From Candidatus Babeliales bacterium (GTDB taxonomy: Bacteria > Babelota > Babeliae > Babelales > JBFXEV01), in assembly GCA_963716425.1 (NCBI GenBank), contig OY970310.1, positions 1,539,577 to 1,603,576 of the forward strand: a DNA stretch of 64,000 bases. The letters run 5' to 3'. The position numbers and the translations under genes were made by a program. Shown here piece by piece: positions 1-64,000 of the stretch; positions within the stretch are counted from its first letter, which is position 1, and each line of letters opens with the position of its first letter. The notes beneath the pieces were generated by a model. The model did not search any database. It was given only the letters and a program-made list of their open reading frames with translations, and was not told the DNA's origin.

Positions 1-1
1 A

Positions 2-631
2 GTAAATGAAGCAGATGCGCGTACGAATTTTAGGACTCATGGTTTACCCAAAGTTGCAGTAGTACCATTACCGCAACTTGCGCATCAAGAAGAGGAGCCT
101 ATGGATGAGGGTGATGATGAAGCCGCATATCAAGAGGATGAAGAAGGTGGCCAAGAACAGCAGGGTAATGGAGTTGAGCCTGCCCTAGAAGAAGAGCAGG
201 CTCATGCAAAGTGGTATATTGTGGTTACAGATCCAGCTCAAAAACATAAACTCACTGTGTTTGAAGAATCAACTTGCGAGCAAGTGGTTGCATTGTATCT
301 TGCTTCAAAGATCCCTTACTTAACACATGACTGTACTGAAGTGCAAGAGCAAGGGAAACAGCTTGAACTAAACGAAGAACTTGTCAAACAATTAATGGTG
401 CAAGACAAGAAAGCCCCTAGGAAGTTGGTATGTCCAGATGAAGCTTGTGAAGTAATGTTTACGCAAGAGGGTGCAGCTTCTCCAAAAAGCTTGTCTGATT
501 TGTTTGAAAAGATGGCATTGCATCATATGAAGACTCATCCTATAGAATCTGATAACGTGCTCGCACAAAAAGCAACTCATCTTGCAGCATCAAGTTTTGA
601 ACAAGCCTATGCTAATGTGCAAGATAATTAG
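2..631 (+). CDS. hypothetical acidic protein, C-terminal part (5' end outside window)
   Basis: The frame of the listed 101..631 ORF stays open back to nt 2 (VNEADARTNFRTHGLPK...), so the listed Met is probably internal. D/E-rich; no family recognised. Confidence 0.5.
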   Translation, partial: VNEADARTNFRTHGLPKVAVVPLPQLAHQEEEPMDEGDDEAAYQEDEEGGQEQQGNGVEPALEEEQAHAKWYIVVTDPAQKHKLTVFEESTCEQVVALYLASKIPYLTHDCTEVQEQGKQLELNEELVKQLMVQDKKAPRKLVCPDEACEVMFTQEGAASPKSLSDLFEKMALHHMKTHPIESDNVLAQKATHLAASSFEQAYANVQDN

Positions 632-635
632 GAGC

Positions 636-1724
636 TTAGCGGGAATGCCCCATGAGAGCCACTACTACTTCAATGGTGATCAAAATAATAATGAGTACCG
701 TTAAAATGTCTTCTCGCACTGCATCAGTTTTATCTCGATAGATCATATGAATATCTTCAATGATCTCCAATTTGCTTTTAATAGAAGCACGCCAGCTATC
801 AAGTTCCAGTTTACTATTAAGCATGGTATAGGTCTCAGAAATATATGTTTCACCGGCAAGTTTAATACTACCCTCAAGCCGTTCAATAATGGCTGAGATA
901 TCAACTTTAAGCATGGCAAGTTGGCTGACCGGATCTTTCATTGCCGTACCAATAATAGGCAAATAGGTTTTGAGTGGAGTCTTTTGCACTTCTTGTTGGT
1001 AGACAGAATACAATTGTTTATCAAGTACGCGGTCAAAATATTGTAATTGGAGTGCTTGGATATTCACAAATTCAAAAAGGGGAATGAGTTCTTCATATTC
1101 TTCGTCATATACAAAAGCAGCGTCGGTATCAATGACTGTTAAGTCGCCACGATAATAGCCATGCGCGCCCTCCATGATATCATTTTTTTGATATTCAGAG
1201 AGTGATTCAGTTTCGAACCGTAAGAGCGAAGCAATGGTGCCGCCAAACTTTTCTTTTAGTTGTGCTACATCAAAAACGGCAGGTTCTTGTTCCACTTGGA
1301 TTACCACATATGACGTACGCAAATTAAAGAAATGTGCTTGTTTGATCTGTTTTTTTATGGTCTTAAAGACAATTTGAGCATCTTCAACACTTTGTTCTTG
1401 ATATTCATGATCAATTTCAGAGAGTTCATTTTTGAGATTTTCAAGAGTATCTTCAAAGGGAATTTTGTAAATTAATGAGATTACCCCAAACGTATGAAGA
1501 TTTACACTTATGCATTTGCTGCTTGAATAAGGGTGTGGCAATTCAACGGAAAGAGGTAAATGATAATTCTTAAAATATTTTGGAACGTTTACTGGGCGGG
1601 TAAATATTGCATCCAGTTGTTCAACCGCCTTCAAATTAATGACATCACCAACATCAAATGCGTAAAATATATAAATATTTCCCGTAAAGAGATGGTCTTG
1701 CGTACTTTTTATTTCCTGATTCAT
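636..1724 (-). CDS. DUF155 / RMD1-YagE family protein with a C-terminal TM helix
   Basis: ATG at 1724 is preceded by GGAG; the listed GTG at 1742 would overlap the lepA stop. The C-terminal ...REDILTVLIIILITIEVVVAL resembles the conserved membrane tail of DUF155 proteins. Confidence 0.55.
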   Translation of the reverse strand: MNQEIKSTQDHLFTGNIYIFYAFDVGDVINLKAVEQLDAIFTRPVNVPKYFKNYHLPLSVELPHPYSSSKCISVNLHTFGVISLIYKIPFEDTLENLKNELSEIDHEYQEQSVEDAQIVFKTIKKQIKQAHFFNLRTSYVVIQVEQEPAVFDVAQLKEKFGGTIASLLRFETESLSEYQKNDIMEGAHGYYRGDLTVIDTDAAFVYDEEYEELIPLFEFVNIQALQLQYFDRVLDKQLYSVYQQEVQKTPLKTYLPIIGTAMKDPVSQLAMLKVDISAIIERLEGSIKLAGETYISETYTMLNSKLELDSWRASIKSKLEIIEDIHMIYRDKTDAVREDILTVLIIILITIEVVVALMGHSR

Positions 1725-1734
1725 GTTTTGCTCC

Positions 1735-3563
1735 TTATTCACCTTTTTTTAGAATTGCCATAAAGGCTTCCTGTGGTACGCGAACGGTACCAACTTGCTT
1801 CATTTTCTTTTTACCTTCTTTTTGTTTTTCAAGTAATTTTCGTTTACGCGTAGATATCGCCACCATAACATTTTGCAGTAACGTTTTTGCGTAGCGCAGT
1901 AATAGATTCACGCGCAATAATTTTTGCTCCAATGGCAGCTTGAATAGCAACTTCAAATAATTGGCGCGGAATTACTTTGCGTAATCGTTGGGTCAGTTCT
2001 CGCCCCATATAATATGCTTTATCGGCATGCACAATAGTAGAAAGCGCATCAACCGGTTTGCCATTGAGTAAAATATCCATTTTTACCAAATCTGATATTT
2101 GAAAGCCTGCTTCTTCATAGTCAAAGCTTGCATATCCAGAACTGAGTGATTTAAGTTCATCATAAAAATCTGTTGCTACTTCATTAAGAGGTAATCGATA
2201 TTTAAGAATAAGCCGTTCTTCAGAAAGATAGCTCATCTCATTTTGCTCGCCACGTTTCTCTTGGCATAAGTTAAGAACGACTCCAAGATATTGTTGTGGC
2301 ACAATAATAGTAGCATTGATAATTGGCTCTTATATGGCCTCAATAATGCCCGCATCAGGAAAATCTGAGGGGCTTTCAATATTAATTATTTCACCGGTAT
2401 TTTTAATATTTACTTTATATAAAACGCTCGGTGCTGTTGCAATGACATGAAATATTATATTCTTGTTCAAGCCGCTGCTTGAACACGTCCATATGTAAGA
2501 GGCCTAAAAATCCACATCTAAAGCCAATGCCAAGGGCCGTAGAGGTTTTCTTTTCAACCGTTACACTTGCATCATTGAGGGTTAATTTTTCAATGGCATC
2601 GCGCAATAATTCAAATTCAGAATTTTCTACCGGATAGATACCAGCAAATACCATAGGTTTTGCTTTTTTAAATCCAGGAAACGGCGTTCCCTTTTGCTTG
2701 CGATGGAAAATAGTATCGCCTACTCGTGCTTCTTTAACTGTTTTCATGCCGGTAATTACATAGCCAACTTGGCCTGCATAGAGTGCATGCATTGGTTCTT
2801 GGTCAGGGTACATGATCCCACACTCAAGAATTTCATATTCGTTACCGGTATGGGCAAGTTCAATCATGTCACCTTTGGTCAAACAGCCGTCTTGAACCGC
2901 CACCAAACAGATGACTCCTTTGTATTCATCATACCATGAGTCAAAAAGAAGTGCTTTAAGCGGAGCATCGTTATTGCTTTTAGGAGCGGGCATGCGCTCA
3001 ATAATTGCGCCTAAAATCTCGGTGATGCCAATACCTTTTTTGGCAGAGGCCATGATAAACTCTTTTTTCTCAAAGTCAAAAATTTGGAACATTTCTTTGG
3101 AGACACGGTCAATTTGAGCGGTAGGCAAATCAATTTTATTGATAACGGGTACAATGCTTAAATCTTGTTCAAAAGCCAAATAAAAGTTTGCCATTGTTTG
3201 GGCTTGTACCCCTTGGCCTGCATCAACCAAGAGCAGGGCGCCTTGGCAGGCATAGAGAGAGCGGGATACTTCATAGCTGAAGTCAACGTGTCCTGGAGTA
3301 TCAATCAGGTTTAATAAGTAATTTTGACCATTATAGGTGTATATCATTGAGGCAGTTTGTGCCTTCACGGTAATACCCCGTTCTTGCTCAACTTGGAGCT
3401 TGTCTAAAAATTGATCCTTTTTTGTTCTATCTGATAATGTTCCGGTGAATTCGAGTAACCGGTCAGAAAGAGTAGATTTGCCGTGGTCAATGTGGGCAAC
3501 AATAGAAAAATTTCTTATTTTATCAGGAGTAAATTGTTTCAAATCCAGCTGTTTGGGATCCAT
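1735..3563 (-). pseudogene. lepA: elongation factor 4 (LepA), disrupted by two +1 insertions and one in-frame TAA
   Basis: N-terminus [25 protein letters not shown] and NKID, with C-terminus ...[27 protein letters not shown]. The reading frame changes near 2447 and near 1851-1852, and there is an in-frame stop at 2330-2332 (..[25 protein letters not shown]). Confidence 0.85.
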
Positions 3564-3718
3564 AGTGCTCAGTGCTGCCTTTCGCTTATGAGTATTGGTT
3601 TAAGTGTATCAAATTGGGGTGATTAGTAAATGAAATGGCGTTTTAAAGAAGTGCTTACTTCTCTATGATCTCTGTGATAGACTTAATTGCATTAAACTCT
3701 CACATCGAAAGATTCACT

Positions 3719-4528
3719 ATGTACAAGAAATTACTTTTAATGCTAATGGCTGCTGGTCAATTAGTGGCGATGGAACCTGCTGACAGTTCTAAATCAGATA
3801 CAACGACCTGTAATTTTAAGTTGAATAAAAATGTAAGAATTATGCTTGCAAACAGGCGAACAATAGCATGGCCAGCAGAATCTCATCAGGTTACCCCATT
3901 CGAGCGGAGCATGGCACAGAAAATTTATGAGGATGGCCAGCAAAGCTTGAATACTCTTTTTGAGCAAGCCACAACTGTGCTTAGAGGCGATAATGTCGAT
4001 GACCAGGTTGCTTTTTTTGATGTGGTAATTAAAAAATTAACTATATCCGAGCATCTCCAGCATCCAATGGGTTATATGGTATCAAGAGGTCGGCTTGAAG
4101 GGGTGCTTCTTAGTTTGGCGTTGTATTGTCAGTTGCAAAACCAGGGCAACGGTACTCAGGGAATTTGGGATAAAGTGCTTGCTACTAAGCAATATATTGA
4201 TGCTCGTTCATTTCAAGATATCTCCCAAAAAGATAAACGTTTAATGTGTTGTATGTATAGGCGACTTAGCTTACATGAGAATTGTCCTAAAAAGGTGGCA
4301 TGTAGAAATTGTATTGGCCATGTGAGCGATCATATTGCAGAAAATGTCGTAGATAGCTGTTGCGCCGATAAAGTAAATTTGGGGCATGCATGCGATAAGT
4401 GTGCAAAAAGGATAAAATGTGATCTCTATGGGAAAGTGAAAAAATTAGTCTATGGCCTATATCATTTCGGAGTAGCTACTCAAAAAGCGGAGCATAAAGC
4501 GTTGATTGAATGGGTGAACGCTAAATAA
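3719..4528 (+). CDS. secreted Cys-rich (CxxC...CC...CxxC) protein, paralogue A
   Basis: Leader MYKKLLLMLMAAGQLVAME. The C-terminal half aligns with the next gene (LALYCQ / CRNC..CC..ACDKC / GLYHF / ALIEW). Confidence 0.65.
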   Translation: MYKKLLLMLMAAGQLVAMEPADSSKSDTTTCNFKLNKNVRIMLANRRTIAWPAESHQVTPFERSMAQKIYEDGQQSLNTLFEQATTVLRGDNVDDQVAFFDVVIKKLTISEHLQHPMGYMVSRGRLEGVLLSLALYCQLQNQGNGTQGIWDKVLATKQYIDARSFQDISQKDKRLMCCMYRRLSLHENCPKKVACRNCIGHVSDHIAENVVDSCCADKVNLGHACDKCAKRIKCDLYGKVKKLVYGLYHFGVATQKAEHKALIEWVNAK

Positions 4529-4721
4529 CGAGTAGGTATAAGAGAAAGATTATCTCGGTTTCAAGAAATATGCTTGGAGAATACAAATTAGAGTAATTAG
4601 TAAATGAGAAGGCCATTAAGAAGAGTCTTTTGTTTGAACGCGATCCTATGATACATTGGAAAGTGTGATAAATTGAAAATGGAGAATTTGGGAAAAACAT
4701 TTTTCTTGGTAGAGAGGGAGT

Positions 4722-5537
4722 ATGAAAAAGATAGGGCTACTATTTGCGTGTCTATCAATCGTTCCGATAAAATCAATGCAAAGATCAAGAAGTTGGTCCG
4801 CAGGACAAGGTGTTGAATCTCCCGTTCTTCGGCAACAGAGTATTGCAAATCCGGCGTATGGCAATGTGCAAGAACAGTTTGAAGATCAGGCAAAAGCACG
4901 AGAAGATCAATGGCGCCAGTGGAAAGTGCAAGCGCCACGCGCACTGCAAGCAGCTCCAGAAGAAACATTATTATTTTTTAAGCGAATAACTGATGATGTA
5001 GTTGAGTGGGGGTCATTACCTTTTGGAGAAACGACTGATTATTCTGCACAGAGGTTGTTTGCTGTAGCATTATTTTGCCAAACAAGAGATATGCTCATAA
5101 CAGCGCATAAAAAAAATGTTTCAGTGTGGAGCTTGTTAGATAACTGCAAGAAGAAGATTGAAGCAATGGATGCCGGATCGCTCACTGGGCAAGATCGTGC
5201 AATTATCTATCAAATATGCAGAGATGGGACAGTCGGTATGCATCACGATGATGAGCCATGCATGGGTAAAGCAACCATATGTAAAGATTGTAAACGGCTG
5301 ATTTCAGTGCTTGTATGCTTATCTACGATTGATCGGTGTTGCAAAGAAACTGCATTTCCTGCTGGTATAGTGAAAGGGTATGAAGGATATGCATGTCCAC
5401 CATGTACTGAGAAATTAAGACATAAGTTGCTGCTTCGTGTAAAAAGTCTTATTATTGGTTTTCACCAGTTTCAATTAGTACCTAAAACACCAGAAGATAT
5501 GGCGCTTGTGAAATGGGCAATTTGTTTTGGAAAATAA
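4722..5537 (+). CDS. secreted Cys-rich (CxxC...CC...CxxC) protein, paralogue B
   Basis: GAGGGA RBS and leader MKKIGLLFACLSIVPIKSMQ. The blocks VALFCQ / CKDC..CC..ACPPC / GFHQF / ALVKW parallel those of 3719..4528. Confidence 0.65.
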   Translation: MKKIGLLFACLSIVPIKSMQRSRSWSAGQGVESPVLRQQSIANPAYGNVQEQFEDQAKAREDQWRQWKVQAPRALQAAPEETLLFFKRITDDVVEWGSLPFGETTDYSAQRLFAVALFCQTRDMLITAHKKNVSVWSLLDNCKKKIEAMDAGSLTGQDRAIIYQICRDGTVGMHHDDEPCMGKATICKDCKRLISVLVCLSTIDRCCKETAFPAGIVKGYEGYACPPCTEKLRHKLLLRVKSLIIGFHQFQLVPKTPEDMALVKWAICFGK

Positions 5538-5543
5538 GTAATA

Positions 5544-5912
5544 CTACATTATGCCAAGTTTTTTACTCAGTTCATCAATTTCAACATTGCATGCGCCCAA
5601 TGCACTTTGTAAATACGTTAATTGTTTTCTTTGGTAGGCAAGTTGTAAATGTTGCAGCAAAGTTGTTCTTGCTGTAGCAAGGGTTTGCCCCTGCGTGCTA
5701 CTGTGGACTAAGCTTTGCAGATGTATGAAGTGAAGATCGCGCGTAGGTTTTTGGCCTTCCAGCTCCTTTCCAAAAAATGCTTCAATTGTTTCATTATGGG
5801 TAGAAACTTGTTGTGCGCAGGCAAGAATACTTTGCCATCCCTCAGGTTCTTGCATGCCATGGATTTGCATTATGGCGGTGAGGATAAGAGTCGGCAAGAT
5901 TGATTTGATCAT
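5544..5912 (-). CDS. small secreted hypothetical protein
   Basis: 122 aa ORF with leader MIKSILPTLILTAIMQIHGMQE; no family recognised. Confidence 0.5.
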   Translation of the reverse strand: MIKSILPTLILTAIMQIHGMQEPEGWQSILACAQQVSTHNETIEAFFGKELEGQKPTRDLHFIHLQSLVHSSTQGQTLATARTTLLQHLQLAYQRKQLTYLQSALGACNVEIDELSKKLGIM

Positions 5913-6069
5913 GGAGAGTCTCCTTTATAATATGCTTTTTTCTTTTACTATGCCAGCTAGAAAGTACATTTGCAACAGCCCCCAAAGAATGCTATAACGG
6001 CTTGTGAAAATATGTCAAATCAGGTATAATTAAGGTATCTCAAATTTGAACCTTTAAAGGATAGAGCCC

Positions 6070-8768
6070 ATGGCCGTGACAAAAGATCAGACAAATAATA
6101 AGCGGGTAGAACCGATACTTATTGAAGATGAATTAAAGAATTCGTTTTTAGACTATGCTATGTCGGTTATTGTAAGTCGTGCACTACCTGACGTACGTGA
6201 CGGTCTTAAGCCAGTGCATCGCCGTATTTTATACTCCATGAACCAATCTGGGTTTCATTATAATAGACCATATCATAAATCTGTGCGCATCGTGGGTGAC
6301 GTACTTGGTAAGTATCATCCACATGGTGATAGTGCCGTTTACAACACTATGGTTGGTATGGTGCAAGAATTTTCAAAACGGTATCCATTACTCGATGGCC
6401 AAGGAAACTGGGGTTCGGTGGACGGTGATAGTCCTGCTGCCATGCGTTATACTGAAGTGCGCATGCAAAAAATTTCTCAAGAAATTTTGGCCGATTTAGA
6501 TAAAGAGACAGTACCATTTGTGCCCAACTTTGATGAATCTACAGTAGAGCCAGTTATTTTGCCAAGCGACTTCCTAACTTGCTTGTTAATGGTACTGCAG
6601 GGATTGCAGTGGGTATGGCAACATCTATCCCTCCGCACAATCTAGGAGAAATTATTGATGCTTGTCTTGCATATCTTGCAAATGAAGATATTTCTGACGA
6701 CGAACTCTTTCAGATAGTGCCTGCTCCTGATTTTCCTACCGGTGGTATTATTTGCGGTCGTGCAGGGATTGTAAAAGCATATAGAACGGGTAGAGGAAAA
6801 TTAGCCTTGCGCGGGGTGGTCGCAGACAGAAGAAACCAAAAAAGGTTCTGCAATCATTATTACTGAACTTCCCTATCAGGTGAATAAGTCAGAACTTATT
6901 ATCAAGATTGCCGATTTAGTCAAAAATAAAGTTATTGAAGGTATTTCTAATATTCGAGATGAGTCTGATCAAAAGGGTATGCGCTTAGTGATTGAACTTA
7001 AGCGAGGAGAAATTCCACAAGTTATCTTAAATCAGTTATATAAATTTACTACATTGCAGCAAAACGTTGCTATCCTGATGCTTGGGCTTCTTGATAATAA
7101 GCCTATTGTTTTCTCGCTGCGTGAACTGATTCGTGAATTTGTATACCATCGCCAAGAAGTAGTTTATAAGCGTACTATATATGATCTTGAAAAAGCAAAG
7201 CAGCGCGAACATATATTGAAGGCTTTATCATTGCGCTTGATAATATTGATGAATTAGTTGCGCTTATTAAAAAATCAGAATCTCCTGAAATAGCTATTAC
7301 AGCAATGCATGCACGGTTTGCATTTAGCACTGAGCAAGCAAAAGCTATTTTGGATATGAGATTGCAACGGCTTACTGGGCTTGAGCAAGATAAGATTCGC
7401 CAAGAATTAGAAGATATTAAGGGACAAATTGCATTCTTAAATTCAATTGTTCAGGATAAAGCAGTGTTAATTGGTGAGGTAATCAAAGAACTTAAAGAAG
7501 TGCGAGGAACTCTATGGCGATGAGCGTAGAACACGTATTGAGGGTCCTATTGATATTCTTACTGAAGCTGATTTAATTCCTGATGAAGACGTGGTGGTCA
7601 CACTTACTCATAAAGGGTACATTAAGCGAGTACCGCTTGCTACCTATGGCGTACAGCATCGTGGTGGTAAAGGTAAGATGGGCAATGACAGCGCTTGATG
7701 AAGGCGATGACATGGTGCTAGATGTATTTGTTGCAAAAACGCATGATATGTTGCTCTTCTTTACTAATTTGGGTCGTGTATATAGCTTACAAGTGTTTGA
7801 AGTGCCTGAAGCTTCTCGTATGGCAAATGGTCGTGCAATCGTAAATCTATTGCCATTGCAAGAAGGTGAGCACGTAGTAAAATTATTGCGTGCACGAGAT
7901 CTTGATGGCAAAAGCTTGGTGATGATTTCCAAAAATGGTGTTATCAAACGAACTGAAGCTTCTCAATTTGCAAATATTCGAGCTACCGGTATTAGAGCGT
8001 GCTACGCTCCGTGAAGATGATATGCTGGTATTCTGCGCATTAAGTTCCGGACATGATACTATTGTTATTGCAACAGCAAAAGGGCAAGGTATTCGCTTTA
8101 AGGAAGACGAAGTACGTATTATGGGTCGCCAAGCGGCTGGTGTACGCGGTATTCGTTTGCGTAAAGGTGATTACGTAGTTGGTATGCAAATAGTTCCTAC
8201 TGATGACGTGCGCGATATCTTGTTTGCAACATCTGGTGGTTATGGAAAACGAGTGCGCCCAGAAGACTTCCGGGTAGCCCATCGTGGTGGTTATGGTGTG
8301 CGCACTATTCCTACTGATGCGCGCAACGGGATGGTGATTGGACTTGCTGCAGTATCAGAACAATCTAATATCTTGCTCATTGATGAAGCCGGTAAAATGA
8401 TTCGATTATCACCTTCAGAAATTCGTACAATGGGTCGCCAAGCAAAAGGTGTTCGCCTTATTAAGTTGGATAAAGATCAACATCTTGCAGCGATGGTTGC
8501 ATTTGAGGAAGAAGCTCCAAATGGATCTGATGAAAATCATAACCAAAATGGTGATGCTGGCCCTCATAAAGTAACTGGTGCGGTTAAAGCCGCTGCTATT
8601 ATTGACGACGAGACGGATATTGAATTAAAAGCAATTGACCAAAAAGATATTCAAGTCGTTTTTGATGATCCAGATTATGAAGATGAATATGGTGACGAAG
8701 AAGACGATGATGAAGAAGAAGAAGTTGAAGATGATGCGGCGGATGACGATGATGCCATGGTCTTTTAA
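6070..8768 (+). pseudogene. gyrA: DNA gyrase subunit A, reading frame broken about six times
   Basis: GyrA motifs are spread over six ORF fragments in three frames ([74 protein letters not shown] and the C-terminal beta-pinwheel repeats). Frame switches lie at about 6564, 6822-6825, 7218, 7506, 7684 and 7997-8001. The C-terminus is a D/E-rich tail. Confidence 0.85.
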
Positions 8769-8843
8769 TATTGAAGGCACCGAACATCCCGAGTGTTCTA
8801 CGTGGCATTAGCTAAGTAGCACATATCGGGGGATAATTTTTGT

Positions 8844-9983
8844 ATGCAACTTACGCCCGAAAACATTTTATTACATATTACACTTATTGATGGACTTGGT
8901 CCTGCGGTGGTAAAGCGTTTACTCGCTTGTTTATTGCCGGACCAACTTCCTCTTCTTTACGAATTTGGCATATCAGATTTGATGCATCGTTGCCAGTTGC
9001 CAGAAAATATTGCCAAGAGATTATACGATGGCTTGCAGAATATGGCTGCCTTTGAACGTGAATTACAGCTCTTGAAAGATCATAACCTTGTGTGGATGAG
9101 TCTTCTTCATCCTAATTTCCCCCCGTTACTCAAAGAAATTCATTTGCCTCCTATAGGCCTTTATATTCGTGGTAAAATTCCAGCAACAATGTCTTGCTTG
9201 GCGGTAGTTGGTTCTCGCGCCGCCAATTTGTATGGGCAGCGCGTGGTTGATCGATTAATACCAGAACTGTGTGCGCAAGGTATTGTTATTGTAAGCGGTG
9301 GTGCTTACGGCATTGATATGATGGCGCATAGTGCAGCAGTGGCTGCCAGATGCCCTACTATTGCGGTGATGGGTAGTGGGCTGTTACAAATTTCTCGCGA
9401 AGACAATGTAAAACTATTTCCTCGCATAGTGCAAACTGGTGGTGCGATAGTAAGTCCTTTTCCACTCACTATGGATGCATTACCCGGGCATTTTCCTGCA
9501 CGCAATCGCATTATTGCTGGTCTTTCACAAGGATGCTTGGTGGTACAGGCTGCCAAGAAAAGTGGCGCGCTTATTACTGCTACCTTTACACTTGAACAAG
9601 GCCGAGAAGTATTTGCAGTTCCCGGAGCAATAGATGATGAGCTGTCTGCAGGGTGCCATAACTTATTGCGCCAAGGGGCAACTCTTGTGGAAACTGCAGC
9701 AGATATTACCGGGGTAGTACCTATATTCACGAGCAAGCCTATGCAAATGACTATTGGTGCTCAAGATGAACTTATTAAAGATGTTTCAGTTAAAATACAA
9801 GAAAAACAGGGCACGGGAAATTTAGTGGATGATTCTTTGGTAGCACTGTGCGCCAAGCCAGTATCTGTTGATGATCTTGCAAGTAAACTTCAGCTTGATC
9901 TTTTTGATGTGCAGACACGGCTTTTTGAACTCCAGATGGCAGGTAGGGTGCAACAAAACTTTATGGGATTGTGGCATATTTAA
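8844..9983 (+). CDS. dprA: DNA processing protein DprA/Smf
   Basis: VVGSRAANLYG...IVSGGAYGIDMMAHSAA...FPARNRIIAGLSQGCLVVQAAKKSGALITA, plus a C-terminal winged-helix-like region. Confidence 0.85.
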   Translation: MQLTPENILLHITLIDGLGPAVVKRLLACLLPDQLPLLYEFGISDLMHRCQLPENIAKRLYDGLQNMAAFERELQLLKDHNLVWMSLLHPNFPPLLKEIHLPPIGLYIRGKIPATMSCLAVVGSRAANLYGQRVVDRLIPELCAQGIVIVSGGAYGIDMMAHSAAVAARCPTIAVMGSGLLQISREDNVKLFPRIVQTGGAIVSPFPLTMDALPGHFPARNRIIAGLSQGCLVVQAAKKSGALITATFTLEQGREVFAVPGAIDDELSAGCHNLLRQGATLVETAADITGVVPIFTSKPMQMTIGAQDELIKDVSVKIQEKQGTGNLVDDSLVALCAKPVSVDDLASKLQLDLFDVQTRLFELQMAGRVQQNFMGLWHI

Positions 9984-10075
9984 ACGTGTCGAGGTTCTGT
10001 GTCTGTCTGCTATGCATTCTTAAAGTGTATGCTACCGCCGGCGCCGTCTCGGTCTATATTTTGTAGGAGTGTTTT

Positions 10076-10861
10076 ATGATGAATAGGCTTTTTATAAATA
10101 CGTTTGATGAATTGGATGTATCAAAAATTAAGAATTTGCTAGAAGCTGGTGTTGCTGTTAATGCTAGAGATGAATATGATACTACTGCATTGCACGTGGC
10201 ATCCATCCAGGGTCGTAAAGAAATAGTTGAATTGCTATTACAGAATGGTGCAGATGTTCATGCAAAAGATAAGGATGATGAAACTGCATTATTGCAGGCC
10301 GCGGCTCATGGCCATACAGAAGTCGTTAGGGTATTATTGACACATGGCGCTGATGTTACTGTGCAAGACAAATATGGTTGGACGGTTTTGCATGAAGCAG
10401 CGTATAATGGCAGCAAAGAAACAGTTGGATTATTGCTTGCCCATGGCGCTGATGTGAATGCAAGAAACGATATTGGTGAAATAGCTTTGCACCGGGTTGC
10501 CCAAAAGGGTAATAAAGAAATGGTGGAATGGTTACTCGTCCATGGTGCCGATGTGAATGCTGAAAGTTTTGCTAAAACAGCCTTGCATATGGCAGCATTC
10601 CATGGCCATATTGAAGTTGTGGAATTTTTGTTGAAATTTGGTGTGGAGCAATCGATTTATATGGATATTTTTCCTGCTTTGCATTATGCGGCGTATAATG
10701 GATATAAAGAAATAGTTCAATTATTATTGACACATGGCGCTTATGTACATGCAAAAAATAAATTAGATAAAACAGCGCGTATGATTGCACTCGAGGAAGG
10801 GCATACCGAAATTGCACAGTTGCTTGAGCAGTATGAGCAGAAAAGGCCTCTCTTTCGTTGA
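10076..10861 (+). CDS. ankyrin-repeat protein (about 7 repeats), no leader peptide
   Basis: Repeated TALH.AA..GH.E.V..LL..GADVNA units; AGGAG RBS. Confidence 0.85.
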   Translation: MMNRLFINTFDELDVSKIKNLLEAGVAVNARDEYDTTALHVASIQGRKEIVELLLQNGADVHAKDKDDETALLQAAAHGHTEVVRVLLTHGADVTVQDKYGWTVLHEAAYNGSKETVGLLLAHGADVNARNDIGEIALHRVAQKGNKEMVEWLLVHGADVNAESFAKTALHMAAFHGHIEVVEFLLKFGVEQSIYMDIFPALHYAAYNGYKEIVQLLLTHGAYVHAKNKLDKTARMIALEEGHTEIAQLLEQYEQKRPLFR

Positions 10862-10890
10862 GTTGCAATTCCACAAATAAAGGTAATTCT

Positions 10891-11547
10891 ATGCATACAC
10901 CACAAAAAGCAACTATTATAATGATTGGTGGGTTATCAAGTTCGGGGAAAACTTCCACAGCAAAAGCCTTGCAAGCAGCACTTGCTGCACAAAATAAACC
11001 ATTTGTGCATTTGCCTATAGATGAATTTATTGGTCTTCTGCCACCTGAGTGGTTTAATCCCGATACAAGTAAGGATATTAAACAAAACCCTGATGGTATT
11101 GTACTCAAGCGAGTTGATGATGAAAAAGGCCCAAAAGTTATCATAGAGCTTGGACCTATTGGCATGAAGTTGGGTCAAGCGTATTTGCCTGTTGTGGCTA
11201 CTATTGCTTCTTATGGCTCAGATATTATTATTGATGGCGTATTTAGTACTCCTTATCTACTAGGAGCTGTTAAACTTTTTAGTAATTATCGTGTCTATTG
11301 CATTAGTATTCGCTGCCCACTAGAAATTACTGAGATGCGTGAACGGCAGCGGGGTGCAATTGGTGGTTTTATTGGACTATCTCGTGGTTATGCTGAAACA
11401 AGTGATGTTCACAGGCATAGTCATTATGATCTTCTGGTTGATACTAGTTCAAAAACTCCTGAACAAGCCGCACAGGAAATTCTCGAATTTACGATGCAAG
11501 AACGCGAGCCTCAAGCACTGAAGAAACTCTTACAAGCAACAAAATAA
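10891..11547 (+). CDS. chloramphenicol-phosphotransferase-like (CPT family) P-loop kinase
   Basis: IIMIGGLSSSGKTSTAKALQ Walker A, IIIDGVF and a RERQRG-type segment, colinear with Streptomyces CPT as I recall it. The ATG at 10891 is preferred over the listed TTG. Confidence 0.55.
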   Translation: MHTPQKATIIMIGGLSSSGKTSTAKALQAALAAQNKPFVHLPIDEFIGLLPPEWFNPDTSKDIKQNPDGIVLKRVDDEKGPKVIIELGPIGMKLGQAYLPVVATIASYGSDIIIDGVFSTPYLLGAVKLFSNYRVYCISIRCPLEITEMRERQRGAIGGFIGLSRGYAETSDVHRHSHYDLLVDTSSKTPEQAAQEILEFTMQEREPQALKKLLQATK

Positions 11548-11572
11548 GTTATTTTGTATCGCCTGATTGAGT

Positions 11573-12487
11573 CTACGTGGCTTGTGCATGCTCTTCTGCT
11601 GTATATGCAAATACCTCAATCATCATCTCTTTGAGCTGGCTTGCATGTAATGTTGCGATGTTGTTTTTAGAGATATTAAAATAAAGTACATCTATGAGAG
11701 CATCGCCCATAGCAAGGGAAGCCTTTGGAGTATCTTTGAACAAATTATTAAGAGATTGATTTCTTTCTCCTTCTTCTGAAAGGCTTACTTCCCCTTCGGC
11801 AATAGTAAATGAAATCAGCCGATGATGAACTATGGTTCCTTCAGGAGAGATTGTTACTTTAAATTCACCATCTCCTAAATAATCAGCTTCCCCCCATAGT
11901 AAATTCCTCTTCGATTTATGTGCTGCATGTTGGGCAAGTTCAGGATATTGCCGCATAATTTCTTCATAAAGTGAACCACTAGTCATGCATCTATGGTACG
12001 TTAATTGATCACCTTCAAGTAGCCAATTATTTTGGATCATGGTTGAATGCCTGTCTCCGCCAGCAATATATCCAATAACCCTTAACTGGTTTTCAGTGCG
12101 TCTGACTGTTGCAATGCAGGTGAACTTACCCATTGCATCTTCGGGCCAACTGTACCCATAAATAAGATGATCGCCATGCGCAAGTGTTCCAATATATTCC
12201 CATTGATATTCAGCATTGATATTAGGATCTTTTAAAATGCCTTTTTTCTCTTGATGTGCCAATTCATCTAAATCAATAGATGGATTCTCATCGCGGCCAA
12301 ATATCGGAATAAGTGCTTCCATGCAAGCATTAGAAATTGGTTTTCCTTGATATAATAAATCGCTTGGTAAATTGTGTGCGGGTTCAACTTCGCTATTTTC
12401 TTGTTTTTGAGAAGAACAGTTATTCAACAAAAGAATAGCCAAGCATGTCCAAAGGAAAGTGAATGTTTGTGAACTGTTTTGTGTCAT
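11573..12487 (-). CDS. hypothetical lipoprotein
   Basis: The internal Met gives MTQNSSQTFTFLWTCLAILLLNNCSSQ, a lipobox-like LLNNC. It is the last gene of a three-gene minus-strand unit. Confidence 0.5.
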   Translation of the reverse strand: MTQNSSQTFTFLWTCLAILLLNNCSSQKQENSEVEPAHNLPSDLLYQGKPISNACMEALIPIFGRDENPSIDLDELAHQEKKGILKDPNINAEYQWEYIGTLAHGDHLIYGYSWPEDAMGKFTCIATVRRTENQLRVIGYIAGGDRHSTMIQNNWLLEGDQLTYHRCMTSGSLYEEIMRQYPELAQHAAHKSKRNLLWGEADYLGDGEFKVTISPEGTIVHHRLISFTIAEGEVSLSEEGERNQSLNNLFKDTPKASLAMGDALIDVLYFNISKNNIATLHASQLKEMMIEVFAYTAEEHAQAT

Positions 12488-12512
12488 TAGAGTCCCTTTT
12501 TTTTCGTTTTGA

Positions 12513-12764
12513 TTATAGATTATCATCAACGTGCGCAAGCCAGTCTTGAAATTCTTGAGAATAAAAATGTCGCCACTCTTTTGGTGCATTCCATTGCACT
12601 AAATAATCTTGTTGTTCTTGGTAACTTAATTTTTCCCAAATTGGATACCATATATAATGATACCATATCTCTCCACTTTGGCGCCAAAAAGTGTCTCCCG
12701 GTGGATAACCTGGAAATTCAATCCAGGGTGGATTAATTACTTGATTGTTATTTTGTAGCGTCAT
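12513..12764 (-). CDS. small Trp/Tyr-rich hypothetical protein
   Basis: 83 aa with 9 Trp. Its start overlaps the upstream stop in an ATGA (12761-12764), suggesting translational coupling. Confidence 0.45.
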   Translation of the reverse strand: MTLQNNNQVINPPWIEFPGYPPGDTFWRQSGEIWYHYIWYPIWEKLSYQEQQDYLVQWNAPKEWRHFYSQEFQDWLAHVDDNL

Positions 12765-13177
12765 TCAACAACTCTTTGATAAGAAAAGGTATAGGAGCCG
12801 TTGTCATTCTGTATGAGTTCAATGACCTCAGGAGTATTCTTTCCTGTGATTTGTAAAAAGTCTTGAGCGAGTTTTATAAAATCATCTTGCTTGATTTTCA
12901 TGGAAACTGGCCGATCGCCCGGTATTTCTAGAATGAGCTCTTCTGCATCCTTTTTAAATAGAATGCCAAATAGGTCATCGGAGTCAAAGTAGTAGGCTTC
13001 TTGATCTTCTATTAAATTTTCAATTAAGCAAGCTAAACTGTCTGCGTATTTTTGATTTTCCTCAATAGCAATCAAAGCATATCCCAAAGGGCAGAGTCTG
13101 CTTTTCTCAGGAAAGACTCTTGATGATTCATTGTTGCAATGGTCAAAGGCATAGCTTACTAAATATATTTTTTGCAT
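12761..13177 (-). CDS. hypothetical acidic protein
   Basis: 138 aa ORF and first gene of the 13177->11573 unit; no family recognised. Confidence 0.45.
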   Translation of the reverse strand: MQKIYLVSYAFDHCNNESSRVFPEKSRLCPLGYALIAIEENQKYADSLACLIENLIEDQEAYYFDSDDLFGILFKKDAEELILEIPGDRPVSMKIKQDDFIKLAQDFLQITGKNTPEVIELIQNDNGSYTFSYQRVVE

Positions 13178-13420
13178 GAGGAATTATTCCTATGGAAAGT
13201 TGGGGTGTATTTATCAAACAGACACAGTATGTTTATCGATCATACCAAAATAGAGCACTTACACAATTGGATGGCCCGAGAGGGGATTGAGCGCCTTACA
13301 TGGAATCTGTTTATTTAGATATTGCAAGAGGTTATTATTTGTAACATACATAAGTTTGCGGAATATGGCCTTTCTAAAAGGGCGTTAAATGCGTCTTGTG
13401 AAAAAAATAGAGAGCGGATT

Positions 13421-13489
13421 CTTGAAGCCTTACCTGCCAATGGTATAAAAGTGGATCCTTGAAGCTTTACATGCTCATGGTATAAAAGT
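13421..13489. repeat. imperfect direct repeat, 2 x 32 bp with a 37 bp period
   Basis: cttgaagccttacctgccaatggtataaaagt and cttgaagctttacatgctcatggtataaaagt (28/32 identical), in the long spacer upstream of rpmF. Confidence 0.6.
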
Positions 13490-13840
13490 ACGAGAATAAC
13501 AATGTTTGAAATACTCATGGCACCCAGACGGCTTGGTGGCATGAGAGGTGATTTAAGATTTAAACATTGCCCTGTGGTTGAAATATTAGATCGTTTAACT
13601 TGTATAAATATTTTCTATCTGAAACAATTTTGCATGTTTTACCCAATTATGCTATACTTTTGATATGTTTTGGACAAAAAATGCAGATTTGGACGAGAGA
13701 ATTAGCCGTTTATATTGCTCCTCTTTCTCCTTAATGATATACTATCTTAAGCATATTTAGACCATACTTTGCCAAGTCCTCGTATGGCCAAACTATATAA
13801 AAAAATTAACGTTACAGATACTCAACGGAGATTACTAACC

Positions 13841-14104
13841 ATGCCAGTACCAAAACGAAAGCGCTCCCGGGCGCGTAGAGATTCCAGACACGCAAATTGG
13901 GGATTAGAAGTTACTTCATTTGCAACATGTGCTCAATGCAAAGAAGCAATAGCACCTCACACAGCTTGCAAACACTGTGGTTTTTATAAGGGCGTAAAAG
14001 TGCTTACTACTAAAGCTGATCGTGGATCAAAGCGACAAGTAGCACAAGCTGTCCTTGCAAGCAGACAACCGCAAGAGCAAACAGAGACTGAAGCATCAGA
14101 ATAA
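13841..14104 (+). CDS. rpmF: 50S ribosomal protein L32 with a C-terminal extension
   Basis: MPVPKRKRSRARRDSRHANW... with two CxxC pairs (CAQC, CKHC). The internal ATG at 13841 is taken as the start. Confidence 0.85.
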   Translation: MPVPKRKRSRARRDSRHANWGLEVTSFATCAQCKEAIAPHTACKHCGFYKGVKVLTTKADRGSKRQVAQAVLASRQPQEQTETEASE

Positions 14105-14108
14105 GTGA

Positions 14109-14170
14109 TGCCGCTCATCCCGAGTGCCCGCCGCAGCCTTGGCGTAGGTGGGGTATCGAGGGATGAAAAC
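14109..14170 (+). repeat. GC-rich REP-like dispersed repeat copy
   Basis: ccgctcatcccgagtg...agccttggcgtaggtgggg...tcgagggatga; shares its cores with the copies at 35669, 44247, 52178, 54181 and 56299. Confidence 0.6.
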
Positions 14171-14173
14171 TAA

Positions 14174-14223
14174 GAGTTGATACATTATGTTGTATGTTAC
14201 ACACTGTATCAACTCATTTTTTT
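14174..14223 (+). terminator. rho-independent terminator after rpmF
   Basis: An 11 bp stem, gagttgataca / tgtatcaactc, followed by attttttt. Confidence 0.6.
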
Positions 14224-14306
14224 CTTGCGCAAATTTCTAAGCTGTGGTACCTTTCCATCAAGACATCTGTTAATCATCATACATACTTAAAGGACATGGA
14301 GTACAC

Positions 14307-14990
14307 ATGAATATGACAAGCATTGACCAAATCTTCTCAGTTCAATATATCAAACGAACTATTGATCGTAATTCAAAATCATTTATAGTGGCTGGCTTAC
14401 TCTTGGCACTCCTTCTTGGTGGTTATTATTATTTCCGCGTGCATCGCAATGCACAAGATGCTCGTGCGACTGCAACACTTACTGAAGTGCTTGCAGAAGT
14501 TACACGAGCAGCACAAAAACCAGAAGCCTGGCAAGATGTAGAAATTGCAGCGCGTACTGCGTATCATCAAAATAGTAGTTCTGACTTGGCGCCTTACTTT
14601 TTGGCAATTGAAGCAGAAGCACTTTCAGAACAAGGTAAAGTTGATCAAGGCAGAGAACAGCTTACTTCCGTGGTTGCAATGCTACCTAAGAATCAACCGC
14701 TCTCCAGCCTTTATATGTTAAAGCTTGCTCGCATGCAACTTGCATCTTCTGATGAAGTTGTGCGCAAACAAGGTATGGAAATGCTGCAAGCATTAGCTCA
14801 AGACACTAAAGCGTTGGGACAAGATGAAGCGCTCTATCGACTTGGCAGAGTATATGCACAAGAAAAAAATAATGAAAAAGCACGCGAGACATTCAAGCAA
14901 CTAGTTGATGCATTTAAAGAATATAAAGATACACCTGGCGAATCTGCATGGGCATCACTTGCTCAAGAACAGCTTGATCATCTTGCTTAA
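14307..14990 (+). CDS. membrane-anchored TPR-like protein (YfgM-like)
   Basis: N-terminal TM (FIVAGLLLALLLGGYYYF) followed by a helical repeat region with LKLARMQL, similar in layout to E. coli YfgM. Confidence 0.45.
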   Translation: MNMTSIDQIFSVQYIKRTIDRNSKSFIVAGLLLALLLGGYYYFRVHRNAQDARATATLTEVLAEVTRAAQKPEAWQDVEIAARTAYHQNSSSDLAPYFLAIEAEALSEQGKVDQGREQLTSVVAMLPKNQPLSSLYMLKLARMQLASSDEVVRKQGMEMLQALAQDTKALGQDEALYRLGRVYAQEKNNEKARETFKQLVDAFKEYKDTPGESAWASLAQEQLDHLA

Positions 14991-15014
14991 TAGAATAAAA
15001 AGGGAGCACTCAAG

Positions 15015-16424
15015 ATGTCTGTTACAAAAAATAGTGATTCAGTGCGTGTGCGCTTTGCGCCATCACCAACCGGTCATTTGCATATTGGCGGTTTACGTAC
15101 TGCCCTATTCAACTTATTATTTGCACGTCATAATAATGGTAAGTTTTTACTCCGTATTGAAGATACTGATCGAGAACGTTCTAAAGAGGAATTTACTCAA
15201 GCTATTTTACAAGCCCTTGCCTGGACCGATATTCAACCAGATGAGCCGGTAGTCATTCAATCCGAGCGTATTGTGCATCATCAACGCATGATCAATGAGT
15301 TGCTTACCAAAGGTAAAGCGTATCGTTGTTATTGTCCGGTAGGACCAGAAGCTTCAAAAGAAACGTACTTAAAATATGATGGTGCTTGTAGAGCACAAAA
15401 ATATGATATGCCAGTTGAAGGCAAACCATTTGTAGTGCGTATAAAGCTGCCCCTGGAACAACAATCTATTACTTTCAATGACCTTATTCGCGGTCCAATT
15501 ACTATTGCGATGGAACAGTTTGATGATTTTATTATTGCTCGTTCCGATGGTGCTCCGGTATATAATTTTGTAGTAGTAGTTGATGACCATGATATGGCAA
15601 TTACGCACATTATTCGGGGAGAAGATCATATTCCCAATACCCCAAAACAAATTGTGCTGTATCAAGCATTTGGATGGCAACCGCCTCAATTTGCCCATCT
15701 GCCGCTTATTATGGGCGCATCAGGTGGACGGCTATCCAAGCGTGATGCTGCAACTTCGGTACTTGATTATCAAAAAAATGGTTATTTGCCGGAGGCTTTG
15801 TGCAATTATCTGGTACGGCTTGGTTGGTCGCATGGTGACCAAGAAATATTTACCCGCAAAGAGCTTGTTGAGTTATTTACATTAGAGGGCATTGGCAAAA
15901 GCAGTGCAGTATTTGATCAACAAAAATTAGATTCTATTAATGGTATCTACCTACGCAATACCGACAATGCAGTTTTGCTTGCATATATTCTTGCTTATAT
16001 AGAACCTGACGTTTATAAGCAGGTAATGCTCAGTGAGGAACAGATTATAGTTCTTATTGGTCTCTATAAAGAGCGAGTTACAACACTGAGACAATTAGTA
16101 GATGAAATAGTGCTGCTTGCAAAAGGCCCTGAAAAGCTTTCTGACGTTGACCGTGCGCAATGGATCTTACCCAAGACAGTGGGACTGCTAGCACAATTTA
16201 GTACCGACATTAATGCTGAACCACATTTTGATGCGCAACATTTGCAAGAAATTTGCAAAAAAATAGCTAAAACATATGATGTTAGCATGTCTGAAGTTGC
16301 TCAACCTATTCGACTTGCCATTTTGGGTAAAACGCAAAGCCCAGGCATATTTGACTTGCTTGCATTACTTGGCAAAAGAATAGCTGTCCAACGCTTACAG
16401 GAGTTTATTGTACAGATAGAATAG
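15015..16424 (+). CDS. gltX: glutamate--tRNA ligase
   Basis: RFAPSPTGHLHIGGLRTALFN (HIGH) and GGRLSKR (KMSKS-type). Confidence 0.9.
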   Translation: MSVTKNSDSVRVRFAPSPTGHLHIGGLRTALFNLLFARHNNGKFLLRIEDTDRERSKEEFTQAILQALAWTDIQPDEPVVIQSERIVHHQRMINELLTKGKAYRCYCPVGPEASKETYLKYDGACRAQKYDMPVEGKPFVVRIKLPLEQQSITFNDLIRGPITIAMEQFDDFIIARSDGAPVYNFVVVVDDHDMAITHIIRGEDHIPNTPKQIVLYQAFGWQPPQFAHLPLIMGASGGRLSKRDAATSVLDYQKNGYLPEALCNYLVRLGWSHGDQEIFTRKELVELFTLEGIGKSSAVFDQQKLDSINGIYLRNTDNAVLLAYILAYIEPDVYKQVMLSEEQIIVLIGLYKERVTTLRQLVDEIVLLAKGPEKLSDVDRAQWILPKTVGLLAQFSTDINAEPHFDAQHLQEICKKIAKTYDVSMSEVAQPIRLAILGKTQSPGIFDLLALLGKRIAVQRLQEFIVQIE

Positions 16425-16449
16425 TTGCCAAAAGTGAGGAGCAGAGCAC

Positions 16450-17403
16450 ATGAAAGTAGGATTATTATTTCCTGATTTTGGGAGCCAACATGTTGGCATG
16501 GGTAAGGAACTATATGATTCTTCTCGCCTTATGCAAGAATATTTTGAAGAAGCAGGTAATTGTCTTAATACTAATTTTGTAAAATTATGCTTTGCATCAT
16601 CAGATGTTGAACTTGCTCGTATTGATCATGCCTATGCCTCTTTGTTTTTAATGAGTTCAGCCATTGGTTCTATAGTTGCTGAACAAGGTATCAAGCCAGT
16701 TGCTATTGCAGGTTTTGGACTTGGTGAATTTACGGCATTGCATTTTGCAGGATGCCTTAGTTTGCCAGACGGCCTTTATTTTCTTACTAAATATGCACAA
16801 CTTTATCAACATGTTCTTACAACTCAATCTCAGCGCTCTATGTTTATTGATAGCAGCGATATTCGTTCTCTCAAAAAATATTGTAAGGAAGAATCAACTC
16901 AGCATGAAATCGCAACCATTACTGCCTATATCACCAGTAAAGCTGCTTTTATTTCTGGTCATGCTCAAGCTGTAGAGCGCATAAAGCAACGTGTTAAAGA
17001 ATCATCAGAAGGGCGCTGTACCTATCTTTCTAGTCAAATGGGTATGCATTCGCTGGGTATGCAATCAGTAGCTGATGCACTTGATATGTATATAGAAAAA
17101 ATTGATATAAAAGACGCCCGAGTTCCTGTAATTGCTTGTGTAGATGGCATGGTTCGTCTTACTGGCGATTCACTCAGCGCTGCGTTATTGCAGCAGGTAA
17201 CAGCTCCAGTACGCTGGGATAAAATCATGATGCATGTGGCAGCTTGGGATGTTATCTTGGAGATAGGCCCAGGCAGCACGCTTACGAGTTTAATAAAGGC
17301 AGTATGGCCGACCAAACATATTTATACGATTAATAAACAGGCTGATATAGATGACGTAAGGTTAATTGTAGCAGCACAAAAACCAAATGAAGTGGGGTAT
17401 TAG
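16450..17403 (+). CDS. malonyl-CoA:ACP transacylase (FabD)-like protein with a degenerate active site
   Basis: Colinear with FabD (LLFPDFGSQHVGMG...GPG..L), but the nucleophile elbow reads GFGLGE (16711-16728) instead of GHSLGE. Confidence 0.7.
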   Translation: MKVGLLFPDFGSQHVGMGKELYDSSRLMQEYFEEAGNCLNTNFVKLCFASSDVELARIDHAYASLFLMSSAIGSIVAEQGIKPVAIAGFGLGEFTALHFAGCLSLPDGLYFLTKYAQLYQHVLTTQSQRSMFIDSSDIRSLKKYCKEESTQHEIATITAYITSKAAFISGHAQAVERIKQRVKESSEGRCTYLSSQMGMHSLGMQSVADALDMYIEKIDIKDARVPVIACVDGMVRLTGDSLSAALLQQVTAPVRWDKIMMHVAAWDVILEIGPGSTLTSLIKAVWPTKHIYTINKQADIDDVRLIVAAQKPNEVGY

Positions 17404-17405
17404 CT

Positions 17406-17657
17406 ATGGCCTTAACGCGCCAAGAAATAACACAAAAAGTGATTGGGATTATAGCAGACGTTCTCAAGGTTGATCCAAAAACGATAACTATGGATAGCTC
17501 TTTTGAAGCATTGGGGGCAGATTCTCTTGATATGATGGAGCTGATTATGAAGATAGAAGATGCTTTTGATGTGACTATTCCTGATGAAGCAACGGTTAAT
17601 ATTACTACTGTAGGTCAAGCGGTAGATGCTCTTATGAATCTAAAAAAAGATCATTAA
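17406..17657 (+). CDS. acpP: acyl carrier protein
   Basis: LGADSLDMMELIMKIEDAFDVTIPDE, with the DSL phosphopantetheine attachment motif. Confidence 0.85.
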   Translation: MALTRQEITQKVIGIIADVLKVDPKTITMDSSFEALGADSLDMMELIMKIEDAFDVTIPDEATVNITTVGQAVDALMNLKKDH

Positions 17658-17667
17658 AAAAACTAGT

Positions 17668-17702
17668 GTTCCCCGGAACTTCAATAAGAAGTTCGGGGGA
17701 AC
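17668..17702. terminator. hairpin between convergent genes (bidirectional terminator candidate)
   Basis: gttccccggaacttc / gaagttcgggggaac, a 15 bp stem. Confidence 0.6.
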
Positions 17703-17728
17703 AACATAAGTCTAGATCGAAACCCAGT

Positions 17729-18079
17729 TTAGTAGTTGCGAGCGTTTTTTGCGCCATTAGTGAAATCGTGCTGATTTGCTTCTTCTTCAGATGCAAATGT
17801 AGCGCAATTTGGTGGGCAAACCCAGTGGCAACGAACAATCTTTTGTTCTGTGCAAACCTTACGAGGTACGCCACAAACGATTGTCTTACAAACTGGTTTT
17901 TCTTCGCATTCTACCATGTCAGGCAACTTGTTCATTTCACAAGCTACTTCGCATTGTACTGGACATGGTGCTGCTACTCTTGGTTGTTCGTCGCATGAAC
18001 GACGACCACAGTGACGAGCTTCTGCTTCAACTGAAGCGAGGAGTGCAAGTACTGCTACTAGTGATAAAAGCTTTTTCAT
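17729..18079 (-). CDS. small secreted cysteine-rich protein
   Basis: Leader MKKLLSLVAVLALLASVEAEA, then 12 Cys in about 94 residues. Confidence 0.6.
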   Translation of the reverse strand: MKKLLSLVAVLALLASVEAEARHCGRRSCDEQPRVAAPCPVQCEVACEMNKLPDMVECEEKPVCKTIVCGVPRKVCTEQKIVRCHWVCPPNCATFASEEEANQHDFTNGAKNARNY

Positions 18080-18851
18080 GGCTTTCTCCTTTGATTATTG
18101 TTTCTACTATTTTCTACATTGACCATGGCGCTCATGTTCACTATCAATATCTCACAAATAGAATTAAAAATTCAAGGGTTTGATATTTTTTATATTAAAA
18201 TATGCATTAAATCGTGCTTTTCCTTCCTGGAAATGGGGGGCTATTAGACATGGTTTGCAATTAAAAATTATTAAATTTAGGGGTATTGGGGGGTATACTG
18301 ATTTTTGGGGTAGGATTGGATGAAAAAGGGTAGGGGGAGGTTTATTTAGAAGTGAGATGCTTACTTTTCTATTGTTTTCAGGTCATTTGTTTTGGGCATG
18401 TTTAAAGTACTTCGCGCCTGTTCCGCCTACTTTTATCCGGGCCTTCCGGCTCGGCAAACTGCGTCGGACTAGCGCCGGCTTGCTTTACTTGCTCGCACTT
18501 ACGATGATTCCGACACTCTAGCCTATACTAAAGCTACGACGGGCAAGCGGGGTGCCCTGTGCGCCGGAACCTTGGTGCGGAAAAATTATAAAATGAGTAA
18601 GGGTTCCAGGCGTAAATATGCATAAGTTGAAATTTCATAAAGATATTCATTAGCCGTTGAGCTGGAACCTGCAGATTTTCCAATGGAAAATCGATGGGCG
18701 AAGCACTCAACGCAAGATAAATAAGAACAGAGTTCTTATTTGTTCGTTTGGTTTCGAAAGGGCTTTGGACAAGTAAAGCCCTTCGCTTAGCCGAGCAGGC
18801 TCGCAGCGATTACATATGCTTAAAACAAACGGCCTCGGAAATGTTGATTAT

Positions 18852-20363
18852 CTATGCATATGAAAAACCTGCTTTTAGCCAAATAGTTCCCTGCTCGAGA
18901 GCTCTATTTGATATAGCGGAGAATTCTATAGAAGCACCAATACCCACAAATGGCTCTAGCGGATTATCACTCCAGAACTTGCTTGCATGCAAGAAAAGGG
19001 TATAAGAAACTGCAAGCGGATTTGCTGCAGAACGAAGATTGATATCTGCGGGAGTTAAAAATACGGTAAATGGATCATCAAAAAGATTGGCATTTTCGCC
19101 ATTAATACGCGTTGCACTTGCAGTTTGCGGTGTATTGCTGTCTGTGTTCCCTTGTATACCATAGATGCCTAGGGGCACAGCTCCGTCTCTGAGCGATATC
19201 CTTTCTCTTGAGCGTAGCCATGCATCAAGCCCAACGTTAAACTGCCAAGAACCCCAATCATAAGTGCCCATTATGGTGCCTTCCACTTCAGCACTTACTT
19301 TTACATTACAGTCGAGCGTAGTCACGCGGGGACCAAAAAGAATTTCTCCCGAGGCTGTGCCATCAGGGTTAAATCGTTTAAATAATAAGTATCTGCTACC
19401 AATACCATTACCGATAATATCAAAAGTGCGTCTTTGATGAGCACTAAATAAATAATAGTACCGTATATCAAATACCACATTCATGGCAGTATCTGCTTTG
19501 TCAAATACTTCATGAAAGCCATGGATGCCACCACCGAGTCCATTATGCTTGCCATTGCCTACTTGAGCATTAAAGAAGAAATGTGGTTCAATCCGTTTGC
19601 CAACAGGAGCAATATAATTGAGCTGTAGATCAATTTCCCAATCTGGTCTGCAAATAACTTCATAGCCAAGAGTAAGATACAGATCAGCAAGCCCAACTTC
19701 AGTGCGATGACCTTCAACAGTGGCAAATCTCATATCCTCAGTGACAGCAGGAAACACATTCTCATTAATCGTATCACCAACCCATGCGCGTAGTATTGAT
19801 TTCAAAAATGAATCAGCTGGCGCTGGATTTCCTAGTTTATCTGCATCTACGTTAGTACCGGCAGAAATAAACCGTTCACGCATTCTAAGATTCCAGCGGG
19901 ACCAGGTGATAGGAATATACGCTTCAAAATATAATCCTCTTGCGAATCTATTTAAGCTTATACGCGCTTGCATTTCAAGAACCATATTTTGGACAATTGG
20001 TTCAATAATCACGCTGCCTTGAAAATCATCATTGAGTAGAAAGTTCCGTGCAAATACGTCGGTACTTGGATCATTCAAGTTACCAAACATCATAGTATCA
20101 GTACCATTGAAAAATAAATATTGTTCAAGATTCCCATTCGAGAATGATTCAGAATAGGCTGGTGTAATACCAAAATAAAAGCAAGGAAATCCGGTAGTTT
20201 TATCACAGAAGTCATAGGGCTCCATGCCTACCCAATGGCGCGGATTATTAAGTCCTTGTGAGCGCATGGTAAATTGAGAACGCCCCGTAACGGCTTCTAA
20301 GTAGCTATTAAAACAAAAGACAATGCCCAAAATTATGAGTATGTTGGTCCGTTGTGCAAACAT
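18852..20363 (-). CDS. outer-membrane-type protein, family paralogue 1 (most diverged)
   Basis: ATG at 20363 with an AAGGAG RBS and leader MFAQRTNILIILGIVFCFNSYLEA. Shares GIGSRYLLFKRFN, GLADL..TLGY and the C-terminal ..EFSA..NRA...G.IWLKAGFSYA with the other four copies. Confidence 0.7.
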   Translation of the reverse strand: MFAQRTNILIILGIVFCFNSYLEAVTGRSQFTMRSQGLNNPRHWVGMEPYDFCDKTTGFPCFYFGITPAYSESFSNGNLEQYLFFNGTDTMMFGNLNDPSTDVFARNFLLNDDFQGSVIIEPIVQNMVLEMQARISLNRFARGLYFEAYIPITWSRWNLRMRERFISAGTNVDADKLGNPAPADSFLKSILRAWVGDTINENVFPAVTEDMRFATVEGHRTEVGLADLYLTLGYEVICRPDWEIDLQLNYIAPVGKRIEPHFFFNAQVGNGKHNGLGGGIHGFHEVFDKADTAMNVVFDIRYYYLFSAHQRRTFDIIGNGIGSRYLLFKRFNPDGTASGEILFGPRVTTLDCNVKVSAEVEGTIMGTYDWGSWQFNVGLDAWLRSRERISLRDGAVPLGIYGIQGNTDSNTPQTASATRINGENANLFDDPFTVFLTPADINLRSAANPLAVSYTLFLHASKFWSDNPLEPFVGIGASIEFSAISNRALEQGTIWLKAGFSYA

Positions 20364-20391
20364 GAGTACTATCTCTCCTTTAAACTTTTTA

Positions 20392-22107
20392 TTACGAATA
20401 CGCAAATCCTAACTTGCCCCAGATGCCCCATTGATCAAACGCATTGTTGCGTATGCCCGAGAATTCTACTTCACCACCAACTCCCATAAAGAAATCAAAG
20501 TTGCAACCTTCAAAGGTATAGCCAAGATGGGCAAAGAATTTATTGGTCAGAGCAGAAGGCGCTTCTGCAGCCCTTGCATCAAGATCATTGGTAGTAATAA
20601 ACACCGGTACTGCAGGACCAAGTACAGGGCCATCACCTAGAGCTGTACTATTGGTTCCATTAATGGTTACGGTGCTGTTGGTGCGATTTGCTGGAAGATT
20701 AGGATTAATCCCACCCGTTGGCAAGAAATTATCAATTGGTGTGCCGCCTAACAGTCCATACGTGTTTGGCGGAATGTGTCTAATGATTGTGATGCCTTCT
20801 CTGCTGCGGCCCCAAAGGTTATAGCCAATGTCAAGTGTGATATCGCACCATTGATAATCAAATATTAATACAAATTCGCCCATAACTTTAATTTTTACAT
20901 CAGCAGGAAGCGTTGTTACGTTTGGTCCTGGCACCAAAGTATCGGTAAAGTTTCCTGCGGCATTAAATTGTTTGAATAAAAGGTATCTGCTTCCAATGCC
21001 ATTTTTCTTTAAATCGAAAGTACGCACCTGTTTATTTTTGAGCAAACTATACACAACACCATCCGCCCAAAGACTAATCGAATGATCGCCACAGCCACAT
21101 GCGTCCCACAGCATAACGTGAGCCGACATGCCAGCACCAATTCCTACATGGTGTCCATTACCTACTATTGGTTCAAAAACAAATTCACCTTTTGGCGTAT
21201 TACCAGTTGGTGCCGTTACGCGAAATTCGAGCCCTAAATGTCCATTCTCGGTGCAAATATAATTTCTGCCAAGAACAAATTTAACATCTGCAATGCCGTG
21301 CTTTTTTTGCCTGCCGTTAATTTTGGCAAAACGCATAGGATCAATGGTGATGGCTTCCGTAAGATCTCCTGGCGGAGTTTCATTTGTGCTTACGAAATTG
21401 AGAACTCCATCTATTTCTCCCCTCCATGCTGCAATAATAGTATCCACTGGTGCAGGCGCGATAAATGGACTATTTCCTGCGGAAGCTGCATTAATGCTAA
21501 TGTTGCCGGGTTGTTCAGCGTCAAACTCTTCTAAATTCATGTTCCATCGCGTCCATACAACAGGAGCACCCACTTCAAAGTAGAGACCACAATTTACTGT
21601 TTCTAAATTAAGCCGCGCATTAAAATCAAGAATTAAGTTGGTAACTTTGGGTTTCAACTCAACACGTCCGGAAAATGTACTTGGAAGTAAAAAGTTTTCT
21701 GCAAGTACGTCTGTGTTTTCCGGGCTATAGGCAGGGTTAGTTGCCAAACTTCCCCTGAAGCGCATTATATTTGTTTTCGGTGGTCGTACATTTTCTATGG
21801 ATTCACAATCACAAAAATCAATTGGCCTACGGAATGAAAAATAGCGACCAATCGCGTCAGGATTAAACGTTTCCGTCCATTCTGGTGTTATTGAGAAAAC
21901 AAGGCCGTTATCACAATCCCGGCAGGCGTAAAGTTCTTGTAATTCACCCACAAGCCTGCGTGCAAGGTTATCACCTTGTGATCTGGCTGCAAAAAATGGT
22001 TTGCCATAGGTTTCTCTTTTTCCAAAAGGAGTTCTTTCCATTGCCGTTATACTCAATGTGAGAGTGAGCATGGTGCAAAGAAGAAGTTGTTGCATATGTT
22101 TGTTCAT
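20392..22107 (-). CDS. outer-membrane-type protein, family paralogue 2
   Basis: Leader plus YGKPFFAARSQGDNLARRLVGE, ENFLLPSTFSG, FEPIVGNGHH, GIGSRYLLFKQFN and a C-terminal WGIWGKLGFAYS. Confidence 0.75.
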   Translation of the reverse strand: MNKHMQQLLLCTMLTLTLSITAMERTPFGKRETYGKPFFAARSQGDNLARRLVGELQELYACRDCDNGLVFSITPEWTETFNPDAIGRYFSFRRPIDFCDCESIENVRPPKTNIMRFRGSLATNPAYSPENTDVLAENFLLPSTFSGRVELKPKVTNLILDFNARLNLETVNCGLYFEVGAPVVWTRWNMNLEEFDAEQPGNISINAASAGNSPFIAPAPVDTIIAAWRGEIDGVLNFVSTNETPPGDLTEAITIDPMRFAKINGRQKKHGIADVKFVLGRNYICTENGHLGLEFRVTAPTGNTPKGEFVFEPIVGNGHHVGIGAGMSAHVMLWDACGCGDHSISLWADGVVYSLLKNKQVRTFDLKKNGIGSRYLLFKQFNAAGNFTDTLVPGPNVTTLPADVKIKVMGEFVLIFDYQWCDITLDIGYNLWGRSREGITIIRHIPPNTYGLLGGTPIDNFLPTGGINPNLPANRTNSTVTINGTNSTALGDGPVLGPAVPVFITTNDLDARAAEAPSALTNKFFAHLGYTFEGCNFDFFMGVGGEVEFSGIRNNAFDQWGIWGKLGFAYS

Positions 22108-22201
22108 TGAGTTCCTTTATTTATAAACTTTTTTTATTCGCCGTCGCCTTCTCCCGAAAGCTATGGCGCACACGCCGTAGCTCCATAGGAGCAAAGGCGG
22201 A

Positions 22202-23827
22202 TTAAAAGAATGCCAACCCCACTTTGCCCCATATTCCCCACTGGGTGAGCGCATTATTTTCTTTTCCTGAAAATTCCACTTGACCACCAGCTCCAATAAA
22301 TGGTGTGCAATGTTTTCGCGGCCACGCATAACAAACATGTGCAAAGAGCATATGTGATAATGCAGCGGGAGATTCAGCACTTGCCACATCAATATTGTTG
22401 TTTGAGATGAAGCTTGGGCTGGGCGTATCAAATTCTTGGTTAGTAGCAGATATAAAATTTTCTCCGTTGATGAGCACTTGGCTGTTGGTGCGATTTGCAG
22501 CCCCAGGAATAAGATTATCAATTGGCGTGCCGCCCCAAATACCAAAAGTTGCTTGTTCAATTTCTTGGGTCAGTTTAATTTTCTCTTTTTCTCTTCCCCA
22601 TGCACTATACCCAAAATCGATGGTTAATCCTTTACGTTGATAATCGACAAGAAGCACTGCTTGGCCAATAAGACCTATGCCCACTTTTGCATCAAGCGTG
22701 GTTATGTTTGGGCCTGGCACAAAACGATTTGCAAAATTGCCGGCTTCATTAAATTGCTTGAAGAGTAAATATCTGCTACCAACACCATTATTAAGTAAAT
22801 CAAATGTTCTTCTTTGTTTTGTATTGAATGCATAATACAATGCACTATCAAACCAAATACTCCATGAACGGTCGCATCCGTTACTCCAGACTTTGCCGTG
22901 AGCACTCAAGCCACCACCAATTTGAAGATGATGACCACCACCAATAATGGGCTCAAACATATACACTGCTTCTGGACGGTTGCCCGTAGGCACGGTGACT
23001 CGTATATTAAAATCAAGATGATATTTTGGTTTGCATAACACGTTGTACCCCAGCACCAATTCAATATCTGCAACACCAGATTTTGTCTTTTTTCCATCAA
23101 TCAGACCAAATCTCATATTTTCTATGCCAATTGCGATCGGCGCCACACCGGGAGCGGTAAAGGTAAATTCTTGGGTAACATGTGCTCCGGTGAATGCTTC
23201 AGTAATTGTGGTAAAGGGTGCAGTAGTTACATATGGTCCCTTAATAGGATTATTAGAAGCAAGAATTGCAATATCTGTTCCTGCAAAGGCGGGTGTTTCT
23301 TCGTGGAGTGCAACATGTGAACGAGTCCAGGCAATGGGTAGGCCAACTTCTACATAAAGACCAGGTAATCGATTATATAAATTGAGCCGAAAGTTAATGT
23401 CGGTAATAAAGTTTTCTATATGGGGAAATAGAGTGACCGCGCCGGAAAAGGTGCTTGGGAGCAAAAAATTTTCAGCAAGAATATCCGTGTTTGTAGGGCT
23501 AAATGGAGGATTTTGCGCCATGCTCCCCCTAAAAGTCATGGTATTAGATTCGTTATTGAAACCATTATGAATAGAAAAATAATTGCCAAGCCTGTTTCGG
23601 TGGAAATTTTGGCTCCATTCTGGGGTAATTGAGAAGATACCATTTTTATGTTTTGAACCGCAATGGAGCAGTTCATTTACTTCCCCCACGAGCCTACGTG
23701 CTAAATTGTTTCCTTGGCTTCTACTTGCAAAAAATGGTTTGCCAAATGTACATTCAGTGTTTGGAATGTGCGCAAAAAGTGCATGTATTATATAAAATAG
23801 GACATATCTTTTTTTGAGTTGGTTCAT
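22202..23827 (-). CDS. outer-membrane-type protein, family paralogue 3
   Basis: The same conserved blocks; the C-terminus is WGIWGKVGLAFF. Confidence 0.75.
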   Translation of the reverse strand: MNQLKKRYVLFYIIHALFAHIPNTECTFGKPFFASRSQGNNLARRLVGEVNELLHCGSKHKNGIFSITPEWSQNFHRNRLGNYFSIHNGFNNESNTMTFRGSMAQNPPFSPTNTDILAENFLLPSTFSGAVTLFPHIENFITDINFRLNLYNRLPGLYVEVGLPIAWTRSHVALHEETPAFAGTDIAILASNNPIKGPYVTTAPFTTITEAFTGAHVTQEFTFTAPGVAPIAIGIENMRFGLIDGKKTKSGVADIELVLGYNVLCKPKYHLDFNIRVTVPTGNRPEAVYMFEPIIGGGHHLQIGGGLSAHGKVWSNGCDRSWSIWFDSALYYAFNTKQRRTFDLLNNGVGSRYLLFKQFNEAGNFANRFVPGPNITTLDAKVGIGLIGQAVLLVDYQRKGLTIDFGYSAWGREKEKIKLTQEIEQATFGIWGGTPIDNLIPGAANRTNSQVLINGENFISATNQEFDTPSPSFISNNNIDVASAESPAALSHMLFAHVCYAWPRKHCTPFIGAGGQVEFSGKENNALTQWGIWGKVGLAFF

Positions 23828-23952
23828 TTTCTACTGCCTTACCTAATTCAAGATCTTCAAGCTTGCTCTGCTTAGTGTACCGTAAATATTTTTTTTCAAA
23901 AAGGTCCTGAAGAAATTTCTGAGCACGTTTGTAAAACTCTGGCGCGTTTGGA

Positions 23953-25650
23953 TTATGGGAAAGCAAATCCTCCTTTTACCCATATGCCCCATTGGTTGAG
24001 TGCATGATTATTATGGTCCGAGAATTCTACTAGGCCACCAAGTCCAATAAAGGGAGCACCACGACAGCTTTCAAATATATATCCAAGATGCGCAAAAAAT
24101 GTGTTTGAAATAGCAGATGGAGCTTGTGCTGATGTTGCATCAAGATGAGCCGTTGTTATAAATAGTGGCATTGCTGGTGTTCCGCCAGGTCCTCCATCAC
24201 CAAACGGTGAACTGTTTTCACCATTTATTCTTATTGCACTGTTAGTGCGATTTGCGGGCATGTTGGGATCCAATGTACCGTTTGCTAAAAAGTTATCAAT
24301 CGGCGTTCCGCCCAGTAATCCATATGTGTTGGTTGGAATGTTGCCGGAAATTTTGATATGTTCTTTACTGCGTCCCCAGAGATTATAACCTATATCAAAA
24401 GTAACAGGTGCCCATTTAAAGTTAAGTAATAGTACAAACTCCCCCATAACTTTAATTTTCACATGAGCTGGTAGCGTGGTAACATTTGGTCCTGGTACAA
24501 AAGTATTAGTAAAATTACCTGCTGCATCAAATTGTTTAAAGAGTAGATAGCGGCTACCTATTCCATTTTCTTGTATATCAAAAGTTCGTGTGTGTTTTGC
24601 CTTACACAAATGATATATAGTACTATCAATCCATACATTTATTGAACGATCTGCGCATGCGTGATGCCAGAGCTCAGTATGGCATTCTAAACCGGCTCCT
24701 ACTGCCCAATGCCGCCCATTGCCTACAATAGGTTCAAATACAAATTCACCTTTGGGCCTGGTACCAACAGGTGCAGTAATGCGGAAGTTAATTCCCAAAT
24801 GTTTATCTTGAGTACAAATAGCATTGTAACCAAAAACAAATTTGAGATCCGCCACACCACTCTTTGTTTGTGTGCCTTTGATTTTAGCAAAACGCATTGG
24901 TTCAACTGTTATTGGTATTAGAAGAGGATTAGGAACAATCGCTGTATTGGCACTGGTGAAATTGAGAACGCCATAATCGCGTCCCTGGAATGCATCAATT
25001 ATGCTACTCGTTGGTGCTGGAGTAACAAAAGGGTTAATCCGAGGGCTTGATGCATTAATAATGATATTGCCCGGTTGATTGAGAGGTCGAGCTTTTAAAC
25101 GCACATGTGAGCTTGTCCATACTATAGGCATACCAATTTCAACATATAAACCTTTACATGCGTTATCTAAATTTATGCGTGAATTAATATCAAGAATAAA
25201 ATTTTTCAAGTGAGGCTTTATTTTCACAATACCATCAAAGGTGCTTGCAAGTAAGAAATTGTCCGCAAGAACCGTGCGATCTTCGGGAATGCCCATTTGG
25301 CTTCCTTGAAACCGCATGCTATTTTTGTGGTGCTTTATATGAGTAAGTATGAGATTAGGATTCTCAGTGCCCTTGCATCGTTTATGCCGTAAGGAAAAAT
25401 ATCTGCCAAGGCCCTTAGTATCAAACGTTTGATTCCATTCAGGGGTCACCGAGATGACACCATTGACGCATTTAAGACAAGGAACCAGTTCATTCACTTC
25501 GCCCACAAGCCTGCGTGCAAGGTTATCTCCCTGAGAACGCGCAGCAAAAAATGGTTTGCCAAATGCATGCTTTGTATGAGAATGCAACGCGCAAGTAAGA
25601 ATAATAAGAGCAACAATAGGTAAGAATTTTTTAGAAATGGTTTGCAACAT
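23953..25650 (-). CDS. outer-membrane-type protein, family paralogue 4
   Basis: The same conserved blocks; the C-terminus is WGIWVKGGFAFP. Confidence 0.75.
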   Translation of the reverse strand: MLQTISKKFLPIVALIILTCALHSHTKHAFGKPFFAARSQGDNLARRLVGEVNELVPCLKCVNGVISVTPEWNQTFDTKGLGRYFSLRHKRCKGTENPNLILTHIKHHKNSMRFQGSQMGIPEDRTVLADNFLLASTFDGIVKIKPHLKNFILDINSRINLDNACKGLYVEIGMPIVWTSSHVRLKARPLNQPGNIIINASSPRINPFVTPAPTSSIIDAFQGRDYGVLNFTSANTAIVPNPLLIPITVEPMRFAKIKGTQTKSGVADLKFVFGYNAICTQDKHLGINFRITAPVGTRPKGEFVFEPIVGNGRHWAVGAGLECHTELWHHACADRSINVWIDSTIYHLCKAKHTRTFDIQENGIGSRYLLFKQFDAAGNFTNTFVPGPNVTTLPAHVKIKVMGEFVLLLNFKWAPVTFDIGYNLWGRSKEHIKISGNIPTNTYGLLGGTPIDNFLANGTLDPNMPANRTNSAIRINGENSSPFGDGGPGGTPAMPLFITTAHLDATSAQAPSAISNTFFAHLGYIFESCRGAPFIGLGGLVEFSDHNNHALNQWGIWVKGGFAFP

Positions 25651-25826
25651 AGATACCCCTCTTTAAAATAATCAAATTTAGTAGATAGTTTGTTTGTTAA
25701 TCATTGTACCTTAAATATTTTTTTTCAATATGCACCCATTAGTGTGCTATTGCAACAAAAAAAATTCTGTTTATGATCTTAAATAACATACTTAGCATAG
25801 TTTAACACAGCAAAAGGAGTTGTATT

Positions 25827-27809
25827 ATGAAGAAACAGTATATATATACGATATTTATTTTTTTCTTAATTTTTTTGTATGCCGATACGTTGTATGCTGC
25901 TGTTAATTTTTCTCCTTGCAGCAAATTTTTTCAACATGATATTCAATTGCAGCTTTCAGATGCTAATGGTTTTCCCGTGCCTGATACAGAGTTTTGGGTC
26001 ACCTTGAATATTTTCAAGGAGGGTCCACGTGTAACCATTCAGTTTCCTGTGATTAATTTCCAAACGGGGCAAGTATCTCCTGATGATCCAGGTGTACCCT
26101 TGGTACCAGGTGGCTATCTGTATACTAGTGATGGCTACTTACCCAAAGAGATTCGCCCCAATGATCTGGTACCTCTTTCTTTTTTGGCACCTTCCGATAA
26201 TGGATTGAGCTTGCCGTTTTCATTTACTCAAACGCCTGCTACGTTACCTGTGCCGCCTTCTGGATATATTTTGCAAGTGACTCAAGCGGGCGCATTGCAA
26301 GTGCAAGGTGTGGGTACTTTTGGCAATGTTATTCCTCCAGGCAAGCAAATTATTTTTCCTACTGCGATTTCTTATTTAGTACAATTTGATGATGCATTGC
26401 AAAAAAATTATGTATTAAGTACTGGTGCAACTAACATTACGCAGTTTACTAATCCTTTTTTTGCGGATCATGGTTTTAGAGATTCTCATGTTAATGATGC
26501 TTTTAATTCTGTTCTGGCATGGGCGTGGGCTGATAACTCTAATATTAGAGATAAAACAAATAATACGCTTAATGCGATGGTGGTTATTGGGAGTGTGAAT
26601 GGAAATTCACTTGTTTTTAGTAAACCAATTCAATTGACTAATCTTCTACCAAATCAGATGGTCTGGGACACTGCGGTAGCGATTAACCGAACAAATAGCA
26701 GTAATATTGTAGTTTCATTTCAAGTTATTGATGCAACAGTTCCTTCTCCAAGGCCTGATATAACACCAGTACGAGTGCCATGGCGATCAGTTTCTTTTGA
26801 TGGCGGCGTGACCTGGGAGACTGGACCTATATTAAATATCGTTGAGCCTCGAGGTGGTGCAATAATTTCAGGCGACAATCGGGGTGTTTCATCAGATATG
26901 TTTGGCAACATTTGGTATTTGACCACTCAATTTTTTGATGCTTCTTTTAATACTATTAACCAACCAATATTTGCAGTAAGTACCGATGGAGGAGTCACCT
27001 TTAATGTAGTATTTATTGCACCTCCTGTTATGAACGTATCTGATTTGTATGATTATCCGCAGTATTGTTTTGGTGGTTTTGGTGATGATGGGCAATATGG
27101 ACTATGGTTTACCGCAGATTATTTTACTGGTGGTAATATCATTCCTTTCGTAGGATTTATTCCCATTACAGAAACAGGTATAGGAATGGGAATAACAGCA
27201 TTTCTTAATAAACTGATTAACACGCAGCTTCTTCCTACCATAACGGCTTCTGAGGATGGGAGAGTTTGGGTCGAATCGTTAACAGAAGCAGGTGCTACGT
27301 ATATTGCTCCGGTTGTTACTAGATTTAAATCACCTGATGGTATTGATGCCAATTATGCAGGGCCTTGGGACATGGGATATGTAAATCAATTAGATACGGA
27401 TTTACTTGCAAATCAAATTTCATTTCCCAAGCGAGGATATATTCCTGCATCAGTGCAAAGTAATATATATGACGAAAGTCGTAAAGCATTATATGCAATG
27501 TATGCAGCGCAAGTTCCTGATTATGCACAAAACATGCAAATCTTCTTTGTGATCTCACGTGATAATGGCATGACCTGGTCACAGCCAATACAAATTGCCA
27601 CTACCAATTTTGCAAATCGGGGATATCAATCAATGGCTTTAGATTCAGTAACAAGAAATTTGGTATTTGGTTGGTATGATGGGCGTAATGATATAAGTTA
27701 TCAATCAGTAGAATATTTTGCAGCAGTTATTACTGCCGAGCAATTGGATAGAATAGTGAATCGTATTGCTTTAACCGATCCATTGTTTGAAGTACCTTCA
27801 GCTGCTTAA
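25827..27809 (+). CDS. secreted BNR/Asp-box repeat (sialidase-fold-like beta-propeller) protein
   Basis: Leader MKKQYIYTIFIFFLIFLYADTLYA. Asp-boxes SFDGGVTW (aa 323), STDGGVTF (aa 385) and SRDNGMTW (aa 577). No FRIP motif was seen. Confidence 0.6.
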   Translation: MKKQYIYTIFIFFLIFLYADTLYAAVNFSPCSKFFQHDIQLQLSDANGFPVPDTEFWVTLNIFKEGPRVTIQFPVINFQTGQVSPDDPGVPLVPGGYLYTSDGYLPKEIRPNDLVPLSFLAPSDNGLSLPFSFTQTPATLPVPPSGYILQVTQAGALQVQGVGTFGNVIPPGKQIIFPTAISYLVQFDDALQKNYVLSTGATNITQFTNPFFADHGFRDSHVNDAFNSVLAWAWADNSNIRDKTNNTLNAMVVIGSVNGNSLVFSKPIQLTNLLPNQMVWDTAVAINRTNSSNIVVSFQVIDATVPSPRPDITPVRVPWRSVSFDGGVTWETGPILNIVEPRGGAIISGDNRGVSSDMFGNIWYLTTQFFDASFNTINQPIFAVSTDGGVTFNVVFIAPPVMNVSDLYDYPQYCFGGFGDDGQYGLWFTADYFTGGNIIPFVGFIPITETGIGMGITAFLNKLINTQLLPTITASEDGRVWVESLTEAGATYIAPVVTRFKSPDGIDANYAGPWDMGYVNQLDTDLLANQISFPKRGYIPASVQSNIYDESRKALYAMYAAQVPDYAQNMQIFFVISRDNGMTWSQPIQIATTNFANRGYQSMALDSVTRNLVFGWYDGRNDISYQSVEYFAAVITAEQLDRIVNRIALTDPLFEVPSAA

Positions 27810-27821
27810 GAATTGTTTATT

Positions 27822-27854
27822 AAAAAAGGCCTGGACAATTTCCAGGCCTTTTTT
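27822..27854. terminator. bidirectional terminator hairpin between convergent genes
   Basis: aaaaaaggcctgga / tccaggcctttttt, with A- and T-runs on both sides. Confidence 0.7.
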
Positions 27855-27879
27855 AATGTACTTATTTTTGTGTTGGATA

Positions 27880-29577
27880 TTATGAGAATGCAAATCCAGT
27901 TTTAATCCATACACTCCATTGATCAAATGCTTTATTGTTTCTACCAGAGAATTCAGCTTCACCACCAAAACCAAAGAATGGTGAATAATCACAGCCTTCC
28001 CACGTATAGCCAAGATGGCCAAATACTTTGTGTGATAATGCTGATGGAGCTTCTGCTGATTCTCTATTAAGCATCTCAGTAGTTGCAAATACTTGATTTG
28101 GAACGCCAGCAATAGTAGTAAAGCCATCACCAATGGCAGTTGCGCCCGCACCATCAATCATTACTAGACTATTGGTGAGACTTGCAGATCCTGGAATGAT
28201 ATTATCAATTGGAGTGCCACCTAAGAGACCATAGGTATTGGGTGGAATTTCACCAACGATAGTAATATGTTCTTTTGAACGACCCCAAATGCCGTAACCA
28301 GCATCAAAGGTAAAGCCGCAGCGTTGGTAATCAAACATTAAAATTGCTTCACCAGAAATATTTATTTTAACTTTTGATTCAACGGTGTTTACATTCGGCC
28401 CGGGAACAAACGTATTTGCAAATACAAAGGGGATAGGTGGCGTTGCACCAGGTGTACCTGGCGTAAACAATTTGTAGAGCAAGTAACGGCTACCAATACC
28501 ATTGGCAGTTAAATCAAACGTACGTTTTTGGCGAGCATTAAACTCATGGTAGAATGCGCTATCAAACCAGAGGCTGAATGATTGGTCACAGCCATTTTCC
28601 CATAAAATTGCATGACCATTCAGGCCACCACCAAGTTTTACATGATGACCATTACCAACAATTGGTTCAAACATAAATTCAGCATCAGGGCGCGTGCCAG
28701 TTGGGGCAGTAACGCGAAGATTTGCACCAAGATGGTAGCAATCATTGCAGAAGAAATTATAACCTAATACAAATTCTAAGTCCGCAACACCAGTTTTACT
28801 CTTGTGGCCGCGAATACGAGCATATTTCATTTCCTCAATAGTGATATTGATTGGATTTGGTGCGGGTGCAGGAACTGGCAGAGGTGAAGTAAAGTTTACG
28901 GTGCCATTAAACTCACCTTTCCATGCTTCAATTATAGAGTGAAGTGGTGTTGGCCATGAAAATGGCGTTACGCCAATAGGAGCACCAGTTGGGTTACTTG
29001 ATGCTGGAATACTAAAATTAGTGCCCGCATTTATAACTCGTTCTTCAAGTCCCATGCTCCAACGAGTCCAGTTGACCGGTATGTCTACTTCAAAATAAAG
29101 ACCACACAACCATTCGTCTAAATTAAGACGGAAGTTAATGTCTGCAATAAAGTTTTTCACGTTTGGTCGTAAGGTCACCACGCCATCAAAATCACTGGGC
29201 AGTAAAAAGTTTTCTGCGCGCACATCAGTGTTTGCTGCCGTTGCGCCCGGCACAAGGCTGCCACGGAAACTCATCATATTTGCTTCTACAGCTGATGGGT
29301 TGCGAAATGAGAAATAATCTCCCAATTGGTGCCGATCAAATGTTTGGCTCCATTGTGGAATAACTGCTAATACACCATTAATGCAATCAAAATCGCATCG
29401 GTATAATTCATGCGCGTCTCCAACTAATCTTCGCGCAAGATTTTGGCCTTGAGAACGTCCTTGGAAATATGGTTTTCCAAAAGCATCATGTTCTCTGTCA
29501 TGGCGGTCTTGGGCGTATGCTGTAAGTGCGCACATGAGTAATGCTATACTTAACAGTTTTTTGAATCTTTGTTTCAT
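27880..29577 (-). CDS. outer-membrane-type protein, family paralogue 5
   Basis: Leader ...LLMCALTAYAQD, FGKPYFQGRSQGQNLARRLVGD and the family blocks; the C-terminus is WSVWIKTGFAFS. Confidence 0.75.
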   Translation of the reverse strand: MKQRFKKLLSIALLMCALTAYAQDRHDREHDAFGKPYFQGRSQGQNLARRLVGDAHELYRCDFDCINGVLAVIPQWSQTFDRHQLGDYFSFRNPSAVEANMMSFRGSLVPGATAANTDVRAENFLLPSDFDGVVTLRPNVKNFIADINFRLNLDEWLCGLYFEVDIPVNWTRWSMGLEERVINAGTNFSIPASSNPTGAPIGVTPFSWPTPLHSIIEAWKGEFNGTVNFTSPLPVPAPAPNPINITIEEMKYARIRGHKSKTGVADLEFVLGYNFFCNDCYHLGANLRVTAPTGTRPDAEFMFEPIVGNGHHVKLGGGLNGHAILWENGCDQSFSLWFDSAFYHEFNARQKRTFDLTANGIGSRYLLYKLFTPGTPGATPPIPFVFANTFVPGPNVNTVESKVKINISGEAILMFDYQRCGFTFDAGYGIWGRSKEHITIVGEIPPNTYGLLGGTPIDNIIPGSASLTNSLVMIDGAGATAIGDGFTTIAGVPNQVFATTEMLNRESAEAPSALSHKVFGHLGYTWEGCDYSPFFGFGGEAEFSGRNNKAFDQWSVWIKTGFAFS

Positions 29578-29891
29578 GTGGTACTCCTGATCACAAAACT
29601 TATTTTTTAATTATATGTTTGTTGGTTTTATTTTTGTGTGCCTGATCTTTGGCGAATTTTGGTGTGCGCTCTTTTGACTCCTTCAGGTTTTAACTAGTTG
29701 TATAAGTTGTTTCAAACAGTACACCATTTCATTATTTTCGTCAATCAAACTATGTAATGATGTGCAGTTTACATGGAGTAAAGTTTTACATGTCTTGCAA
29801 TACTTGTAAAGATATTCTATCGCCGATTTTTTTCTGGCGCATTAGGTTTGTTTTTGTTATGCTAACGTGTATCAGTTGTAGGAAAAAAATC

Positions 29892-30704
29892 ATGGTTCAA
29901 GAAATATATAGAGTCTGTGCACTCGTGTTGCCCATTGCGTTAGAAGGATTGCCCGTAAGCAGTTCTGGGCACGTGTCGTTATGTGCTGCAATGATTGCAT
30001 GCATGAGCAGCGTAGCAGTTGATGGTGCGGTGCCAAAAGTACTTGATCATCTAGTGCATTTGCCTATTGCACTTGTTGTTGCGATATTTTTCTTACCTCG
30101 TTGGTGGTATCTAATCGCGCACATCACACGATTGTGGAGACAGTTTTTTAAAATACTGTATCTTGGATTTATTACTGTTCTAATGACGGCACTTATATAT
30201 TTTTTGTTTCAATACGTTGGCACTGCTTGGTTTCCGTTATGGTTGGGATATGCGATTACTGCTGCATTGTTATTCTCTTTGCGTTACTTACCAAATAAAG
30301 TAAGCGGTAGTTGGACAATTCCTATAGCATTTATTCTGGGCATTGCACAGGGGCTTGCATTATTGCCTGGCATCTCCCGTTTGGGCATCACATATGTTAC
30401 AGCGTGCTGGCTTGGCATGCGACCGCAAAAAGCATTTGAACTTTCATTTTTAATTGAATGGCCAATCAGCATTGCAGGTTTTTTAAAAGGTATGGTTGCT
30501 CTGCATGTTTCTGGGCAATATCTTATGCTCACCCATTATGAGATTTTTGCACTTGCATGTGCAAGTATACTTGCTTTTGTTGGCTTATGGTTCATGCAAT
30601 ACTTGGTAACAAACAATCGTGTGTGGGTTGTCAGTGGTTATGTTGCCTGTCTTGCAGTAATTGCCTTTGTTTTGGAATATAATACACATGCTCTTGCGTT
30701 ATAA
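29892..30704 (+). CDS. uppP: undecaprenyl-diphosphatase (BacA/UppP)
   Basis: LEGLPVSSSGHV and GIAQGLALLPGISRLG motifs; polytopic membrane protein. The ATG at 29892 is chosen over the upstream extension. Confidence 0.75.
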   Translation: MVQEIYRVCALVLPIALEGLPVSSSGHVSLCAAMIACMSSVAVDGAVPKVLDHLVHLPIALVVAIFFLPRWWYLIAHITRLWRQFFKILYLGFITVLMTALIYFLFQYVGTAWFPLWLGYAITAALLFSLRYLPNKVSGSWTIPIAFILGIAQGLALLPGISRLGITYVTACWLGMRPQKAFELSFLIEWPISIAGFLKGMVALHVSGQYLMLTHYEIFALACASILAFVGLWFMQYLVTNNRVWVVSGYVACLAVIAFVLEYNTHALAL

Positions 30705-30772
30705 GATATCAAAAGGTACTTTTATAGTTGAGGAGTAAGTTTAAAATATGATATATGGTTTAGTAGCCAAGG

Positions 30773-33115
30773 ATGAATACAATGAAGTTGTTTGAAAAAC
30801 AAAATAATGGATTACGTATTGCGCGATATTCGCTCTATCAATTATCAACGGTAGCAGCATGCGGTAGTGCAGCATTATTGATTGCACTGGCATTATATGG
30901 ATATGATGCACGAGATGCTTCATGGTTTTTTGTGCGAACAAAAATGAATGTGCCTCACAATATGTTAGGTTCTTTTGGCGCACATCTTGCAGGCCTTCTG
31001 ATGTATTTGTTTGGATCTGCATCATACGCGATTCCGTTAACGTTAACTTATTTTGCTTATTTTTTTGCTGTGGGCATTACCTGGCGCAAAGAAATAGATA
31101 GATGTGTTGCATGCGTGGCACTTTTGCTCGTTCTTGCAGCGTTGCTTCACACGTATGCAATTGATCCTCTCTATAGCGCCGCACCTGGCGGCGTCATTGG
31201 CAATTTGACGTACAGATTTATTCTTGTGTTTGCCGATCCTACCATTGTTTTTTTATCGCTGCACGTATTGCTTTTTGTAAGCTTGGTGCTTCTTTCTCGA
31301 CTGGCATGGGTCGGACCCATGCGTAGGGTGGGTCATGGTATTGAAACAGCTTTACATTCTGCCCTTGCACGCAAAATGGTTGCCGCTGCCGTCAGTATGG
31401 TGTCTTCTATTTCAAATGGTATTGCTCGCTTCTTTGGGTGGGTGTGGCGCTTGCTCTCTGGAAAGTTAATTGATGAACGTCGTGACATTGTACCTCTTGA
31501 GTTTGGTGAAATTGTAGAACAAGTAGTACACGATACAACTGATGCACGGTTTTGGAAAAATGCCTATGGTCAATCTAGTAATGAATTACCAGAGACGTAT
31601 GCGCCGGCAGAAATGCAACAGCCTCAATCTCAAAAAACAACGTTTGAAGCACCACCTGGTTTTTTTAAGAAGATGATGAGCATGCAAGAGGAGCGTAAGG
31701 AAAAAGAATCCGCATCAGCAGCACTACATCAGTATCAATTACCAAATCCTGCACAATTTACCATGCAGCATGTTGAAAAACAATCTGCTGATGATCAAAA
31801 ATTGCATGATACGCGAGCACGCATGCTTGAACTCAAACTTGCACGTTTCGGTATTACCGGCAAGGTGGTTGCCATAAAACCAGGGCCAGTGATTACGTTA
31901 TTTGAATATGAACCTGATATTGATTCTAAAGTCAGTAAAATAATAGCACTTGAAGATGATTTGGCATTAGCGCTTGAAGCAGTGAGCATTCGCATTATTG
32001 CACCGATACCAGGTCGTTCTGTTGTTGGTTTTGAAGTTGCAAATAAAGACCGTGCAACTGTGCATTTATCATCAATCATACAATCAAAAGCGTATGCACA
32101 ATGTACGGCGCATTTACCATTAGTGCTCGGTCACGATATCGTCGGCAATCCAAGCATTGTTGATCTTGCGGACATGCCCCATTTGCTTGTTGCAGGATCT
32201 ACCGGTTCTGGTAAATCTGTTGCGCTCAACACAATGCTCGTGAGTTTGTTGTATCGCTGTACGCCAGAACAATTACGTTTAATATTAATAGATCCTAAGC
32301 GATTAGAATTTGCATCATATTCAGACATTGGACATTTAATTTTTCCTATTGTGACAGATCCAAAAACAGCAGGTCCTGTGTTACAATGGGTAGTGCGTAC
32401 TATGGAAGATCGTTATGAAATTATGGCAACAGTTGGTGTGCGTAATCATCAAGCGTATCAACGTTTGTGTGCAACACAGAAAGATTTAGAACTAATGCCG
32501 TATCTTGTAGTGATGATTGATGAATTATCTGATTTAATGATGACAGCTGGCAAAGAAGTTGAAGCACTTATTGCGCGCATTGCACAAATGGCACGTGCAG
32601 CGGGTATTCATATGATTGTGGCAACGCAAAGGCCATCAGTTGATGTTATTACAGGCTTGATTAAAGTAAATTTTCCAAGTAGAATTTCATTCCGTGTGAC
32701 ATCTAAAGTAGATTCGCGTACAATTTTAGATTGTGTTGGCGCAGAGAAATTACTCGGTAAAGGTGACATGCTCTTTTTAAGTGCATCATCGGCGCTTATG
32801 CGAGTACATGGCGCGTATGTTGGACATAAAGAGGTCAGTTCATTGGTTGAATATATTCGTACACAACAACCACCGCAGTATCTTGATATTCAAGAAGAGC
32901 TTCCATTAAAAAAAGGTTCTCTACTTGATGCAGATGATGCGTTGTATCAAGAAGTGCTTGCATTTGTATATTCCACTGATCAGATTTCAATTTCATTACT
33001 TCAACGTCGATTTAGAATAGGTTACAATCGATCTGCACGGATCATGGAAACATTAGAGTCAGAAGGTCTTATTATGCCGTCTGATGGTTCTAAGATGAGA
33101 AAAGTTATTAAATAG
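30773..33115 (+). CDS. ftsK: DNA translocase FtsK
   Basis: N-terminal TM helices, a linker, then VAGSTGSGKSVALNTML, MIDELSDLMM and a gamma-domain-like C-terminus (LLQRRFRIGYNRSARIME). Confidence 0.9.
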   Translation: MNTMKLFEKQNNGLRIARYSLYQLSTVAACGSAALLIALALYGYDARDASWFFVRTKMNVPHNMLGSFGAHLAGLLMYLFGSASYAIPLTLTYFAYFFAVGITWRKEIDRCVACVALLLVLAALLHTYAIDPLYSAAPGGVIGNLTYRFILVFADPTIVFLSLHVLLFVSLVLLSRLAWVGPMRRVGHGIETALHSALARKMVAAAVSMVSSISNGIARFFGWVWRLLSGKLIDERRDIVPLEFGEIVEQVVHDTTDARFWKNAYGQSSNELPETYAPAEMQQPQSQKTTFEAPPGFFKKMMSMQEERKEKESASAALHQYQLPNPAQFTMQHVEKQSADDQKLHDTRARMLELKLARFGITGKVVAIKPGPVITLFEYEPDIDSKVSKIIALEDDLALALEAVSIRIIAPIPGRSVVGFEVANKDRATVHLSSIIQSKAYAQCTAHLPLVLGHDIVGNPSIVDLADMPHLLVAGSTGSGKSVALNTMLVSLLYRCTPEQLRLILIDPKRLEFASYSDIGHLIFPIVTDPKTAGPVLQWVVRTMEDRYEIMATVGVRNHQAYQRLCATQKDLELMPYLVVMIDELSDLMMTAGKEVEALIARIAQMARAAGIHMIVATQRPSVDVITGLIKVNFPSRISFRVTSKVDSRTILDCVGAEKLLGKGDMLFLSASSALMRVHGAYVGHKEVSSLVEYIRTQQPPQYLDIQEELPLKKGSLLDADDALYQEVLAFVYSTDQISISLLQRRFRIGYNRSARIMETLESEGLIMPSDGSKMRKVIK

Positions 33116-33189
33116 TAGAAAAAGATTTTTATATGATCTTTATGTAATACAAAGATCAACAAGATAACATTATCTGTTAAGGGAATATT

Positions 33190-34584
33190 ATGCGGTTGAA
33201 TGAGGAGTTTCTTATTAAGGCGGTACCGGGCAGTTGTCTGGAATACCAACCATTTCCAGCTTTGGCTACATTCCAGATAGATTCTCGCAAACTTAGCGCG
33301 GGAGAAATTTTTGTCGCGCTTTCTGGGGCAAAGGTTAATGGTCATCAGTTTGTACAAGAAGCAGTGGATCGTGGAGCTGTAGGCCTGATGATTGAGCATG
33401 ATCAAAAAGCATGTTTAAAAACTATTGATCCTCTAAAGCTCAAAAAAGTATGTGTAATTCTGGTACCAAATACGTATAGTGCTTTAGTAGAACTTGCCAC
33501 CGCATGGCGCACGCAATTTACGTATTCTGTTATTGCAATCACCGGTTCATTTGGCAAAACTACGGTCAAGGAACTGCTTGCGCATATACTTGAACTTTCA
33601 GGTAAGAAGTATCTTGCATCGCACGGCAATCAAAATACTGCCATTGGTGTTTCATTAAACATATTGCGTATGAGGCCAGAATATGAAGTTGCAGTATTTG
33701 AGCTAGGCATCACGAGGCGTGGTGAAATGAAGCGCTTGGTTAGTATCGTGCAACCAACACTTGCAGTGGTTACTGCCATAGGTCATAGCCATATGGAAGG
33801 ACTTGGTTCGCTTTCTGATATTTCAATAGAAAAACGAGAAATATTTTCATTATTTAAAGAACATAATATTGGCATTGTAAATGGCGATCAGCGCTTACTT
33901 TCTCAAGTGGCGTATAATCATCCGGTAGTCAAATTTGGCTCCAAGACAACCAATCAAATACAAGCGCGCAAAATTAATCAAGATGGTGACACCATCAATT
34001 TTGTTATGAAAATATACAAAGAGAAGCATCCGGTTACCATCAGCTCACATCACAAAGGGGCCGTCGATAACGCGCTTGCAGCGTGTGCTTGTGCGTACAT
34101 GCTTGGCATCCCAACGCCTCTTATTATTAAGGGTATTCAAAAACCGTTACAGATTTCAGGCCGCTTTAAGCCATGCACCATGCCGGGCAATAAAGGCATG
34201 ATGATTGATGATTCATATAATGCAAGCCCGGAAAGCATGAAAGCTGCATTAGTTGCTTTTGAGCGATTTGAATCGCAAGGCACCAAAGTAGCAGTGCTCG
34301 GTGATATGGCAGAACTTGGTTCTAATAGTCCGTTTTGGCATAGGCAACTGGGTAGATTCTTGCGCAAAGTACCTTCATTGCGGCATATAGTGCTGGTTGG
34401 TTCACAAGTGGTGTGGACCAAAAAGACTATTCCGGTGGGGGTTACTGCTTACCATGTGGCCACTTGGCAAGAAGCAAAAGAACTGCTTGATACTATGCTT
34501 TCAAAAGATTCTTTGGTACTTGTCAAAGGTTCTCGATCAATTGGCCTTGATCAGCTGGTGAGCGCGGTGTGTGAGAATAAATAA
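33190..34584 (+). CDS. murF: UDP-N-acetylmuramoyl-tripeptide--D-alanyl-D-alanine ligase
   Basis: AITGSFGKTTVKELL, DSYNASPESM and LGDMAELG. Confidence 0.85.
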   Translation: MRLNEEFLIKAVPGSCLEYQPFPALATFQIDSRKLSAGEIFVALSGAKVNGHQFVQEAVDRGAVGLMIEHDQKACLKTIDPLKLKKVCVILVPNTYSALVELATAWRTQFTYSVIAITGSFGKTTVKELLAHILELSGKKYLASHGNQNTAIGVSLNILRMRPEYEVAVFELGITRRGEMKRLVSIVQPTLAVVTAIGHSHMEGLGSLSDISIEKREIFSLFKEHNIGIVNGDQRLLSQVAYNHPVVKFGSKTTNQIQARKINQDGDTINFVMKIYKEKHPVTISSHHKGAVDNALAACACAYMLGIPTPLIIKGIQKPLQISGRFKPCTMPGNKGMMIDDSYNASPESMKAALVAFERFESQGTKVAVLGDMAELGSNSPFWHRQLGRFLRKVPSLRHIVLVGSQVVWTKKTIPVGVTAYHVATWQEAKELLDTMLSKDSLVLVKGSRSIGLDQLVSAVCENK

Positions 34585-34605
34585 AAAAATAATCTAAAGT
34601 TACAA

Positions 34606-34642
34606 GCCAGGAATTTTTTACGAGATTCCTGGCCTTTTTTTT
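34606..34642 (+). terminator. rho-independent terminator after murF
   Basis: gccaggaat / attcctggc followed by a T-run. Confidence 0.7.
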
Positions 34643-34665
34643 ACCTTCTGGTACAATTAATCACT

Positions 34666-35604
34666 ATGAATACCACAGAACAAACTTATCACATACCCGT
34701 TTTGGTAAACGAAGTACTTACTTACCTGAATCCCGAGCCGCATGGCATCTATCTAGATTGCACGTTTGGTGGAGGCGGGCATACGCGCGCTATTCTGGAA
34801 AAAGAGCCAACTTGCAAAGTCATTGCGATGGACTGGGATATGAAAGCCTTTGAAATGAACAGTGAGAAGTTGCTGGAAGAATTTGGCGATCGCGTACAGT
34901 TTGTATGGGGTAACTTTGCGCAAATTGAACTGAAAATAAAGCCTCTTGGCTTAGAGCATGTTGACGGTATTCTTGCTGACTTTGGAACATCGCAGTATCA
35001 GATCAAGGAGCGGCCTGGATTTTCATTTTCAATAAATTCCCCGCTTGATATGCGCATGTCACCATCGCACCAAAAGACTACAGCTGCGATGATACTTAAT
35101 GAGGCCTCAGAAAAAGAATTATATCATATTTTCACCATGTATGGTGAAGAATACAAAGCGCGCCCCATTATTGCAGCTATTATTGCCCAACGTGCCAAAA
35201 AACCGTTGAGAACCACCAAAGAGCTTGTTGATTTAATTGTAAAAGTTTCTCCGCGCGGCGGCAGAAAGATTCATCCTGCAACTAAAATATTTCAGGCGCT
35301 GCGCATTGCAGTAAATCATGAACTTGATCAAATTCATGCCTTTTTGCCAGCTGCAGTTCGCTTGCTTTCACCGGGTGGTAGATTGGTCTGTATTAGTTTC
35401 CATTCACTTGAAGATAGAATGGTTAAACAATTTTTCCGTGATATTGCAAAAGAGCCGGATTCTGAGATTGAAGTGCTTACCCCGCGAGTGGTTATTGCAG
35501 GAGAAGAGGAGCTCTCAATCAATCCCAGTGCACGTTCTGCCAAGTTACGCGCCATTGAAAAAATGGTACCTGAAAAAAAGTTTGACAAACCCTTTTTCAA
35601 TTAG
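34666..35604 (+). CDS. rsmH: 16S rRNA (cytosine1402-N4)-methyltransferase RsmH/MraW
   Basis: HIPVLVNEVL...DCTFGGGGHTRAIL...DFGTSQYQ...SFHSLEDR. Confidence 0.9.
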   Translation: MNTTEQTYHIPVLVNEVLTYLNPEPHGIYLDCTFGGGGHTRAILEKEPTCKVIAMDWDMKAFEMNSEKLLEEFGDRVQFVWGNFAQIELKIKPLGLEHVDGILADFGTSQYQIKERPGFSFSINSPLDMRMSPSHQKTTAAMILNEASEKELYHIFTMYGEEYKARPIIAAIIAQRAKKPLRTTKELVDLIVKVSPRGGRKIHPATKIFQALRIAVNHELDQIHAFLPAAVRLLSPGGRLVCISFHSLEDRMVKQFFRDIAKEPDSEIEVLTPRVVIAGEEELSINPSARSAKLRAIEKMVPEKKFDKPFFN

Positions 35605-35668
35605 TACATTAAATGGCGAAAGAGGGCGATTTTTTAATTGATTGTTTGTTCTCTGTGAAGGCCGAATA

Positions 35669-35706
35669 GCGGCTCATCCCGAGCTTGTCGAAGGAAATGA
35701 GAGAGA
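35669..35706 (+). repeat. GC-rich REP-like dispersed repeat copy
   Basis: gcggctcatcccgagcttgtcgaaggaaatgagagag. Confidence 0.6.
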
Positions 35707-35768
35707 ACAGGCACGATAAGAATACTGTCCAAAGGTCAGAGTAGGAACTTAGCCAAAGGTAGCAGGCA

Positions 35769-36032
35769 ATGGAAATAACTGAAGTGAAGGTCTACCCGGT
35801 ACGCGATACTGGAAGGCTTAAAGGCTATGCAACGTTTGTAATAGACAATTGCTTTATAGTACGCGACGTAAAAATTATCGAGGGAGAGAAAGGCTTATTT
35901 GTTTCAATGCCTTCCCGTAAGAAGCAAGACGGTTCATTTCGTGACATTGTGCATCCATTAAATGCAGAAACACGAACACTCATTGAGAAAATGGTCGTTG
36001 AGCAATTTGAAAAACTGGAAAAGGCCGCCTAA
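35769..36032 (+). CDS. spoVG: SpoVG family protein
   Basis: MEITEVKVYPV...LKGYATFVIDNCFIVRDVKIIEGEKGLFVSMPSRK...DIVHPLN. Confidence 0.85.
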   Translation: MEITEVKVYPVRDTGRLKGYATFVIDNCFIVRDVKIIEGEKGLFVSMPSRKKQDGSFRDIVHPLNAETRTLIEKMVVEQFEKLEKAA

Positions 36033-36059
36033 AAGTAATAAGCACCTTAAAGATTTTGT

Positions 36060-36134
36060 TGGGGCGTAGCCAAGTGGTAAGGCATCCGGTTTTGGTCCGG
36101 ACATTCGGAGGTTCGATCCCTTCCGCCCCAGCCA
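36060..36134 (+). tRNA. tRNA-Gln (anticodon UUG), CCA encoded
   Basis: Cloverleaf read by eye: acceptor tggggcg/cgcccca, anticodon stem tccgg/ccgga with loop ttTTGgt, T-arm ggagg-ttcgatc-ccttc, then gCCA. It closely resembles E. coli tRNA-Gln. Confidence 0.85.
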
Positions 36135-36262
36135 GGCATTTGCCAAAGCCAATCAGTAAAGGTTAAATACTGGCTGGAGTATATGATACTAGAAAATGCT
36201 AATCACGCCGAGCAAATGACTGGCAAGCCGGTTTTTCAATAGCCATTTTTAAATTATATTAG

Positions 36263-36300
36263 GAGTCATTATCAATTTTTGATAATGACTCTATTTTTTT
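36263..36300 (+). terminator. rho-independent terminator
   Basis: A perfect 12 bp stem, gagtcattatca / tgataatgactc, then tattttttt. The sequence is related to the hairpin at 39758. Confidence 0.7.
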
Positions 36301-36496
36301 GTTCGTTTGCAAAGTTATTAACTTGTGTTACTTTAAAAAAAAATCGAGCAGAGTTTATTTCTAGCGAGTAAAAAAGGGGGAGCCTATCAAATAAAATTCC
36401 ACACATGATATAGCAATAAGTGTAGTGGAATGGCCTATCAATCATGCATTCACGCTAGGGTGTAAATAGATAAATTAATAAAAAAAGGATCTTAAG

Positions 36497-38659
36497 GTGA
36501 ATAATCTAAGACAATTTTTAAAAGCAATAGTAGTGTGTAGTATCGTTTTCAGTTCACTAGAACTTTGTGCACGTGATGAAAACAAATCATGTTTATCTAA
36601 TCACTGTCAGAAGCCTGAAAAGAAAAAAAGAACCTGTGCACCAACTCCAATATCCCATGCAACTACTATTACAAAATCAGGCTCTTACTGCTTAACTCGC
36701 AATATAGAAGGCACCATTGTAATCGCGGCAGATGATGTTCGCCTTGATCTTAATGGTCATGAAGTCGATGCTGAAGGTAATCCCTATGCGATCTCTATTA
36801 TAGATGTAAAAGATGTAGCAGTATTTAATGGTTCTGTTTCAGGTTCTACTGTTGCAGGTATTTTTGTAGATCCAAGTATTTCAATAAAGCTCTTTGATTT
36901 GTTTATGCATGATCACGTGCTTAATGCAATTCAGATGGCAAACACTACCGATGTAGATGTGCATAATGTGGATTTTGCAGGCGATAATGGTGAGCGCGCA
37001 ATTCTCTTTGATACGTGCAATAACATCTCCGTGAGTAATTGTAACATGTCTGGGTTCTTGAGCACGCTGGGTGCTGTGCTTGAACTTAATACGTGTAACA
37101 GTGCAATTGTATCAGATGTGAATGTTTTTAATTGTACAAAGACAAGTGAAGCTGGTGCTTATTTCTTTACGGCGCCGACTGCGTTTGTGTTTGTGGGCGG
37201 TCAAGGTATTCCGGCGGTTGAAACTATTACAGGTTGCACTGGAGTAGATTTGGTACGAGTTAAAGTAAATAACAATATTATCAATAATACCAATCCAGCA
37301 ACTGATCCTGATAATGTCGGTGTTAATTGGCGAACTGCCGAAGCGATTCTCTGTATCTTTTCAAGTGATTGTACACTCACTGACTGCCAAACAAGTAATA
37401 ATAATGATATCGCTGGCTCTTCAGCTACTATGGATACAGAAGATTATGTTATCTGTTGTTTGTTCTGTGACAGCTTTTTAATTAATAACCATCAATCAAA
37501 TGATAATAGTTGTGCAGAACCAATAGCTTATTTTGCACCAATTGCTGCATTTGATTCTAACAGCATGGTGCTTGATGGGTGCCAAGCAAATAATAATATT
37601 GTGGGTGAACTAATTGTAGCTCCTTTTATTAGTGAAATGACGGGGATCTGGATTGAGGTATATTTTGATTTTGCGTCAATTCATGATACGGTAGTCCGCA
37701 ATTGCCAGGCAAACTTTAATCAAGTTATTGCTGGTGGTGCAGGCAGAACTGGCTTTTTTCAAACAGGATTCCTTTTTGGTATTATCACTGGAGGACCTAA
37801 TTGTATCATGGATAATTGCCAAGCCAATCATAATAGCATGGGCGATGCAAATCCGCATACATCAGTCATAGGAATATTATCTGAATCCGCTTCAAATTCA
37901 TCTTTCTCCAATTCATCAGCAAACTACAATACTGGTGGGTTCCAAGCAATGGGCTTTGATTTGCATATAACAAATATAGCTACTACGGGAGCCGGTCAAA
38001 AGTTATTAAACTGTACGGCCAGCTCTAACGGTAATTTTGGTATCTCAATTGGTTATTTTGAGGATCTTGATCAAACGAATGCAGATATTGCAATTATTGA
38101 TTGTGTATGTAATCAAAACGGCGGCGGAACTGGAACGGTTGCGGGTATTTATACAGTTCCAGTCGTAGGTGGTACAAGAAATCTGCTCATTAAGGGATGC
38201 CAAATCTTTGATACGGTAAGTTCATCAACATTTACTACAGATACTGTTTCAGGTATTGATATTCGCAATACTTCTAATGCATTAGTACAAAATTGCCAGA
38301 TATATAATACGTCTGGGCCAAACGGTGCATTTGCGTATGGTATAAGCATTCTTGATTCTGTGCAATGCGTTATTGAAGGATGTGAAGCGAATCAATCAAA
38401 TTCGAATAATAACTATGGTCAAGGGTTTGTGTTGCGTGGTTCTACAACTAATAGTAAGGTGCAAGATTGCTCGGCTATAGGAAATACAAACGACGGATTT
38501 GCTGATTTCTTTGAACAGAATTCATGGTTTGGTAATACTGCAGAAGCAAATAACCCTAACTATTCTGGCGTTAAAAATACACCAGTTGTGTATAGTAGGG
38601 GCACTGGCATGTTTAGTTCTACACCAAATCGTTGGTCGAATATTGACATACAACCATAA
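36497..38659 (+). CDS. secreted right-handed parallel beta-helix repeat protein
   Basis: GTG start and leader. About 11 repeats carry a conserved Cys, for example NCNMSG, DCQTSNNN, GCQANNN, NCQANFN, NCQANHN, NCTASSN, DCVCNQN, GCQIFD, NCQIYN, GCEANQS and DCSAIGN. Confidence 0.6.
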   Translation: MNNLRQFLKAIVVCSIVFSSLELCARDENKSCLSNHCQKPEKKKRTCAPTPISHATTITKSGSYCLTRNIEGTIVIAADDVRLDLNGHEVDAEGNPYAISIIDVKDVAVFNGSVSGSTVAGIFVDPSISIKLFDLFMHDHVLNAIQMANTTDVDVHNVDFAGDNGERAILFDTCNNISVSNCNMSGFLSTLGAVLELNTCNSAIVSDVNVFNCTKTSEAGAYFFTAPTAFVFVGGQGIPAVETITGCTGVDLVRVKVNNNIINNTNPATDPDNVGVNWRTAEAILCIFSSDCTLTDCQTSNNNDIAGSSATMDTEDYVICCLFCDSFLINNHQSNDNSCAEPIAYFAPIAAFDSNSMVLDGCQANNNIVGELIVAPFISEMTGIWIEVYFDFASIHDTVVRNCQANFNQVIAGGAGRTGFFQTGFLFGIITGGPNCIMDNCQANHNSMGDANPHTSVIGILSESASNSSFSNSSANYNTGGFQAMGFDLHITNIATTGAGQKLLNCTASSNGNFGISIGYFEDLDQTNADIAIIDCVCNQNGGGTGTVAGIYTVPVVGGTRNLLIKGCQIFDTVSSSTFTTDTVSGIDIRNTSNALVQNCQIYNTSGPNGAFAYGISILDSVQCVIEGCEANQSNSNNNYGQGFVLRGSTTNSKVQDCSAIGNTNDGFADFFEQNSWFGNTAEANNPNYSGVKNTPVVYSRGTGMFSSTPNRWSNIDIQP

Positions 38660-38697
38660 TTGTTTTGAAACCGAGGGGGTGCTGCGTGCACTCCTCT

Positions 38698-38780
38698 CTA
38701 AAATCCACCCATTTTGTTATATATCCAATCCGGCATAATCGCCAGCAACAATCCAATTATCTTCCAGTGGCGGGTACCAT
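38698..38780 (-). pseudogene. remnant of the 3' end of a second SDR gene copy
   Basis: About 80 bp differ at roughly four positions from 39817..39897, the 3' end of the SDR gene. It would encode ...WKIIGLLLAIMPDWIYNKMGGF*. Confidence 0.6.
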
Positions 38781-38916
38781 ACCATCCGGGCCCTCTATTC
38801 CCATCCCATAACTATTGCTAAATGTATTCTTATTGTATTAATATTATTATCGGAAGGTATATTGTGCCATATGTAACTTTTTATGGTATATACTAATTCA
38901 TAATAAAGGAATTACT

Positions 38917-39687
38917 ATGAATAAAAAATATTTAGTAGCTTTAGTTTGTATATGTCTCTTTATGATGTCAGCCGTGATTGATGCAATGGAATCAGTAAAA
39001 ACAGCTGACGAGCTTGGCTTAACCCCACATAAATCGAATCAAATATATCTAGCAATAATTAAGGACAATGACGAATGGCTAAGAGAGTTGCTCAATGAAT
39101 CTCCTGCAATTCTTAAGATGAAATTTGGTCCTCAGCATGAGAATGTAACGCCGCTCCAATTGGCTTTGTTCAATGGAAAAATAAAAGCTGCGAAGTTATT
39201 GCTCGAAAAAGGTGCTGATAGAAGTATGCCGGGTAGTTCTCTCTTGGTGCAAACTGCAGCTTTTAATCAAGTGCCTAGTATGCAGTTGCTTGTAGAGAAT
39301 GGTTTTGATCTAAATGAAAAGATTTCTGATCAAACTCCATTGCTGGTCGCAATAGCAAAGAATGCAGTTGAGGCAACTGACTTCTTGCTTGAACATGGTG
39401 CGAAAACTGATCCAATTACGATTGGTATAGCAACAATGCCTTTATTGCATTTAGCAGTATATTTTGGTGCTGAAGGTGCTGTGAAATTATTAGTTGAAAA
39501 ATATAAATATGAGGTGAATGCTAAAATATTTGTTAACAATCGGCCAGTTTCACCTAATGATTTGGCGGTTATGGGAGCTCACTGGCGTATTGCTCAATAC
39601 TTAAAAGAGCATGGAGCCGATACCAAAAGCCATTATCATTTTATGAACATGATAGTAGCAGAAGACCCTCATATTAGCAGAAAGTAG
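38917..39687 (+). CDS. secreted ankyrin-repeat protein
   Basis: Leader MNKKYLVALVCICLFMMSAVIDAME; ANK units (TPLQLALFNGKIKAAKLLLEKGAD, TPLLVAIAKNAVEATDFLLEHGA). Confidence 0.75.
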   Translation: MNKKYLVALVCICLFMMSAVIDAMESVKTADELGLTPHKSNQIYLAIIKDNDEWLRELLNESPAILKMKFGPQHENVTPLQLALFNGKIKAAKLLLEKGADRSMPGSSLLVQTAAFNQVPSMQLLVENGFDLNEKISDQTPLLVAIAKNAVEATDFLLEHGAKTDPITIGIATMPLLHLAVYFGAEGAVKLLVEKYKYEVNAKIFVNNRPVSPNDLAVMGAHWRIAQYLKEHGADTKSHYHFMNMIVAEDPHISRK

Positions 39688-39757
39688 TAAGCAGATTTAT
39701 TGGGATTGAGCAATTAGTCTCGAGTTTAAAACACATCTTTTTTAGTTAGAAATTATT

Positions 39758-39799
39758 AGAGTCACTATCAGTTTTTTGAGAGTGACTCTATTTTATTTC
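39758..39799 (+). terminator. rho-independent terminator after the ankyrin gene
   Basis: agagtcact / agtgactct followed by attttattt. Confidence 0.55.
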
Positions 39800-39816
39800 T
39801 AAATAAAACGGTGTAA

Positions 39817-40638
39817 TTAAAATCCACCCATTTTGTTATATATCCAATCAGGCATAATCGCAAGCAACAATCCAATTATCTTCCAGCGGCGGGTGACATA
39901 TGCAACTTTATCTTTATTATTTATTGATTCTACAATTTGTGGTGCAATTACATCTGGGGTTGAAACCCAATATGCCTCTGGTCCCATTTCAAATGAGGTT
40001 TGCACCCAGCCTGGGCGAATTTCAGTCACATATATTGGCGTATTTGTTTGTATGAATTTATTACGTAAACCTTCAAGATAAATTGACATAAAGCTTTTGC
40101 ATGCACAGTACATAGGAAATCCTGCACTGCCACGTGCTGCATCCACTGAAGATATGCCTACTACATGCCCATAGCCTTGTTTGTTAAACTGCTCAAGCAT
40201 AATATCAGTAAGTCCTACAAAACCTGCAACATTTACGGTGGCCATTCGCTCTAAACATGGCCATGAAATTTCACCATCTTCCTTAAAATCTTGAGGCGCT
40301 TTTGCCCAAGTTGCTGAGTTAAAGACAAAAACGTCAACCGTGCCTAATTTTGTAATTAAATCAGCAAGGCTTGTACGCGATTCTTCCACTTGTTCAACAT
40401 CCATATATTGGGTGATGATATTATCTGGTGATGCTTGTTGTAGTTCTTCCAGTAAGTTCATGCGTCTACCAGTCACCCCAACAACATAACCATTTTTGAC
40501 TAGTTCCAGTGCAATGGCTCTGCCAATTCCTGATGAGGCACCAATAACAATTCCTTTTTTTTGTTCAGCTTCCATTGCGAATAAAGATGAGTAGATAAAG
40601 AATAGAGTGAAAAGTACAAAAAAGTTTTTGGTATTCAT
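39817..40638 (-). CDS. short-chain dehydrogenase/reductase with an N-terminal leader or anchor
   Basis: ATG at 40638 with an AGGAGG RBS; MNTKNFFVLFTLFFIYSSLFAME then GASSGIGRAIA (TGxxxGxG) and YCACK (YxxxK). Confidence 0.8.
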   Translation of the reverse strand: MNTKNFFVLFTLFFIYSSLFAMEAEQKKGIVIGASSGIGRAIALELVKNGYVVGVTGRRMNLLEELQQASPDNIITQYMDVEQVEESRTSLADLITKLGTVDVFVFNSATWAKAPQDFKEDGEISWPCLERMATVNVAGFVGLTDIMLEQFNKQGYGHVVGISSVDAARGSAGFPMYCACKSFMSIYLEGLRNKFIQTNTPIYVTEIRPGWVQTSFEMGPEAYWVSTPDVIAPQIVESINNKDKVAYVTRRWKIIGLLLAIMPDWIYNKMGGF

Positions 40639-41094
40639 GATAACCTCCTGTTTTGAATATCTCATTAAGTTTATTGTTGCATAGTAGATGAATAGAAAGC
40701 AAGAAAGTAGTAATTGATAGGTAGTTTTTATTTGATATGTAGAAGTTCGTCCTTTCATATACCAACGATAATCGCTGGACCCTTATGCAGGGCGGCACGT
40801 ACTCTTTTGTGTTTTACAAAAGAGTACGCAGAAAAACAAAATCAGGGGCATGCTATCCCCTGATAACCCCCATACCTTATCAACCAGATTATTATCTCAA
40901 CTGGGTTAACTCTAGCCGTCGCATATCTTTGCTTTCTATGCATACTTCTGTGGGGTTGGATGGATATCAACTGGCTTACAACTTTACCGGCTGCGAAAGA
41001 ATATATTCTAATTGCTGCTTAAATTGGTATGCTATTTACTGTCGGATTATAAAAAATAGTCGCACAGTAACGAATTAAGAAGTAGGAGATTTAT

Positions 41095-41646
41095 ATGAAA
41101 AGAATTATTTTTGCATCCCTTTTGATGTTTTATGCTACAGAAGCTTTTGCAATGGAACAAGAAGTATTTAAACATCTTGATCATCCTTGCCTGCCGCAAT
41201 CATTCTATGAACTAACCTATGCTAAAGTTTTAGCAGATGATCAACCCAAAGAAGCATTAAAAACATTTGCAGCATCTCAATTACAAAAATTGGCTACTAT
41301 GTACCAAGCAAACACCATGGCTCAGGATCGTGGAGAATTGGCAACAACGCGATATGCCCTTTATCATACTTCACAAGAAACAACCAAAGAGCTTATGGTA
41401 GTCCAGATATATGGCAAATTGGTAGCAGAAATGGCCATGCATGCTTTCAGAAGATCGTTGGGTGTTACCATGGGCTTGGGTAGCATGAGTGATGAAGAGA
41501 AGAGAACGCTCAGACAAGTATCACATGAAGAATTTAGGAAACTTGTAGTGGAAAAGTATAGCGAAGATGATTTTGAGCGTGTTGAACATGTAGAGCAAAT
41601 GCACGCGCATAGAATGTTACTTGATTTACTTGAAAAGAAAAAATAA
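41095..41646 (+). CDS. secreted hypothetical protein
   Basis: AGGAG RBS and leader MKRIIFASLLMFYATEAFAME; no family recognised. Confidence 0.5.
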   Translation: MKRIIFASLLMFYATEAFAMEQEVFKHLDHPCLPQSFYELTYAKVLADDQPKEALKTFAASQLQKLATMYQANTMAQDRGELATTRYALYHTSQETTKELMVVQIYGKLVAEMAMHAFRRSLGVTMGLGSMSDEEKRTLRQVSHEEFRKLVVEKYSEDDFERVEHVEQMHAHRMLLDLLEKKK

Positions 41647-41651
41647 TAATT

Positions 41652-42266
41652 ATGTCACATATTTTATATCTCGGTTCAACGTCTGCATCCCGCCAGCAAC
41701 TTCTGAAAGAAGCGCATATTCCTTTCACCTTAGTATCGCAATCTGCTGATGAATCAAAATGTGATTGGAATTTACATTGGCAAGAAGTGATAGAAAAAAT
41801 AGCACTCTATAAAATGGAGCATGTAATTTTGCCAGAAGACGCAAAAGAGCAAAAGCAATGCTTTGTGCTTACAGCAGATACCATGGGTATTGATATCGAT
41901 GGTGTGGTGCATGGCAAGCCAAAAGACAAACAAGATGCTATTAACAAAATAAAAGCCTTGCGGCGGGGTGGTGAATATGGCACAGCCTTTTGCCTTGATC
42001 GTAAGGTGTATAAAAATGGCGTTTGGGCGATTGATGAGCGTATTACGGAATTTGTAAGTTCTACATATGAATTTGATATGCCCGATGCATGGATAGAGAA
42101 ATATTTTGAGGTAGTGCCAAATTACTTAAAAGTTGCTGGCGCCATCACCATTGAAGGATATGGCGCACAGTTTTTAAAGTCTATTAATGGGTCGTACACT
42201 ACCGTGCTCGGACTACCTATGTTTGAGGTACGCGAAGCACTTGAAAAATTAGGTTTCTTTAATTAG
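41652..42266 (+). CDS. maf: Maf-like nucleoside triphosphate pyrophosphatase
   Basis: LYLGSTSASRQQLL...TADTM...GKPKD...A...GAITIEG; typical Maf layout. Confidence 0.75.
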   Translation: MSHILYLGSTSASRQQLLKEAHIPFTLVSQSADESKCDWNLHWQEVIEKIALYKMEHVILPEDAKEQKQCFVLTADTMGIDIDGVVHGKPKDKQDAINKIKALRRGGEYGTAFCLDRKVYKNGVWAIDERITEFVSSTYEFDMPDAWIEKYFEVVPNYLKVAGAITIEGYGAQFLKSINGSYTTVLGLPMFEVREALEKLGFFN

Positions 42267-42723
42267 TCAGTGTTTGTTCGTCCGGTTCCCATTGTTTTAA
42301 CAACTCTTTATACAATACATCTTTTGCATTATGCTCCGGATGCTCATCAAGATGCGCAGTAGCTTCATCAATGCTTGATTGTATCGTGCCCGTATCACAG
42401 GCAGTTGAGTCAATTTGATTAAGTGATGGCATCAAGTTCTTTTGTAATGCTTTGTTTACCGATTCTACTTCCAGTGCTTCATACAGTAGCACATCAAGCA
42501 CAGCAAAGAAATCTACAATGCTTTGTTGCAGTTCCTCATCATGTGCAAAGTATGCATGCTCCTTTTGCATTCGATCAGATGCTTGTTTGCGCCTGACCGC
42601 TTCTTGTAAAAATACCTTTAAGGTTTCTTGGTCTTGTTCAATTAACCATTGTAGTAAGTACAGTAGTTCGTACGACAAGGTCAATTGTTCTGCTTGTGTG
42701 TCAAAAGGATCGTTGCCAGGCAT
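42259..42723 (-). CDS. hypothetical acidic protein
   Basis: 154 aa ORF convergent with maf (8 nt overlap); no family recognised. Confidence 0.4.
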   Translation of the reverse strand: MPGNDPFDTQAEQLTLSYELLYLLQWLIEQDQETLKVFLQEAVRRKQASDRMQKEHAYFAHDEELQQSIVDFFAVLDVLLYEALEVESVNKALQKNLMPSLNQIDSTACDTGTIQSSIDEATAHLDEHPEHNAKDVLYKELLKQWEPDEQTLTN

Positions 42724-42791
42724 AGGAATCCCTCCCCTCTGTTTGGCCGGTATACTATTACAGTATAAGTGTATACTGTTTTATGGAGTAA

Positions 42792-43667
42792 TTAAAATCT
42801 TTTTTGTGCCATTGCTTGCAAACGCTTGATTCTCTGGGCCATTGGCGGGTGTGTTGAGAACAATGCCATGATGCTTTCACCCAAAAATGGGTTGACTATA
42901 AATAGGCTTGCAGTGCTTGCTTTTGCAGCATCATTTTTATCTAAATGCGCAGAGGCAATGTTCTTTTCAAGCTTTTCTAATGCAGAAGCAAGAGCTAATG
43001 GTTCATGCGTGGTCTCTGCTCCAGATTCATCAGCCATATATTCACGTGAGCGCGAAATGGCAAGCTGCATAAGTGAGGCTGCAATAGGCATAAGAATCAT
43101 GGCTACAAGCATGCCAAGAAAGCCACTTTGGTTTTTATCACCACTTTGCGAATCTTGGGTTCTTCTAAAACTGGTGAATCGCATCATCTGGGCAACATAA
43201 CCAATGGTACTAGCAAGAGTGGCTGCAATAGTGCTTACCAAGATGTCTCTGTTTACAACATGAGAAAGCTCATGAGCAAGTACGCCGCGCAATTCATCCT
43301 CATTAAGAATGTTTAATATGCCACTTGTCACTGCAACAGAAGCATTTTTGGGGTTTCGCCCGGTCGCAAAAGCATTTGCCATAGGAGTATCAACCAACCA
43401 AAGCTTGGGCATAGGGATGTTCATTGAGTGTGCAAGCTCGCCTACCATTTGATAGATATTTGCATACTTATGCTCATCAAGTTTTTTGGCACCATACATG
43501 CTCAATACGATTTTATCTGAAAAGAAATAGGTAACGCCATTGATCACTAATGATAGAATAAATGCCAGCATGATGCCGTCCCTGCCACCAATAAGGTTGC
43601 CTAGGAACATGAGCATGGCACTTAAACTGGCCAGCAAGATTACCGTTTTAAATTGATTTAACCACAT
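42792..43667 (-). CDS. htpX: zinc metalloprotease HtpX (M48)
   Basis: N-terminal TM helices, NAFATG and HELSHVVNRD (HExxH). Confidence 0.85.
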   Translation of the reverse strand: MWLNQFKTVILLASLSAMLMFLGNLIGGRDGIMLAFILSLVINGVTYFFSDKIVLSMYGAKKLDEHKYANIYQMVGELAHSMNIPMPKLWLVDTPMANAFATGRNPKNASVAVTSGILNILNEDELRGVLAHELSHVVNRDILVSTIAATLASTIGYVAQMMRFTSFRRTQDSQSGDKNQSGFLGMLVAMILMPIAASLMQLAISRSREYMADESGAETTHEPLALASALEKLEKNIASAHLDKNDAAKASTASLFIVNPFLGESIMALFSTHPPMAQRIKRLQAMAQKRF

Positions 43668-43685
43668 AATTTTACTCCTATTATC

Positions 43686-43755
43686 GCACCGCTTTCCCTG
43701 AGTATTTTACAAAGCGATAGCCAAGTAAAATGTATCGAAGGGTCCTGAGCGGTTT
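43686..43755. repeat. degenerate REP-like repeat copy
   Basis: ccgctttccctgagt...atcgaagggtcctgagcgg, lying between the regulator gene and htpX. Confidence 0.4.
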
Positions 43756-43756
43756 A

Positions 43757-44218
43757 CTACTCTTCGTACTCTACTTTCCATTCCTGTGTATCAATTTCTA
43801 TATCAATAGGCTCTGGTGCAGTTTCCTGAGGTTTTTTTGGCTTCTTGATAGCAATGTGCTTCATCTCCATTAACTGTTTGGCTGTTGTAGTTGCAATTTT
43901 TTTTGAAATACCACTTTCTTGTTCAAGCTCTTCATGAGTGGCATCCAAAATCTTATTCATTTGTTTTTGGAGTTTTTTGACTTTATCCTGGAGTTTCAGA
44001 ACCATTTCCACCCCTGCAAGGTTAATGCCAAGCTGGTGGGTCAAATAGATGATTTGCTCTAGTTGATTAATGTCTTCTTCAGAGAAAAGGCGGGTATTAC
44101 CATCTGAACGTTTTGGGGTAATGAGGCCCTCTTTTTCATAGAGTCTAATAGTTTGCTGATGCACTGAGAACATTTGTGCAACTGCGGATATTGAAAAAAA
44201 GCCCTTTTTCCGGCGCAT
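43757..44218 (-). CDS. MerR-family transcriptional regulator (HspR-like)
   Basis: FSISAVAQMFSVHQQTIRLYEKEGLITPKRSDGNTRLFSEEDI HTH region, followed by a coiled coil. It lies directly upstream of htpX. Confidence 0.75.
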   Translation of the reverse strand: MRRKKGFFSISAVAQMFSVHQQTIRLYEKEGLITPKRSDGNTRLFSEEDINQLEQIIYLTHQLGINLAGVEMVLKLQDKVKKLQKQMNKILDATHEELEQESGISKKIATTTAKQLMEMKHIAIKKPKKPQETAPEPIDIEIDTQEWKVEYEE

Positions 44219-44246
44219 GCTCTGCTCCTCCTGCCATAAATTATCC

Positions 44247-44365
44247 GACCGCTCGCCCTTCCCTCGATACTAATTGCTTCGCAATTCACTCGGGATGAGC
44301 GGTGTATCGACGTAGCCCGGCGTAGCCTTGGCGTAGACGGGAGGGTCTCGGGCGGAGCCTCATGA
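44247..44365 (-). repeat. GC-rich REP-like dispersed repeat copy (composite)
   Basis: cactcgggatgagcgg and gtagccttggcgtagacggg cores; both blocks are also present at 14109-14170. Confidence 0.6.
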
Positions 44366-44489
44366 TACGTTGATAGTATCAATATAGCATATTTCTTATT
44401 AATTTTTAATAAAAAGTATTGATTTTACTGTATTCAGTTCTGTACTCTAAGGGTAGTTAAAGATTTTTATTCTAAAATAGGGGCTTCCC

Positions 44490-46781
44490 ATGAAGAGATT
44501 TTATGTATTGATATGGACACTTCTTTCTGTATCTACCAGTTTTGGTATGATGCAAAATGACTTGAAGGGGGGCTTAGAAGCCCTGGCTGGTAAATTAGGG
44601 GAGCTTGAAAAAGCATTGCAACCTGGTCAGCCTACGCCACAGCCACTACCAGTTGAACCACCATCAGTTGAGCCTACGCCTTCACCGGAACCGGTTGAGC
44701 CAGTTACTCCACTAGCGCCAACACCTCCTCCACCGCCACCACCTCCGTCAGGAACTCCAGTAGCACCACCGCCACCTGTGATAGGAGTGCCAGCAGCGGT
44801 GACGGTAGGCGAAGTAGAGCCACAAGAAGGTGGTCTTGCTGCCTTACTCCAGGCTAAAAAGCTCAAGAAGCAAGGTCCTACTCCGCAAGCTGTTGTACAA
44901 GTGTTGCCTGCATTATCAGCTGCCGAACTTGCAAGTAAAAGCCAAGAAGATAAACAGCGTTCTGATGCAATATTCTTACAAGCTTTACATAATCTCGGTT
45001 CAAGAGAATTTACAAGCTTGAATGATATGCAGGATGCTATAGCAGCGATATTTGGCAATGTGGGCACTAACGAATCATTCCTAAAGCGTCCAGAATTAGA
45101 AGCTTTGCTTGGTGAGAGTGGCCTGCAAAATTCCTTGAAGAAAGATTTTACCCTAGATCCAACTTCAAAAAAGGCCAAATTATTAGAGCTCTTTGAAAAG
45201 TTTAACCAGGAAGGGCACATAGGACTTGTTGGACCAATGGCTCAAATGGTTAATGCTTGCTTATTTGAGACAAAGAAAGAATACAACATCATAGAACAAC
45301 TTGAGTTCATTTGCGTGTCGTATGTAACCGCTCAACGCGGTCTACAGCCATTAAAAGATACAGTTGAGCTTCCAGAGCAAAGACAATCAGATTTGTGTAC
45401 TAAGAAAAAAGTTAAGGAAATAGATACCTGTGTAATCCCAGGTTATATTGAAACATGGAAAACACTAAAGACCGCGAAGGGTATTGATGGTCTTGTGCGT
45501 AAATTGAATTTCTTACGTATGAATCCTGATTTTCTTAAATATCAATATATGCTGTGGACGGGGCCTGAAGGTGATGCTAGTCGTATTATCCAGAAAGACG
45601 TACTAAAGGGGCAGACACCACTATTGGTACTTCTTAAGTCTCCTAATGAGTTTGGTAAGCAATCATATAAGACTGCACAAGGAGTGTTTAAAAAACATTT
45701 GTTTGCCGTAGAGTTGTTTGATAATCAACTTAATATACCGCTTGTAAAAGAGGCTTTTGAGTGGCAAGTAGCAAATACCAAGGTTGTTCCGTTTTTGAGT
45801 TTGAAGGATTTTGCTCTGGGAGAACTTAAAAAGGTAAAAACAATTGCTACTCTTAAGAGTTTTTTTAATAAAGTAATTCAGCAATACCCTGAAGATGTTG
45901 CAGCTATAAAAATGCAACTACAAGAAGCTATAGCTCAGCTTGAGCCGAGCTCACCTGCGATTAATGTTGCTACTATTATAGGTGCTTTACAAGCTGTGGT
46001 AGGCGGTCAGGTTCCAGAAGCAGATAGACTGAATGTTGAAACATTAATTACTGCAGAAATGAAAGATAAAGGCTTGGTATTTGCAGTAAATGAAGCAAAA
46101 AATGAAAAATCTTCTGCAGGTTTTGTGACAAAGCTTCTTGAATTGACAAAAGACTTGCCAGTTGCAACAGCATTAAAAGAAGCATTATCAGGATTATATA
46201 GAACTCCTAATGATATTTATGAGTTACTGGTTTCTCAGCTTACAAATAAGCAAGCACTAAAAGATGTGCGTGATAAAATATTATGGAAAATAAGGCCATA
46301 TGGTTTATTATTACGTGCATTTAAATATTTTGTGGATCAATATAAACAAAATCCAGAAAACAAGCAACTGCTTATAGATAATTGGAAGACACTTACTAAT
46401 ACGATTGCCGTGCTTAATGCGCCATCTCAGTTGGATCAATTAGCAGGGAAACTATATGCTCCTGAGATTTTTAATACTGATCAGTTTACCAAAAAAACAA
46501 GGTCAGATTATTATACCGGGCAATTAAAAATAAGTCGTGAGTCAGAGATTTCTGGCGCTAAACCCAAAAAGGGAATTTATGTTGATGAACATCTAGATCA
46601 GCTCCGTAAAGCAATCGATGAAAAGAATATTGATGCTGTAATAAGCTTCCTCACCGCATTAGTTGCAAAAGGTCAAGGGGTAAGTATTGATAGTGCTGAG
46701 TTTAAACAACTGATGGCTGATGTACGGCAAGCATTACAAGGTACCTATGATAAGGGAGTTAATCCAGAGGATGTTCAATAA
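44490..46781 (+). CDS. secreted protein with a proline-rich tract and a WH2-like motif, then a large helical domain
   Basis: Leader MKRFYVLIWTLLSVSTSFGMMQ. Residues 45-101 are P-rich, including PPPPPPPPSGTPVAPPPP. Residues 113-127 read GGLAALLQAKKLKKQ. Confidence 0.65.
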   Translation: MKRFYVLIWTLLSVSTSFGMMQNDLKGGLEALAGKLGELEKALQPGQPTPQPLPVEPPSVEPTPSPEPVEPVTPLAPTPPPPPPPPSGTPVAPPPPVIGVPAAVTVGEVEPQEGGLAALLQAKKLKKQGPTPQAVVQVLPALSAAELASKSQEDKQRSDAIFLQALHNLGSREFTSLNDMQDAIAAIFGNVGTNESFLKRPELEALLGESGLQNSLKKDFTLDPTSKKAKLLELFEKFNQEGHIGLVGPMAQMVNACLFETKKEYNIIEQLEFICVSYVTAQRGLQPLKDTVELPEQRQSDLCTKKKVKEIDTCVIPGYIETWKTLKTAKGIDGLVRKLNFLRMNPDFLKYQYMLWTGPEGDASRIIQKDVLKGQTPLLVLLKSPNEFGKQSYKTAQGVFKKHLFAVELFDNQLNIPLVKEAFEWQVANTKVVPFLSLKDFALGELKKVKTIATLKSFFNKVIQQYPEDVAAIKMQLQEAIAQLEPSSPAINVATIIGALQAVVGGQVPEADRLNVETLITAEMKDKGLVFAVNEAKNEKSSAGFVTKLLELTKDLPVATALKEALSGLYRTPNDIYELLVSQLTNKQALKDVRDKILWKIRPYGLLLRAFKYFVDQYKQNPENKQLLIDNWKTLTNTIAVLNAPSQLDQLAGKLYAPEIFNTDQFTKKTRSDYYTGQLKISRESEISGAKPKKGIYVDEHLDQLRKAIDEKNIDAVISFLTALVAKGQGVSIDSAEFKQLMADVRQALQGTYDKGVNPEDVQ

Positions 46782-46796
46782 TAATTGAACAAAACT

Positions 46797-46835
46797 GCCG
46801 CCTGGTATAAAGTGCCAGGCGGTTCTATTTTATTC
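46797..46835. terminator. hairpin terminator between convergent genes
   Basis: gccgcctgg / ccaggcgg followed by ttctatttta. Confidence 0.6.
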
Positions 46836-46859
46836 TTTAGTAAATTTAAATTGCTATTC

Positions 46860-47972
46860 TTAGACGTTGAACTTTATGTTAAGGAGATCGCCATCTTTTA
46901 CAATGTAGTCTTGACCTTCTGTGCGAATTTTACCCGTTTCTTTTAGTTTTACTTCACTGCCTGCGTTAAACAAATCTTGGCAGTTAAACACTTCTGCACA
47001 AATAAACCCACGTTCCAAATCTGAGTGAATTTCACCAGCAGCTTGACGCACATTAATGCCTTTTCTAATCGGCCATGCGTGTGCCTCTTTGGGTCCGCAC
47101 GTAAAGAAGGTAATAAGACCTAATTGATCATATGTGGCACGTATCACTTTATCAAGCGCATGTTCTTTAAGTCCTGCCATCTCCATAATTTCTTTGGCCT
47201 CTTCTTCACTAGCTTGTGAAAGTTCAGATGCCAAGCGCACGCATACTGGAATTACTTTGTTTTGACCAAATCGTGCTACCACATTTTGGTAATGTGGATT
47301 TTTGGTATACGCATCATTTTCTATGTCTTCTTCAGAAATGTTTGCAATAATTAAAAAGTTTTTACCAGAGAGCAAAGGCAATGAATCTGATGGAGCATTA
47401 GCCATAAGTTCACGAACTTTTTTTTCATCCCCTGCATTAATAGCATCAGTCACTTTAGTAAGCAACAGTTGTTCTGCTTCAAGGCTCTTTTTAAGCTTTG
47501 TATCGTTTTGCGCTGCCTTTATTTGACTTGCAATTTTTTGTAGGCGCTTTTCAATAGATTCTAAATCCTTGAGCATCAGTTCAGAAATGATAGTCTCATA
47601 ATCACCAACAGGATCGATTCTGCCTGTTGTATGCAAAATGCCAGGATGCTCAAAGCAACGCAGTACATGCAAGATTAAATCAACTTCCCGAATATTGTTT
47701 AAAAACTGGTTGCCAAGACCTTCACCGCTTGCAGCGCCTTTAACAAGTCCTGCAATATCTACAAAAGAGACGGTGGCAGGGATTAATTTTTTGCTGCCAT
47801 AAATACTTGCAAGCTTTTCAAGTCGCGGGTCAGGCACTTGCGTGATTGCAGTGTGGGGATCAATCGTGCAAAAAGGATAGTTTTCTGCAGGGATTGATGA
47901 TTTGGTGAGCGCATTAAACAATGTTGATTTTCCTACGTTGGGCAACCCAACAAGGCCGGCGGCAATACTCAT
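46860..47972 (-). CDS. ychF: ribosome-binding ATPase YchF
   Basis: GLVGLPNVGKSTLFNALT, DIAGLVKGAS and a C-terminal TGS-like region (DYIVKDGDLLNIKFNV). Confidence 0.9.
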   Translation of the reverse strand: MSIAAGLVGLPNVGKSTLFNALTKSSIPAENYPFCTIDPHTAITQVPDPRLEKLASIYGSKKLIPATVSFVDIAGLVKGAASGEGLGNQFLNNIREVDLILHVLRCFEHPGILHTTGRIDPVGDYETIISELMLKDLESIEKRLQKIASQIKAAQNDTKLKKSLEAEQLLLTKVTDAINAGDEKKVRELMANAPSDSLPLLSGKNFLIIANISEEDIENDAYTKNPHYQNVVARFGQNKVIPVCVRLASELSQASEEEAKEIMEMAGLKEHALDKVIRATYDQLGLITFFTCGPKEAHAWPIRKGINVRQAAGEIHSDLERGFICAEVFNCQDLFNAGSEVKLKETGKIRTEGQDYIVKDGDLLNIKFNV

Positions 47973-48202
47973 GATTATTTTTATATCCTTATTAATAACT
48001 ATATATTTTTAAGTGTGCTGCAAAAAAAGATATCATGCAACTTCTTTTTCGCAAATGGGAGCCTGGAAGTGCGCGGTTTTTGTCAGATAGTTAAAAAAAA
48101 TATATCAAAACTCTTGCTTTTTATACAAAAATATGCAACATTTTGATTAGATGTGGTATTGTAGTTATACCTTAAACCTCATAACATAAAAAGGGAGAAT
48201 CT

Positions 48203-48427
48203 ATGATGATGAAATCTCCAGTTTGTAAATTCGTTGGTATGGTATCGTGGGTCGTAACTGGCCTTGCAGCGCTTAACTATGGCCTTGCAGCACGCGGTTT
48301 TGACTTATTGTCATATCTGGGTGGTGCACATGAAATAGCTGTTTGGGTTATTGCCCTTTGCGGCCTTGTAAGCCTTGGCATGTTTGTGTGGGCAATGGTA
48401 GGTTGCGATTCTTGCGACGTTTGCTAA
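48203..48427 (+). CDS. DUF378-like small membrane protein
   Basis: Two TM helices with GLAALNYGL..GFDLL, resembling the GGLNWGLVG..FNLV signature. Confidence 0.5.
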   Translation: MMMKSPVCKFVGMVSWVVTGLAALNYGLAARGFDLLSYLGGAHEIAVWVIALCGLVSLGMFVWAMVGCDSCDVC

Positions 48428-48451
48428 TATAAACTAACATATACAACTTAT

Positions 48452-48492
48452 GGTCCGTCATTTTTTAGGTAAAATGACGGACCTATTTTTTT
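48452..48492 (+). terminator. rho-independent terminator
   Basis: ggtccgtcatttt / aaaatgacggacc followed by tattttttt. Confidence 0.7.
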
Positions 48493-48505
48493 GAAGGCAC
48501 ACCTT

Positions 48506-49402
48506 ATGACGTTACTCCTACTTCTGTTTTCATATGCATTCATTGCCATCAGCTTTACGCTTGCAAAGGCAGTGCTAGCCTATTCTGCGCCCATATTTTT
48601 TGTAGCATTTCGCATGATTATTGCTGGTGCTCTATTGCTTGCCTATTGTTACTGGCGCAATCCACACATGCTTGTAGTGCAAAAAAAAGATTATAGCAAG
48701 TTTGCGCTTATTATACTTATGCATATTTATTTTTCATATGTATTTGATTTACTTGCACTCCAATATATGAGTTCGTTCAAGGGTGCATTTATTTATAATT
48801 TATCGCCGTTTATCACCGCCTTGTTCTCATATCTTTATTTTAGTGAACATATGACGGGCAAGAAATGGCTAGGGCTCTTTATAGGATTTATTGGTTTTGT
48901 GCCGGAATTGATCATGCAATCACCGGGTGAATCGATGGCTTCTGTATCATGGGGCGATATTATGATGGTTTTTTCCGTGATTGCTGCAGTGATTGGATGG
49001 ATTGTCATGCGCATGCTGGTGAACGTTGGGTACTCGCCGCTTAGTGTCAATGGCATTGGCATGATGGGTGGCGGCATACTTGCACTTGTGACTTCAGGAA
49101 TCTTTGAAACGTGGGATCCGTTTCCGGTCAGTGATTGGTGGGCGTTCTTAAAAATTACGGGTGCGGTAATTATTACTGCCAACCTTATCTATTATAATTT
49201 GTATGGCTACTTGCTGCGCATATATACTGCCACGTTTATGTCATTTGCAGGTTTTTTGTGCCCGCTCTTTGCTGCGGTATTTGGCTGGTATTTTCTTGGT
49301 GAGCAAGTAAGCGCTACATTCTTCTTTTCACTTTTCGTGGTAGTGCTTGGACTTGCAATCTTCTATCAAGAAGAATTGAAGCAAGGGTACATACGATCCT
49401 AG
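48506..49402 (+). CDS. EamA/DMT-family transporter
   Basis: About 10 TM helices in two EamA-like halves. The ATG at 48506 is preferred because the listed TTG at 48491 lies inside the upstream terminator. Confidence 0.6.
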   Translation: MTLLLLLFSYAFIAISFTLAKAVLAYSAPIFFVAFRMIIAGALLLAYCYWRNPHMLVVQKKDYSKFALIILMHIYFSYVFDLLALQYMSSFKGAFIYNLSPFITALFSYLYFSEHMTGKKWLGLFIGFIGFVPELIMQSPGESMASVSWGDIMMVFSVIAAVIGWIVMRMLVNVGYSPLSVNGIGMMGGGILALVTSGIFETWDPFPVSDWWAFLKITGAVIITANLIYYNLYGYLLRIYTATFMSFAGFLCPLFAAVFGWYFLGEQVSATFFFSLFVVVLGLAIFYQEELKQGYIRS

Positions 49403-49545
49403 TTCTGCGTGATATTTTCTCGAGTTGTAATTTTCTAAGAATTAGTGAAACCATGCATGGCAAGCAAGGCTATATACGCTTTTAATAAAAGGGATCTGCT
49501 AAGATCCTCTCTTTGTGTAAGTCAGTATTAATAGTTAATTTTTAG

Positions 49546-49926
49546 TCATCGCGGTATTGTTTGATCTCGTTTTGTGTGTTGCGCATTTATCCGTTTTTGT
49601 TCATCCTCTACTGCTGCATTTGTTTCTAAATAATCTATATACTGCGCTTGTGCTTTGAGTCCTTTTAGGAAGGTTTCATTTTGTTTTCTGAAAATCATCT
49701 CCAGAATGACGAGTCCTCCCAAAAAGCCGGTAGCAGATAAGCAAACCGGCATCCAAGAAGTTTCTTTTTGGCTATCTTTGCTAAAGGTAGATTTAGTATT
49801 CGTGAGCATTTTCTTTGTTTGAAAAACAGGCTTTGCTGTGAGCCTTCTAAGAGTGTTTATGCGCATAGCAAGGGCAGAGTTTGTCGATAATGCTATTAGT
49901 ATAAAGGTGAGCGATTTGTAATTCAT
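49546..49926 (-). CDS. hypothetical protein with a leader and one TM segment
   Basis: MNYKSLTFILIALSTNSALAMR leader and an internal TM (CLSATGFLGGLVILEMIF). Confidence 0.45.
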   Translation of the reverse strand: MNYKSLTFILIALSTNSALAMRINTLRRLTAKPVFQTKKMLTNTKSTFSKDSQKETSWMPVCLSATGFLGGLVILEMIFRKQNETFLKGLKAQAQYIDYLETNAAVEDEQKRINAQHTKRDQTIPR

Positions 49927-50092
49927 ATAAGACTCAATCTTTTTTTAGTTGATTTTGATAGGTACGCCATTACTGTTTTATACTATTAATTTAGTTTGTT
50001 AACTATTATTAAGGTAGTTGTTTTAGACATAAATGGAGGTCTTTAGGTCTTGGGATAAGATTTGTTTGACCGCTTTGCAATGCTCTTGATTT

Positions 50093-50160
50093 AGCGCTCA
50101 TCCCCAGTGAAAAATGTATTTTTTATAGCGCTCATCCCCAGTGAAAAATGTATTTTTTAT
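50093..50160 (+). repeat. perfect tandem duplication, 2 x 34 bp
   Basis: agcgctcatccccagtgaaaaatgtattttttat occurs twice. The unit starts with a variant of the REP-like core. Confidence 0.85.
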
Positions 50161-50412
50161 TCGGCTGCGCCTTGATACATCTTTCATAGCTTTTAGCAAG
50201 ATTTAAGGTGGGCAAGTAGTATCAATAAGTTTCCAGAAAAGCGAATGAAAATAGTAACTTTTCATTGAGCAGCTCATTTTTGCAGCAATCTTTGAGAGCG
50301 CATTGCATTGCAGATAGATATGCAACACACGAAGATAAAGAGGAAAATTATATGGGCCTGATTGCCATTTATTGATTCTATTTGCTACGCTTAAAATAAA
50401 AAGGAGGAGCCC

Positions 50413-51192
50413 GTGAAAAAATTATTTTCGAGTGCATTGCTGTTGTTAATGTTCAGCATACCGCACAATTAGATGAAGAACTTTGGAATCTAGTAACGCA
50501 GCTTACAGACTTAACATACAACTACAAAAATCAACTTATACACCTCACATTCAAAACATCGTGCATGGTCAACAAAACATACAAGACCTTTCACAGGGTC
50601 AACAAAATTACTTTAAAGCAACAATCAAAGCAATTAAAGAGGACAATGTACAATTAATAGAAAAAATAATAGAAAAAACTTAACAGCCTATCCAGACTTT
50701 ATTGGGGTAGTTGATATTGATGGTGATACCTTATTAAATAAGGCGGTTCAGGCTAGTAAGCTGGATATAGTAAGACTACTTTTGGGAAAAAGAGCAAATG
50801 CTAATATTGCAAATAATAAGGGTTTTACGCCTTTAAATAATGCCGCCGTGCAAGGCAACACTGAAATGGTCAGATCATTAATTTTTCATAGTACAGGCGG
50901 CGCAAATCCTGATTTTGCAACTAAGGATTCCAATCAAACGCCTTTGAATAATGCTGTCTTATATGGCAATTTTGAAATGGTCGAATTATTACTCCGGAGT
51001 GCTGGGGCAAATCCTAATATTGCAAATAAACTGGGTTTTACACCTTTGAATAATGCAGTTGTTAAAGACAAAGCTGACTTGGTCGGATTATTAATTGAGT
51101 ATGGCGCAGACAAGAATATTAAAAATAGCAAAGGCGTCTCTGCTTTGGATAACGCAACAAACAAACCCCAAATACTTGAGCTACTTGAATAA
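50413..51192 (+). pseudogene. decayed tandem paralogue of the ankyrin gene at 51389..52099
   Basis: A strong RBS plus GVKKLFSSALLLLMFSIPHN, then a stop at 50470-50472. The ANK body lies in two other frames (50483..50683 and 50782..51192). An 11 nt net insertion relative to copy 2 lies at 50655-50678. Confidence 0.65.
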
Positions 51193-51388
51193 TTGGAACC
51201 AATTTTTCGGCATAACTTGCCAAGTCTGAAGGCCTGGACAAGCGAAGCCTGGAAGACAGGGCTATATTCATTCATAATCCCCTGTGGATCTAAGGCATAA
51301 CTATTGATTTTTTGTCATTAGATTTGTTACTATTAGAATATATAGATTGAAGTAAAGCAGTTTAATGTTTAACCAAAAGGAATAATGC

Positions 51389-52099
51389 ATGAAGTTATTT
51401 ATATACTCAAGAAGCGTTCTATTTGCATTGGTAGTCATTTGTGGTGTTGTGACTCAATTACACAGTATGGATGTTGAGCCTACGGGGCCTATTACTTTAC
51501 AAAGCCTTCCAGGAAATCAACAAAATTTCTTTAAGGCAACAATTAAAGCAATTGGAGCGGGCGATGTAGCATTAATAGAAAAAAACTTAACAGCGTATCC
51601 AGATTTTATTAGCGTGGTTGATGATGCGGGTGATACGTTATTAAATAAGGCAGTCCAATATGATAAGCTGGATATAGTTAAGCTACTTTTGGGAAAAAGA
51701 GCAAATGCTAATATTGCAAATAATAAGGGTTTTACGCCTTTGAATAATGCTGTTGTTAAAGGCAACACTGAAATGGTCCGATCATTAATTTTTAATAGTA
51801 CGGGCGGCGCAAATCCTGATATTGCAACTAAGGATTCCAATCAAACGCCTTTGAATAATGCTATCTTATATGGTAATTTTGAAATGGTCGAATTATTACT
51901 CAGGAGTGCTGGGGCAAATCCTAATATTGCAAATAAACTGGGTTTTACACCTTTGAATAATGCAGTTGTTAAAGACAAAGTTGACTTGGTCGGATTATTA
52001 ATTGAGTATAAAGCAGACAAGAATATTAAAAATAGCAAAGGCTTCTCTGCTTTGGATAATGCAAGAAACAAACCCGAAATACTTAAGCTACTTAAATAA
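51389..52099 (+). CDS. secreted ankyrin-repeat protein
   Basis: Leader ...VVICGVVTQLHSMD; repeated GFTPLNNAV..GN.EMV..LL units. Confidence 0.8.
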   Translation: MKLFIYSRSVLFALVVICGVVTQLHSMDVEPTGPITLQSLPGNQQNFFKATIKAIGAGDVALIEKNLTAYPDFISVVDDAGDTLLNKAVQYDKLDIVKLLLGKRANANIANNKGFTPLNNAVVKGNTEMVRSLIFNSTGGANPDIATKDSNQTPLNNAILYGNFEMVELLLRSAGANPNIANKLGFTPLNNAVVKDKVDLVGLLIEYKADKNIKNSKGFSALDNARNKPEILKLLK

Positions 52100-52177
52100 G
52101 ACTTTGTAACGGGAAAATCAATTGAATTTAAAAAAATGGCCCTCGATACTTTCTTCTTCACGCAAAGCTTTGAAGAA

Positions 52178-52193
52178 CACTCGGGATGAGCGG
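52178..52193 (-). repeat. REP-like core copy
   Basis: cactcgggatgagcgg, identical to the core at 44288-44303. Confidence 0.5.
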
Positions 52194-52221
52194 TAGGTCA
52201 AGTGGTTATTTATTTCCTATG

Positions 52222-52249
52222 AAAAAAATGGGGGACTTTTCAGTCCCCC
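52222..52249 (-). terminator. rho-independent terminator after dnaK
   Basis: gggggact / agtccccc; on the minus strand it is followed by attttttt. Confidence 0.7.
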
Positions 52250-52254
52250 GAGAA

Positions 52255-54135
52255 TTATTCGTTAATTTCAGCGTCAAGTGGCTCTTCTTTAGAACCATCT
52301 TCTTCATGCGAAGCAGCGCCTTCTGCGCCTTGACCTTGTTTATACAAAATCTCAGCAACAGTATGAGAAGCTTTAATCAGCTCATCATGCGCTTTTTTGA
52401 GTTCTTCTTTATTATCAGCATGCTCTTTGAGTGCTTGTTTTGCAACTTCTAGTGCTGCTTCTAATTTAGAAACTTCATCTGCAGGAAGTTTTTCTTTATT
52501 ATCACTGAGTGTTTTTTCAACGCTCAGAATCATACCATCAAGCTTGTTGCGTTCTTCTACGGTTTCACGAGCTGCTTTATCTTCAGCTTCATGCGCTTTT
52601 GCATCATCAACCATTTTCTTGATTTCAGCTTCAGAAAGACCACCGCCAGCAGTAATGGTGATAGTTTGCTCTTTACCAGATGCTTTATCTTTTGCAGAAA
52701 CGTGCACGATACCATTGGCATCAATATCAAACGTTACTTCCATTTGAGGAACACCACGTGGAGCTGCAGGAATGCCGTCTAGTTTGAATTGGCCAAGCAT
52801 TTTATTGTCTTTGGCAAATTCACGCTCACCTTGAAACACTCTAATTTCAACCGCAGTTTGGTTATCTTCTGCCGTTGAGAAGACTTGTTGTTTCTTGGCC
52901 GGGATTGTGGTATTACGTTCAATCAATTTGGTCACCACACCACCGAGCGTTTCAATACCCAAGGACAGTGGAGTTACATCAAGGAGTAACACGTCGGTTA
53001 CATCACCTGCAAGTACTGCACCTTGGATTGCAGCACCATCTGCTACCACTTCATCAGGGTTTACTGATTTGTTTGGTTCTTTGCCAAAGAACTCTTTTAC
53101 AAGTTCTTGTACTTTTGGCATACGGGTAGAACCACCAACTAAAATGACTTCATCAATCTTATCAGTTGAAAGACCAGCATCTTTGAGTGCTTTTTTGCAT
53201 GGCTCAAGGAGGCGCGCAAACAAATCACTGCACAGTGATTCAAGTTTGGCACGTGAGATCTTGATATTCAAGTGTTTAGGGCCAGATTGGTCTGCAGTGA
53301 TATACGGTAAATTAATTTCAGTTTCAGAGAGTGTAGAAAGCTCTTTTTTGGCTTTTTCAGCAGCTTCTTTTAACCGTTGGAGTGCCATTGGATCTTTTTT
53401 AAGATCAATGCCTTGATCGCGTTTAAATTCATCTACAAGAAAATCGATCAAGCGTTGGTCAATGTCATCACCACCAAGGTGTGTGTCACCATTGGTTGAT
53501 TTCACTTCAACCACACCATCAGATACTTCTAAGATAGATACGTCAAACGTACCACCACCAAAGTCAAACACGGCAATAGTGCCTTCTTTCTTTTTGTCAG
53601 CACCATAGGCAAGAGCTGCAGCAGTTGGTTCATTGATGATACGTTTTACATCAAGACCTGCAATGCGGCCTGCATCTTTGGTTGCTTGGCGTTGTGAGTC
53701 GTTAAAGTATGCAGGAACGGTGATAACCGCTTCTGTGATTTTCTCACCAAGGTATTCTTCTGCCGTTTGCTTGATAAGGTTCAAGATAGCAGCAGCAATT
53801 TCTTGTGGCGTGTATTCTTTGCCTTGTGCCATAATTGCCACGTCACCATTAGGACGTTTGACCAGCTTATATGGCATATTTTTAGCTTCTTGTGTTACTT
53901 CATCAAACTTGTGCCCAATAAAGCGCTTTGCAGAGAAAATGGTATTTTCTGGGTTAGTTATCGCTTGGCGTTTTGCAAGAGTGCCCACCAGGCGTTGACC
54001 ATCCTTGGTAAAAGCTACTACTGACGGTATAGTGTTGGTGCCTTCTTTGCTAGGGATGATCTTTGGCTTACCGCCCTCCATAAAGGAGACAGCTGAGTTT
54101 GTGGTACCTAAGTCAATTCCGATTATTTTTCCCAT
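52255..54135 (-). CDS. dnaK: molecular chaperone DnaK (Hsp70)
   Basis: [27 protein letters not shown] and a C-terminal lid; 626 aa and intact. Confidence 0.95.
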
Positions 54136-54180
54136 ACATATCCTTTGCTATTTTACGTATATTGTTTTCTTTTAATCAAA

Positions 54181-54292
54181 TCCGCTCTTCCTGATGGTTC
54201 GGCTAGCTCATCATGTAGCAAGTTTCGCCATCCCGCTCATCCTGAGCCTGTCGAAGGGTATGAGCGGCGCAACTTGTCGAAGGGTCTCTAGA
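54181..54292 (+). repeat. GC-rich REP-like dispersed repeat copy (composite)
   Basis: ccgctcatcctgagcctgtcgaagggtatgagcgg...cttgtcgaagggtc. Confidence 0.6.
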
Positions 54293-54585
54293 GTGGCGAC
54301 TGATTTTCCTCTATAATTTATATCGATATTGTAAAGAAATGTCAATGATTAATGTAAAAAATCTTATAATAAGTGACTCAGATCTTAATCTGATATGCCT
54401 TAATAATAGGCATTTGGGAATGGATGGTATTTAGTCTCATTTTTGAGTGGTGGTGGGGTAGTGAAGGATTTGCATTCGCGTCGTGTAATACACAGGCAAT
54501 TGCTATTTTACTACCGCATTTGTTACAATTAGAATAGAAGAGGTCGGGTTGGATAGCTTGTCAGTTTTTTGCTTGAGGAGTTTTG

Positions 54586-55026
54586 ATGACTTTTATTAGA
54601 TTCATGATTATTCTTTTTTTTGTAATTGATAGTAGCTCATTATACGCTATGCATGGGCCTGCTTTTGATATCAAGGGCACAGTGCCTGCTGCTCAGCTTA
54701 CAGTATCGGGAAATATCACATTTCCTGAATACGGGGCAACTATGCGGGTTGGTGATCAGCTTATGTCACTCTACAATTTAAATGATATTAATAAGAATAG
54801 TACGTTGCGTTTCCGTGATGCAGGAACTGGCCAAGTTATTGCCAAATTATATGATATTAAAAAACAACACCCATTGGCCAAGTGCGCGTTGATCGTATGG
54901 CGCGAGCTACCGGCCAATGATGGTGGTATGGAAGTAAAGTCATTTCAAATTGGTTGGTCTGAGGGTTTAACTGTTCACTATGTAACTGATAAGTCCGGCT
55001 TGCAAGAATTTAGTTTTTTATATTAA
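54586..55026 (+). CDS. secreted hypothetical protein
   Basis: GAGGAG RBS 5 nt upstream of the ATG at 54586; leader MTFIRFMIILFFVIDSSSLYAMH. Confidence 0.5.
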   Translation: MTFIRFMIILFFVIDSSSLYAMHGPAFDIKGTVPAAQLTVSGNITFPEYGATMRVGDQLMSLYNLNDINKNSTLRFRDAGTGQVIAKLYDIKKQHPLAKCALIVWRELPANDGGMEVKSFQIGWSEGLTVHYVTDKSGLQEFSFLY

Positions 55027-55499
55027 TGAGCGTAGTTGTACATTTCTCTTGTTGCACATATGTCGTGTAATAAAATCATTCCTTTTGAATTCTGATGGGG
55101 GGGTGTATGGATTTAGTCTGCTGACTTTGCGCGCGATGCTCCGGTGATGATGGGTGTCAATTCTGAGTGAGAATTCAACTCTGGCAATTTCCGTTGGCTT
55201 TATGGTGTAAAGACTTGGGCATGGTTAAAAACTTTTGTTAGATCTGATTTTTATTCGTGTTTTTTTTACAAAGTGAATTCGGGCACTCCCAACTTTGCCC
55301 GAATTCCAGGCCTTTCGGCTTGGACTGCCACGGCGGGCAGGCCGTCTAGGCTGGCTATGGCTTTTTGCGTTAGCTTAGAACTCCGTCTGCCCCCCTCAGC
55401 TTTTTCATGGAGTTCGAGCTTCGCGTGCTTTACATGGGGGAACAAGATGGAGCTGATGGTGTCTGACTCCGTTAGCACTGTGTGCTTGGAGTGAATTTC

Positions 55500-55900
55500 A
55501 TTCTAAACCTATACATATATATAGGAGATATATATAGGATATATATGGTAAGTAGTAAGAGAATATGTATGTAGGTGCATACGTATATATAGGTACAAAT
55601 AAGAAATATATGAAAACTAGTTCCAATTAAGATAGCGTACAAGATATATAAGAGAAATATATAGATATATATGAATAGATACATCTAAGAATTAGATTAA
55701 TAAGATCTACTCTCCCCATGGAATCTTTATGTATAAGAATAAGAATTAGATTGGTAAGAATAAAAACTAGATAGATAGTATTTAGATAGATATGTGTACA
55801 TGTTGGTGAATAATGCTGTAGTTTAGTAATATATATGTAGTTTACATATATATGTCTTTGATTCAGTATATGTAGTATATGTATATATAAGAAAGCGAAT
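55500..55900 (+). repeat. C-depleted TA-rich low-complexity tract
   Basis: Many ATATATA(G/T)G-type units. By hand count there are about 33 C in about 420 nt on the plus strand. Confidence 0.7.
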
Positions 55901-56298
55901 CAAAATAAGAGCTAATTTCATTAATAGGGGAGAGTCAGATTTATTAATTAAAGTAAGAAGTCTTTGAAAACCAATTGATTAAGCGCATGTAAACATAAAA
56001 ACAAATCGCACGTCCATTTAAAATTAAAAACGACCTTAACCAAAGAACGTTGATTGGCGCTTTCTTTCTGTTGATTTTATTCTCATTTTTTCCCACAACT
56101 TTTCTGTTGATTCAAAAGTATTTGATAAAAGTGTTGAAAAACATTTGTGTTATATTCAAGATGCCTAAACTTCTTAAATCATAAGTTCTTGTATTTCTTA
56201 AAAGGGAAGAAGGGGGCGGCTGGTTTCTGTACCACGGTTTTTTTGCAGCAATCTGAGATAGCGCATTGTCTCTGTGAATATTATTTTTGCCAGTGTCA

Positions 56299-56332
56299 GG
56301 CGCCCTTCGACAGGCTCAGGATGAACGAGCGC
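56299..56332 (-). repeat. GC-rich REP-like dispersed repeat copy
   Basis: ggcgcccttcgacaggctcaggatgaacgagcgc, close to the reverse complement of the 54236-54262 core. Confidence 0.6.
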
Positions 56333-56440
56333 AGACACGTAGACGGAAACAATCTTACTTAGAGCTTCTTCGTTTTAGCCTTTAGTCTTGCCTGCTCCCG
56401 TAACTTTAGCGTCGAAGGATCGTGAACTATCAGGATAAAT

Positions 56441-57394
56441 TCAGTGGGTCGAAGGGCGATGACAATCGATGGTAATTGCTTGCAAATTTTTTATAAGAAT
56501 TGCTGCCCCATATGTGATCTGGATTTCAGGATACTTCCGAAGAGCTTTTAGTATGCTTTGCTTTATTCTCACAGCAAAAAATATGCCAGTATTTGGTCGT
56601 TCGAGCCATCGTTCTGCTGCAGCTCTTCTTTGTGCAACTATATCCTTAATAAGAGTGGGATCAATGGAATGCATAAGATCCTGAAGCGATACGTAGTCCT
56701 CCCCAGTTCTTTTATACGTAGCAACAATGTGTGGCACAATATGTGCAACTTCAAGAGGAGATACTGTGCATATCATGGTTTCTACAACTTTACTATCTTT
56801 GCGATGTACTGCAGCTTGAAACGGTGTTTCAGGTTGCAAATGAGGATAGTGCCGTGTATGGCAATTGGCACCGGCTTCAATGAGTAGTTGTACTACTTTG
56901 GGATCTCTTGCAAGGTGCAAAGGTGTTTGCCCGCAGTTATTCATAACATCCACCATCGGCACAAGACCACATAGTAATGCATATGGACGTTGATCATGGG
57001 ATACTCTTTGGGCCGTGCAAGCATCAATGAGTAGTTCAACTGCTTCTTCTTGATGCATTGATTCAGCCGCATAATGAAGCGGCGTGTTGCCATGCGTATC
57101 AAGACAATCGGCTGATATGCCACCTTGTATGAGAGCCTTCATTAATGGGGTTTGCCCAAAATGCGCAGCTCTGTGAAGGGGTGTTCTATTAAAGATATCC
57201 TTAAGGTGATTATAAGCACCCGCTTGAGCGCATTCGATTACTTCTTGCGTATGGTCACTATCATACGTTTCAAGGGGATAATAGGGCGGTTCCACAAGAA
57301 AAGTTTTTTGGCGCTTTGTTTCACTATCCATTGCGTGCATAGAAGTAATTGAAATACAGATGCAACTTATTAAAGCTAGAGTGGTTATTTTCAT
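56441..57394 (-). CDS. secreted ankyrin-repeat protein
   Basis: Leader MKITTLALISCICISITSMHAMD; ANK units (TPLHRAAHFGQTPLMKALIQGG, GNTPLHYAAE, GQTPLHLAR). Confidence 0.8.
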   Translation of the reverse strand: MKITTLALISCICISITSMHAMDSETKRQKTFLVEPPYYPLETYDSDHTQEVIECAQAGAYNHLKDIFNRTPLHRAAHFGQTPLMKALIQGGISADCLDTHGNTPLHYAAESMHQEEAVELLIDACTAQRVSHDQRPYALLCGLVPMVDVMNNCGQTPLHLARDPKVVQLLIEAGANCHTRHYPHLQPETPFQAAVHRKDSKVVETMICTVSPLEVAHIVPHIVATYKRTGEDYVSLQDLMHSIDPTLIKDIVAQRRAAAERWLERPNTGIFFAVRIKQSILKALRKYPEIQITYGAAILIKNLQAITIDCHRPSTH

Positions 57395-57417
57395 ATATGG
57401 GTCTTGAGGTTTTGTGT

Positions 57418-58743
57418 TTATTTATTTTTTAATTCTTCAATAACTGTATATTCGCGATTATTAATAGTAATCGTATCACCAACTTTTAGTTTCTGGGTAT
57501 CGAGCATCATCTTAACGTGTTGCAGTTGAGTGTGCCGTTGCTCGATGCCAGCAAGATCCTTGGCGAAGGCTGTTTTGAATCTATGTCCTAGATATGCTTT
57601 TATTTCACTATTGTCATTAGGGTCAAGTAGTTTGAGGATTTTTTCGGGTGCTTTAGCTTCTCGAGCAATATCATATGCGGTGCGTCCTTTATGGTCTTTG
57701 GCAGCTTTTAGGACGTTGGACAGTGTAAGTTGCTTATCTATTTTACGATTCATTCTTCTGGTAAACTTCTCCATAATAGCCACCGCAGCTCGGTACTCTT
57801 TATTAGTAATATCCTTGGGTGGGTTATCAGATGTTTTTAAAGCATCTATGGGGAATCTTTCATTCTCAAGAATCGGCTCTTGAAATATAGTCAAAAGATC
57901 ATAGCATAGTGCATAATGGCCATCAAGCACTGCTTGTTGTAATGGATTTAAGTTTGTATTGAATGAGGCTTGGGTAGGATGAGAAGGTCTTAAGTTTGCA
58001 TCAGGTAAGACAGGGGGACGATACGAATCCATTGCGTCTTGTTCTTTATTGAATCTTATATCAACATCAGCTACTCCTATTGAAGAATCATAAACGCGTA
58101 GTATCCGCGATGGTTGTGGCTGTTGGGTCTTTGGAGCATCATCCATACAAATTCTTTTCGGAATATTTTTGTTATTAAGCAGTTGCGCAATTTGAGACCG
58201 CGTAGATTCGGGAATGAGGCAGAGATTAACTTGAAATGCCGCAGGAACACGTTGTGGGTTAATATTATTGATAAGAATCTCTAAGATGGCAATGCGCCGT
58301 GCGGTAGTCTCTCGGTCATCTTCTGGTAAAAAAGATCTGAGCGCTCTATGTAATGAGACTGAACCATCATGAGAAACGAGCATTGCGTGTAGATCAACGC
58401 CAGCATCCTTGAGTGTTGTTACATGCTCTGGATTGCCCGCTACAATTGCTTGATCGAGTGCCCATGCAGTGTAATGATCACCATGTGTTTCTGCTATACG
58501 TCTGATGATGTCATGACGGCCCTGGTCCACTGCTGCTTTAAGCACGAGTTCAGGTTGTTCTATGCGCTGCACAGCAGGAGCTGTAAACACATGTTGGGAT
58601 ATGTTCTGCGGTGCATGTACTGTTCTATGAATAAGTTGTGTACCATTGGCATGAGGAACCATCATTGCATAACTATTATTGTGATAGAGTGTTAATGCCA
58701 GATAAAGCGTTAAGAATAAATATATGTTAAGTGGTTTTTTCAT
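57418..58743 (-). CDS. secreted protein with ankyrin-like repeats
   Basis: Leader MKKPLNIYLFLTLYLALTLYHNNSYAMM; degenerate ANK-like units (LNPLQQAVLDGHYALCYDLL, GRTAYDIAREAKAPEKILKLL). Confidence 0.6.
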   Translation of the reverse strand: MKKPLNIYLFLTLYLALTLYHNNSYAMMVPHANGTQLIHRTVHAPQNISQHVFTAPAVQRIEQPELVLKAAVDQGRHDIIRRIAETHGDHYTAWALDQAIVAGNPEHVTTLKDAGVDLHAMLVSHDGSVSLHRALRSFLPEDDRETTARRIAILEILINNINPQRVPAAFQVNLCLIPESTRSQIAQLLNNKNIPKRICMDDAPKTQQPQPSRILRVYDSSIGVADVDIRFNKEQDAMDSYRPPVLPDANLRPSHPTQASFNTNLNPLQQAVLDGHYALCYDLLTIFQEPILENERFPIDALKTSDNPPKDITNKEYRAAVAIMEKFTRRMNRKIDKQLTLSNVLKAAKDHKGRTAYDIAREAKAPEKILKLLDPNDNSEIKAYLGHRFKTAFAKDLAGIEQRHTQLQHVKMMLDTQKLKVGDTITINNREYTVIEELKNK

Positions 58744-58837
58744 AGTGAACCTTTTGCGACAAAAAATGAGTATATATTATGCAAATATACACTTTTGATC
58801 AAATGATAGCAATATAAAGGGCTTTTTTATGAGATTT

Positions 58838-59974
58838 TTATGTGCGCGGTGCATCTAATGCTGCCATCAATTCCCGCGAGGCCTCGGTAAAAGCTGCTCT
58901 GTGTTGTTCAATTTTTTGAGGGTCAAGTATATCACTGTTGATATAGGGCGGTGTTGTTTGTGGGACGTTTTTAAGAATATCTTGAGGAGTGTGCAGGAGT
59001 TTTGTTCTTATAGTAAGAAGTTTGAGTAACAAGGCAAGTTGTTGATTGACCATTTCATGAATCAGTTTATGCCTGAAAGGGCAAAAATAACGCATGATAT
59101 GCACAAGAATAATGTCTTTAGGCACGCGGCTAAGATGCGATGCGGAAAATCTGTGTATTAGGAGCACAGTACGTGCGATTTCACGCTCCAAGTAAGCTTG
59201 GTATGGGATAATTAAGTTAATAAGACTACTTGTGCTAGCATCTTTGCAACGAGCTAATCTATGGATTGGTGTAAAACCCTGATCATCTTGTAACGTGGGA
59301 GTTACACCAAGTTGCATGAGTATAGGGAAAATGGGATAGAAACTTGTCAGCTTAGGTTGTGCAGCAAGACTCTCAAAGGTATAACGACCATCTTGTAAGG
59401 GCTTATGAATATCGGCACCATGCTGTCTTAACAGGGTGCAGAGTGCAAGAAGATCAGCAGGTGGTAATGTATTGCCGTGATCAAGGACCCAATAGAGAGG
59501 TGTTTTCCGTTGCATTTCTTCAAATTGAGCATTCGCTTGCCCAGTAGTAAGAAGAAGATGGCAAAGCGGGTAGTAACCATTCCTGAGTGCGTCGTACAGA
59601 AGATCTTGATTTGCAGTATAATCTAATGTACCGTTTGCAAACAGCTGTACGCATGCTTGAGTATCTTTATTCTTTAGTGCGGCTTCTAGCACTAGCTTGT
59701 CGCCTATGAAATAAGGAGATTTGTACTGAGGGTCATAATACTTGCTCTTTTTTTTGTGCGTATAGGCATCCATGAGCATTTTGCACTCTTCTTGGTACTG
59801 AGCAGGAACTTCCAGTATTGGTTTTGCGGCAGCTTGTAAACACGCGCTCGTTTTTGTAGCAGCGAACACAGCGGGGATTTTGAGTTTACCTTGTTTTTTT
59901 TTCTCCATAGCTTGCAACAAAAAGGGATTTACAAGAGCTACAATAAGTAATATCTGAGAGCGTACATTGTTCAT
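58838..59974 (-). CDS. secreted ankyrin-repeat protein with a non-ANK C-terminal region
   Basis: Leader MNNVRSQILLIVALVNPFLLQAME; ANK units (DLLYDALRNGYYPLCHLLL, KTPLYWVLDHGN, GFTPIHRLAR). Confidence 0.7.
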   Translation of the reverse strand: MNNVRSQILLIVALVNPFLLQAMEKKKQGKLKIPAVFAATKTSACLQAAAKPILEVPAQYQEECKMLMDAYTHKKKSKYYDPQYKSPYFIGDKLVLEAALKNKDTQACVQLFANGTLDYTANQDLLYDALRNGYYPLCHLLLTTGQANAQFEEMQRKTPLYWVLDHGNTLPPADLLALCTLLRQHGADIHKPLQDGRYTFESLAAQPKLTSFYPIFPILMQLGVTPTLQDDQGFTPIHRLARCKDASTSSLINLIIPYQAYLEREIARTVLLIHRFSASHLSRVPKDIILVHIMRYFCPFRHKLIHEMVNQQLALLLKLLTIRTKLLHTPQDILKNVPQTTPPYINSDILDPQKIEQHRAAFTEASRELMAALDAPRT

Positions 59975-59997
59975 GTAAGATGCCTTTCAATACTTAT

Positions 59998-60834
59998 TTA
60001 CGCGCCATATTTTAGATCTTCCGCCTTCAATCCTACAATAGAATCGATCAGCGCTTGGCGATGTTGTATACTATTGCTGGGATGCACTAATGCTGCAATA
60101 TCAAAACGTTTGCGGCGCATTGCCTCATTAAATGGGGTAACCCGAGCGTTATTTGCCATCATTAATAGGGCGTCCAATTCTTTTAATTCATATGCAAGTT
60201 TTTGCTCTAGAGAGGGTAGAAGATCGCGTTCCTTACAATGGGCTTTAAGAGTTGTTAATAACGCAAGTACTTCAGCGGGACCTTGATGTAGCATTGCTTG
60301 AAGAAGTGGGGTATCTCCAGTATCAAGACTTCGTGCTTTTTTGTTTGCACCTGCTTCTATAAGAGCAGTTATTATGGCTGCTTTTGGAACTTGAGCTCTA
60401 TATGTTGCATGATGTAATGGTGTAGGCCCTGCGATTACGTTTGTGCATTCAGCATTTGGATTGGCGCCATGTTTAAGGAAGAGGTTTGCAACTTCAGCAT
60501 TCCCAACATACGCTGCAATATGGAGCGCTGTTGCGCCGGTATCATCATGTGCGTTTGCATCAGCACCACTTTCAAGCAATTCAGTAAGTACTCCAAGATC
60601 GGGCTGATGAGTATAGGCGGTTAACAATAATTGTTCATCAAGCTCTTTTTGTAAGAGACACTTCCCCTTTGTTTCTTTAAGTTTTTGGTCGAGTGCACAT
60701 TGCTTTGGTGAGAAGGTGAGTCTGTTTGTACTAAAAGTTCTTTTTACTAAAATCCGCATTGCTTGTGCAGTACCAGATTCTGTAAGAAGCAAAATAACTA
60801 ACATGAGGCAGGTATATTGGTTGACGTTCTGCAT
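59998..60834 (-). CDS. secreted ankyrin-repeat protein
   Basis: Leader ...LLLTESGTAQAMR; GATALHIAAYVGNAEVANLFLKHGANPNA, PTPLHHATY and GDTPLLQAML. Confidence 0.8.
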   Translation of the reverse strand: MQNVNQYTCLMLVILLLTESGTAQAMRILVKRTFSTNRLTFSPKQCALDQKLKETKGKCLLQKELDEQLLLTAYTHQPDLGVLTELLESGADANAHDDTGATALHIAAYVGNAEVANLFLKHGANPNAECTNVIAGPTPLHHATYRAQVPKAAIITALIEAGANKKARSLDTGDTPLLQAMLHQGPAEVLALLTTLKAHCKERDLLPSLEQKLAYELKELDALLMMANNARVTPFNEAMRRKRFDIAALVHPSNSIQHRQALIDSIVGLKAEDLKYGA

Positions 60835-60914
60835 GGCAGTCTCCGTTTAAAAGGATAAGATATCTTCTGGTGTTACGGTACCATAGAATTGTGGAGTCGT
60901 AAACAACCTTGCAT

Positions 60915-61661
60915 TTAAATGGCTGACCCAAAAAGCCTGTTTACAAATTGGTCTGTTTTGCCTGCATCAACTAACGTTGCAATGCCATAAAATCCACGAC
61001 GCTCAGCATCTTGTTGCATGGTTACATTATTTTCATCAGGAAGCGAGAGCTCTAGCTTTAATTTCAAAAGTTCGCTTCTTACTCGAAGCGACAATAGTTG
61101 TCTTGAAGTATATTGAGTTGAAATTGTGCTGAGTATGCTTATGCATGCAGCTTTATCACCATGTACTATGGCATATTTTAAGGGTGAATATTCTGGGGTT
61201 ATCCATTTATCAGCACCTTTAAGAATAAGATATTTAATGATAACAGATCGTACACTTTTAGTTTTTTCTCTTTGGGTATCTACTGCACAATGGAGTGGTG
61301 ATAAGCGGTGCGCATTTATTACATTGGGTTGGGCACCACCTTTAACAAGTGCTTTGACTGCCAAGAAGTTTCCAACATCTGCCGCAAAATGTAATGCGGA
61401 ATTACCAAATTGATCGCATGTATTGGGATTGGCACCTTCTGCGATCAGACTTTGTATAATGTCTCCTGCAGACCAATAAGGACAAGTTGCGTTAAAGAGT
61501 AATGCTTGGTTTAACGCTTGTTGTCGCTCAAAGGTATTGAATTTCGGTTGTAAAGCTTGAGATTCGGGGGCATGTCTTTTTAGAGGTCTTTCCATTGCCA
61601 GCAATGCAGCAAAGGGAGAATAGGTTAAACATGCTAAAGCAAAAAGAGTAGTTTTATGCAT
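60915..61661 (-). CDS. secreted ankyrin-repeat protein
   Basis: Leader MHKTTLFALACLTYSPFAALLAME; GNSALHFAADVGNFLAVKALVKGGAQPN and SPLHCAV. Confidence 0.8.
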   Translation of the reverse strand: MHKTTLFALACLTYSPFAALLAMERPLKRHAPESQALQPKFNTFERQQALNQALLFNATCPYWSAGDIIQSLIAEGANPNTCDQFGNSALHFAADVGNFLAVKALVKGGAQPNVINAHRLSPLHCAVDTQREKTKSVRSVIIKYLILKGADKWITPEYSPLKYAIVHGDKAACISILSTISTQYTSRQLLSLRVRSELLKLKLELSLPDENNVTMQQDAERRGFYGIATLVDAGKTDQFVNRLFGSAI

Positions 61662-62298
61662 GACTGAATGTCCTTTATGATGTTACGTTACTTGGCCAGG
61701 ATGAAGCAATGCGTCGATGGCAAACGACCTTTCCACTAATGGTAACTGTTATATAATTAGCTTGGTGCTTCTTTATAAACCCTTTATCTTATTTAATCGC
61801 TTTATTATTTTGATTCTGGTTCCTATTAGTTCTTCTTTTTAGAATAGCCACTCTAATGACCATATTCAAGAGTTTGTAACGTGTTTTTTAGAAAGATCTT
61901 GCCTTTATTATGGATACGACAGGCTAAACTAGAGTCTATGGTAACATTAAGAAATTCAGTTGTAAACAAAATATGTGCCAAAAGAGTCTCTATATCGGGC
62001 CTTAGGAACGATTTGTATTCTTTTATGCTATAGATTTTTTGACAAAGTTTACTAAATAATTCATAGTAAATAATGATAATTTAAATCATATAATAGAGAG
62101 GATCTTTATGTCCTATATACAGAACCACTTATTACTTCAATCTCTTGAATTGTTTCCTTCTGTTTGCACCCCAATGGCAAGCATGCCTTTCTTTATGATG
62201 GCTTAGGCCATATATACTTTTTCCCTAACAATTTATTATAAGTTATTTCAGCTCTCACGGCAGGTGTGAGTATATTTTTTGCATTTTAAAGGCACGGT

Positions 62299-63588
62299 AT
62301 GTTAATATTTATTCAATTTTTTCCCATGATCTTGTTTGTGCTGCTCTATGTTGGCAGTGGGTTATATTTTACCTTTCAAGGTGTAGAGAACGCTTTTTAT
62401 CAGATCTCGCCAACAGTTGCCATTATACCGGCACTTATTCTTGCATGGGTACTGCGTAAAGGGTCAACCCAAAATAAGATGGATGCTTTTATAGATGGGG
62501 CACGGCATAGAGACATTATCACTATGTGTTTTATCTTTCTGCTGGCGGGTGCCTTTAGTACCGTAACATCTGCTATTGGCAGTGTGGATGCAACGGTAAA
62601 TGTGGCGCTTGCACTACTTCCTGCGCGGTTCTTGCTTATTGGCATATTTATTGCGGGTGCATTTATCTCCACCGCCATTGGTTCTGCGCTCGGTACTATT
62701 GCAACGCTTGCGCCTATTGCGGTAGGGCTTGCAGAGCAAGGAGCTTTTCCGATGGCGCTTGGCATGGGGACTGTGGTTGGTGCTGCAATGTTTGGTGACA
62801 ATTTATCTTTGATTTCTGATACAACCATTGCTGCAGTGCTTTCTCAACATGCAGATTTTAGGAAGAAGCTAAAACTCAATTGCATTGTGGCCAGTATAGC
62901 AGCAGTAATAACAATGGCACTCTTATATTGGGCGCATGCATCAGGCGCAGAGATAGCAGCGCAAGAGCATTCTCTTATTTTGGTGGTACCATATCTTGCT
63001 TTAATTGCTTTAGCGGTAATCGGCATTAATGTGTTTGTGGTATTGATAGTTGGTTTGCTTCTTTCGGCATGTATTGGTTTTGCAACTTCAAATTATTCCT
63101 TGATTGCCTTAAGCGCAGATATTACCTCGGGTTTTGCCAGCATGTATGATATTATGTTGCTTTCTATGCTCGTGGGCGCATTATCGGGGCTTGTGGGCCA
63201 TGAGAATGCGCTGCTTAAGAAGTTAGAGCATATTATTCCTGTGCGCGGTGGTAAAAAGCTTGCGCAATTATTGATAGGAAGTATTGTATCAGTGTGTGAT
63301 CTGTTACTTGCAAATAATACAGTATCAATTGTGTTTTGCGGTGATATTGCAAGAAACATTGCACAGAAATATCGCATTCCTGCGCATTATAGTGCTGCGT
63401 GGCTTGATGTGTTTTCTTGTGTAATGCAAGGCATTATCCCACATGGCGCACAAGTGTTGCTCGCAAGCTCCCTGGCAGGTATTTCTCCTTTGGCTGTCGC
63501 TAGCCATGTGTATTATTGTTATGTGTTGGGTCTTGTGACTATTGTATATATTGTGAGTGCGAACATTGAAGAAACAGAATGTGAATGA
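62299..63588 (+). CDS. polytopic membrane transporter, NhaC-type Na+/H+ antiporter-like
   Basis: 429 aa with about 11-12 TM helices. The overall resemblance to NhaC-family C-terminal domains is from memory only. Confidence 0.4.
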   Translation: MLIFIQFFPMILFVLLYVGSGLYFTFQGVENAFYQISPTVAIIPALILAWVLRKGSTQNKMDAFIDGARHRDIITMCFIFLLAGAFSTVTSAIGSVDATVNVALALLPARFLLIGIFIAGAFISTAIGSALGTIATLAPIAVGLAEQGAFPMALGMGTVVGAAMFGDNLSLISDTTIAAVLSQHADFRKKLKLNCIVASIAAVITMALLYWAHASGAEIAAQEHSLILVVPYLALIALAVIGINVFVVLIVGLLLSACIGFATSNYSLIALSADITSGFASMYDIMLLSMLVGALSGLVGHENALLKKLEHIIPVRGGKKLAQLLIGSIVSVCDLLLANNTVSIVFCGDIARNIAQKYRIPAHYSAAWLDVFSCVMQGIIPHGAQVLLASSLAGISPLAVASHVYYCYVLGLVTIVYIVSANIEETECE

Positions 63589-63642
63589 CGTTTATTAACT
63601 TTAAAGATACTCTCATCACATTTCTTGAACGTTTGTAATAGT

Positions 63643-63682
63643 AAAAAAGCCGTTGTATAAAATTTTATACAACGGCTTTTTT
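63643..63682. terminator. perfect palindromic bidirectional terminator
   Basis: aaaaaagccgttgtataaaa / ttttatacaacggctttttt. Confidence 0.75.
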
Positions 63683-63683
63683 A

Positions 63684-64000
63684 TTACTTCTTAAAAATCT
63701 CATCTTTTTTCATGAGTAATGGCCTTGCATCATAGAATAGTTCAATGCGAGCAATAAATCCATTTTCAAATTTTAAGTAAGAGGCTGATCTGAAAACACC
63801 TATTGGTGCGGGGCAGTCCAAGTATATTACAAGGATTGCTTCTTTATCATCACCATGCACAGCTTTAATATCCAGCGATTTAAAAACAGCCATGAGGCCT
63901 TTACTTGCATTAATAACTGCTTCTTTGCCATGCAGGGTGGCTAGCGGGCTGATAAGTTCAACATCTCTATGGAGAAATTGCCCTATGCCTACCACATCTT
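63684..64000 (-). CDS. hypothetical protein, possibly SnoaL/NTF2-like fold (5' end outside window)
   Basis: The ORF is open to the window edge; the C-terminus reads ...SASYLKFENGFIARIELFYDARPL. The fold guess is weak. Confidence 0.35.
   Translation of the reverse strand, partial: DVVGIGQFLHRDVELISPLATLHGKEAVINASKGLMAVFKSLDIKAVHGDDKEAILVIYLDCPAPIGVFRSASYLKFENGFIARIELFYDARPLLMKKDEIFKK

Follow-up and report, generated by a model that had tools for sequence, protein, structure and literature searches.

Canonical signal peptides of the Sec/signal peptidase I (SPI) route consist of n-, h- and c-regions and follow the −3/−1 'AxA' rule, and the class III leaders of type IV pilins and T2SS pseudopilins are short and basic, with the pattern G↓F/M-xxx-E, a Glu at +5 and a hydrophobic segment after the cleavage site. 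In Bacteroidetes, the Q-rule places Gln at +1 of SPI substrates, where it is cyclised to pyroglutamate (PMC5837995, PMC10653852). In Plasmodium, proteolysis at PEXEL (RxL↓xE/Q/D) exposes x-E/Q/D, which is needed for export into the host (PMC10900883). Eukaryotic N-terminal rules include the NatB substrate class (Met-Asp/Glu/Asn/Gln) and the Arg/N-degron pathway (PMC6063864). In the DNA analysed here (the window, a stretch of 64,000 nucleotides), we found 16 Sec-type leaders that are followed by Met, a rule of which a literature search returned no account.

The source organism, an uncultured bacterium of amoeba-parasite type, belongs to Babeliales (Dependentiae/TM6), and the relatives of its OMPs fall in Babeliales/Dependentiae MAGs. 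Elsewhere in the window's assembly, LepA and GyrA are frameshifted. Signal peptides were identified with our own heuristic rather than SignalP, and 24 signal-peptide-like proteins were counted in the window, in agreement with the approximately 24 given by an earlier sequence-only reading of this DNA. They comprise 16 carriers of the Met junction and 8 others: four OMP paralogues, a BNR protein, a beta-helix protein, a small Cys-rich protein and a probable lipoprotein. The start coordinates and junction strings given by the earlier reading were reproduced for all 16 carriers (Table 1).

Table 1. Leaders with the Met junction and envelope proteins without it (↓, predicted cleavage site)
Feature	Position	Strand	Leader end and junction
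Cys-rich orphan protein, 269 aa	3719..3775	+	MYKKLLLMLMAAGQLVA↓ME
Paralogous Cys-rich protein, 271 aa	4722..4781	+	...SIVPIKS↓MQ
Orphan protein, 122 aa	5850..5912	-	...IMQIHG↓MQE
Sole Met-carrying OMP paralogue of the window, 571 aa	22036..22107	-	...LSITA↓ME
Ankyrin protein, 256 aa	38917..38991	+	...SAVIDA↓ME
Short-chain dehydrogenase (SDR), 273 aa	40570..40638	-	...YSSLFA↓ME; SD motif AGGAGG at 40638 start
Orphan protein, 183 aa	41095..41157	+	...ATEAFA↓ME
Pro-rich protein, 763 aa	44490..44552	+	...VSTSFG↓MMQ
Orphan protein, 126 aa	49861..49926	-	...TNSALA↓MR
Ankyrin protein, 236 aa	51389..51472	+	...VTQLHS↓MD
Orphan protein, 146 aa	54586..54654	+	...SSSLYA↓MH
Ankyrin protein, 317 aa	57326..57394	-	...ITSMHA↓MD; Met also at −3
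Protein with weak ankyrin matches, 441 aa	58660..58743	-	...HNNSYA↓MM
Protein with weak ankyrin matches, 378 aa	59903..59974	-	...PFLLQA↓ME
Ankyrin protein, 278 aa	60754..60834	-	...SGTAQA↓MR
Ankyrin protein, 248 aa	61590..61661	-	...FAALLA↓ME
Contrast set, envelope proteins without junction Met	17729..29577	- (BNR protein +)	Sec leaders
Cys-rich protein	17729-18079	-	VEA↓EA, without Met
OMP paralogues	18852-20405, 22202-23827, 23953-25650, 27880-29577	-	e.g. TAYA↓QD, without Met
BNR protein	25827-27809	+	LYA↓AV, without Met
Beta-helix surface protein, 720 aa	36497..38659	+	...SSLELCA↓RDE, without Met

By this heuristic, each of the 16 carriers has a Sec/SPI signal peptide with a basic n-region, an h-region of 8-20 residues and a polar c-region; the leaders are 17-26 aa long, and the hydrophobic core is followed by a small residue (Ala/Gly/Ser) and Met at residue 18-27. 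A strict −3/−1 site directly before the Met, with no Pro from −3 to +1, is present in 15 of the 16, the exception being the 57394 protein. The predicted sites fall after the small residue, the position that the sequence-only reading had considered for cleavage, and we infer from them that SPI cuts directly before the Met. Among 50 collected junctions, −1 is Ala in 31, Ser in 6, Gly in 5, Cys in 5 and Thr in 3, and −3 is aliphatic or small, while Leu, Phe, Tyr, Trp or Ile occupies +2 only once, as a Trp. Met-Glu/Asp/Gln/Asn, the NatB sequence class, is found at 39 of the 50 (78%) and at 11 of the 16 in the window. The carriers have no common sequence outside the ankyrin repeats and are not paralogues, which bears out the earlier view of them as functionally unrelated, and their leaders have in common only the 9-nt junction GCAATGGAA.

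Other leader types were compared with the carriers. Cys at +1, as in the lipobox L-[AS]-[GA]-C, was found in none of them, and in five junctions of relatives Cys occupies −1 after L, F, H or E, which does not make a lipobox. The twin-arginine motif of Tat signals (S/T-R-R-x-F-L-K) is also absent, with no RR in the n-region of any of the 16 leaders. Class III leaders resemble the carriers in that Met may come after the cleavage site and in their link to T2SS, but the pilin hydrophobic segment and Glu +5 lie after the site, whereas the carriers have their core before the junction and polar sequence after it.

Met makes up 2.3% of residues, and [AGS]M 0.5% of positions, in the window's own proteins; against this background the binomial probability that at least 16 of 24 leaders have [AGS]M within a 17-residue span is 1.7e-12. 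Beyond the hydrophobic core, the strict pattern [AGST]M[EDQ] was present in 10/31 window leaders, whereas 69 control loci from unrelated bacteria gave 1/295 leaders (Fisher p = 1.4e-10). The claim that the recurrence is not due to chance is supported by both values. A crude cleavage-site picker that takes no account of the +1 residue placed Met at +1 in 12/24 leaders of the window, 21/53 of related Babeliales, 2/49 of distant Dependentiae and 1/146 of other bacteria. The carriers resemble canonical Sec/SPI substrates in their basic n-region, hydrophobic core, small −1 and small or aliphatic −3 residues, and differ from them at +1, where by the same picker Met amounts to about 1% or less in controls (1/146, with 2/49 in distant Dependentiae) versus 40-50% in the clade. 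The rule is also found in three or four related genomes and is rare among distant Dependentiae.

The junction follows protein class. In the window, all 15 non-envelope proteins have the Met, compared with 1 of 9 envelope proteins (p = 1.2e-5); in the window plus relatives it was found in 37/46 soluble exported proteins (80%, manually curated) versus 4/31 envelope proteins (p = 4.7e-9), both splits having been made after the data were seen. The soluble carriers are ankyrin, LRR and orphan proteins, an SDR (NAD(P)-dependent) and an ANK-DnaJ fusion. Envelope proteins use ordinary AxA↓D/E/Q/N sites. This is the pattern of the OMP family in the window's genome and its closest relatives, where Met occurs in 3/20 of the best-scoring members, and beta-helix paralogues in L017 are likewise without Met. 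Since OMP members use AxA↓D/E/Q/N, the signal peptidase does not require Met. The exceptions to the bias are the 4/31 envelope proteins with Met and about one fifth of the soluble exported proteins, which are without it.

The sequence-only reading had also asked whether orthologues keep the Met, and those of the 38917, 41095, 44490, 5912, 3719 and 4722 proteins do, though their flanks diverge. The junction reads LA↓ME in the 3719 orthologue (L092, 160-1014; leader start GTG), QA↓MD in a 4722 family member (P0328), INA↓ME in the JBFXEV counterpart of 5912 (L094, 11005-11394, minus), VLA↓ME in the 38917 orthologue at 47% identity (L014, 11791-12555, minus), PAFA↓ME in the 41095 orthologue (L018, 83-628, minus) and SLG↓MMQ in the JBFXEV orthologue of 44490, whose leader begins with ATA in two assemblies. 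In the Cys-rich family, with members at ≤50% identity, the Met is the sole invariant column among the N-terminal 120 aligned columns. The orthologue P0212 of the 22107 OMP has IIA↓ME; A↓N or A↓D stands at the junction of other orthogroup members, so this Met is derived, gained (P0206, P0212) inside an orthogroup that had a leader throughout, and a second OMP orthogroup also has Met (P0210, L091). Of the SDR orthologues with a leader, about half no longer have the Met. Judged from these alignments, the Met is under purifying selection.

The closest analogue of this rule is the Q-rule. Both are lineage-restricted preferences for a single +1 residue on ordinary Sec/SPI signal peptides, and in both the residue would owe its value to the properties that it gives the new N-terminus. 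However, the Q-rule concerns Gln in most SPI substrates, is restricted to Bacteroidetes and is coupled to glutaminyl cyclase, whereas the carriers have Met, belong to Babeliales/Dependentiae and follow a rule tied to soluble, putatively host-directed proteins as opposed to envelope proteins; Gln at +1 was seen only in some envelope proteins, and we know of no modifying enzyme for N-termini that begin with this Met.

The best explanation is that these are ordinary Sec-type signal peptides of a Babeliales clade under an unusual rule, specific to lineage and protein class. Soluble exported proteins of host-interaction type, cytosol-type enzymes such as the SDR among them, carry the predicted site [L/I/A/V]-x-[A/S/G/C]↓Met-[Glu/Asp/Gln/Asn]; SPI would cut ahead of the Met to give a mature protein starting Met-Glu or Met-Asp, which would leave the bacterial cell and work in the host cytosol. 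There, Met ahead of Asp/Glu/Gln/Asn would provide a native-looking, NatB-class, non-degron N-terminus. We give a probability of roughly 0.5 to this reading, in which SPI cuts before the Met and the resulting Met-Glu/Asp/Gln/Asn N-terminus is selected as the proteins act in the host cytosol. A host destination is plausible given the ANK, LRR, ANK-DnaJ fusion and SDR proteins among the carriers, and delivery to and function in the host cytosol are assumed from the literature on relatives. In Babela, signal peptides are present on 79/126 ankyrin proteins and, among secretion systems, T2SS alone was detected (PMC4378268); the share of ankyrin proteins with signal peptides is 78% in Chromulinavorax (PMC6561590); and TM6 core genes include T2SS components (PMC4776705). 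That the N-terminus matters for a bacterial protein in the host cytosol is known from anthrax lethal factor (PMC2518864). If this explanation is true, processed parasite proteins would begin with Met-Glu/Asp like native eukaryotic proteins.

Asp, Glu, Gln and Asn N-termini are destabilising in the eukaryotic Arg/N-degron pathway, and the same four residues are the default neo-N-termini of the clade, as seen on envelope proteins. A Met in front of them would mask the degron, and we hypothesise that the Met is beneficial because of the way in which the host treats the N-terminus. The preference for E/D/Q/N as second residue may be a general one, because the envelope proteins of the clade already favour D/E/Q/N at +1, and the Arg/N-degron pathway alone does not explain an invariant Met, because Ala, Ser, Gly, Thr or Val at +1 also escape. 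By sequence, the 39/50 predicted neo-N-termini in the NatB class resemble NatB substrates, consistent with the imitation of host N-termini suggested in the sequence-only reading, but the usual action of NatB is co-translational, at host ribosomes, and the carriers would arrive already made.

A fairly unlikely alternative, akin to the lineage-specific sorting signal listed in the sequence-only reading, is that the Met-(acidic) neo-N-terminus left by SPI is a second-step export signal read inside the bacterium, separating cargo that crosses the outer membrane (by T2SS or vesicles) from envelope residents. The class bias (37/46 vs 4/31) fits such a signal, as do envelope proteins that take the same Sec/SPI route yet lack Met, and a Met that is invariant though Ala or Ser would do for stability alone. 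Information in the first mature residues also has precedents in PEXEL and in the Bacteroidetes lipoprotein export signal. PEXEL resembles the present case in that proteolysis exposes E/Q/D as second residue on host-exported proteins of an intracellular parasite; it differs in its eukaryotic parasite, the ER aspartic protease plasmepsin V, another upstream motif and a variable first residue, so that the resemblance is conceptual, with no homology. Against a sorting signal, we know of no T2SS with a linear N-terminal signal, its substrates being recognised folded, no candidate receptor was found, and Met occurs on some OMPs and is absent from about one fifth of soluble exported proteins.

The junction ATG could instead be a working start, giving a cytoplasmic isoform that lacks the leader and equals the processed protein, with start-codon selection keeping the Met. 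The standard start codon indeed encodes Met, the residue is invariant, leader starts are weak in some relatives (GTG in L092, ATA in two assemblies of the JBFXEV orthologue of 44490), and gene callers pick the junction ATG where they are. However, SD motifs (match of at least 4 nt) precede 12/16 first ATGs of the leaders and 0/16 junction ATGs, which extends to all 16 genes the earlier observation of no SD before the internal ATGs of 38917 and 41095. The mRNA is open at the true starts (−3.6 vs −7.2 kcal/mol in the gene body, p = 9e-5) and folded like the gene body at the junction ATG (−8.1 vs −7.2 kcal/mol, p = 0.40). By these features the leaders are translated, and the second initiation site offered in the sequence-only reading is disfavoured. 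Moreover, the ATG falls exactly on a −3/−1 cleavage site, a coincidence not needed for a start codon by itself, and an isoform of ankyrin or LRR proteins in the bacterial cytoplasm has no evident use. We consider this reading unlikely.

Quite unlikely, too, is a relic start, in which leaderless cytosolic genes acquired a signal peptide through extension at the 5' end and the old initiator Met persists without function. It would account for the class bias, with Met on recruited cytosol-type proteins and mostly absent from anciently exported OMPs, and leaderless SDR homologues of other phyla are about 30 aa shorter. But leaderless SDRs begin MKKAIVIG, a position that the junction Met precedes by a variable 5-16 residues, so the Met was rejected as the ancestral SDR start. 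Within an OMP orthogroup that needed leaders throughout, the Met is a gain (P0206, P0212 versus A↓N, A↓D); it occurs too in the P0210/L091 orthogroup, and a neutral relic should have decayed rather than remain the only invariant N-terminal column at ≤50% identity. Glu/Asp at +2 is untypical of the genome's native N-termini (3/23 listed), and no former SD motif is found in codons −4 to −2.

Chance, common ancestry of the leaders or mis-annotated starts, with leaders being untranslated upstream sequence, could appeal to the heuristic calling of signal peptides and to the assembly frameshifts in LepA and GyrA, but is effectively refuted by the statistical and control comparisons (p ~1e-12 and 1.4e-10), by leaders without common sequence past 9 nt, and by their SD motifs, open mRNA, basic n-regions and conservation across independent genomes. 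DNA of the organism was found in soil and peat DNA metagenomes only.

All 16 junctions proposed in the sequence-only reading, in which a leader ends in a small residue followed by Met, were reproduced exactly by translation from the start coordinate of each gene, by which the carriers are named here. Every carrier (16/16) has an N-terminal n-region rich in Lys, Arg and Asn and then a hydrophobic core, and the junction Met lies at residue 18–27, preceded by Ala (12), Gly (2) or Ser (2). About 24 signal-peptide-like N-termini had been claimed for the window, and our heuristic count is also 24: the 16 carriers and eight proteins without a Met junction, namely four paralogues of outer-membrane-protein (OMP) type, a BNR protein, a beta-helix protein, a small Cys-rich protein and a probable lipoprotein. 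The carriers were said to be unrelated, and besides ankyrin repeats we found relatedness only between 3719 and 4722 and between 60834 and 61661. Their leaders have the 9-nt junction GCAATGGAA in common and nothing more, which rules out paralogy or a common leader cassette as its source. A nucleotide-level motif was rejected, since the sole recurrent string, GCA-ATG-GAA, tracks the amino-acid pattern; the GGA inside it is found in only 9 of the 16. Tested against lipoprotein, Tat and prepilin signals, the carrier leaders fitted none of the three.

In the window's own proteins, Met accounts for 2.3% of residues and [AGS]M for 0.5% of positions, and against this background at least 16 matches in 24 leaders have a probability of 1.7e-12, which bears out the claim that the recurrence is not random. 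A control set of 69 loci of unrelated bacteria was then fetched via a conserved HtpX-like protease (metagenome scan, mostly other phyla), and a strict motif, [AGST]M[EDQ] following the hydrophobic core, was scored on leader-like N-termini. The expected difference from other phyla was found, with 10/31 in the window and 1/295 in the unrelated bacteria (Fisher p = 1.4e-10). A crude cleavage-site picker, blind to position +1 (the first residue after the predicted cut), placed Met there in 12/24 leaders of the window, 21/53 of related Babeliales loci, 2/49 of distant Dependentiae and 1/146 of other bacteria. Given these differences in the control-set and picker frequencies, the Met junction is a real phenomenon and restricted to a lineage. 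The rule is common to at least three or four genomes (JBFXEV01, CAYZMC01, CAZKLV01 and several Logan assemblies). A search for ankyrin homologues gave one true orthologue, the remaining matches being generic ankyrin proteins from other taxa; where these had a signal peptide they lacked the Met junction, which makes them an informal negative control. All MAGs with relatives of the OMP family bear the label Candidatus Babeliales or Dependentiae, which assigns the window to an uncultured member of this phylum. Two scans of viral contigs found no mis-binned Dependentiae, and three regions around OMP homologues contained syntenic housekeeping genes and few effector-type genes. DNA of the window organism is present in soil and peat metagenomes; no RNA runs with it were found.

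Within the 3719/4722 family (eight members with a leader, identity at most 50%), the junction Met is the sole invariant column among the first 120 aligned columns. Orthologues of 38917, 41095, 44490, 5912, 3719 and 4722 likewise keep the small–Met–acid junction between flanks that have diverged past recognition. This conservation points to selection on the Met. For the SDR it holds in part: among about 20 orthologues with a leader, the Met is present in nine ([T/S/A/G]-Met-[E/D/K]), and the others have junctions such as NTA↓Q or YA↓Q (the arrow marks the predicted cleavage point). The Met rule is not absolute.

The presence of the Met differs with the class of protein. With the split between envelope proteins (such as the OMP paralogues and the BNR, beta-helix and small Cys-rich proteins) and non-envelope, soluble exported proteins drawn post hoc, on data already seen, the Met occurs in 15/15 non-envelope proteins of the window (seven with ankyrin repeats, one SDR and seven orphans) and 1/9 envelope proteins (p = 1.2e-5), and in 37/46 versus 4/31 when relatives are included (p = 4.7e-9). 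Further carriers, an LRR protein and an ankyrin-DnaJ fusion, come from the relatives. Across the 120 OMP-family members examined, AxA normally precedes D, E, Q or N at the junction; a Met junction was seen in 3 of the 20 best-scoring members (window genome and closest relatives) and in about 1 of 100 more distant ones. Since the normal junction of this family has no Met, the signal peptidase of this clade does not need Met, which looks like an additional residue that one cargo class carries ahead of the customary acidic or amide one.

The leaders are translated. A Shine-Dalgarno match of at least 4 nt precedes 12 of the 16 first ATGs, and predicted mRNA structure is much weaker there than in gene bodies (−3.6 vs −7.2 kcal/mol, p = 9e-5). 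Judged from its residues, the junction resembles a signal peptidase I site: the strict −3/−1 rule holds directly before the Met in 15 of 16 carriers, and in the remaining one −3 is itself a Met. Among 50 junctions collected from the window and its relatives, position −1 is A (31), S (6), G (5), C (5) or T (3) and position −3 is L/I/A/M/V/S/T/C. The Met is followed by E (20), D (13), Q (4), N (2) or, in ten, other residues; a hydrophobic L/F/Y/W/I follows in 1/50, a Trp. Met at −3 is over-represented too (7/50, background about 2%), for example in SMHA↓MD, SMQA↓MD, QMRA↓ME and NMNA↓MQ, giving a recurrent pattern M-x-[A/S]-M-[E/D/Q]; such junctions occur in window 57394 and, among relatives, in loci L092, L093 and L094 and protein P0021.

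An internal promoter giving a leaderless mRNA was rejected, as by inspection codons −4/−3 are unlike a −10 box. That the Met is a relic of an ancestral start codon is unlikely: leaderless SDRs of other phyla begin MKKAIVIG, 5–16 residues downstream of the junction Met and at variable spacing; the Met was gained within an OMP orthogroup in which a leader must have been present throughout (A↓ME in proteins P0206 and P0212, against A↓N or A↓D in relatives); and the Met is seen again in a second OMP orthogroup. A second initiation site at the junction ATG would fit the weak leader starts of two relatives, GTG in L092 and, in two assemblies, ATA in the JBFXEV orthologue of 44490, but is disfavoured by the junction ATGs themselves. 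The earlier remark that two internal ATGs lack a Shine-Dalgarno motif extends to all of them (0/16 with a match of at least 4 nt), and predicted mRNA folding there is ordinary (−8.1 kcal/mol, p = 0.40). The ATA of the JBFXEV orthologue lies 5 nt after a perfect AAGGAG, with the remaining leader and the SLG↓MMQ junction intact, and the sequence is identical in an NCBI MAG and an independent Logan assembly. The ATA could serve as a non-canonical start; alternatively, the leader could be under loss, with translation reverting to the junction Met.

In relatives, according to published work, the majority of ankyrin proteins have signal peptides and are expected to function in the host cytoplasm, and a type II secretion system is the only or core secretion system (PMC4378268, PMC4776705, PMC6561590). 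For a J-domain protein and an NAD(P)-dependent SDR, we infer, a Sec leader would be sensible only with a cytosol as the destination. In the eukaryotic cytosol, the Arg/N-degron pathway treats Asp, Glu, Asn and Gln at the N-terminus as destabilising, but not Met with a non-hydrophobic residue after it (PMC6063864), and for a bacterial toxin delivered to the host cytosol the N-terminal residue has been shown to set the potency (PMC2518864). We hypothesize, close to a speculation of the sequence-only reading, that with a Met in front of the acidic residue which this clade normally has at +1, a protein would retain an export-friendly acidic start and show the host a native-looking N-terminus; 78% of the predicted neo-N-termini fall in the NatB sequence class. 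This mechanism alone does not explain a preference for Met over Ala or Ser. A sorting signal for a second export step is possible. The boldest reading, to which we give a probability of only about 0.3, takes in both: the Met-(Glu/Asp/Gln/Asn) neo-N-terminus would be a functional address or disguise on effectors exported by an intracellular bacterium via Sec and T2SS, either the first linear N-terminal sorting signal for outer-membrane crossing by a type II-like system, or an imitation of eukaryotic N-termini (NatB class, N-degron-free) controlling effector lifetime in the host. The sequence evidence for the Met rule is solid; the evidence for its purpose is only inferential.

Dependentiae, which parasitise protists, form a widespread phylum with almost no cultured members, and up to 44% of their proteins have signal peptides. 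If the address or disguise reading is true in either form, their effector repertoires could be predicted from sequence alone. A rule by which cargo bound for the host can be told apart from envelope proteins would serve as a genome-wide effector predictor. It would also indicate a selective force on the first residue of secreted proteins, and let the shaping of Sec-exported bacterial effectors by eukaryotic N-terminal quality control be tested. The nearest precedent is the Bacteroidetes Q-rule, under which Sec/SPI substrates likewise have a +1 residue specific to the lineage (PMC5837995, PMC10653852). The Met rule is not a member of it, as residue, lineage and class restriction all differ. PEXEL is a parallel in concept only (PMC10900883). 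No mention of Met at +1 in Dependentiae was found in the Dependentiae literature examined or the first Q-rule paper, and an earlier description elsewhere is possible. To our knowledge, the Met rule would be the second lineage-specific +1 rule, after that of Bacteroidetes.

Coordinates of features in the window and in related genomes
Feature	Sequence	Positions	Strand	Remarks
lepA	window	1738-3563	minus	broken, two frameshifts
gyrA	window	6070-8672	plus	broken, two frameshifts and in-frame stops at ~6645-6880
Small secreted Cys-rich protein	window	17729-18079	minus	adjoins OMP array; MKKLLSLVAVLALLAS..., repeated C-x-x-x-C/P motifs
Cys-rich counterpart	L005	13529-13879
Cys-rich counterpart	L089	12470-12829
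Cys-rich counterpart	L090	12159-12503
OMP array	window	18852-29577		five paralogues, ~500-570 aa, 35-58% identity
Single beta-helix protein	window	36497-38659
Tandem beta-helix array	L017 (CAYZMC)	1286-11244
Carrier 44490	window	44490-46781
Leader of the 44490 orthologue (781 aa)	L014/L015 (JBFXEV)	~4416-4480	minus	ATA start
Stretch between two carrier genes	window	55027-56440		1.4 kb; no convincing ORF, no tRNA or Rfam match
Low-complexity frame	window	55472-55684		rich in Tyr/Ile/Phe

Both lepA and gyrA are intact in the relative JBFXEV (L094; 607 and 898 aa), and their breaks are probably long-read assembly indel errors, not real pseudogenes; 0/16 leaders are affected. The five OMP-array paralogues, broken up by a BNR-repeat protein, have the conserved N-terminal motif FGKPFFxxRSQGxNLARRLVG in common and no Pfam match, and their family (227 homologues at E ≤1e-30) appears specific to Dependentiae. 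The small Cys-rich protein is kept in all related genomes examined, distant Dependentiae included, and may be an envelope protein cross-linked through its cysteines. The window's single beta-helix protein is replaced by a tandem array in the close relative CAYZMC, where every beta-helix gene (~740-760 aa) has a small secreted protein (89-92 aa) as its partner.

Follow-up and report, generated by a model that had tools for sequence, protein, structure and literature searches.

Indels are the commonest error of long-read sequencing, as stated in PMC8445201. According to the same paper, allelic variants that lie close together in a collapsed diploid assembly cause reads to be misaligned and introduce INDEL errors that truncate open reading frames (ORFs). 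In PMC9426551, interrupted ORFs are used as an indicator of residual indel error in long-read metagenome-assembled genomes. The frame breaks described here resemble the residual indel errors of long-read or hybrid metagenome assemblies, a phenomenon described in these papers, in being mostly 1 nt long and of both signs, in breaking conserved and essential genes, in lowering completeness estimates and raising contamination estimates, and apparently also in being absent from the short-read contigs of sister strains at the four sites that these bridge. They differ from that pattern in that they fall in strongly patchy showers of 1–5 kb and are not evenly spread.

The gene that drew attention to these breaks is a gyrA, and its closest described counterpart is the GyrA of gyrase-only bacteria. 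With six indels discounted, nothing about it is unusual. A single A-subunit gene is accompanied by a single gyrB, relatives likewise have one A-subunit gene, and the protein has the full N-terminal breakage-reunion domain, six C-terminal blades and an acidic tail. The gene lies in a stretch of 64,000 nt (hereafter the window) from the genome of a Candidatus Babeliales bacterium of the amoeba-symbiont type (GenBank assembly GCA_963716425.1, contig OY970310.1, positions 1,539,577 to 1,603,576). Of all the sequences compared, this assembly alone carries the six indels, which come without any other trace of decay, and indels of the same class hit many essential single-copy genes of the same genome.

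The gyrA locus and its frame breaks

The gyrA gene occupies window positions 6070..8768 on the plus strand, with a length of 2699 nt as assembled compared to 2697 nt in the orthologue from a genome of the same genus. A complete GyrA can be traced across six ORFs in three frames (6070..6645, 6579..6866, 6880..7257, 7305..7523, 7591..7698/7583..8014 and 7935..8768), and the single uninterrupted reading frame by which a GyrA would be recognized was not found in the assembled sequence due to six 1-nt indels. The pieces matched the Pfam profile PF00521, which corresponds to the breakage-reunion domain of the GyrA N-terminus, at profile positions 1–142, 135–214, 229–345 and 375–431, all above the cut-off, so that the profile was tiled over 1–431 of its 432 positions. 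Blades of the PF03989 family were detected at 7591–7695 (one), 7583–8011 (two) and 7935–8765 (three), and the same-genus GyrA contains six PF03989 stretches. The AAMRYTE stretch, which we take to carry the catalytic tyrosine of GyrA, lies inside the translation of the first ORF (6070..6645). An HRGGKGK stretch is also visible in the translations, and such a GyrA-box-like RGGKG, together with the blades of the C-terminal beta-pinwheel, presumably distinguishes GyrA from ParC. An earlier reading made from the sequence alone (the sequence-only reading) had described the GyrA hallmarks as distributed over six ORFs in three frames, a description that holds.

The C-terminus of the protein (8500–8768, plus strand) is a long and strongly acidic Asp/Glu tail, which is also present in the same-genus orthologue. 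Contigs from a soil metagenome, run X1, show length variation or loose ends at around 8697–8736, in a repeat-like part of this tail. Downstream of gyrA lies a putative DprA-like gene (8844..9983, 379 aa), named from its sequence, and the same neighbour is found in the same-genus genome (373 aa). Upstream (3665–5537, plus strand) there are paralogous Cys-rich proteins of around 270–300 aa with apparent signal peptides, and a similar Cys-rich pair occupies the equivalent place in the same-genus genome (contig L013, 5047–6769, minus strand).

To locate the breaks, the intact same-genus gyrA (L013, 1307–4003, minus strand, 898 aa) was used as reference in a global nucleotide alignment. Identity was found at 2184 of 2695 positions (81.0%), with exactly six gaps, each of 1 nt, and these six indels were the only frame-shifting differences between the two genes. 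The sequence-only reading had proposed about six 1-nt indels, near 6564, 6822–6825, 7218, 7506, 7684 and 7997–8001, and all of these sites proved to be within a few bases of an alignment gap. A third relative, represented by a metagenome contig (L171) that encodes a protein 89% identical to the same-genus GyrA, showed the same six 1-nt differences from the window, and the other gaps within gyrA in this comparison, among those listed, were all multiples of three. With respect to both relatives, and on the plus strand, a base is missing at break 1 (6562..6573, where its placement is ambiguous within 12 nt) and at break 3 (7218..7220), and an extra base is present at break 2 (6820..6822), break 4 (7505), break 5 (7680..7682, an extra G in a GGG run) and break 6 (8004). 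The net change across the gene is +2, and consequently its first and last thirds are in different frames. Apart from 7680, which is in GGG, every site is in a run of length 1, in agreement with the earlier remark that none lies in a long homopolymer.

Frameshifts of this kind could be real and yet be bypassed by programmed ribosomal frameshifting or transcriptional slippage, giving rise to a full-length GyrA. The one point in favour of such recoding is that the conserved GyrA sequence remains traceable from one side of each break to the other. Within this single gene, recoding would have to operate six times, with shifts in both directions (+1 and −1), and five of the sites are in runs of length 1. 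Moreover, no site is conserved, since the same-genus genome, the metagenome relative and 19 relatives all have plain single ORFs, and 14 sites in secA, along with the other patches described below, would call for the same explanation. We therefore assign to recoding a practically negligible probability.

Selection, copy number and sister strains

For the analysis of selection, the gyrA frame was corrected by skipping the extra bases and reading the missing ones as unknown. The corrected gene has 899 codons without any internal stop, and 779 of its 899 residues match the same-genus GyrA. Nucleotide differences between both genes were distributed as 96, 54 and 361 over codon positions 1, 2 and 3, respectively, corresponding to dN of 0.089, dS of 0.996 and dN/dS of about 0.09. 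This ratio and the absence of stops indicate that the full-length frame was selected until effectively the present, and purifying selection on it has been strong for practically all the time since the two species diverged.

A six-frame search with PF00521 of the whole 1,865,056-base single-contig genome revealed neither a second gyrA nor a parC, as all four matches corresponded to the gyrA locus. In 20 relatives, exactly one match was found in 19 genomes, with an open frame of 833–925 aa and no stops; the match was absent from the remaining genome, which is 96% complete. Comparison with orthologous loci, which had been suggested as a check, thus revealed one intact gyrA in 19 of the 20 relatives and an intact gene of 898 aa in the same genus. 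The state of gyrB had also been raised, and a single PF00204 locus was found with an open frame of 821 aa and no stops. As a side observation, gyrase is apparently the sole type IIA topoisomerase in this order, with no parC in the genomes searched (that of the window and the 20 relatives).

These results refute, for the assembled genome, the possibility that the gyrA copy is a redundant pseudogene, with an intact gyrA or parC paralogue elsewhere, which is close to the option of a very recent inactivation with a second gyrA contemplated by the sequence-only reading. No support for it was found: the search of the whole genome leads back to the gyrA locus only, and the relatives are also single-gene. 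Neither relaxed selection nor a functional substitute, as expected of a pseudogene, was detected, given a dN/dS of about 0.09, the lack of stops and the lack of a second copy. The chance that this explanation is correct is minimal.

Sixteen public runs have sequence words in common with the stretch, and X1 has the largest share, a third of these words. No RNA run was listed for the stretch, and no conclusion follows from this. The stored contigs of four runs (X1, X2, X3 and X5) were compared with window positions 4000–11000; X1 and X2 are soil metagenomes from different studies. Short contigs from X1 and X2 were mostly 95–100% identical to the window and bridged four of the six break sites, and the unbroken form was found at all four (7220, 7505, 7680 and 8004). 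An X2 contig has one more base behind 7220, contigs from both X1 and X2 are without the extra base at 7505 and at 8004, and an X1 contig is without the extra G at 7680. Breaks 1 and 2 were not bridged by near-identical contigs, and the pieces contributed by X3 and X5, few in number, short and either conserved or diverged, cover none of the six sites. At 7680 the shorter form was supported by 4.51 of the 6.49 of X1 depth, the remaining X1 depth being without this difference to the window, and a low-depth X1 contig might carry the extra G of the window. Over the 7 kb compared there was just one further indel: an X1 contig is 2 nt shorter at 8837, in the spacer that separates gyrA from the DprA-like gene, a difference that represents either strain variation or another consensus error, harmless in both cases.

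Within gyrA, 11 of the 16 substitutions shown between window and contigs were synonymous. As substitutions are mostly synonymous, the X1 and X2 contigs come from real sister strains under selection and not from noisy copies. At the four sites bridged, they show an intact gyrA in very close relatives, which is evidence on these relatives and not on the window's own strain. Substitutions in the gyrA patch were also considered as a sign of poor sequence, an idea that was dropped because they are mostly synonymous and look like strain variation.

Genome-wide distribution of broken genes

To place the locus in the context of the whole genome, ORFs of at least 100 aa from the same-genus genome were searched against the window's genome, yielding 927 ORFs with a match. 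A cut-off of at least 60% identity and at least 70% coverage left 660 orthologues, amounting to 672 kb of aligned coding DNA of the 1,865 kb genome. An orthologue was scored as broken when no open frame covered 90% of its aligned span in the window's genome. By this definition 30 of the 660 orthologues were broken, compared to 7 of 690 in the reverse control, where the seven failures were all of 149–267 aa and most of them borderline (open fractions of 0.77–0.90). According to their Pfam names, the broken set includes secA, topA, dnaE, alaS, tyrS, uvrA, lepA, gyrA and the ribosomal proteins S3 (rpsC), L23 and L27, in addition to a uvrA-like ABC ATPase, a TLC nucleotide transporter, assorted regulators, methyltransferases and two proteins without a Pfam family. 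Each of secA and topA has one locus in the genome, and both are in pieces. The simultaneous breakage of gyrase, SecA, topoisomerase I, the replicative polymerase and two tRNA synthetases makes a real loss not credible for a cell. Stop counts from raw tblastn chains were also obtained, but were about equal in both directions (44 versus 36 genes) and were treated as noise from over-long ORF calls.

Two further broken orthologues lie in the window. The lepA gene (1738..3572, minus strand), immediately upstream of gyrA, has two 1-nt insertions, near 1853 and 2445, which leave ORFs 1844..2302 and 2415..3563, whereas its same-genus orthologue (92.5% identity) is intact with 610 aa. The orthologue of a 141-aa protein without a Pfam family (35828..36135, minus strand) is broken by a 1-nt deletion near 36048. 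Both cases belong to the same error class as gyrA. The sequence-only reading had described the surroundings of gyrA as clean, and this holds for ftsK, whose 780-aa frame is open, but not for lepA or for the 141-aa orthologue. Given the patchiness of the errors, intact genes nearby do not show that the breaks in a gene are genuine. Separately, ftsK shows three 2-nt alignment gaps within 55 nt with respect to the same-genus gene (31394–31449 in the window, 1570970–1571025 in the genome), which are net in frame. As the frame stays open, they probably reflect natural variation in a linker, or the alignment itself, and would not be an error.

A first census at the nucleotide level gave 126 events in 63 genes, many of them at alignment ends or in pairs that compensated each other a few dozen bases apart. 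For the final count, only gaps whose length is not a multiple of three in the 30 broken genes were considered, and compensating pairs within 40 nt were dropped, leaving 71 frame-shifting gaps. These comprise 33 of +1 and 24 of −1, they are mostly of 1 nt, and all four bases are involved. Most of them (46 of 71) are outside any homopolymer, a clear difference from the classic error in homopolymer runs. The spacing was below 500 nt for 42 of the 70 successive gaps, and five genes hold 42 of the 71: secA (14), the TLC transporter (9), the uvrA-like gene (8), gyrA (6) and topA (5). Single or double indels were found in 21 further genes. As the genome averages one event in every 9.5 kb of the coding DNA aligned, the five clusters had Poisson probabilities ranging from 5e-6 to 9e-20, the value for the six events in gyrA being 5.9e-7. 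Therefore, the earlier statement that a uniform error rate does not explain the state of gyrA was right, but gyrA is not singled out, since patches of the same kind occur in secA, the TLC transporter, the uvrA-like gene and topA. It is this finding that settles the interpretation of the breaks.

The indels are packed in a handful of patches of 1–5 kb, at around 0.4–0.8% indels. Four such showers are located outside the window, at approximately 36.0–38.9, 1032.8–1035.4, 1362.4–1364.7 and 1465.7–1471.9 kb of the genome, and cover the uvrA-like ABC ATPase with its neighbours, secA, topA, and the TLC ATP/ADP transporter with adjacent genes (at least nine indels). Broken and intact orthologues had almost the same median nucleotide identity (0.748 and 0.746, P = 0.32) and did not differ in length (P = 0.66) or GC, so that gene content does not seem to govern where the patches fall. 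On the same grounds we rejected a cross-mapping of reads from other community members onto conserved genes, as broken genes equal intact ones in identity, length and GC. Among genes of at least 700 aa, 7 of 43 were broken, the higher number of breaks among long genes being attributable to their greater likelihood of overlapping a patch.

The pattern of the indels is also informative about a biological origin. Babeliales are host-dependent bacteria with reduced genomes, and gene decay is common in such genomes, so the frameshifts could be real if the genome was sampled from a lineage, or a sub-population, that began to decay very recently. The source would then be cells that are not viable, relic DNA, or a clone undergoing mutational meltdown. 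The breaks are indeed present in the deposited sequence, and one low-depth X1 contig may agree with the window at 7680. Against such a decay, the corrected gyrA frame has a dN/dS of 0.09 and no stops, no fewer than seven indispensable single-copy genes are affected at once, and sister strains are unbroken at four of four bridged sites. Natural bacterial indels lean towards deletions and towards runs, whereas here insertions are no rarer than deletions, and most of the indels are outside repeats. Moreover, the indels form showers of 1–5 kb without extra non-synonymous change. We consider recent decay improbable, and the non-viable or degenerating lineage put forward as an option by the sequence-only reading very unlikely, on account of purifying selection, the absence of stops and the unbroken sister strains where bridged. 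Even less probable is that the showers themselves are real, as bursts of random +1 and −1 mutations over 1–5 kb (for instance from error-prone repair-patch synthesis) that have just inactivated gyrA, secA, topA and further genes. Were this true, the assembly would have caught a Babeliales clone at the moment of mutational collapse.

Probable consensus errors and their consequences

Taken from sequence comparison, the most satisfactory explanation is that the six breaks in gyrA are consensus indel errors of the assembly and that the gene is very probably an ordinary, functional, single-copy gyrA. Of the options considered by the sequence-only reading, that of a locally poor sequence is the one supported by the census, by the selection signal and by the contigs of sister strains. 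The gyrA gene would lie under one of a handful of unevenly spread error patches of 1–5 kb, which may be stretches where the consensus came from too few or conflicting reads. Such patches could be produced by a local dip of coverage in an assembly from noisy reads, by a polishing step that reached most of the genome and skipped them, or by co-occurring strains piled into one consensus.

Regarding the last of these candidate causes, X1 contigs had 14 mismatches to the window over about 550 positions inside the gyrA patch compared to 16 over about 2140 positions outside it (Fisher P = 0.001), in a comparison based on a few contig pieces in which 9 of the 16 outside differences come from one contig. 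This excess leans towards a mixture of strains as the sub-mechanism, with the pieces being few. The collapsed-haplotype consensus errors described in PMC8445201 offer a parallel, since the X1 sister strain diverges from the window most strongly within the gyrA patch. The differences are that this paper concerns a diploid eukaryote and that the X1 comparison rests on few contig pieces. The quality values of the genome (completeness of 93.7% and contamination of 3.4%) fit with marker genes split by frameshifts.

Patchy consensus error in this single-contig, metagenome-type genome of Candidatus Babeliales (Dependentiae/TM6) is almost certainly the origin of the breaks. This constitutes a data-quality flag, as a genome that looks finished nevertheless has at least 30 of 660 comparable genes falsely broken, among them core functions of replication, secretion, translation and repair. 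The errors come as showers of 1–5 kb outside homopolymers and not as an even sprinkling. Pseudogene counts, metabolic reconstruction, marker-gene phylogeny and arguments on gene loss in symbionts would all be misled if based on this genome. As for the organism itself, the broken gyrA is almost certainly not a biological feature, and this member of the Babeliales would have a normal gyrase.

What the first reader, a model, noticed from the sequence alone, without database searches (positions are those of the whole stretch)
16450..17657. FabD-like protein lacking the catalytic Ser (GFGLGE instead of GHSLGE) directly upstream of an intact acpP
The 317 aa protein is colinear with malonyl-CoA:ACP transacylase, but key residues (E. 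coli numbering) are changed:
- The nucleophile elbow is G-F-G-L-G-E (nt 16711-16728), so Ser92 is Gly and His91 is Phe.
- The GQGSQ oxyanion and Gln11 region reads DFGSQ.
- The position aligned with the malonyl-binding Arg117 is Tyr (..LTKYAQLY..).
- The His201-equivalent (QMGMHS) appears to be retained.

The downstream ACP keeps its DSL attachment site and starts 3 nt after the FabD-like stop. No other fab genes are in the window.

This suggests either a pseudoenzyme or ACP-binding scaffold, or a repurposed acyltransferase fold in an organism with a reduced lipid pathway.
Basis: partly seen in the sequence, partly recalled or inferred. Interest (0 to 1): 0.55.

Follow-up and report, generated by a model that had tools for sequence, protein, structure and literature searches.

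The report
Catalytically dead FabD kept beside ACP
An amoeba-type intracellular parasite (order Babeliales, phylum Dependentiae) that cannot make fatty acids keeps, under strong selection, a copy of the fatty-acid enzyme FabD with its active site rebuilt from tyrosines and no catalytic serine, so the gene databases call "ACP S-malonyltransferase" must have another, still unknown job.

Summary
The 317-aa ORF (16450-17403) has the complete FabD fold (AF2 pLDDT 95.5; TM 0.91-0.94 to E. coli FabD), with Ser92->Gly, His91->Phe, Gln11->Phe, Arg117->Tyr and His201 kept.

It is not a private defect. All 120 nearest homologues lack the Ser, as do 87 of 89 standalone representative clusters. The variant ("FabD*") forms one clade arising from canonical Dependentiae FabD.

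Of 151 Dependentiae genomes, 24 have canonical Ser-FabD, and all 21 genomes with a condensing enzyme are among them. 106 have FabD* and no condensing enzyme. 21 have neither form of FabD.

This genome has no FabH/F/G/Z/I, ACC, PlsX or PlsY. It keeps ACP (DSL), AcpS, one fatty-acid ligase and one PlsC.

FabD* is under purifying selection (dN/dS 0.08-0.24), but its ACP/CoA-docking residues have decayed. It persists in one family with Ser-less ACP and no AcpS, and in another with no ACP, AcpS, ligase or PlsC. It has been deleted from genomes that keep holo-ACP.

Verdict: a conserved pseudoenzyme, not an ACP acyltransferase. Its job is unknown, possibly as a phosphopantetheine-independent partner of ACP.

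The scan reached the same core reading on two other Dependentiae genomes. No held paper describes it.

The parts
16450..17403 (+). FabD* : Ser-less, Arg-less FabD-fold protein (317 aa), a catalytically dead orthologue of malonyl-CoA:ACP transacylase
   Evidence: ORF. PF00698 78 bits and TIGR00128 168.6 bits, below the 260.9 cut-off. Residue mapping to 1mla. AF2 pLDDT 95.5. Foldseek TM 0.91-0.94 to E. coli FabD. Member of a single derived clade, SH-aLRT 100. dN/dS 0.115 against its congener G138.
16711..16728 (+). Former nucleophile elbow, G-F-G-L-G-E in place of G-H-S-L-G-E (Ser92->Gly90, His91->Phe89)
   Evidence: Across 146 variant sequences position 92 is G69/N64/D11 and position 91 is Y106/F20/H11.
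17406..17657 (+). acpP: acyl carrier protein (83 aa) with an intact DSL phosphopantetheine-attachment site, translationally coupled to FabD*
   Evidence: TIGR00517 79.4 bits vs 70.45 and PF00550 63 bits. It is the only PP-binding hit in the genome. AcpS is present elsewhere in the genome.
17668..17702 (.). 15-bp inverted repeat with one mismatch directly after acpP; probable end of the transcription unit, facing a convergent gene
   Evidence: Read from the sequence. The consensus terminator scan did not call it because there is no T-run.
15015..16424 (+). gltX (glutamyl-tRNA synthetase), immediately upstream (25-nt gap); conserved neighbour across the order
   Evidence: ORF. Gene cluster c1 is present in 30 of 33 sampled loci in the order TPR-gltX-FabD*-ACP.
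14307..14990 (+). TPR_21 (YfgM-like) membrane-anchored TPR protein; first gene of the conserved TPR-gltX-FabD*-acpP block
   Evidence: PF09976 33.5 bits. Synteny.
13769..14104 (+). rpmF (ribosomal protein L32): marks the block as a remnant of the classic rpmF-plsX-fab cluster. plsX lies between rpmF and TPR in relatives but is missing here
   Evidence: PF01783 71 bits. plsX (PF02504, 300 bits) sits at this position in families f2, f3 (some genomes), f12, f15 and f18. No PlsX in this genome.

Best explanation
FabD* is a pseudoenzyme. It descends vertically from the canonical FabD of Dependentiae. On one ancestral branch it lost the Ser nucleophile, the malonyl-carboxylate clamp (Arg117), Gln11, Gln63 and Met121. 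These were replaced by a cluster of Tyr/Phe side chains that re-lines or fills the old active-site gorge. It then let its CoA/ACP-docking residues drift. It no longer transfers malonyl or other acyl groups to ACP. It is nevertheless kept under purifying selection in most Babeliales that discarded fatty acid synthesis, so it has a second job that needs no thioester chemistry. That much is shown or strongly inferred. In this genome the neighbouring ACP is still a real holo-carrier. With AcpS, one FadD/AasS-type ligase and one PlsC/Aas-type acyltransferase it most likely feeds scavenged host fatty acids into phospholipid. That module is evolutionarily separable from FabD*. The inferred and least certain step is what FabD* does. 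The most likely answer is that it binds ACP (the apo form suffices) as a non-catalytic partner or scaffold, through a surface other than the catalytic docking site. The conserved N-terminal half and the Tyr-lined gorge would be the functional core.
For: Catalytic loss: residue mapping and fold. Clade-wide: all 120 nearest homologues lack the Ser, as do 87 of 89 standalone representative clusters. Vertical descent: FabD* shares many lineage-specific residues with 24 canonical Dependentiae FabDs (K19, R26, Q29, C38, N42, C47-F-A-S-S51, Y110, K114, Y214, K217), and it forms one clade with SH-aLRT 100 on a 0.88 substitutions/site stem. Pocket re-lining: Q11->Y 132/146, Q63->Y 139/146, M121->Y 138/146, R117->Y/F 135/146, H91->Y/F/H 137/146. 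Docking decay: at the AcpP-contact residues defined in bioRxiv 10.1101/2020.05.15.098798, canonical proteins keep K190 24/24, K283 23/24 and R/K287 24/24. FabD* has K190 39/146 and A/E/Q at 287. Net charge at the docking positions falls from +3.25 to +0.97. Selection: dN/dS 0.08 (unsaturated pair) to 0.24, similar to gltX (0.07-0.16) and ACP. No substrate or pathway in this genome: no KAS, FabH, FabZ/A, PlsX, PlsY or ACC carboxyltransferase, and no FabG/FabI among 3 SDRs. Phyletic pattern in 151 genomes: all 21 genomes with KAS carry a canonical Ser-FabD, and the 106 FabD* genomes have none. Independence from thioester chemistry: family f5 has FabD* 12/13, AcpS 0/13, ligase 0/13, and an ACP that lost its Ser in 11/11 sampled. 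Family f6 has FabD* 12/12 but ACP, AcpS, ligase and PlsC all 0/12. The pocket is fully conserved in f5, f6 and f8. Separability: 21 genomes have lost FabD*. In most sampled loci the deletion between gltX and acpP is clean, and all 8 sampled ACPs keep the DSL site; AcpS, ligase and PlsC remain in most of these genomes. ACP link: the two genes are adjacent in about 50 inspected genomes. Ser-less ACPs stay under purifying selection (dN/dS 0.24-0.40) in f5 genomes where FabD* is the only other ACP-related gene found. In f6, where ACP is gone, FabD* carries a conserved C-terminal tail of net charge -14 to -20.
Against: No biochemical data exist. Loss of activity is inferred from residues, not measured. 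The oxyanion hole is made of backbone amides and could survive. The canonical ACP-docking surface is not conserved, so any ACP binding must use another surface. FabD*-ACP rate covariation (partial r 0.22, p about 0.06) is no stronger than for control pairs. FabD* exists without ACP (f6) and ACP without FabD* (about 19 of the 21 FabD*-less genomes; ACP 9/9 in the FabD*-less f9 genomes, f12 2/2), so the partnership, if real, is dispensable. All loss events of the ACP serine fall in FabD*-bearing lineages, but these make up about 85% of FASII-less genomes, so that association is not statistically meaningful. No FabD*-ACP fusion was found. The strongly conserved Tyr set plus His201 could equally mark a new ligand site.
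Confidence: 0.6

Rival explanations
1. New ligand-binding or enzymatic function in the re-lined gorge, unrelated to ACP. The conserved Tyr11/Tyr63/Tyr117/Tyr121 set with His201 and Gly199 would form a new pocket, for example an aromatic cage for a cationic or polar host metabolite, used for sensing, sequestration or a direct-transfer reaction.
For: Positions 11, 63 and 121 switched to one new residue kept in 90-95% of sequences, rather than drifting, and A199->G is 99% conserved. The pocket is fully conserved in f5/f6/f8, where no carrier thiol exists. The CoA/ACP docking residues decayed. FabD* persists without ACP in f6.
Against: A buried aromatic cluster that merely fills the cavity would be conserved just as well. 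His201 is kept in only 60 of 89 representative clusters, and positions 91 and 92 vary (G/N/D). No ligand is suggested by gene context. The tools give no model coordinates, so pocket volume could not be checked.
Confidence: 0.2
2. Moonlighting structural role in a larger assembly, as for human MCAT, which is a mitoribosomal small-subunit assembly factor. The FabD fold would be kept as an assembly factor or chaperone, with ACP or the acidic tail as a modulator.
For: Human MCAT sits in mtSSU assembly intermediates and sequesters rRNA h31 (PDB 8csp appeared; PMC9892005). FabD* lies in a conserved block with rpmF and gltX. Two f10 genomes keep a canonical Ser-FabD plus ACP with no KAS found, which hints at a FASII-independent value of FabD before the active site was lost.
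Against: FabD* is as acidic as canonical FabD (median pI 5.0 for both), so there is no sign of a new RNA-binding surface. The rpmF neighbourhood is simply the ancestral rpmF-plsX-fab cluster. There is no direct evidence of any kind.
Confidence: 0.08
3. Repurposed acyltransferase. FabD* would load scavenged long-chain (descarboxy) acyl groups from acyl-CoA onto ACP by direct His-assisted transthioesterification, feeding PlsC.
For: His201 is kept in this genome. Arg117 is replaced by a hydrophobic residue, and R117A FabD accepts descarboxy-CoAs according to work cited in bioRxiv 10.1101/2020.05.15.098798. The gene is translationally coupled to a holo-type ACP. The genome has a ligase and a PlsC.
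Against: There is no nucleophile, and CoA and ACP use the same channel, which argues against a ternary complex. The CoA/ACP docking residues decayed. FabD* is retained in f5/f6 without AcpS, an ACP serine or a ligase; PlsC is 0/12 in f6 and 4/13 in f5. FabD* is deleted in genomes that keep ligase, AcpS, holo-ACP and PlsC. His201 is lost in a third of representative clusters.
Confidence: 0.07
4. Functionless relic: a decaying leftover of the fab cluster that has not yet been deleted.
For: It has been deleted several times independently (f9, f12, f3). The pocket and His201 degrade in f9, the family with most losses. Variant tips are longer than canonical ones.
Against: The ORF is intact in 106 of 151 genomes across 11 families. 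dN/dS is 0.08-0.24, comparable to gltX. There are 26 invariant columns in 120 sequences. The AF2 model is very confident.
Confidence: 0.03

Closest known systems
FabD / MCAT, malonyl-CoA:ACP transacylase (E. coli FabD, PDB 1MLA, 2G1H, 6U0J; NCBIfam TIGR00128; EC 2.3.1.39)
   Same: Same two-subdomain fold (TM 0.91-0.94, rmsd 1.7 A). Direct vertical descent from the canonical FabD of the same phylum. Same genomic position, in a remnant of the rpmF-plsX-fab cluster next to acpP. His201 is retained in this genome.
   Different: No Ser92 nucleophile, no Arg117 clamp, no Gln11, Gln63 or Met121. The ACP/CoA-docking basic residues are not conserved. It scores below the family cut-off. There is no malonyl-CoA source and no downstream FASII enzymes. 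It persists in genomes lacking ACP and AcpS.
Human mitochondrial MCAT as mitoribosomal small-subunit assembly factor (PDB 8CSP-8CSS; PMC9892005)
   Same: A FabD-fold protein with a structural role that does not involve acyl transfer. It shows that the fold can be retained for a second job.
   Different: Human MCAT keeps its catalytic residues and its enzymatic role. No evidence links FabD* to ribosomes, and FabD* shows no shift towards a basic surface.
ACP with FASII-independent binding roles (Plasmodium apicoplast ACP stabilising pyruvate kinase II, PMC13574338)
   Same: The carrier protein is retained, and is essential, as a binding partner when fatty acid synthesis is dispensable. This parallels ACP retention in FASII-less Dependentiae and the Ser-less ACPs of families f5, f8 and f14.
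   Different: The Plasmodium role needs the phosphopantetheine group and AcpS. The f5 ACPs have no attachment serine and no AcpS was found. The partner there is a kinase, not a FabD relative.
Inactive AT-like domains of trans-AT polyketide synthases, and other pseudoenzymes of the acyltransferase fold
   Same: An acyltransferase fold without the catalytic serine, kept for a non-catalytic (docking or structural) role.
   Different: Those are domains embedded in megasynthases. FabD* is a standalone protein in genomes where no ketosynthase was found, so there is no PKS or FAS context, and it descends from housekeeping FabD. This comparison is recalled from general knowledge and was not tested here.

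Membership tests
FabD / malonyl-CoA:ACP transacylase (TIGR00128) | Two-subdomain fold: alpha/beta-hydrolase-like core plus ferredoxin-like small subdomain | tested here: met
   AF2 pLDDT 95.5. Foldseek TM 0.91-0.94, rmsd 1.7 A over 307 columns to 2g1h/1mla.
FabD / malonyl-CoA:ACP transacylase (TIGR00128) | GHSxG nucleophile elbow with catalytic Ser92 | tested here: not met
   The elbow reads G-F-G-L-G-E, so Gly90 aligns with Ser92. The near gap-free structural superposition supports the mapping.
FabD / malonyl-CoA:ACP transacylase (TIGR00128) | Arg117, bidentate clamp for the malonyl carboxylate | tested here: not met
   Tyr115 aligns with Arg117. Clade-wide the position is Y108/F27/L6 of 146.
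FabD / malonyl-CoA:ACP transacylase (TIGR00128) | Gln11 of the GQGSQ motif (and Gln63) contacting the substrate | tested here: not met
   Phe10 and Tyr62 in this protein. Clade-wide Y132/146 and Y139/146. The oxyanion hole itself is made of backbone amides and could not be assessed.
FabD / malonyl-CoA:ACP transacylase (TIGR00128) | His201 of the Ser-His dyad | tested here: met
   His200 is present here. It is kept in 135/146 close relatives but only 60/89 representative clusters.
FabD / malonyl-CoA:ACP transacylase (TIGR00128) | Score above the curated family cut-off | tested here: not met
   168.6 bits vs 260.9. Canonical Dependentiae FabDs score 225-288 bits and variants 78-194 bits.
FabD / malonyl-CoA:ACP transacylase (TIGR00128) | Conserved basic/hydrophobic ACP- and CoA-docking residues (K189/R190, L192, K279, K286/R287) | tested here: not met
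   This protein keeps R at 190 and K at 286 but has T192, S279 and A287. Clade-wide these columns are relaxed and net charge falls from +3.25 to +0.97.
FabD / malonyl-CoA:ACP transacylase (TIGR00128) | Pathway context: malonyl-CoA supply (ACC) and FASII partners (FabH/F/G/Z/I) | tested here: not met
   None found in the 1.865-Mb, 93.7%-complete genome.
FabD / malonyl-CoA:ACP transacylase (TIGR00128) | Malonyl transfer activity | not testable with these tools
   Needs an in vitro assay or fabD(ts) complementation.
Pseudoenzyme (catalytically dead homologue kept by selection) | Descent from an active enzyme, loss of catalytic residues, and purifying selection on the remainder | tested here: met
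   Descent. Residue loss. dN/dS 0.08-0.24 and 0.13-0.35 in f5.
Acyl carrier protein AcpP (TIGR00517), for the downstream gene | Score above cut-off, DSL attachment serine, and a phosphopantetheinyl transferase in the genome | tested here: met
   79.4 vs 70.45 bits and a DSL site (sequence). AcpS at G000:C1:982667-983059.
Malonate decarboxylase subunit MdcH (TIGR03131) | Score above cut-off | tested here: not met
   109 bits vs 297.9.

The most novel reading that the evidence does not exclude
FabD* and the ACP next to it are a pseudoenzyme/(pseudo)carrier pair, exapted from fatty acid synthesis into a thioester-free cellular role such as an assembly factor, a regulator or a ligand sensor built on the tyrosine-lined gorge. 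Nature has already run the dissecting experiments. In f5 the ACP has lost its attachment serine and no AcpS was found. In f6 the ACP is gone and FabD* has a conserved, highly acidic C-terminal tail that may stand in for it. In f9 and f12 FabD* is deleted and holo-ACP is kept.
Probability: 0.3. Interest if true: 0.75.

Novelty: new variant of a known kind. Interest (0 to 1): 0.6.

Why it matters
First, annotation. Hundreds of Dependentiae proteins are labelled "ACP S-malonyltransferase" in public databases although they cannot perform that reaction. Metabolic reconstructions of this phylum have treated the gene as an unexplained orphan enzyme (PMC4378268).

Second, biology. FabD is a textbook housekeeping enzyme, and a conserved, catalytically dead orthologue has not been described in the papers I could search. 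It shows that both FabD and ACP can outlive fatty acid synthesis, and it cleanly separates two roles of ACP. One is a holo, AcpS- and ligase-linked carrier role. The other is independent of phosphopantetheine.

Third, tractability. A few Dependentiae are in amoeba co-culture, and the natural series makes the second function directly testable. The series runs from canonical FabD, to FabD* with holo-ACP, to FabD* with Ser-less ACP, to FabD* with an acidic tail, and to ACP alone.

Tried and rejected
Neighbourhoods were taken from genome handles instead.
- Private pseudogene or sequencing error: rejected, because the substitutions are clade-wide. Earlier scan notes report frameshifts elsewhere in this window, but this ORF is intact and matches its relatives throughout.
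- New nucleophile at invariant Cys38/Cys47: rejected, because both are equally invariant in canonical Ser-containing Dependentiae FabDs.
- FabD*-ACP rate covariation (mirror-tree, 15 genomes): partial r 0.22 against 0.23 and 0.29 for control pairs. Inconclusive.
- Rosetta-stone fusions: none among longer proteins (the tool itself calls this weak evidence). None of about 400 aa among the best 150 representatives.
- Basic-surface shift expected for an RNA-binding role: not seen.
- Association between loss of the ACP serine and presence of FabD*: all events fall in FabD*-bearing lineages, but these are about 85% of FASII-less genomes, so I do not count it as evidence.
- Divergent FabD* missed in the 21 negative genomes: a FabD*-specific profile gave the same 130/151.
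- Organism identity: the Noda2021 isolate is 1.22 Mb, not this genome. The organism is left at order level.
- The careful IQ-TREE search did not finish. The quick LG+C20 tree was used.
- Pocket geometry could not be examined because the tools return no model coordinates. A FabD*-ACP complex could not be modelled.
Full report
**1. The observation**

The window holds a 317-aa ORF at 16450-17403 (+) and an 83-aa ORF at 17406-17657 (+). The first matches the acyltransferase fold (PF00698, 78 bits). It also matches the FabD equivalog model TIGR00128, but at 168.6 bits, well under that model's 260.9-bit cut-off. The second is a bona fide ACP (TIGR00517, 79.4 vs 70.45 bits) with the DSL attachment site.

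- Ser92 -> Gly90
- His91 -> Phe89
- Gln11 -> Phe10
- Arg117 -> Tyr115
- His201 retained as His200

An AlphaFold2 model built on 120 relatives is very confident (pLDDT 95.5, pTM 0.93). It superposes on E. coli FabD at TM 0.91-0.94 and 1.7 A rmsd over 307 columns.

The FabD-like stop (TAG, 17401-17403) is followed two bases later by the acpP start. A 15-bp hairpin follows acpP.

**2. Whose genome, and what else it has**

The closest named homologues are from Dependentiae/Babeliales (TM6). Earlier scan notes on this genome say the same.

The genome is one 1.865-Mb contig of 93.7% estimated completeness. Six-frame HMM searches found the following.

| Component | Result in this genome |
|---|---|
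| Second FabD | none |
| Second carrier protein | none |
| Ketoacyl synthase | none |
| FabH | none |
| FabA/FabZ | none |
| PlsX | none |
| PlsY | none |
| ACC carboxyltransferase | none |
| FabG/FabI | none; three generic SDRs, best FabG model 87 vs 298 bits |
| AcpS | present |
| FadD/AasS-type long-chain fatty-acid ligase (515 aa) | one |
| PlsC/Aas-type acyltransferase (243 aa) | one |

There is therefore no malonyl-CoA source and no use for malonyl-ACP. What remains looks like a minimal kit for attaching scavenged fatty acids to lipid. This fits published statements that TM6 lack fatty acid synthesis (PMC4776705; PMC6561590). The Babela massiliensis paper explicitly lists its FabD as an enzyme of unclear purpose (PMC4378268).

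**3. The change is clade-wide and has one origin**

All 120 best homologues (38-94% identity) lack the serine. The elbow reads AG-[Y/F/H]-[G/N/D]-x-G-E, with Tyr/Phe at positions 11 and 117. An exhaustive profile search found the same in 87 of 89 standalone representative clusters.

In a sample of 151 Dependentiae genomes:
- 130 have a FabD-family gene.
- 24 of these score at least 225 bits and read FPGQG-Q / AGHS-GE / KKR / GAFHS. They belong to families f7, f10, f11, f13, f16 and f17 (anonymous labels of the survey tool).
- All 21 genomes with a ketoacyl synthase are among those 24.
- The other 106 score 78-194 bits and have no KAS. Every one inspected is Ser-less.
- A FabD*-specific profile gives the same 130/151, so the 21 negatives are not an artefact of the canonical model.

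FabD* shares dozens of lineage-specific residues with the canonical Dependentiae proteins, including Cys38 and Cys47, which are therefore not new nucleophiles. It forms a single clade with SH-aLRT 100 on a long stem of 0.88 substitutions per site. It is thus the orthologue of FabD, remodelled once.

**4. What was remodelled**

Canonical (n=24) and variant (n=146) columns compare as follows:
- Positions 11, 63 and 121 switch to Tyr in 90-95% of sequences.
- Position 117 becomes Tyr/Phe (92%).
- Position 91 becomes Tyr/Phe/His.
- Position 92 becomes Gly/Asn/Asp.
- Ala199 becomes Gly (99%).
- His201 is kept in 135/146 close relatives, but in only 60/89 clusters when each cluster counts once.

The residues that contact AcpP and CoA in the crosslinked E. 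coli structure are K189/R190, L192, I136, K279, K286 and R287 (bioRxiv 10.1101/2020.05.15.098798). They are conserved in canonical Dependentiae FabD and relaxed in FabD*. Net charge at the docking positions drops from +3.25 to +0.97.

Constraint is now concentrated in residues 1-123 (conservation 0.74, against 0.84 in canonical proteins). The small subdomain is loose (0.42 against 0.69).

**5. It is under selection**

FabD* dN/dS is 0.08 in the one unsaturated pair and 0.12-0.24 in four others. That is comparable to gltX (0.07-0.16) and ACP (0.04-0.25), and lower than for the adjacent TPR gene. The alignment of 120 sequences has 26 invariant columns.

**6. Natural experiments separate FabD* from acyl chemistry**

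The gene sits in a conserved block: gyrA-dprA-rpmF-(plsX)-TPR-gltX-FabD*-acpP. Surveys of ACP, AcpS, the ligase and PlsC across the same 151 genomes gave the following.

| Family | FabD* | ACP | AcpS | Ligase | PlsC |
|---|---|---|---|---|---|
| f5 | 12/13 | 11/13 | 0/13 | 0/13 | 4/13 |
| f6 | 12/12 | 0/12 | 0/12 | 0/12 | 0/12 |

- **f5:** the ACP beside FabD* has lost the attachment serine in all 11 sampled (DEL, DEF, DWL, DQF, DYL). It is still under purifying selection, with dN/dS 0.24-0.40.
- **f6:** FabD* carries a conserved acidic C-terminal tail (net charge -14 to -20, motif ADL-x-NE-x-P-x-D-[FY]-D).
- **f8 and f14:** the small ACP lost its serine in 5/7 and 2/3 sampled genomes. Each of these genomes shows a single strong ligase hit, which in the six whose coordinates were listed is an ~830-aa ligase-carrier-acyltransferase fusion encoded next to AcpS.
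- **Pocket conservation:** the re-lined pocket is fully conserved in f5, f6 and f8.
- **FabD* losses:** 21 genomes (f9 9/20, f12 2/2, f3 7/55, and others) have lost FabD*. In most sampled loci this is a clean deletion between gltX and acpP, and all eight sampled ACPs keep the DSL site. AcpS, the ligase and PlsC are still present in most of these genomes.

Two conclusions follow. The carrier module (ligase, AcpS, holo-ACP, PlsC) does not need FabD*. FabD* does not need phosphopantetheine chemistry.

**7. What it most likely does**

Shown or strongly inferred: FabD* is a pseudoenzyme, not an ACP acyltransferase.

Inferred: it has a second, non-catalytic role. I favour a phosphopantetheine-independent partnership with ACP, for three reasons.
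- The two genes are adjacent, and here translationally coupled, in about 50 inspected genomes.
- Ser-less ACPs persist in f5 genomes where FabD* is the only other ACP-related gene found.
- An acidic tail appears on FabD* where ACP is gone.

Against this, the catalytic docking surface has decayed. Rate covariation with ACP is no better than for control pairs. No fusion was found. Each gene can also exist without the other.

A new ligand site in the tyrosine-lined gorge is a serious rival. An MCAT-like assembly-factor role has a real precedent (PMC9892005) but no support here. A repurposed long-chain transacylase and a functionless relic are both disfavoured by sections 5 and 6.

Two f10 genomes keep a canonical Ser-FabD plus ACP with no KAS found. 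This hints that FabD had a FASII-independent value before its active site was lost.

**8. Novelty**

The held literature notes only an unexplained orphan FabD in Babela (PMC4378268). No paper found links Dependentiae to a Ser-less FabD.

This scan reached the same core reading on two other Dependentiae genomes (e1-2615002 and e1-3015436). Those are AI notes, not independent evidence.

I class it as a new variant of a known kind: FabD turned pseudoenzyme.

Noticed in passing
not in the window; e.g. G019:C12:19465-22146, G064:C57:865-3534, G103:C75:2630-5283 (genome handles of the genome search): An ~830-aa triple fusion of AMP-dependent fatty-acid ligase, carrier (PP-binding) domain and PlsC-type acyltransferase. 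In the f8 and f14 genomes whose coordinates were listed it is encoded next to AcpS. The fusion also occurs in f7, f11, f13 and f16. It would be a self-contained machine for acylating lysolipids with scavenged fatty acids. Each f8/f14 genome shows a single strong ligase hit, which was this fusion wherever coordinates were listed.
   Followed up: partly
L055, L080-L087, L099, L100 (f5); L058, L092, L094-L096 (f8); L097, L098 (f14): Small ACPs that keep the fold and the acidic helix II but have lost the phosphopantetheine-attachment serine (DSL -> DEL, DEF, DWL, DQF, DYL, DDL, DVL, DLL). They remain under purifying selection (dN/dS 0.24-0.40 in f5), so they act as apo-only 'pseudo-carrier' proteins.
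   Followed up: yes
L056, L057, L078, L089 (family f6); also database proteins P0209 and P0224: FabD* proteins of about 360-372 aa with a conserved, very acidic C-terminal tail (motif ADL-x-NE-x-P-x-D-[FY]-D followed by D/E runs; net charge -14 to -20). In f6 they occur in genomes where no ACP was found. For P0209 and P0224 only the acidic tail was seen.
   Followed up: partly
L077 (G028) and L065 (G111), family f10: A canonical Ser/Arg/Gln/His FabD next to, or one gene away from, an ACP with DSL, in genomes where no ketoacyl synthase was found and with no fabG or fabF in the locus. This may be an earlier stage of FabD retention after loss of fatty acid synthesis.
   Followed up: partly
window 18852-23827 (-): Three tandem paralogous genes (517, 571 and 541 aa) with no Pfam match. 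Homologues sit in the same position downstream of acpP in 24 of the 33 loci sampled across Babeliales. They look like outer-membrane or porin-type proteins, but this was not tested.
   Followed up: partly
window 17729-18079 (-): A small cysteine-rich protein (116 aa) with a signal peptide, convergent with acpP and with no Pfam match. Homologues occupy the same position in families f1, f2 and f18.
   Followed up: no
L048:8944-10002 and the equivalent position in L049-L051, L063, L064, L066, L071, L072, L074: plsX (PF02504, 300 bits) lies between rpmF and the TPR gene in families f2, f3 (some genomes), f12, f15 and f18, but is missing from this genome and from f4, f5, f6 and f9. The route for loading ACP therefore probably differs between Babeliales lineages.
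   Followed up: partly
G086:C1:557124-557963 and G086:C1:1057841-1058617: One f3 genome carries two FabD* copies. The first is next to acpP and the second lies elsewhere on the chromosome.
   Followed up: no

What the first reader, a model, noticed from the sequence alone, without database searches (positions are those of the whole stretch)
18852..29577. Array of five paralogous ~500-570 aa outer-membrane-type proteins of an unrecognised family
Four tandem minus-strand genes span 18852-25650, with spacers of 28, 94 and 125 bp. A fifth copy (27880-29577) lies beyond an interposed plus-strand gene.

The copies share these blocks: FGKPFFAARSQGDNLARRLVGE, ENFLLPSTFSG, GVADL.FVLGYN, FEPIVGNGHH, GIGSRYLLFKQFN, WGRS.E, YGLLGGTPIDN, NRTNS and a C-terminal EFSG..NNA..QWGIWGK.GFAF. 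Between the blocks they differ by substitutions and indels, which are candidate surface loops. Paralogue 1 is the most diverged.

Leaders, alternating hydrophobic segments and an aromatic C-terminal signature suggest beta-barrels. I cannot assign them to any named porin, autotransporter or MOMP family from memory.

Tandem OMP paralogue arrays are known from other obligate intracellular bacteria, such as Ehrlichia p28/OMP-1 and Anaplasma msp2/p44. There they support differential or variable surface expression, and the same could apply here.
Basis: partly seen in the sequence, partly recalled or inferred. Interest (0 to 1): 0.7.

Follow-up and report, generated by a model that had tools for sequence, protein, structure and literature searches.

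The report
Unnamed outer-membrane barrel family of Dependentiae
The five genes are old, diverged copies of an unnamed outer-membrane beta-barrel protein family that sits as a tandem array at the same chromosomal spot across the host-dependent phylum Dependentiae (TM6); it is probably that phylum's main outer-membrane channel or surface protein and not an antigen-switching system.

Summary
There are five intact minus-strand paralogues: p1 18852-20363, p2 20392-22107, p3 22202-23827, p4 23953-25650 and p5 27880-29577. They are 33-58% identical and share the quoted blocks.

No Pfam, NCBIfam or PDB sequence or profile match exists. An AlphaFold2 model of p2 (pLDDT 92.8) matches only outer-membrane barrels in Foldseek. 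The best matches are the 12-stranded plugged barrels FapF (TM 0.61-0.68) and COG4313.

Signal peptides, 12 amphipathic strands, short periplasmic turns and a C-terminal aromatic signal fit a BAM-assembled barrel. All indels fall in four long predicted outer loops. Loop 3 (FEPIVGNGHH) is fixed in length and is the family hallmark.

The organism is a Dependentiae/Babeliales bacterium from soil. The family has about 3,000 clusters at 50% identity, nearly all unnamed. It forms arrays of 1-8 copies in one conserved slot (rsmH-mur-ftsK-uppP | array | fabD-gltX) in 49 of 68 related loci.

The window's five copies are a lineage-specific re-expansion, and four of them have 1:1 orthologues in the nearest relative. 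Synonymous sites are near saturation, no conversion tracts or cassettes are present, and other samples are 99.96-99.97% identical. An msp2/p44-type mechanism is therefore not supported. Function (channel, adhesin or export pore) is inferred, not shown.

The parts
27880..29577 (-). Paralogue p5 (565 aa). First gene of the array, with its own upstream region. Orthologue in L004 at 6152-7936.
27818..27858 (.). 18-bp-stem hairpin flanked by A and T runs, between the convergent ends of p5 and the interposed gene. Probable bidirectional terminator.
25827..27809 (+). Interposed gene, not a family member. It encodes a secreted sialidase-fold (BNR/Asp-box) beta-propeller protein of 660 aa. It is a lineage-specific insertion that is absent from the array in L004 and in the other related loci.
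23953..25650 (-). Paralogue p4 (565 aa). Closest to p2 (58% identity). It is the extra copy with no orthologue in L004.
25705..25728 (-). 24-nt element TTGAAAAAAAATATTTAAGGTACA, 55-78 nt upstream of the p4 start. Candidate promoter or operator.
   Evidence: 2 matches in the window, 0 expected by chance
23876..23899 (-). Second copy of the 24-nt element (23/24 identical), 49-72 nt upstream of the p3 start. Its core AAATATTTACGGTACA is conserved, followed by AT, upstream of the p3 orthologue in L004.
22202..23827 (-). Paralogue p3 (541 aa). Orthologue in L004 at 8084-9730.
20392..22107 (-). Paralogue p2 (571 aa), the copy that was modelled. Predicted layout: signal peptide 1-22; conserved N-terminal segment 23-67; 12 strands (68-80, 154-167, 175-189, 274-286, 289-300, 322-335, 342-363, 399-420, 423-441, 519-532, 537-550, 559-571); long outer loops L1 81-153, L2 190-273, L4 364-398 and L5 442-518; hallmark loop L3 301-321.
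18852..20363 (-). Paralogue p1 (503 aa from the ATG at 20363). Most diverged copy, with the L3 motif changed to FNAQVGNGKH. It lies 28 bp after p2 and is probably co-transcribed with it. Orthologue in L004 at 11756-13267.
17729..18079 (-). 116-aa protein with a signal peptide and 12 cysteines, on the same strand downstream of the array. It is conserved in that position in L004 (59% identity) and L024. Possible envelope partner; its function is unknown.

Best explanation
The five genes encode diverged paralogues of a Dependentiae-specific family of 12-stranded outer-membrane beta-barrel proteins.

Proposed mechanism. Each protein is exported by Sec through a cleavable leader. BAM inserts it into the outer membrane using a C-terminal K-G-G-x-x-F(-x) signal. 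Five tight periplasmic turns join the 12 amphipathic strands, and about 45% of the mature chain forms four long extracellular loops. I infer that two elements line or occlude the polar lumen and gate a narrow, solute-selective channel, as in the closest folds (FapF, COG4313, FadL). These are the conserved 45-residue N-terminal segment (FGKPFFxxRSQGxNLARRLVGE) and the invariant-length loop 3 (FEPIVGNGHH).

Evolutionary setting. The array occupies an ancestral envelope locus between ftsK-uppP and fabD-gltX that is kept across the phylum. In this lineage a single gene re-expanded to four or five copies. These copies have since been maintained as separate orthologous lines, and at least p5, p4 and p3 have their own upstream regions. 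I read the copies as subfunctionalised channels or surface proteins, with different loops and hence different solutes or host contacts. I do not read them as a recombining antigen repertoire.

Shown: paralogy, distribution, conserved locus, predicted fold and age of the copies. Inferred: outer-membrane location, plug or gate, channel function and separate regulation.
For: Fold and topology:
- The AF2 model of p2 with a 96-sequence alignment has pLDDT 92.8 and pTM 0.89 and is almost all beta.
- Foldseek against the PDB returns 60 hits at E<=1e-3, and those listed are OM barrels. The top hits are FapF (E 1e-9, TM by target 0.61-0.68) and COG4313 4rl8 (0.54). The 14- to 18-stranded barrels score lower: OmpG 0.44, FadL 0.30-0.32, OprD 0.22.
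- FapF and COG4313 are 12-stranded barrels with an N-terminal element in the lumen (PMC5557850, PMC4493636).
- All 12 predicted strands show dyad hydrophobic alternation of 2.6-5.4 KD units, against a loop 90th percentile of 1.98.
- Strands and turns have fixed length in 96 homologues. All length variation is in L1, L2, L4, L5 and L6. L3 is always 21 aa and is the most conserved segment.
- 208 of 213 members end in an aromatic residue at the last or penultimate position.
- Two of 74 members give weak Pfam hits to Phenol_MetA_deg, which is the COG4313 family (E 0.0012), independently echoing the fold match.

Distribution:
- The family has 3,017 clusters at 50% identity with E<=1e-3.
- All named sources are Dependentiae, Babeliales or TM6.
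- Tandem arrays of up to 8 copies occur in most related loci.
- The same flanking genes occur in 49 of 68 related loci.

Age of the copies:
- The window copies plus four L004 copies form one clade, and four of the window copies have 1:1 orthologues.
- No conversion tracts are present.

Regulation and envelope context:
- A conserved 24-nt element lies upstream of p3 and p4.
- Electron microscopy shows inner and outer membranes in a cultured Dependentiae member (PMC6561590).
- A BamA COG is listed for Babela.
Against: - Model coordinates could not be inspected. Barrel closure, strand count and the position of the N-terminal segment and L3 rest on the secondary-structure string, pLDDT and Foldseek scores.
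- There are no expression, localisation or transport data for any member, and no RNA run holds the locus.
- Plugged 12-stranded barrels are poor general porins, so a 'main porin' role is uncertain.
- Many conserved polar residues (R42, R50, E312, H320, R362, D365, S373, R374, D426, R434, E548, K565) could equally mark an active site or a binding site.
- The family fails every sequence-level membership test for FapF, COG4313 and FadL.
- Copies elsewhere in the 1.87-Mb genome could not be counted.
Confidence: 0.65

Rival explanations
1. Surface adhesins or host-recognition proteins. The barrel is mainly an anchor. The four large, fast-evolving outer loops bind protist host surfaces or vacuole components, and the paralogues widen or tune host range.
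For: About 45% of the mature chain lies in predicted extracellular loops that carry all the indels. Between orthologues the long loops are 47-65% identical against 65-82% for the strands. Independent lineage-specific expansions occur across the phylum. The organism has a host-associated gene set with ankyrin-repeat proteins.
Against: The locus is ancestral and sits among housekeeping envelope genes in nearly all lineages. The strongest conservation is in L3, L4 and the N-terminal segment, which suggests a conserved internal mechanism more than a binding surface. This reading is not exclusive of a channel role.
Confidence: 0.2
2. Polypeptide export pores. Like FapF and autotransporter translocators, the plugged 12-stranded barrels open to pass unfolded Sec-exported proteins, such as the many leader-bearing effectors of Dependentiae, across the outer membrane.
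For: FapF is the best structural match (E 1e-9). Autotransporter barrels (EstA, EspP, AIDA-I) are also hit. Babela encodes 79 ankyrin-repeat proteins with a predicted signal peptide that are thought to be secreted into the host (PMC4378268).
Against: There is no FapF-type periplasmic coiled coil, and the N-terminal segment has only two short helices. No fap-like or passenger genes lie in or beside any array. Foldseek similarity among 12-stranded barrels is generic.
Confidence: 0.1
3. A recombining or switching antigen repertoire like Anaplasma msp2/p44 or Ehrlichia p28/OMP-1. One copy is expressed at a time, and variants are made by gene conversion between copies.
For: The genes form a tandem array of OMP paralogues in a host-dependent bacterium. 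The loops are variable. At least p3, p4 and p5 have separate upstream regions.
Against: Nucleotide identity between copies is 47-63%, third-position identity is 35-45% and the longest exact shared run is 26 nt. There are no truncated cassettes or pseudogenes. Four of the five copies have 1:1 orthologues in L004. Other samples are 99.96-99.97% identical, and three of the four SNPs seen are synonymous. No Pfam Surface_Ag_2 match is found.
Confidence: 0.04
4. Outer-membrane enzymes (lipase, protease or lipid-modifying, like OMPLA, OmpT or PagL). The conserved His, Ser, Asp and Arg residues would form an active site.
For: Nearly invariant H320, S373, D365, R374, E312 and N317 lie in loops L3 and L4. 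OmpT and Pla appear among the Foldseek hits (E about 1e-4).
Against: TM scores to OmpT and Pla are low (0.26-0.35). No sequence match to any enzyme family is found. Copy p1 has altered the L3 motif yet is conserved in the relative.
Confidence: 0.05

Closest known systems
FapF (Pseudomonas functional-amyloid transporter; PDB 5O65, 5O67, 5O68)
   Same: It is the best structural match (Foldseek E 1e-9, TM by target 0.61-0.68). [quoted passage not shown]
   Different: There is no sequence or profile similarity. The window proteins have no periplasmic coiled-coil domain and no fap operon partners. They are about twice the size of the barrel domain because of four long outer loops.
COG4313 / Pfam PF13557 Phenol_MetA_deg channels (Pput2725, PDB 4RL8; SphA, TcpY)
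   Same: It is a 12-stranded barrel with the N-terminus folded into the lumen. Foldseek gives E 2.7e-5 and TM 0.54. Two of 74 family members give weak PF13557 hits (E 0.0012).
   Different: None of the five window copies reaches even E<=1 against PF13557. COG4313 proteins are about 270-300 aa with short loops, and their N-terminal insert is about 14 residues, against about 45 here. They are implicated in uptake of hydrophobic molecules (PMC4493636), which has not been shown here.
FadL / TodX family (Pfam PF03349 Toluene_X)
   Same: It is a barrel plugged by an N-terminal hatch of about 40 residues. Foldseek hits are at E 4e-6 to 3e-4.
   Different: FadL has 14 strands. TM scores are only 0.30-0.32, and there is no Pfam match.
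Anaplasmataceae OMP arrays (Ehrlichia p28/OMP-1, Anaplasma msp2/p44; Pfam PF01617)
   Same: Both are tandem arrays of paralogous outer-membrane barrels with variable surface loops in host-dependent bacteria.
   Different: It is an unrelated family with smaller barrels. The defining msp2/p44 feature, conversion from cassettes into an expression site, is absent here. The copies here are ancient orthologous lines.
Chlamydiae MOMP-like and Pom families, with cysteine-rich envelope partners
   Same: Both are phylum-restricted major OMP candidates in intracellular bacteria. In this clade a small cysteine-rich secreted protein is encoded next to the array. From my own knowledge, this recalls OmcA/OmcB with MOMP.
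   Different: There is no sequence or Pfam match to PF01308. The barrels here are 12-stranded instead of porin-sized. The cysteine-rich link is only positional and is confined to a few genomes.

Membership tests
Bacterial outer-membrane beta-barrel proteins (BAM substrates, generic) | N-terminal Sec signal peptide | tested here: met
   All five copies start with a basic n-region, a hydrophobic h-region of about 12-18 residues and a small-residue c-region. AF2 models residues 2-25 as a lone helix followed by a low-pLDDT linker. No SignalP run was available.
Bacterial outer-membrane beta-barrel proteins (BAM substrates, generic) | Even number of amphipathic antiparallel strands forming a closed barrel | tested here: inconclusive
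   There are 12 long strands joined by five 2-7-residue turns. All 12 show dyad hydrophobicity. All significant Foldseek hits are OM barrels.
Bacterial outer-membrane beta-barrel proteins (BAM substrates, generic) | C-terminal beta-signal ending in an aromatic residue | tested here: met
   208 of 213 members have F, Y or W at the last (80) or penultimate (128) position after K-G-G-x-x. The window copies end GFAYS, GFAFP, GLAFF, GFAFS and GFSYA.
FapF amyloid transporter family | 12-stranded barrel fold with a helical plug | tested here: inconclusive
   The fold match has TM 0.61-0.68. A conserved, confidently modelled N-terminal segment (pLDDT 88-95) precedes strand 1. Its position in the lumen was not verified.
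FapF amyloid transporter family | Periplasmic N-terminal coiled-coil trimerisation domain and location in a fapA-F operon | tested here: not met
   Only about 45 residues with two 4-5-residue helices lie between the leader and strand 1. The neighbours are more barrels, uppP, ftsK, fabD and gltX.
FapF amyloid transporter family | Detectable sequence homology | tested here: not met
   Profile searches with two alignments against all PDB sequences, which include FapF, find nothing at E<=10 apart from one spurious coiled-coil hit.
COG4313 / PF13557 Phenol_MetA_deg | Match to the Pfam model at or above its gathering score | tested here: not met
   None of the 5 window copies hits at E<=1. Only 2 of 74 diverse members hit, with a best E of 0.0012. 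A profile-profile (HHpred) test could not be run.
FadL / PF03349 Toluene_X | 14-stranded barrel and a match to the Pfam model | tested here: not met
   There is no Pfam hit. TM is 0.30-0.32. The model has 12 strands.
Anaplasmataceae Msp2/P44/OMP-1 (PF01617) | Match to the Pfam model | tested here: not met
   No Pfam family matches at E<=1.
Anaplasmataceae Msp2/P44/OMP-1 (PF01617) | Variation by conversion between copies or cassettes (near-identical flanks, truncated donor copies) | tested here: not met
   The longest exact shared run is 26 nt, third-position identity is 35-45% and all copies are full length. Other samples are 99.96-99.97% identical.
Chlamydial MOMP (PF01308) and other named porin or autotransporter Pfam families | Match to a Pfam or NCBIfam model | tested here: not met
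   No family matches any of the five copies.

The most novel reading that the evidence does not exclude
This phylum-wide family is a new class of gated 12-stranded outer-membrane translocon. Dependentiae lack recognisable OM tethers, and no porin family of theirs appears in the papers I read. They could use this translocon either to export their many Sec-dependent effectors into the host (FapF- or autotransporter-like) or to import host lipids and other amphipathic molecules (COG4313- or FadL-like). The tandem paralogues would provide different cargo specificities.
Probability: 0.15. Interest if true: 0.8.

Novelty: new variant of a known kind. Interest (0 to 1): 0.55.

Why it matters
Dependentiae (TM6) are a widespread phylum of obligate parasites of protists, and their envelope is almost uncharacterised. 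A survey found none of the four known outer-membrane tethering systems in them (bioRxiv 10.1101/2021.05.31.446380). The genome papers I read on Babela, Chromulinavorax and TM6 comparative genomics describe no porin or major OMP family.

This family has about 3,000 sequence clusters and no Pfam or NCBIfam model. It occupies a conserved envelope locus and expands repeatedly in tandem. It is therefore the obvious candidate for the phylum's principal outer-membrane protein, and so for nutrient uptake, host contact and possible surface antigens.

Naming and modelling the family would improve annotation of thousands of 'hypothetical proteins'. It would also give a concrete target for experiments in the few cultured members.

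Tried and rejected
- Pfam and NCBIfam scans of the five copies at E<=1 found nothing.
- A Pfam scan of 74 diverse members gave only stray weak hits: PF13557 twice, MipA twice.
- Profile searches of PDB sequences with two alignments found nothing.
- The first Pfam-by-alignment attempt exceeded the residue limit.
- The gene-conversion search (codon alignment, sliding identity, longest exact runs) found no tracts.
- The repeat finder found only diverged coding blocks.
- The RNA-run search returned none, and the DNA runs are only soil and peat metagenomes. Expression therefore could not be tested.
- Rfam on the whole window and on the 772-bp gene-free stretch downstream of p1 found only a tRNA elsewhere.
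- Literature searches for a described Dependentiae OMP or porin family found none. [quoted passage not shown]
- A 14-strand topology, with residues 234-255 as an extra hairpin, was considered and rejected. That segment is deleted in p1 and shortened in p3, and it varies in length across the family.
- A functional link between the array and the interposed sialidase-fold gene was rejected. That gene is absent beside the arrays in the other related loci.
Full report
**Observation**

The window holds five intact minus-strand ORFs at 18852-20405, 20392-22107, 22202-23827, 23953-25650 and 27880-29577. For the first, the mechanical ORF begins at a TTG. An independent short-read contig calls the same 503-aa product.

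Each copy finds the other four and nothing else in the window by tblastn (E 1e-72 to 0). The plus-strand gene 25827-27809 separates p5 from p4.

**Organism and distribution**

Homologues are all unnamed 'hypothetical proteins' from Candidatus Dependentiae/Babeliales (TM6) assemblies. They include Vermiphilus pyriformis / TM6SC1 and strain Noda2021. One carries only an automatic UniProt name ('Bacterial surface antigen (D15) domain-containing').

A profile search of 1.84 billion cluster representatives finds 3,017 clusters at E<=1e-3 and 2,097 at E<=1e-30. In one-genome-per-species contigs, 68 loci were recovered. All those with an informative label are Dependentiae, Babeliales or TM6, and some MAGs are labelled only 'bacterium' or 'uncultured Pseudomonadota'.

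The nearest relative (L004, a Babeliales MAG) is about 60% identical in protein and about 81% in flanking DNA. The window sequence itself recurs in soil and peat metagenomes. The rest of the window fits a host-associated Dependentiae genome, with several ankyrin-repeat proteins among housekeeping genes.

**No named family**

None of the five proteins matches any Pfam or NCBIfam model at E<=1. Profiles from 96 and 74 homologues find no PDB sequence. Scanning 74 diverse members one by one gives only stray weak hits. Two are to PF13557 Phenol_MetA_deg (best E 0.0012) and two to MipA.

**Fold**

AlphaFold2 on p2 with the 96-sequence alignment gives mean pLDDT 92.8 and pTM 0.89, almost entirely beta. 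Foldseek against the PDB returns 60 matches at E<=1e-3, and those listed are outer-membrane barrels.
- The top 17 hits are chains of FapF (E 1e-9 to 1e-6; TM normalised by target 0.61-0.68).
- Next come FadL homologues, the COG4313 channel 4RL8 (TM 0.54), CymA, autotransporter barrels, PorB, OmpT/Pla, OprD and OmpG.
- Barrels with 14-18 strands fit worse: OmpG 0.44, FadL 0.30-0.32, OprD 0.22.

FapF is a 12-stranded plugged barrel (PMC5557850). COG4313 is a 12-stranded barrel whose N-terminus occludes the lumen (PMC4493636). That the weak Pfam echo is to the COG4313 family is an independent, modest corroboration.

**Topology**

The secondary-structure string has 12 long strands joined by five tight turns (168-174, 287-288, 336-341, 421-422, 533-536). 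This gives both termini on one side, as in BAM substrates.

All 12 strands show dyad hydrophobic alternation of 2.6-5.4 Kyte-Doolittle units in the family profile. In the long loops the 90th percentile is 1.98 and the maximum 2.78. The non-lipid face is strongly hydrophilic.

In the five paralogues and in 96 homologues, strands and most turns have constant length. All indels fall in L1 (81-153), L2 (190-273), L4 (364-398), L5 (442-518) and, family-wide, L6.

L3 (301-321, FEPIVGNGHH) is always 21 residues. It is the most conserved segment (mean pairwise identity 0.63) and is the majority consensus in the four largest subfamilies (A-D), with close variants in most of the others.

The 45-residue segment between the leader and strand 1 is conserved (R42, Q44, N47, R50, G54). 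It is modelled with pLDDT 88-95 although it is mostly coil. By analogy with FapF, COG4313 and FadL, I infer that it sits in the lumen.

Of 213 full-length members, 208 end with an aromatic residue at the last or penultimate position after K-G-G-x-x. I could not inspect the coordinates. Barrel closure and the plug position are therefore inferences.

**The locus across the phylum**

In the related loci the family occurs as same-strand tandem arrays of up to 8 copies. Clustering 213 full-length members shows a canonical layout. Several long A-type copies (about 600-690 aa) are followed by one B-type copy (about 515-545 aa), and the B type occurs exactly once per locus in 36 loci.

The array sits in the same slot in 49 of 68 related loci, with rsmH, a Mur ligase, ftsK and uppP on one side and fabD, gltX and a TPR gene on the other. 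The locus is thus ancestral and sits among envelope and housekeeping genes. It is not an island. Its GC content (0.39-0.42) matches the window.

**History of the five copies**

The window copies and the four copies of L004 form one clade of nine leaves. Four of the window copies (p5, p3, p2, p1) have 1:1 orthologues, in the same order as in L004. p4 and the interposed gene are extra in the window.

More distant members of the same subfamily (L005-L007, L010, L024) have a single gene in the slot. This lineage therefore re-expanded from one copy.

Between copies, nucleotide identity is 47-63%, third-position identity is 35-45% and the longest exact shared run is 26 nt. No conversion tracts or truncated cassettes are present. 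Between orthologues, strands are 65-82% identical, long loops 47-65% and L3 76-86%.

Contigs from two other samples are 99.96-99.97% identical over the array. In the short-read contig (L002), all four differences from the window lie in the OMP genes, three in p5 and one in p1, and three of the four are synonymous.

These results argue against an msp2/p44-type mechanism. They favour long-maintained, subfunctionalised paralogues.

**Expression signals**

A strong hairpin (27818-27858) separates p5 from the convergent interposed gene. A 24-nt element (TTGAAAAAAAATATTTA[A/C]GGTACA) occurs only upstream of p4 and p3, with 0 expected by chance. Its core survives upstream of the p3 orthologue in L004 although the coding DNA is saturated, which suggests a conserved promoter or operator.

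p1 follows p2 by 28 bp with its own ribosome-binding site and is probably co-transcribed with it. No RNA data exist for the locus.

**Interpretation**

The best reading is a phylum-specific family of 12-stranded outer-membrane barrels with a conserved internal gate (N-terminal segment plus L3) and a large variable extracellular crown. It would serve as the main channel and surface protein of Dependentiae. The literature I could read describes no such family, and one survey reports that known OM tethers are undetectable in the phylum.

The rivals are an adhesin role for the loops, FapF-like polypeptide export, an outer-membrane enzyme and antigenic switching. They are weighed in the Rival explanations section. 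Only antigenic switching is substantially excluded.

**Side observations**
- The interposed gene encodes a secreted sialidase-fold propeller (pLDDT 89.8; top Foldseek hits are sialidases at E 5e-10). It belongs to a large unnamed multi-copy family that is not linked to the arrays elsewhere.
- A 116-aa secreted protein with 12 cysteines lies downstream of the array here and in two relatives.
- gyrA at 6070-8768 is broken into six collinear ORF pieces. This points to local indel errors or a pseudogene. The barrel genes are confirmed intact by independent contigs.

Noticed in passing
window 25827-27809 (+): The gene interposed in the array encodes a secreted 660-aa protein with BNR/Asp-box repeats. 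Its AF2 model (pLDDT 89.8) matches bacterial and human sialidases (E 5e-10 to 1e-7). It belongs to a large, unnamed, multi-copy family (218 hits at about 50-56% identity) and is not found beside the arrays in the other related loci. Catalytic residues were not checked.
   Followed up: partly
window 17729-18079 (-): A 116-aa protein with a signal peptide and 12 cysteines lies on the same strand downstream of the array. It is conserved in that position in L004 (13529-13876, 59% identity) and L024 (1772-1936). Only 5 homologues exist in the large protein database. It may be a disulfide-linked envelope partner.
   Followed up: partly
window 6070-8768 (+): gyrA is split into six collinear ORF fragments. 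Pfam DNA_topoisoIV positions 1-142, 135-214, 229-345 and 375-431 are followed by two fragments matching DNA_gyraseA_C. This implies about five frameshifts or stops. The cause is either local assembly indel errors or a pseudogene.
   Followed up: partly
window 18080-18851: A 772-bp gene-free stretch with GC-rich segments lies between p1 and the cysteine-rich gene. The nearest relative has only about 260 bp there. No Rfam match is found at E<=1.
   Followed up: partly
window 23876-23899 and 25705-25728 (-): A 24-nt element is shared (23/24) by the upstream regions of p3 and p4 only. p4's coding sequence is closest to p2, not p3. The duplication that made p4 may therefore have joined a p2-like body to a p3-like upstream region, or the site is under strong selection.
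   Followed up: partly
window 10076-10861, 38917-39687, 58838-59974 and 57418-58743: Several ankyrin-repeat proteins are scattered among housekeeping genes, as reported for other Dependentiae. The matches at 58838-59974 and 57418-58743 are weak and below Pfam's cut-off. This is consistent with a host-associated lifestyle.
   Followed up: no
related loci L011-L071 (e.g. L019 3659-11479, L058 5325-21619): In most Dependentiae the array has a fixed grammar. Several long A-type copies (about 600-690 aa) are followed by exactly one short B-type copy (about 520 aa) next to fabD-gltX. The window's clade lacks A-type copies at this locus and re-expanded the short type instead.
   Followed up: yes
L001 versus window 20345 and 30674: The ENA long contig differs from the window by small indels inside p1 and uppP, which shorten the called products to 471 and 297 aa. 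The short-read contig agrees with the window in p1 and does not cover uppP. The p1 indel at least is therefore probably an assembly error in that contig.
   Followed up: partly
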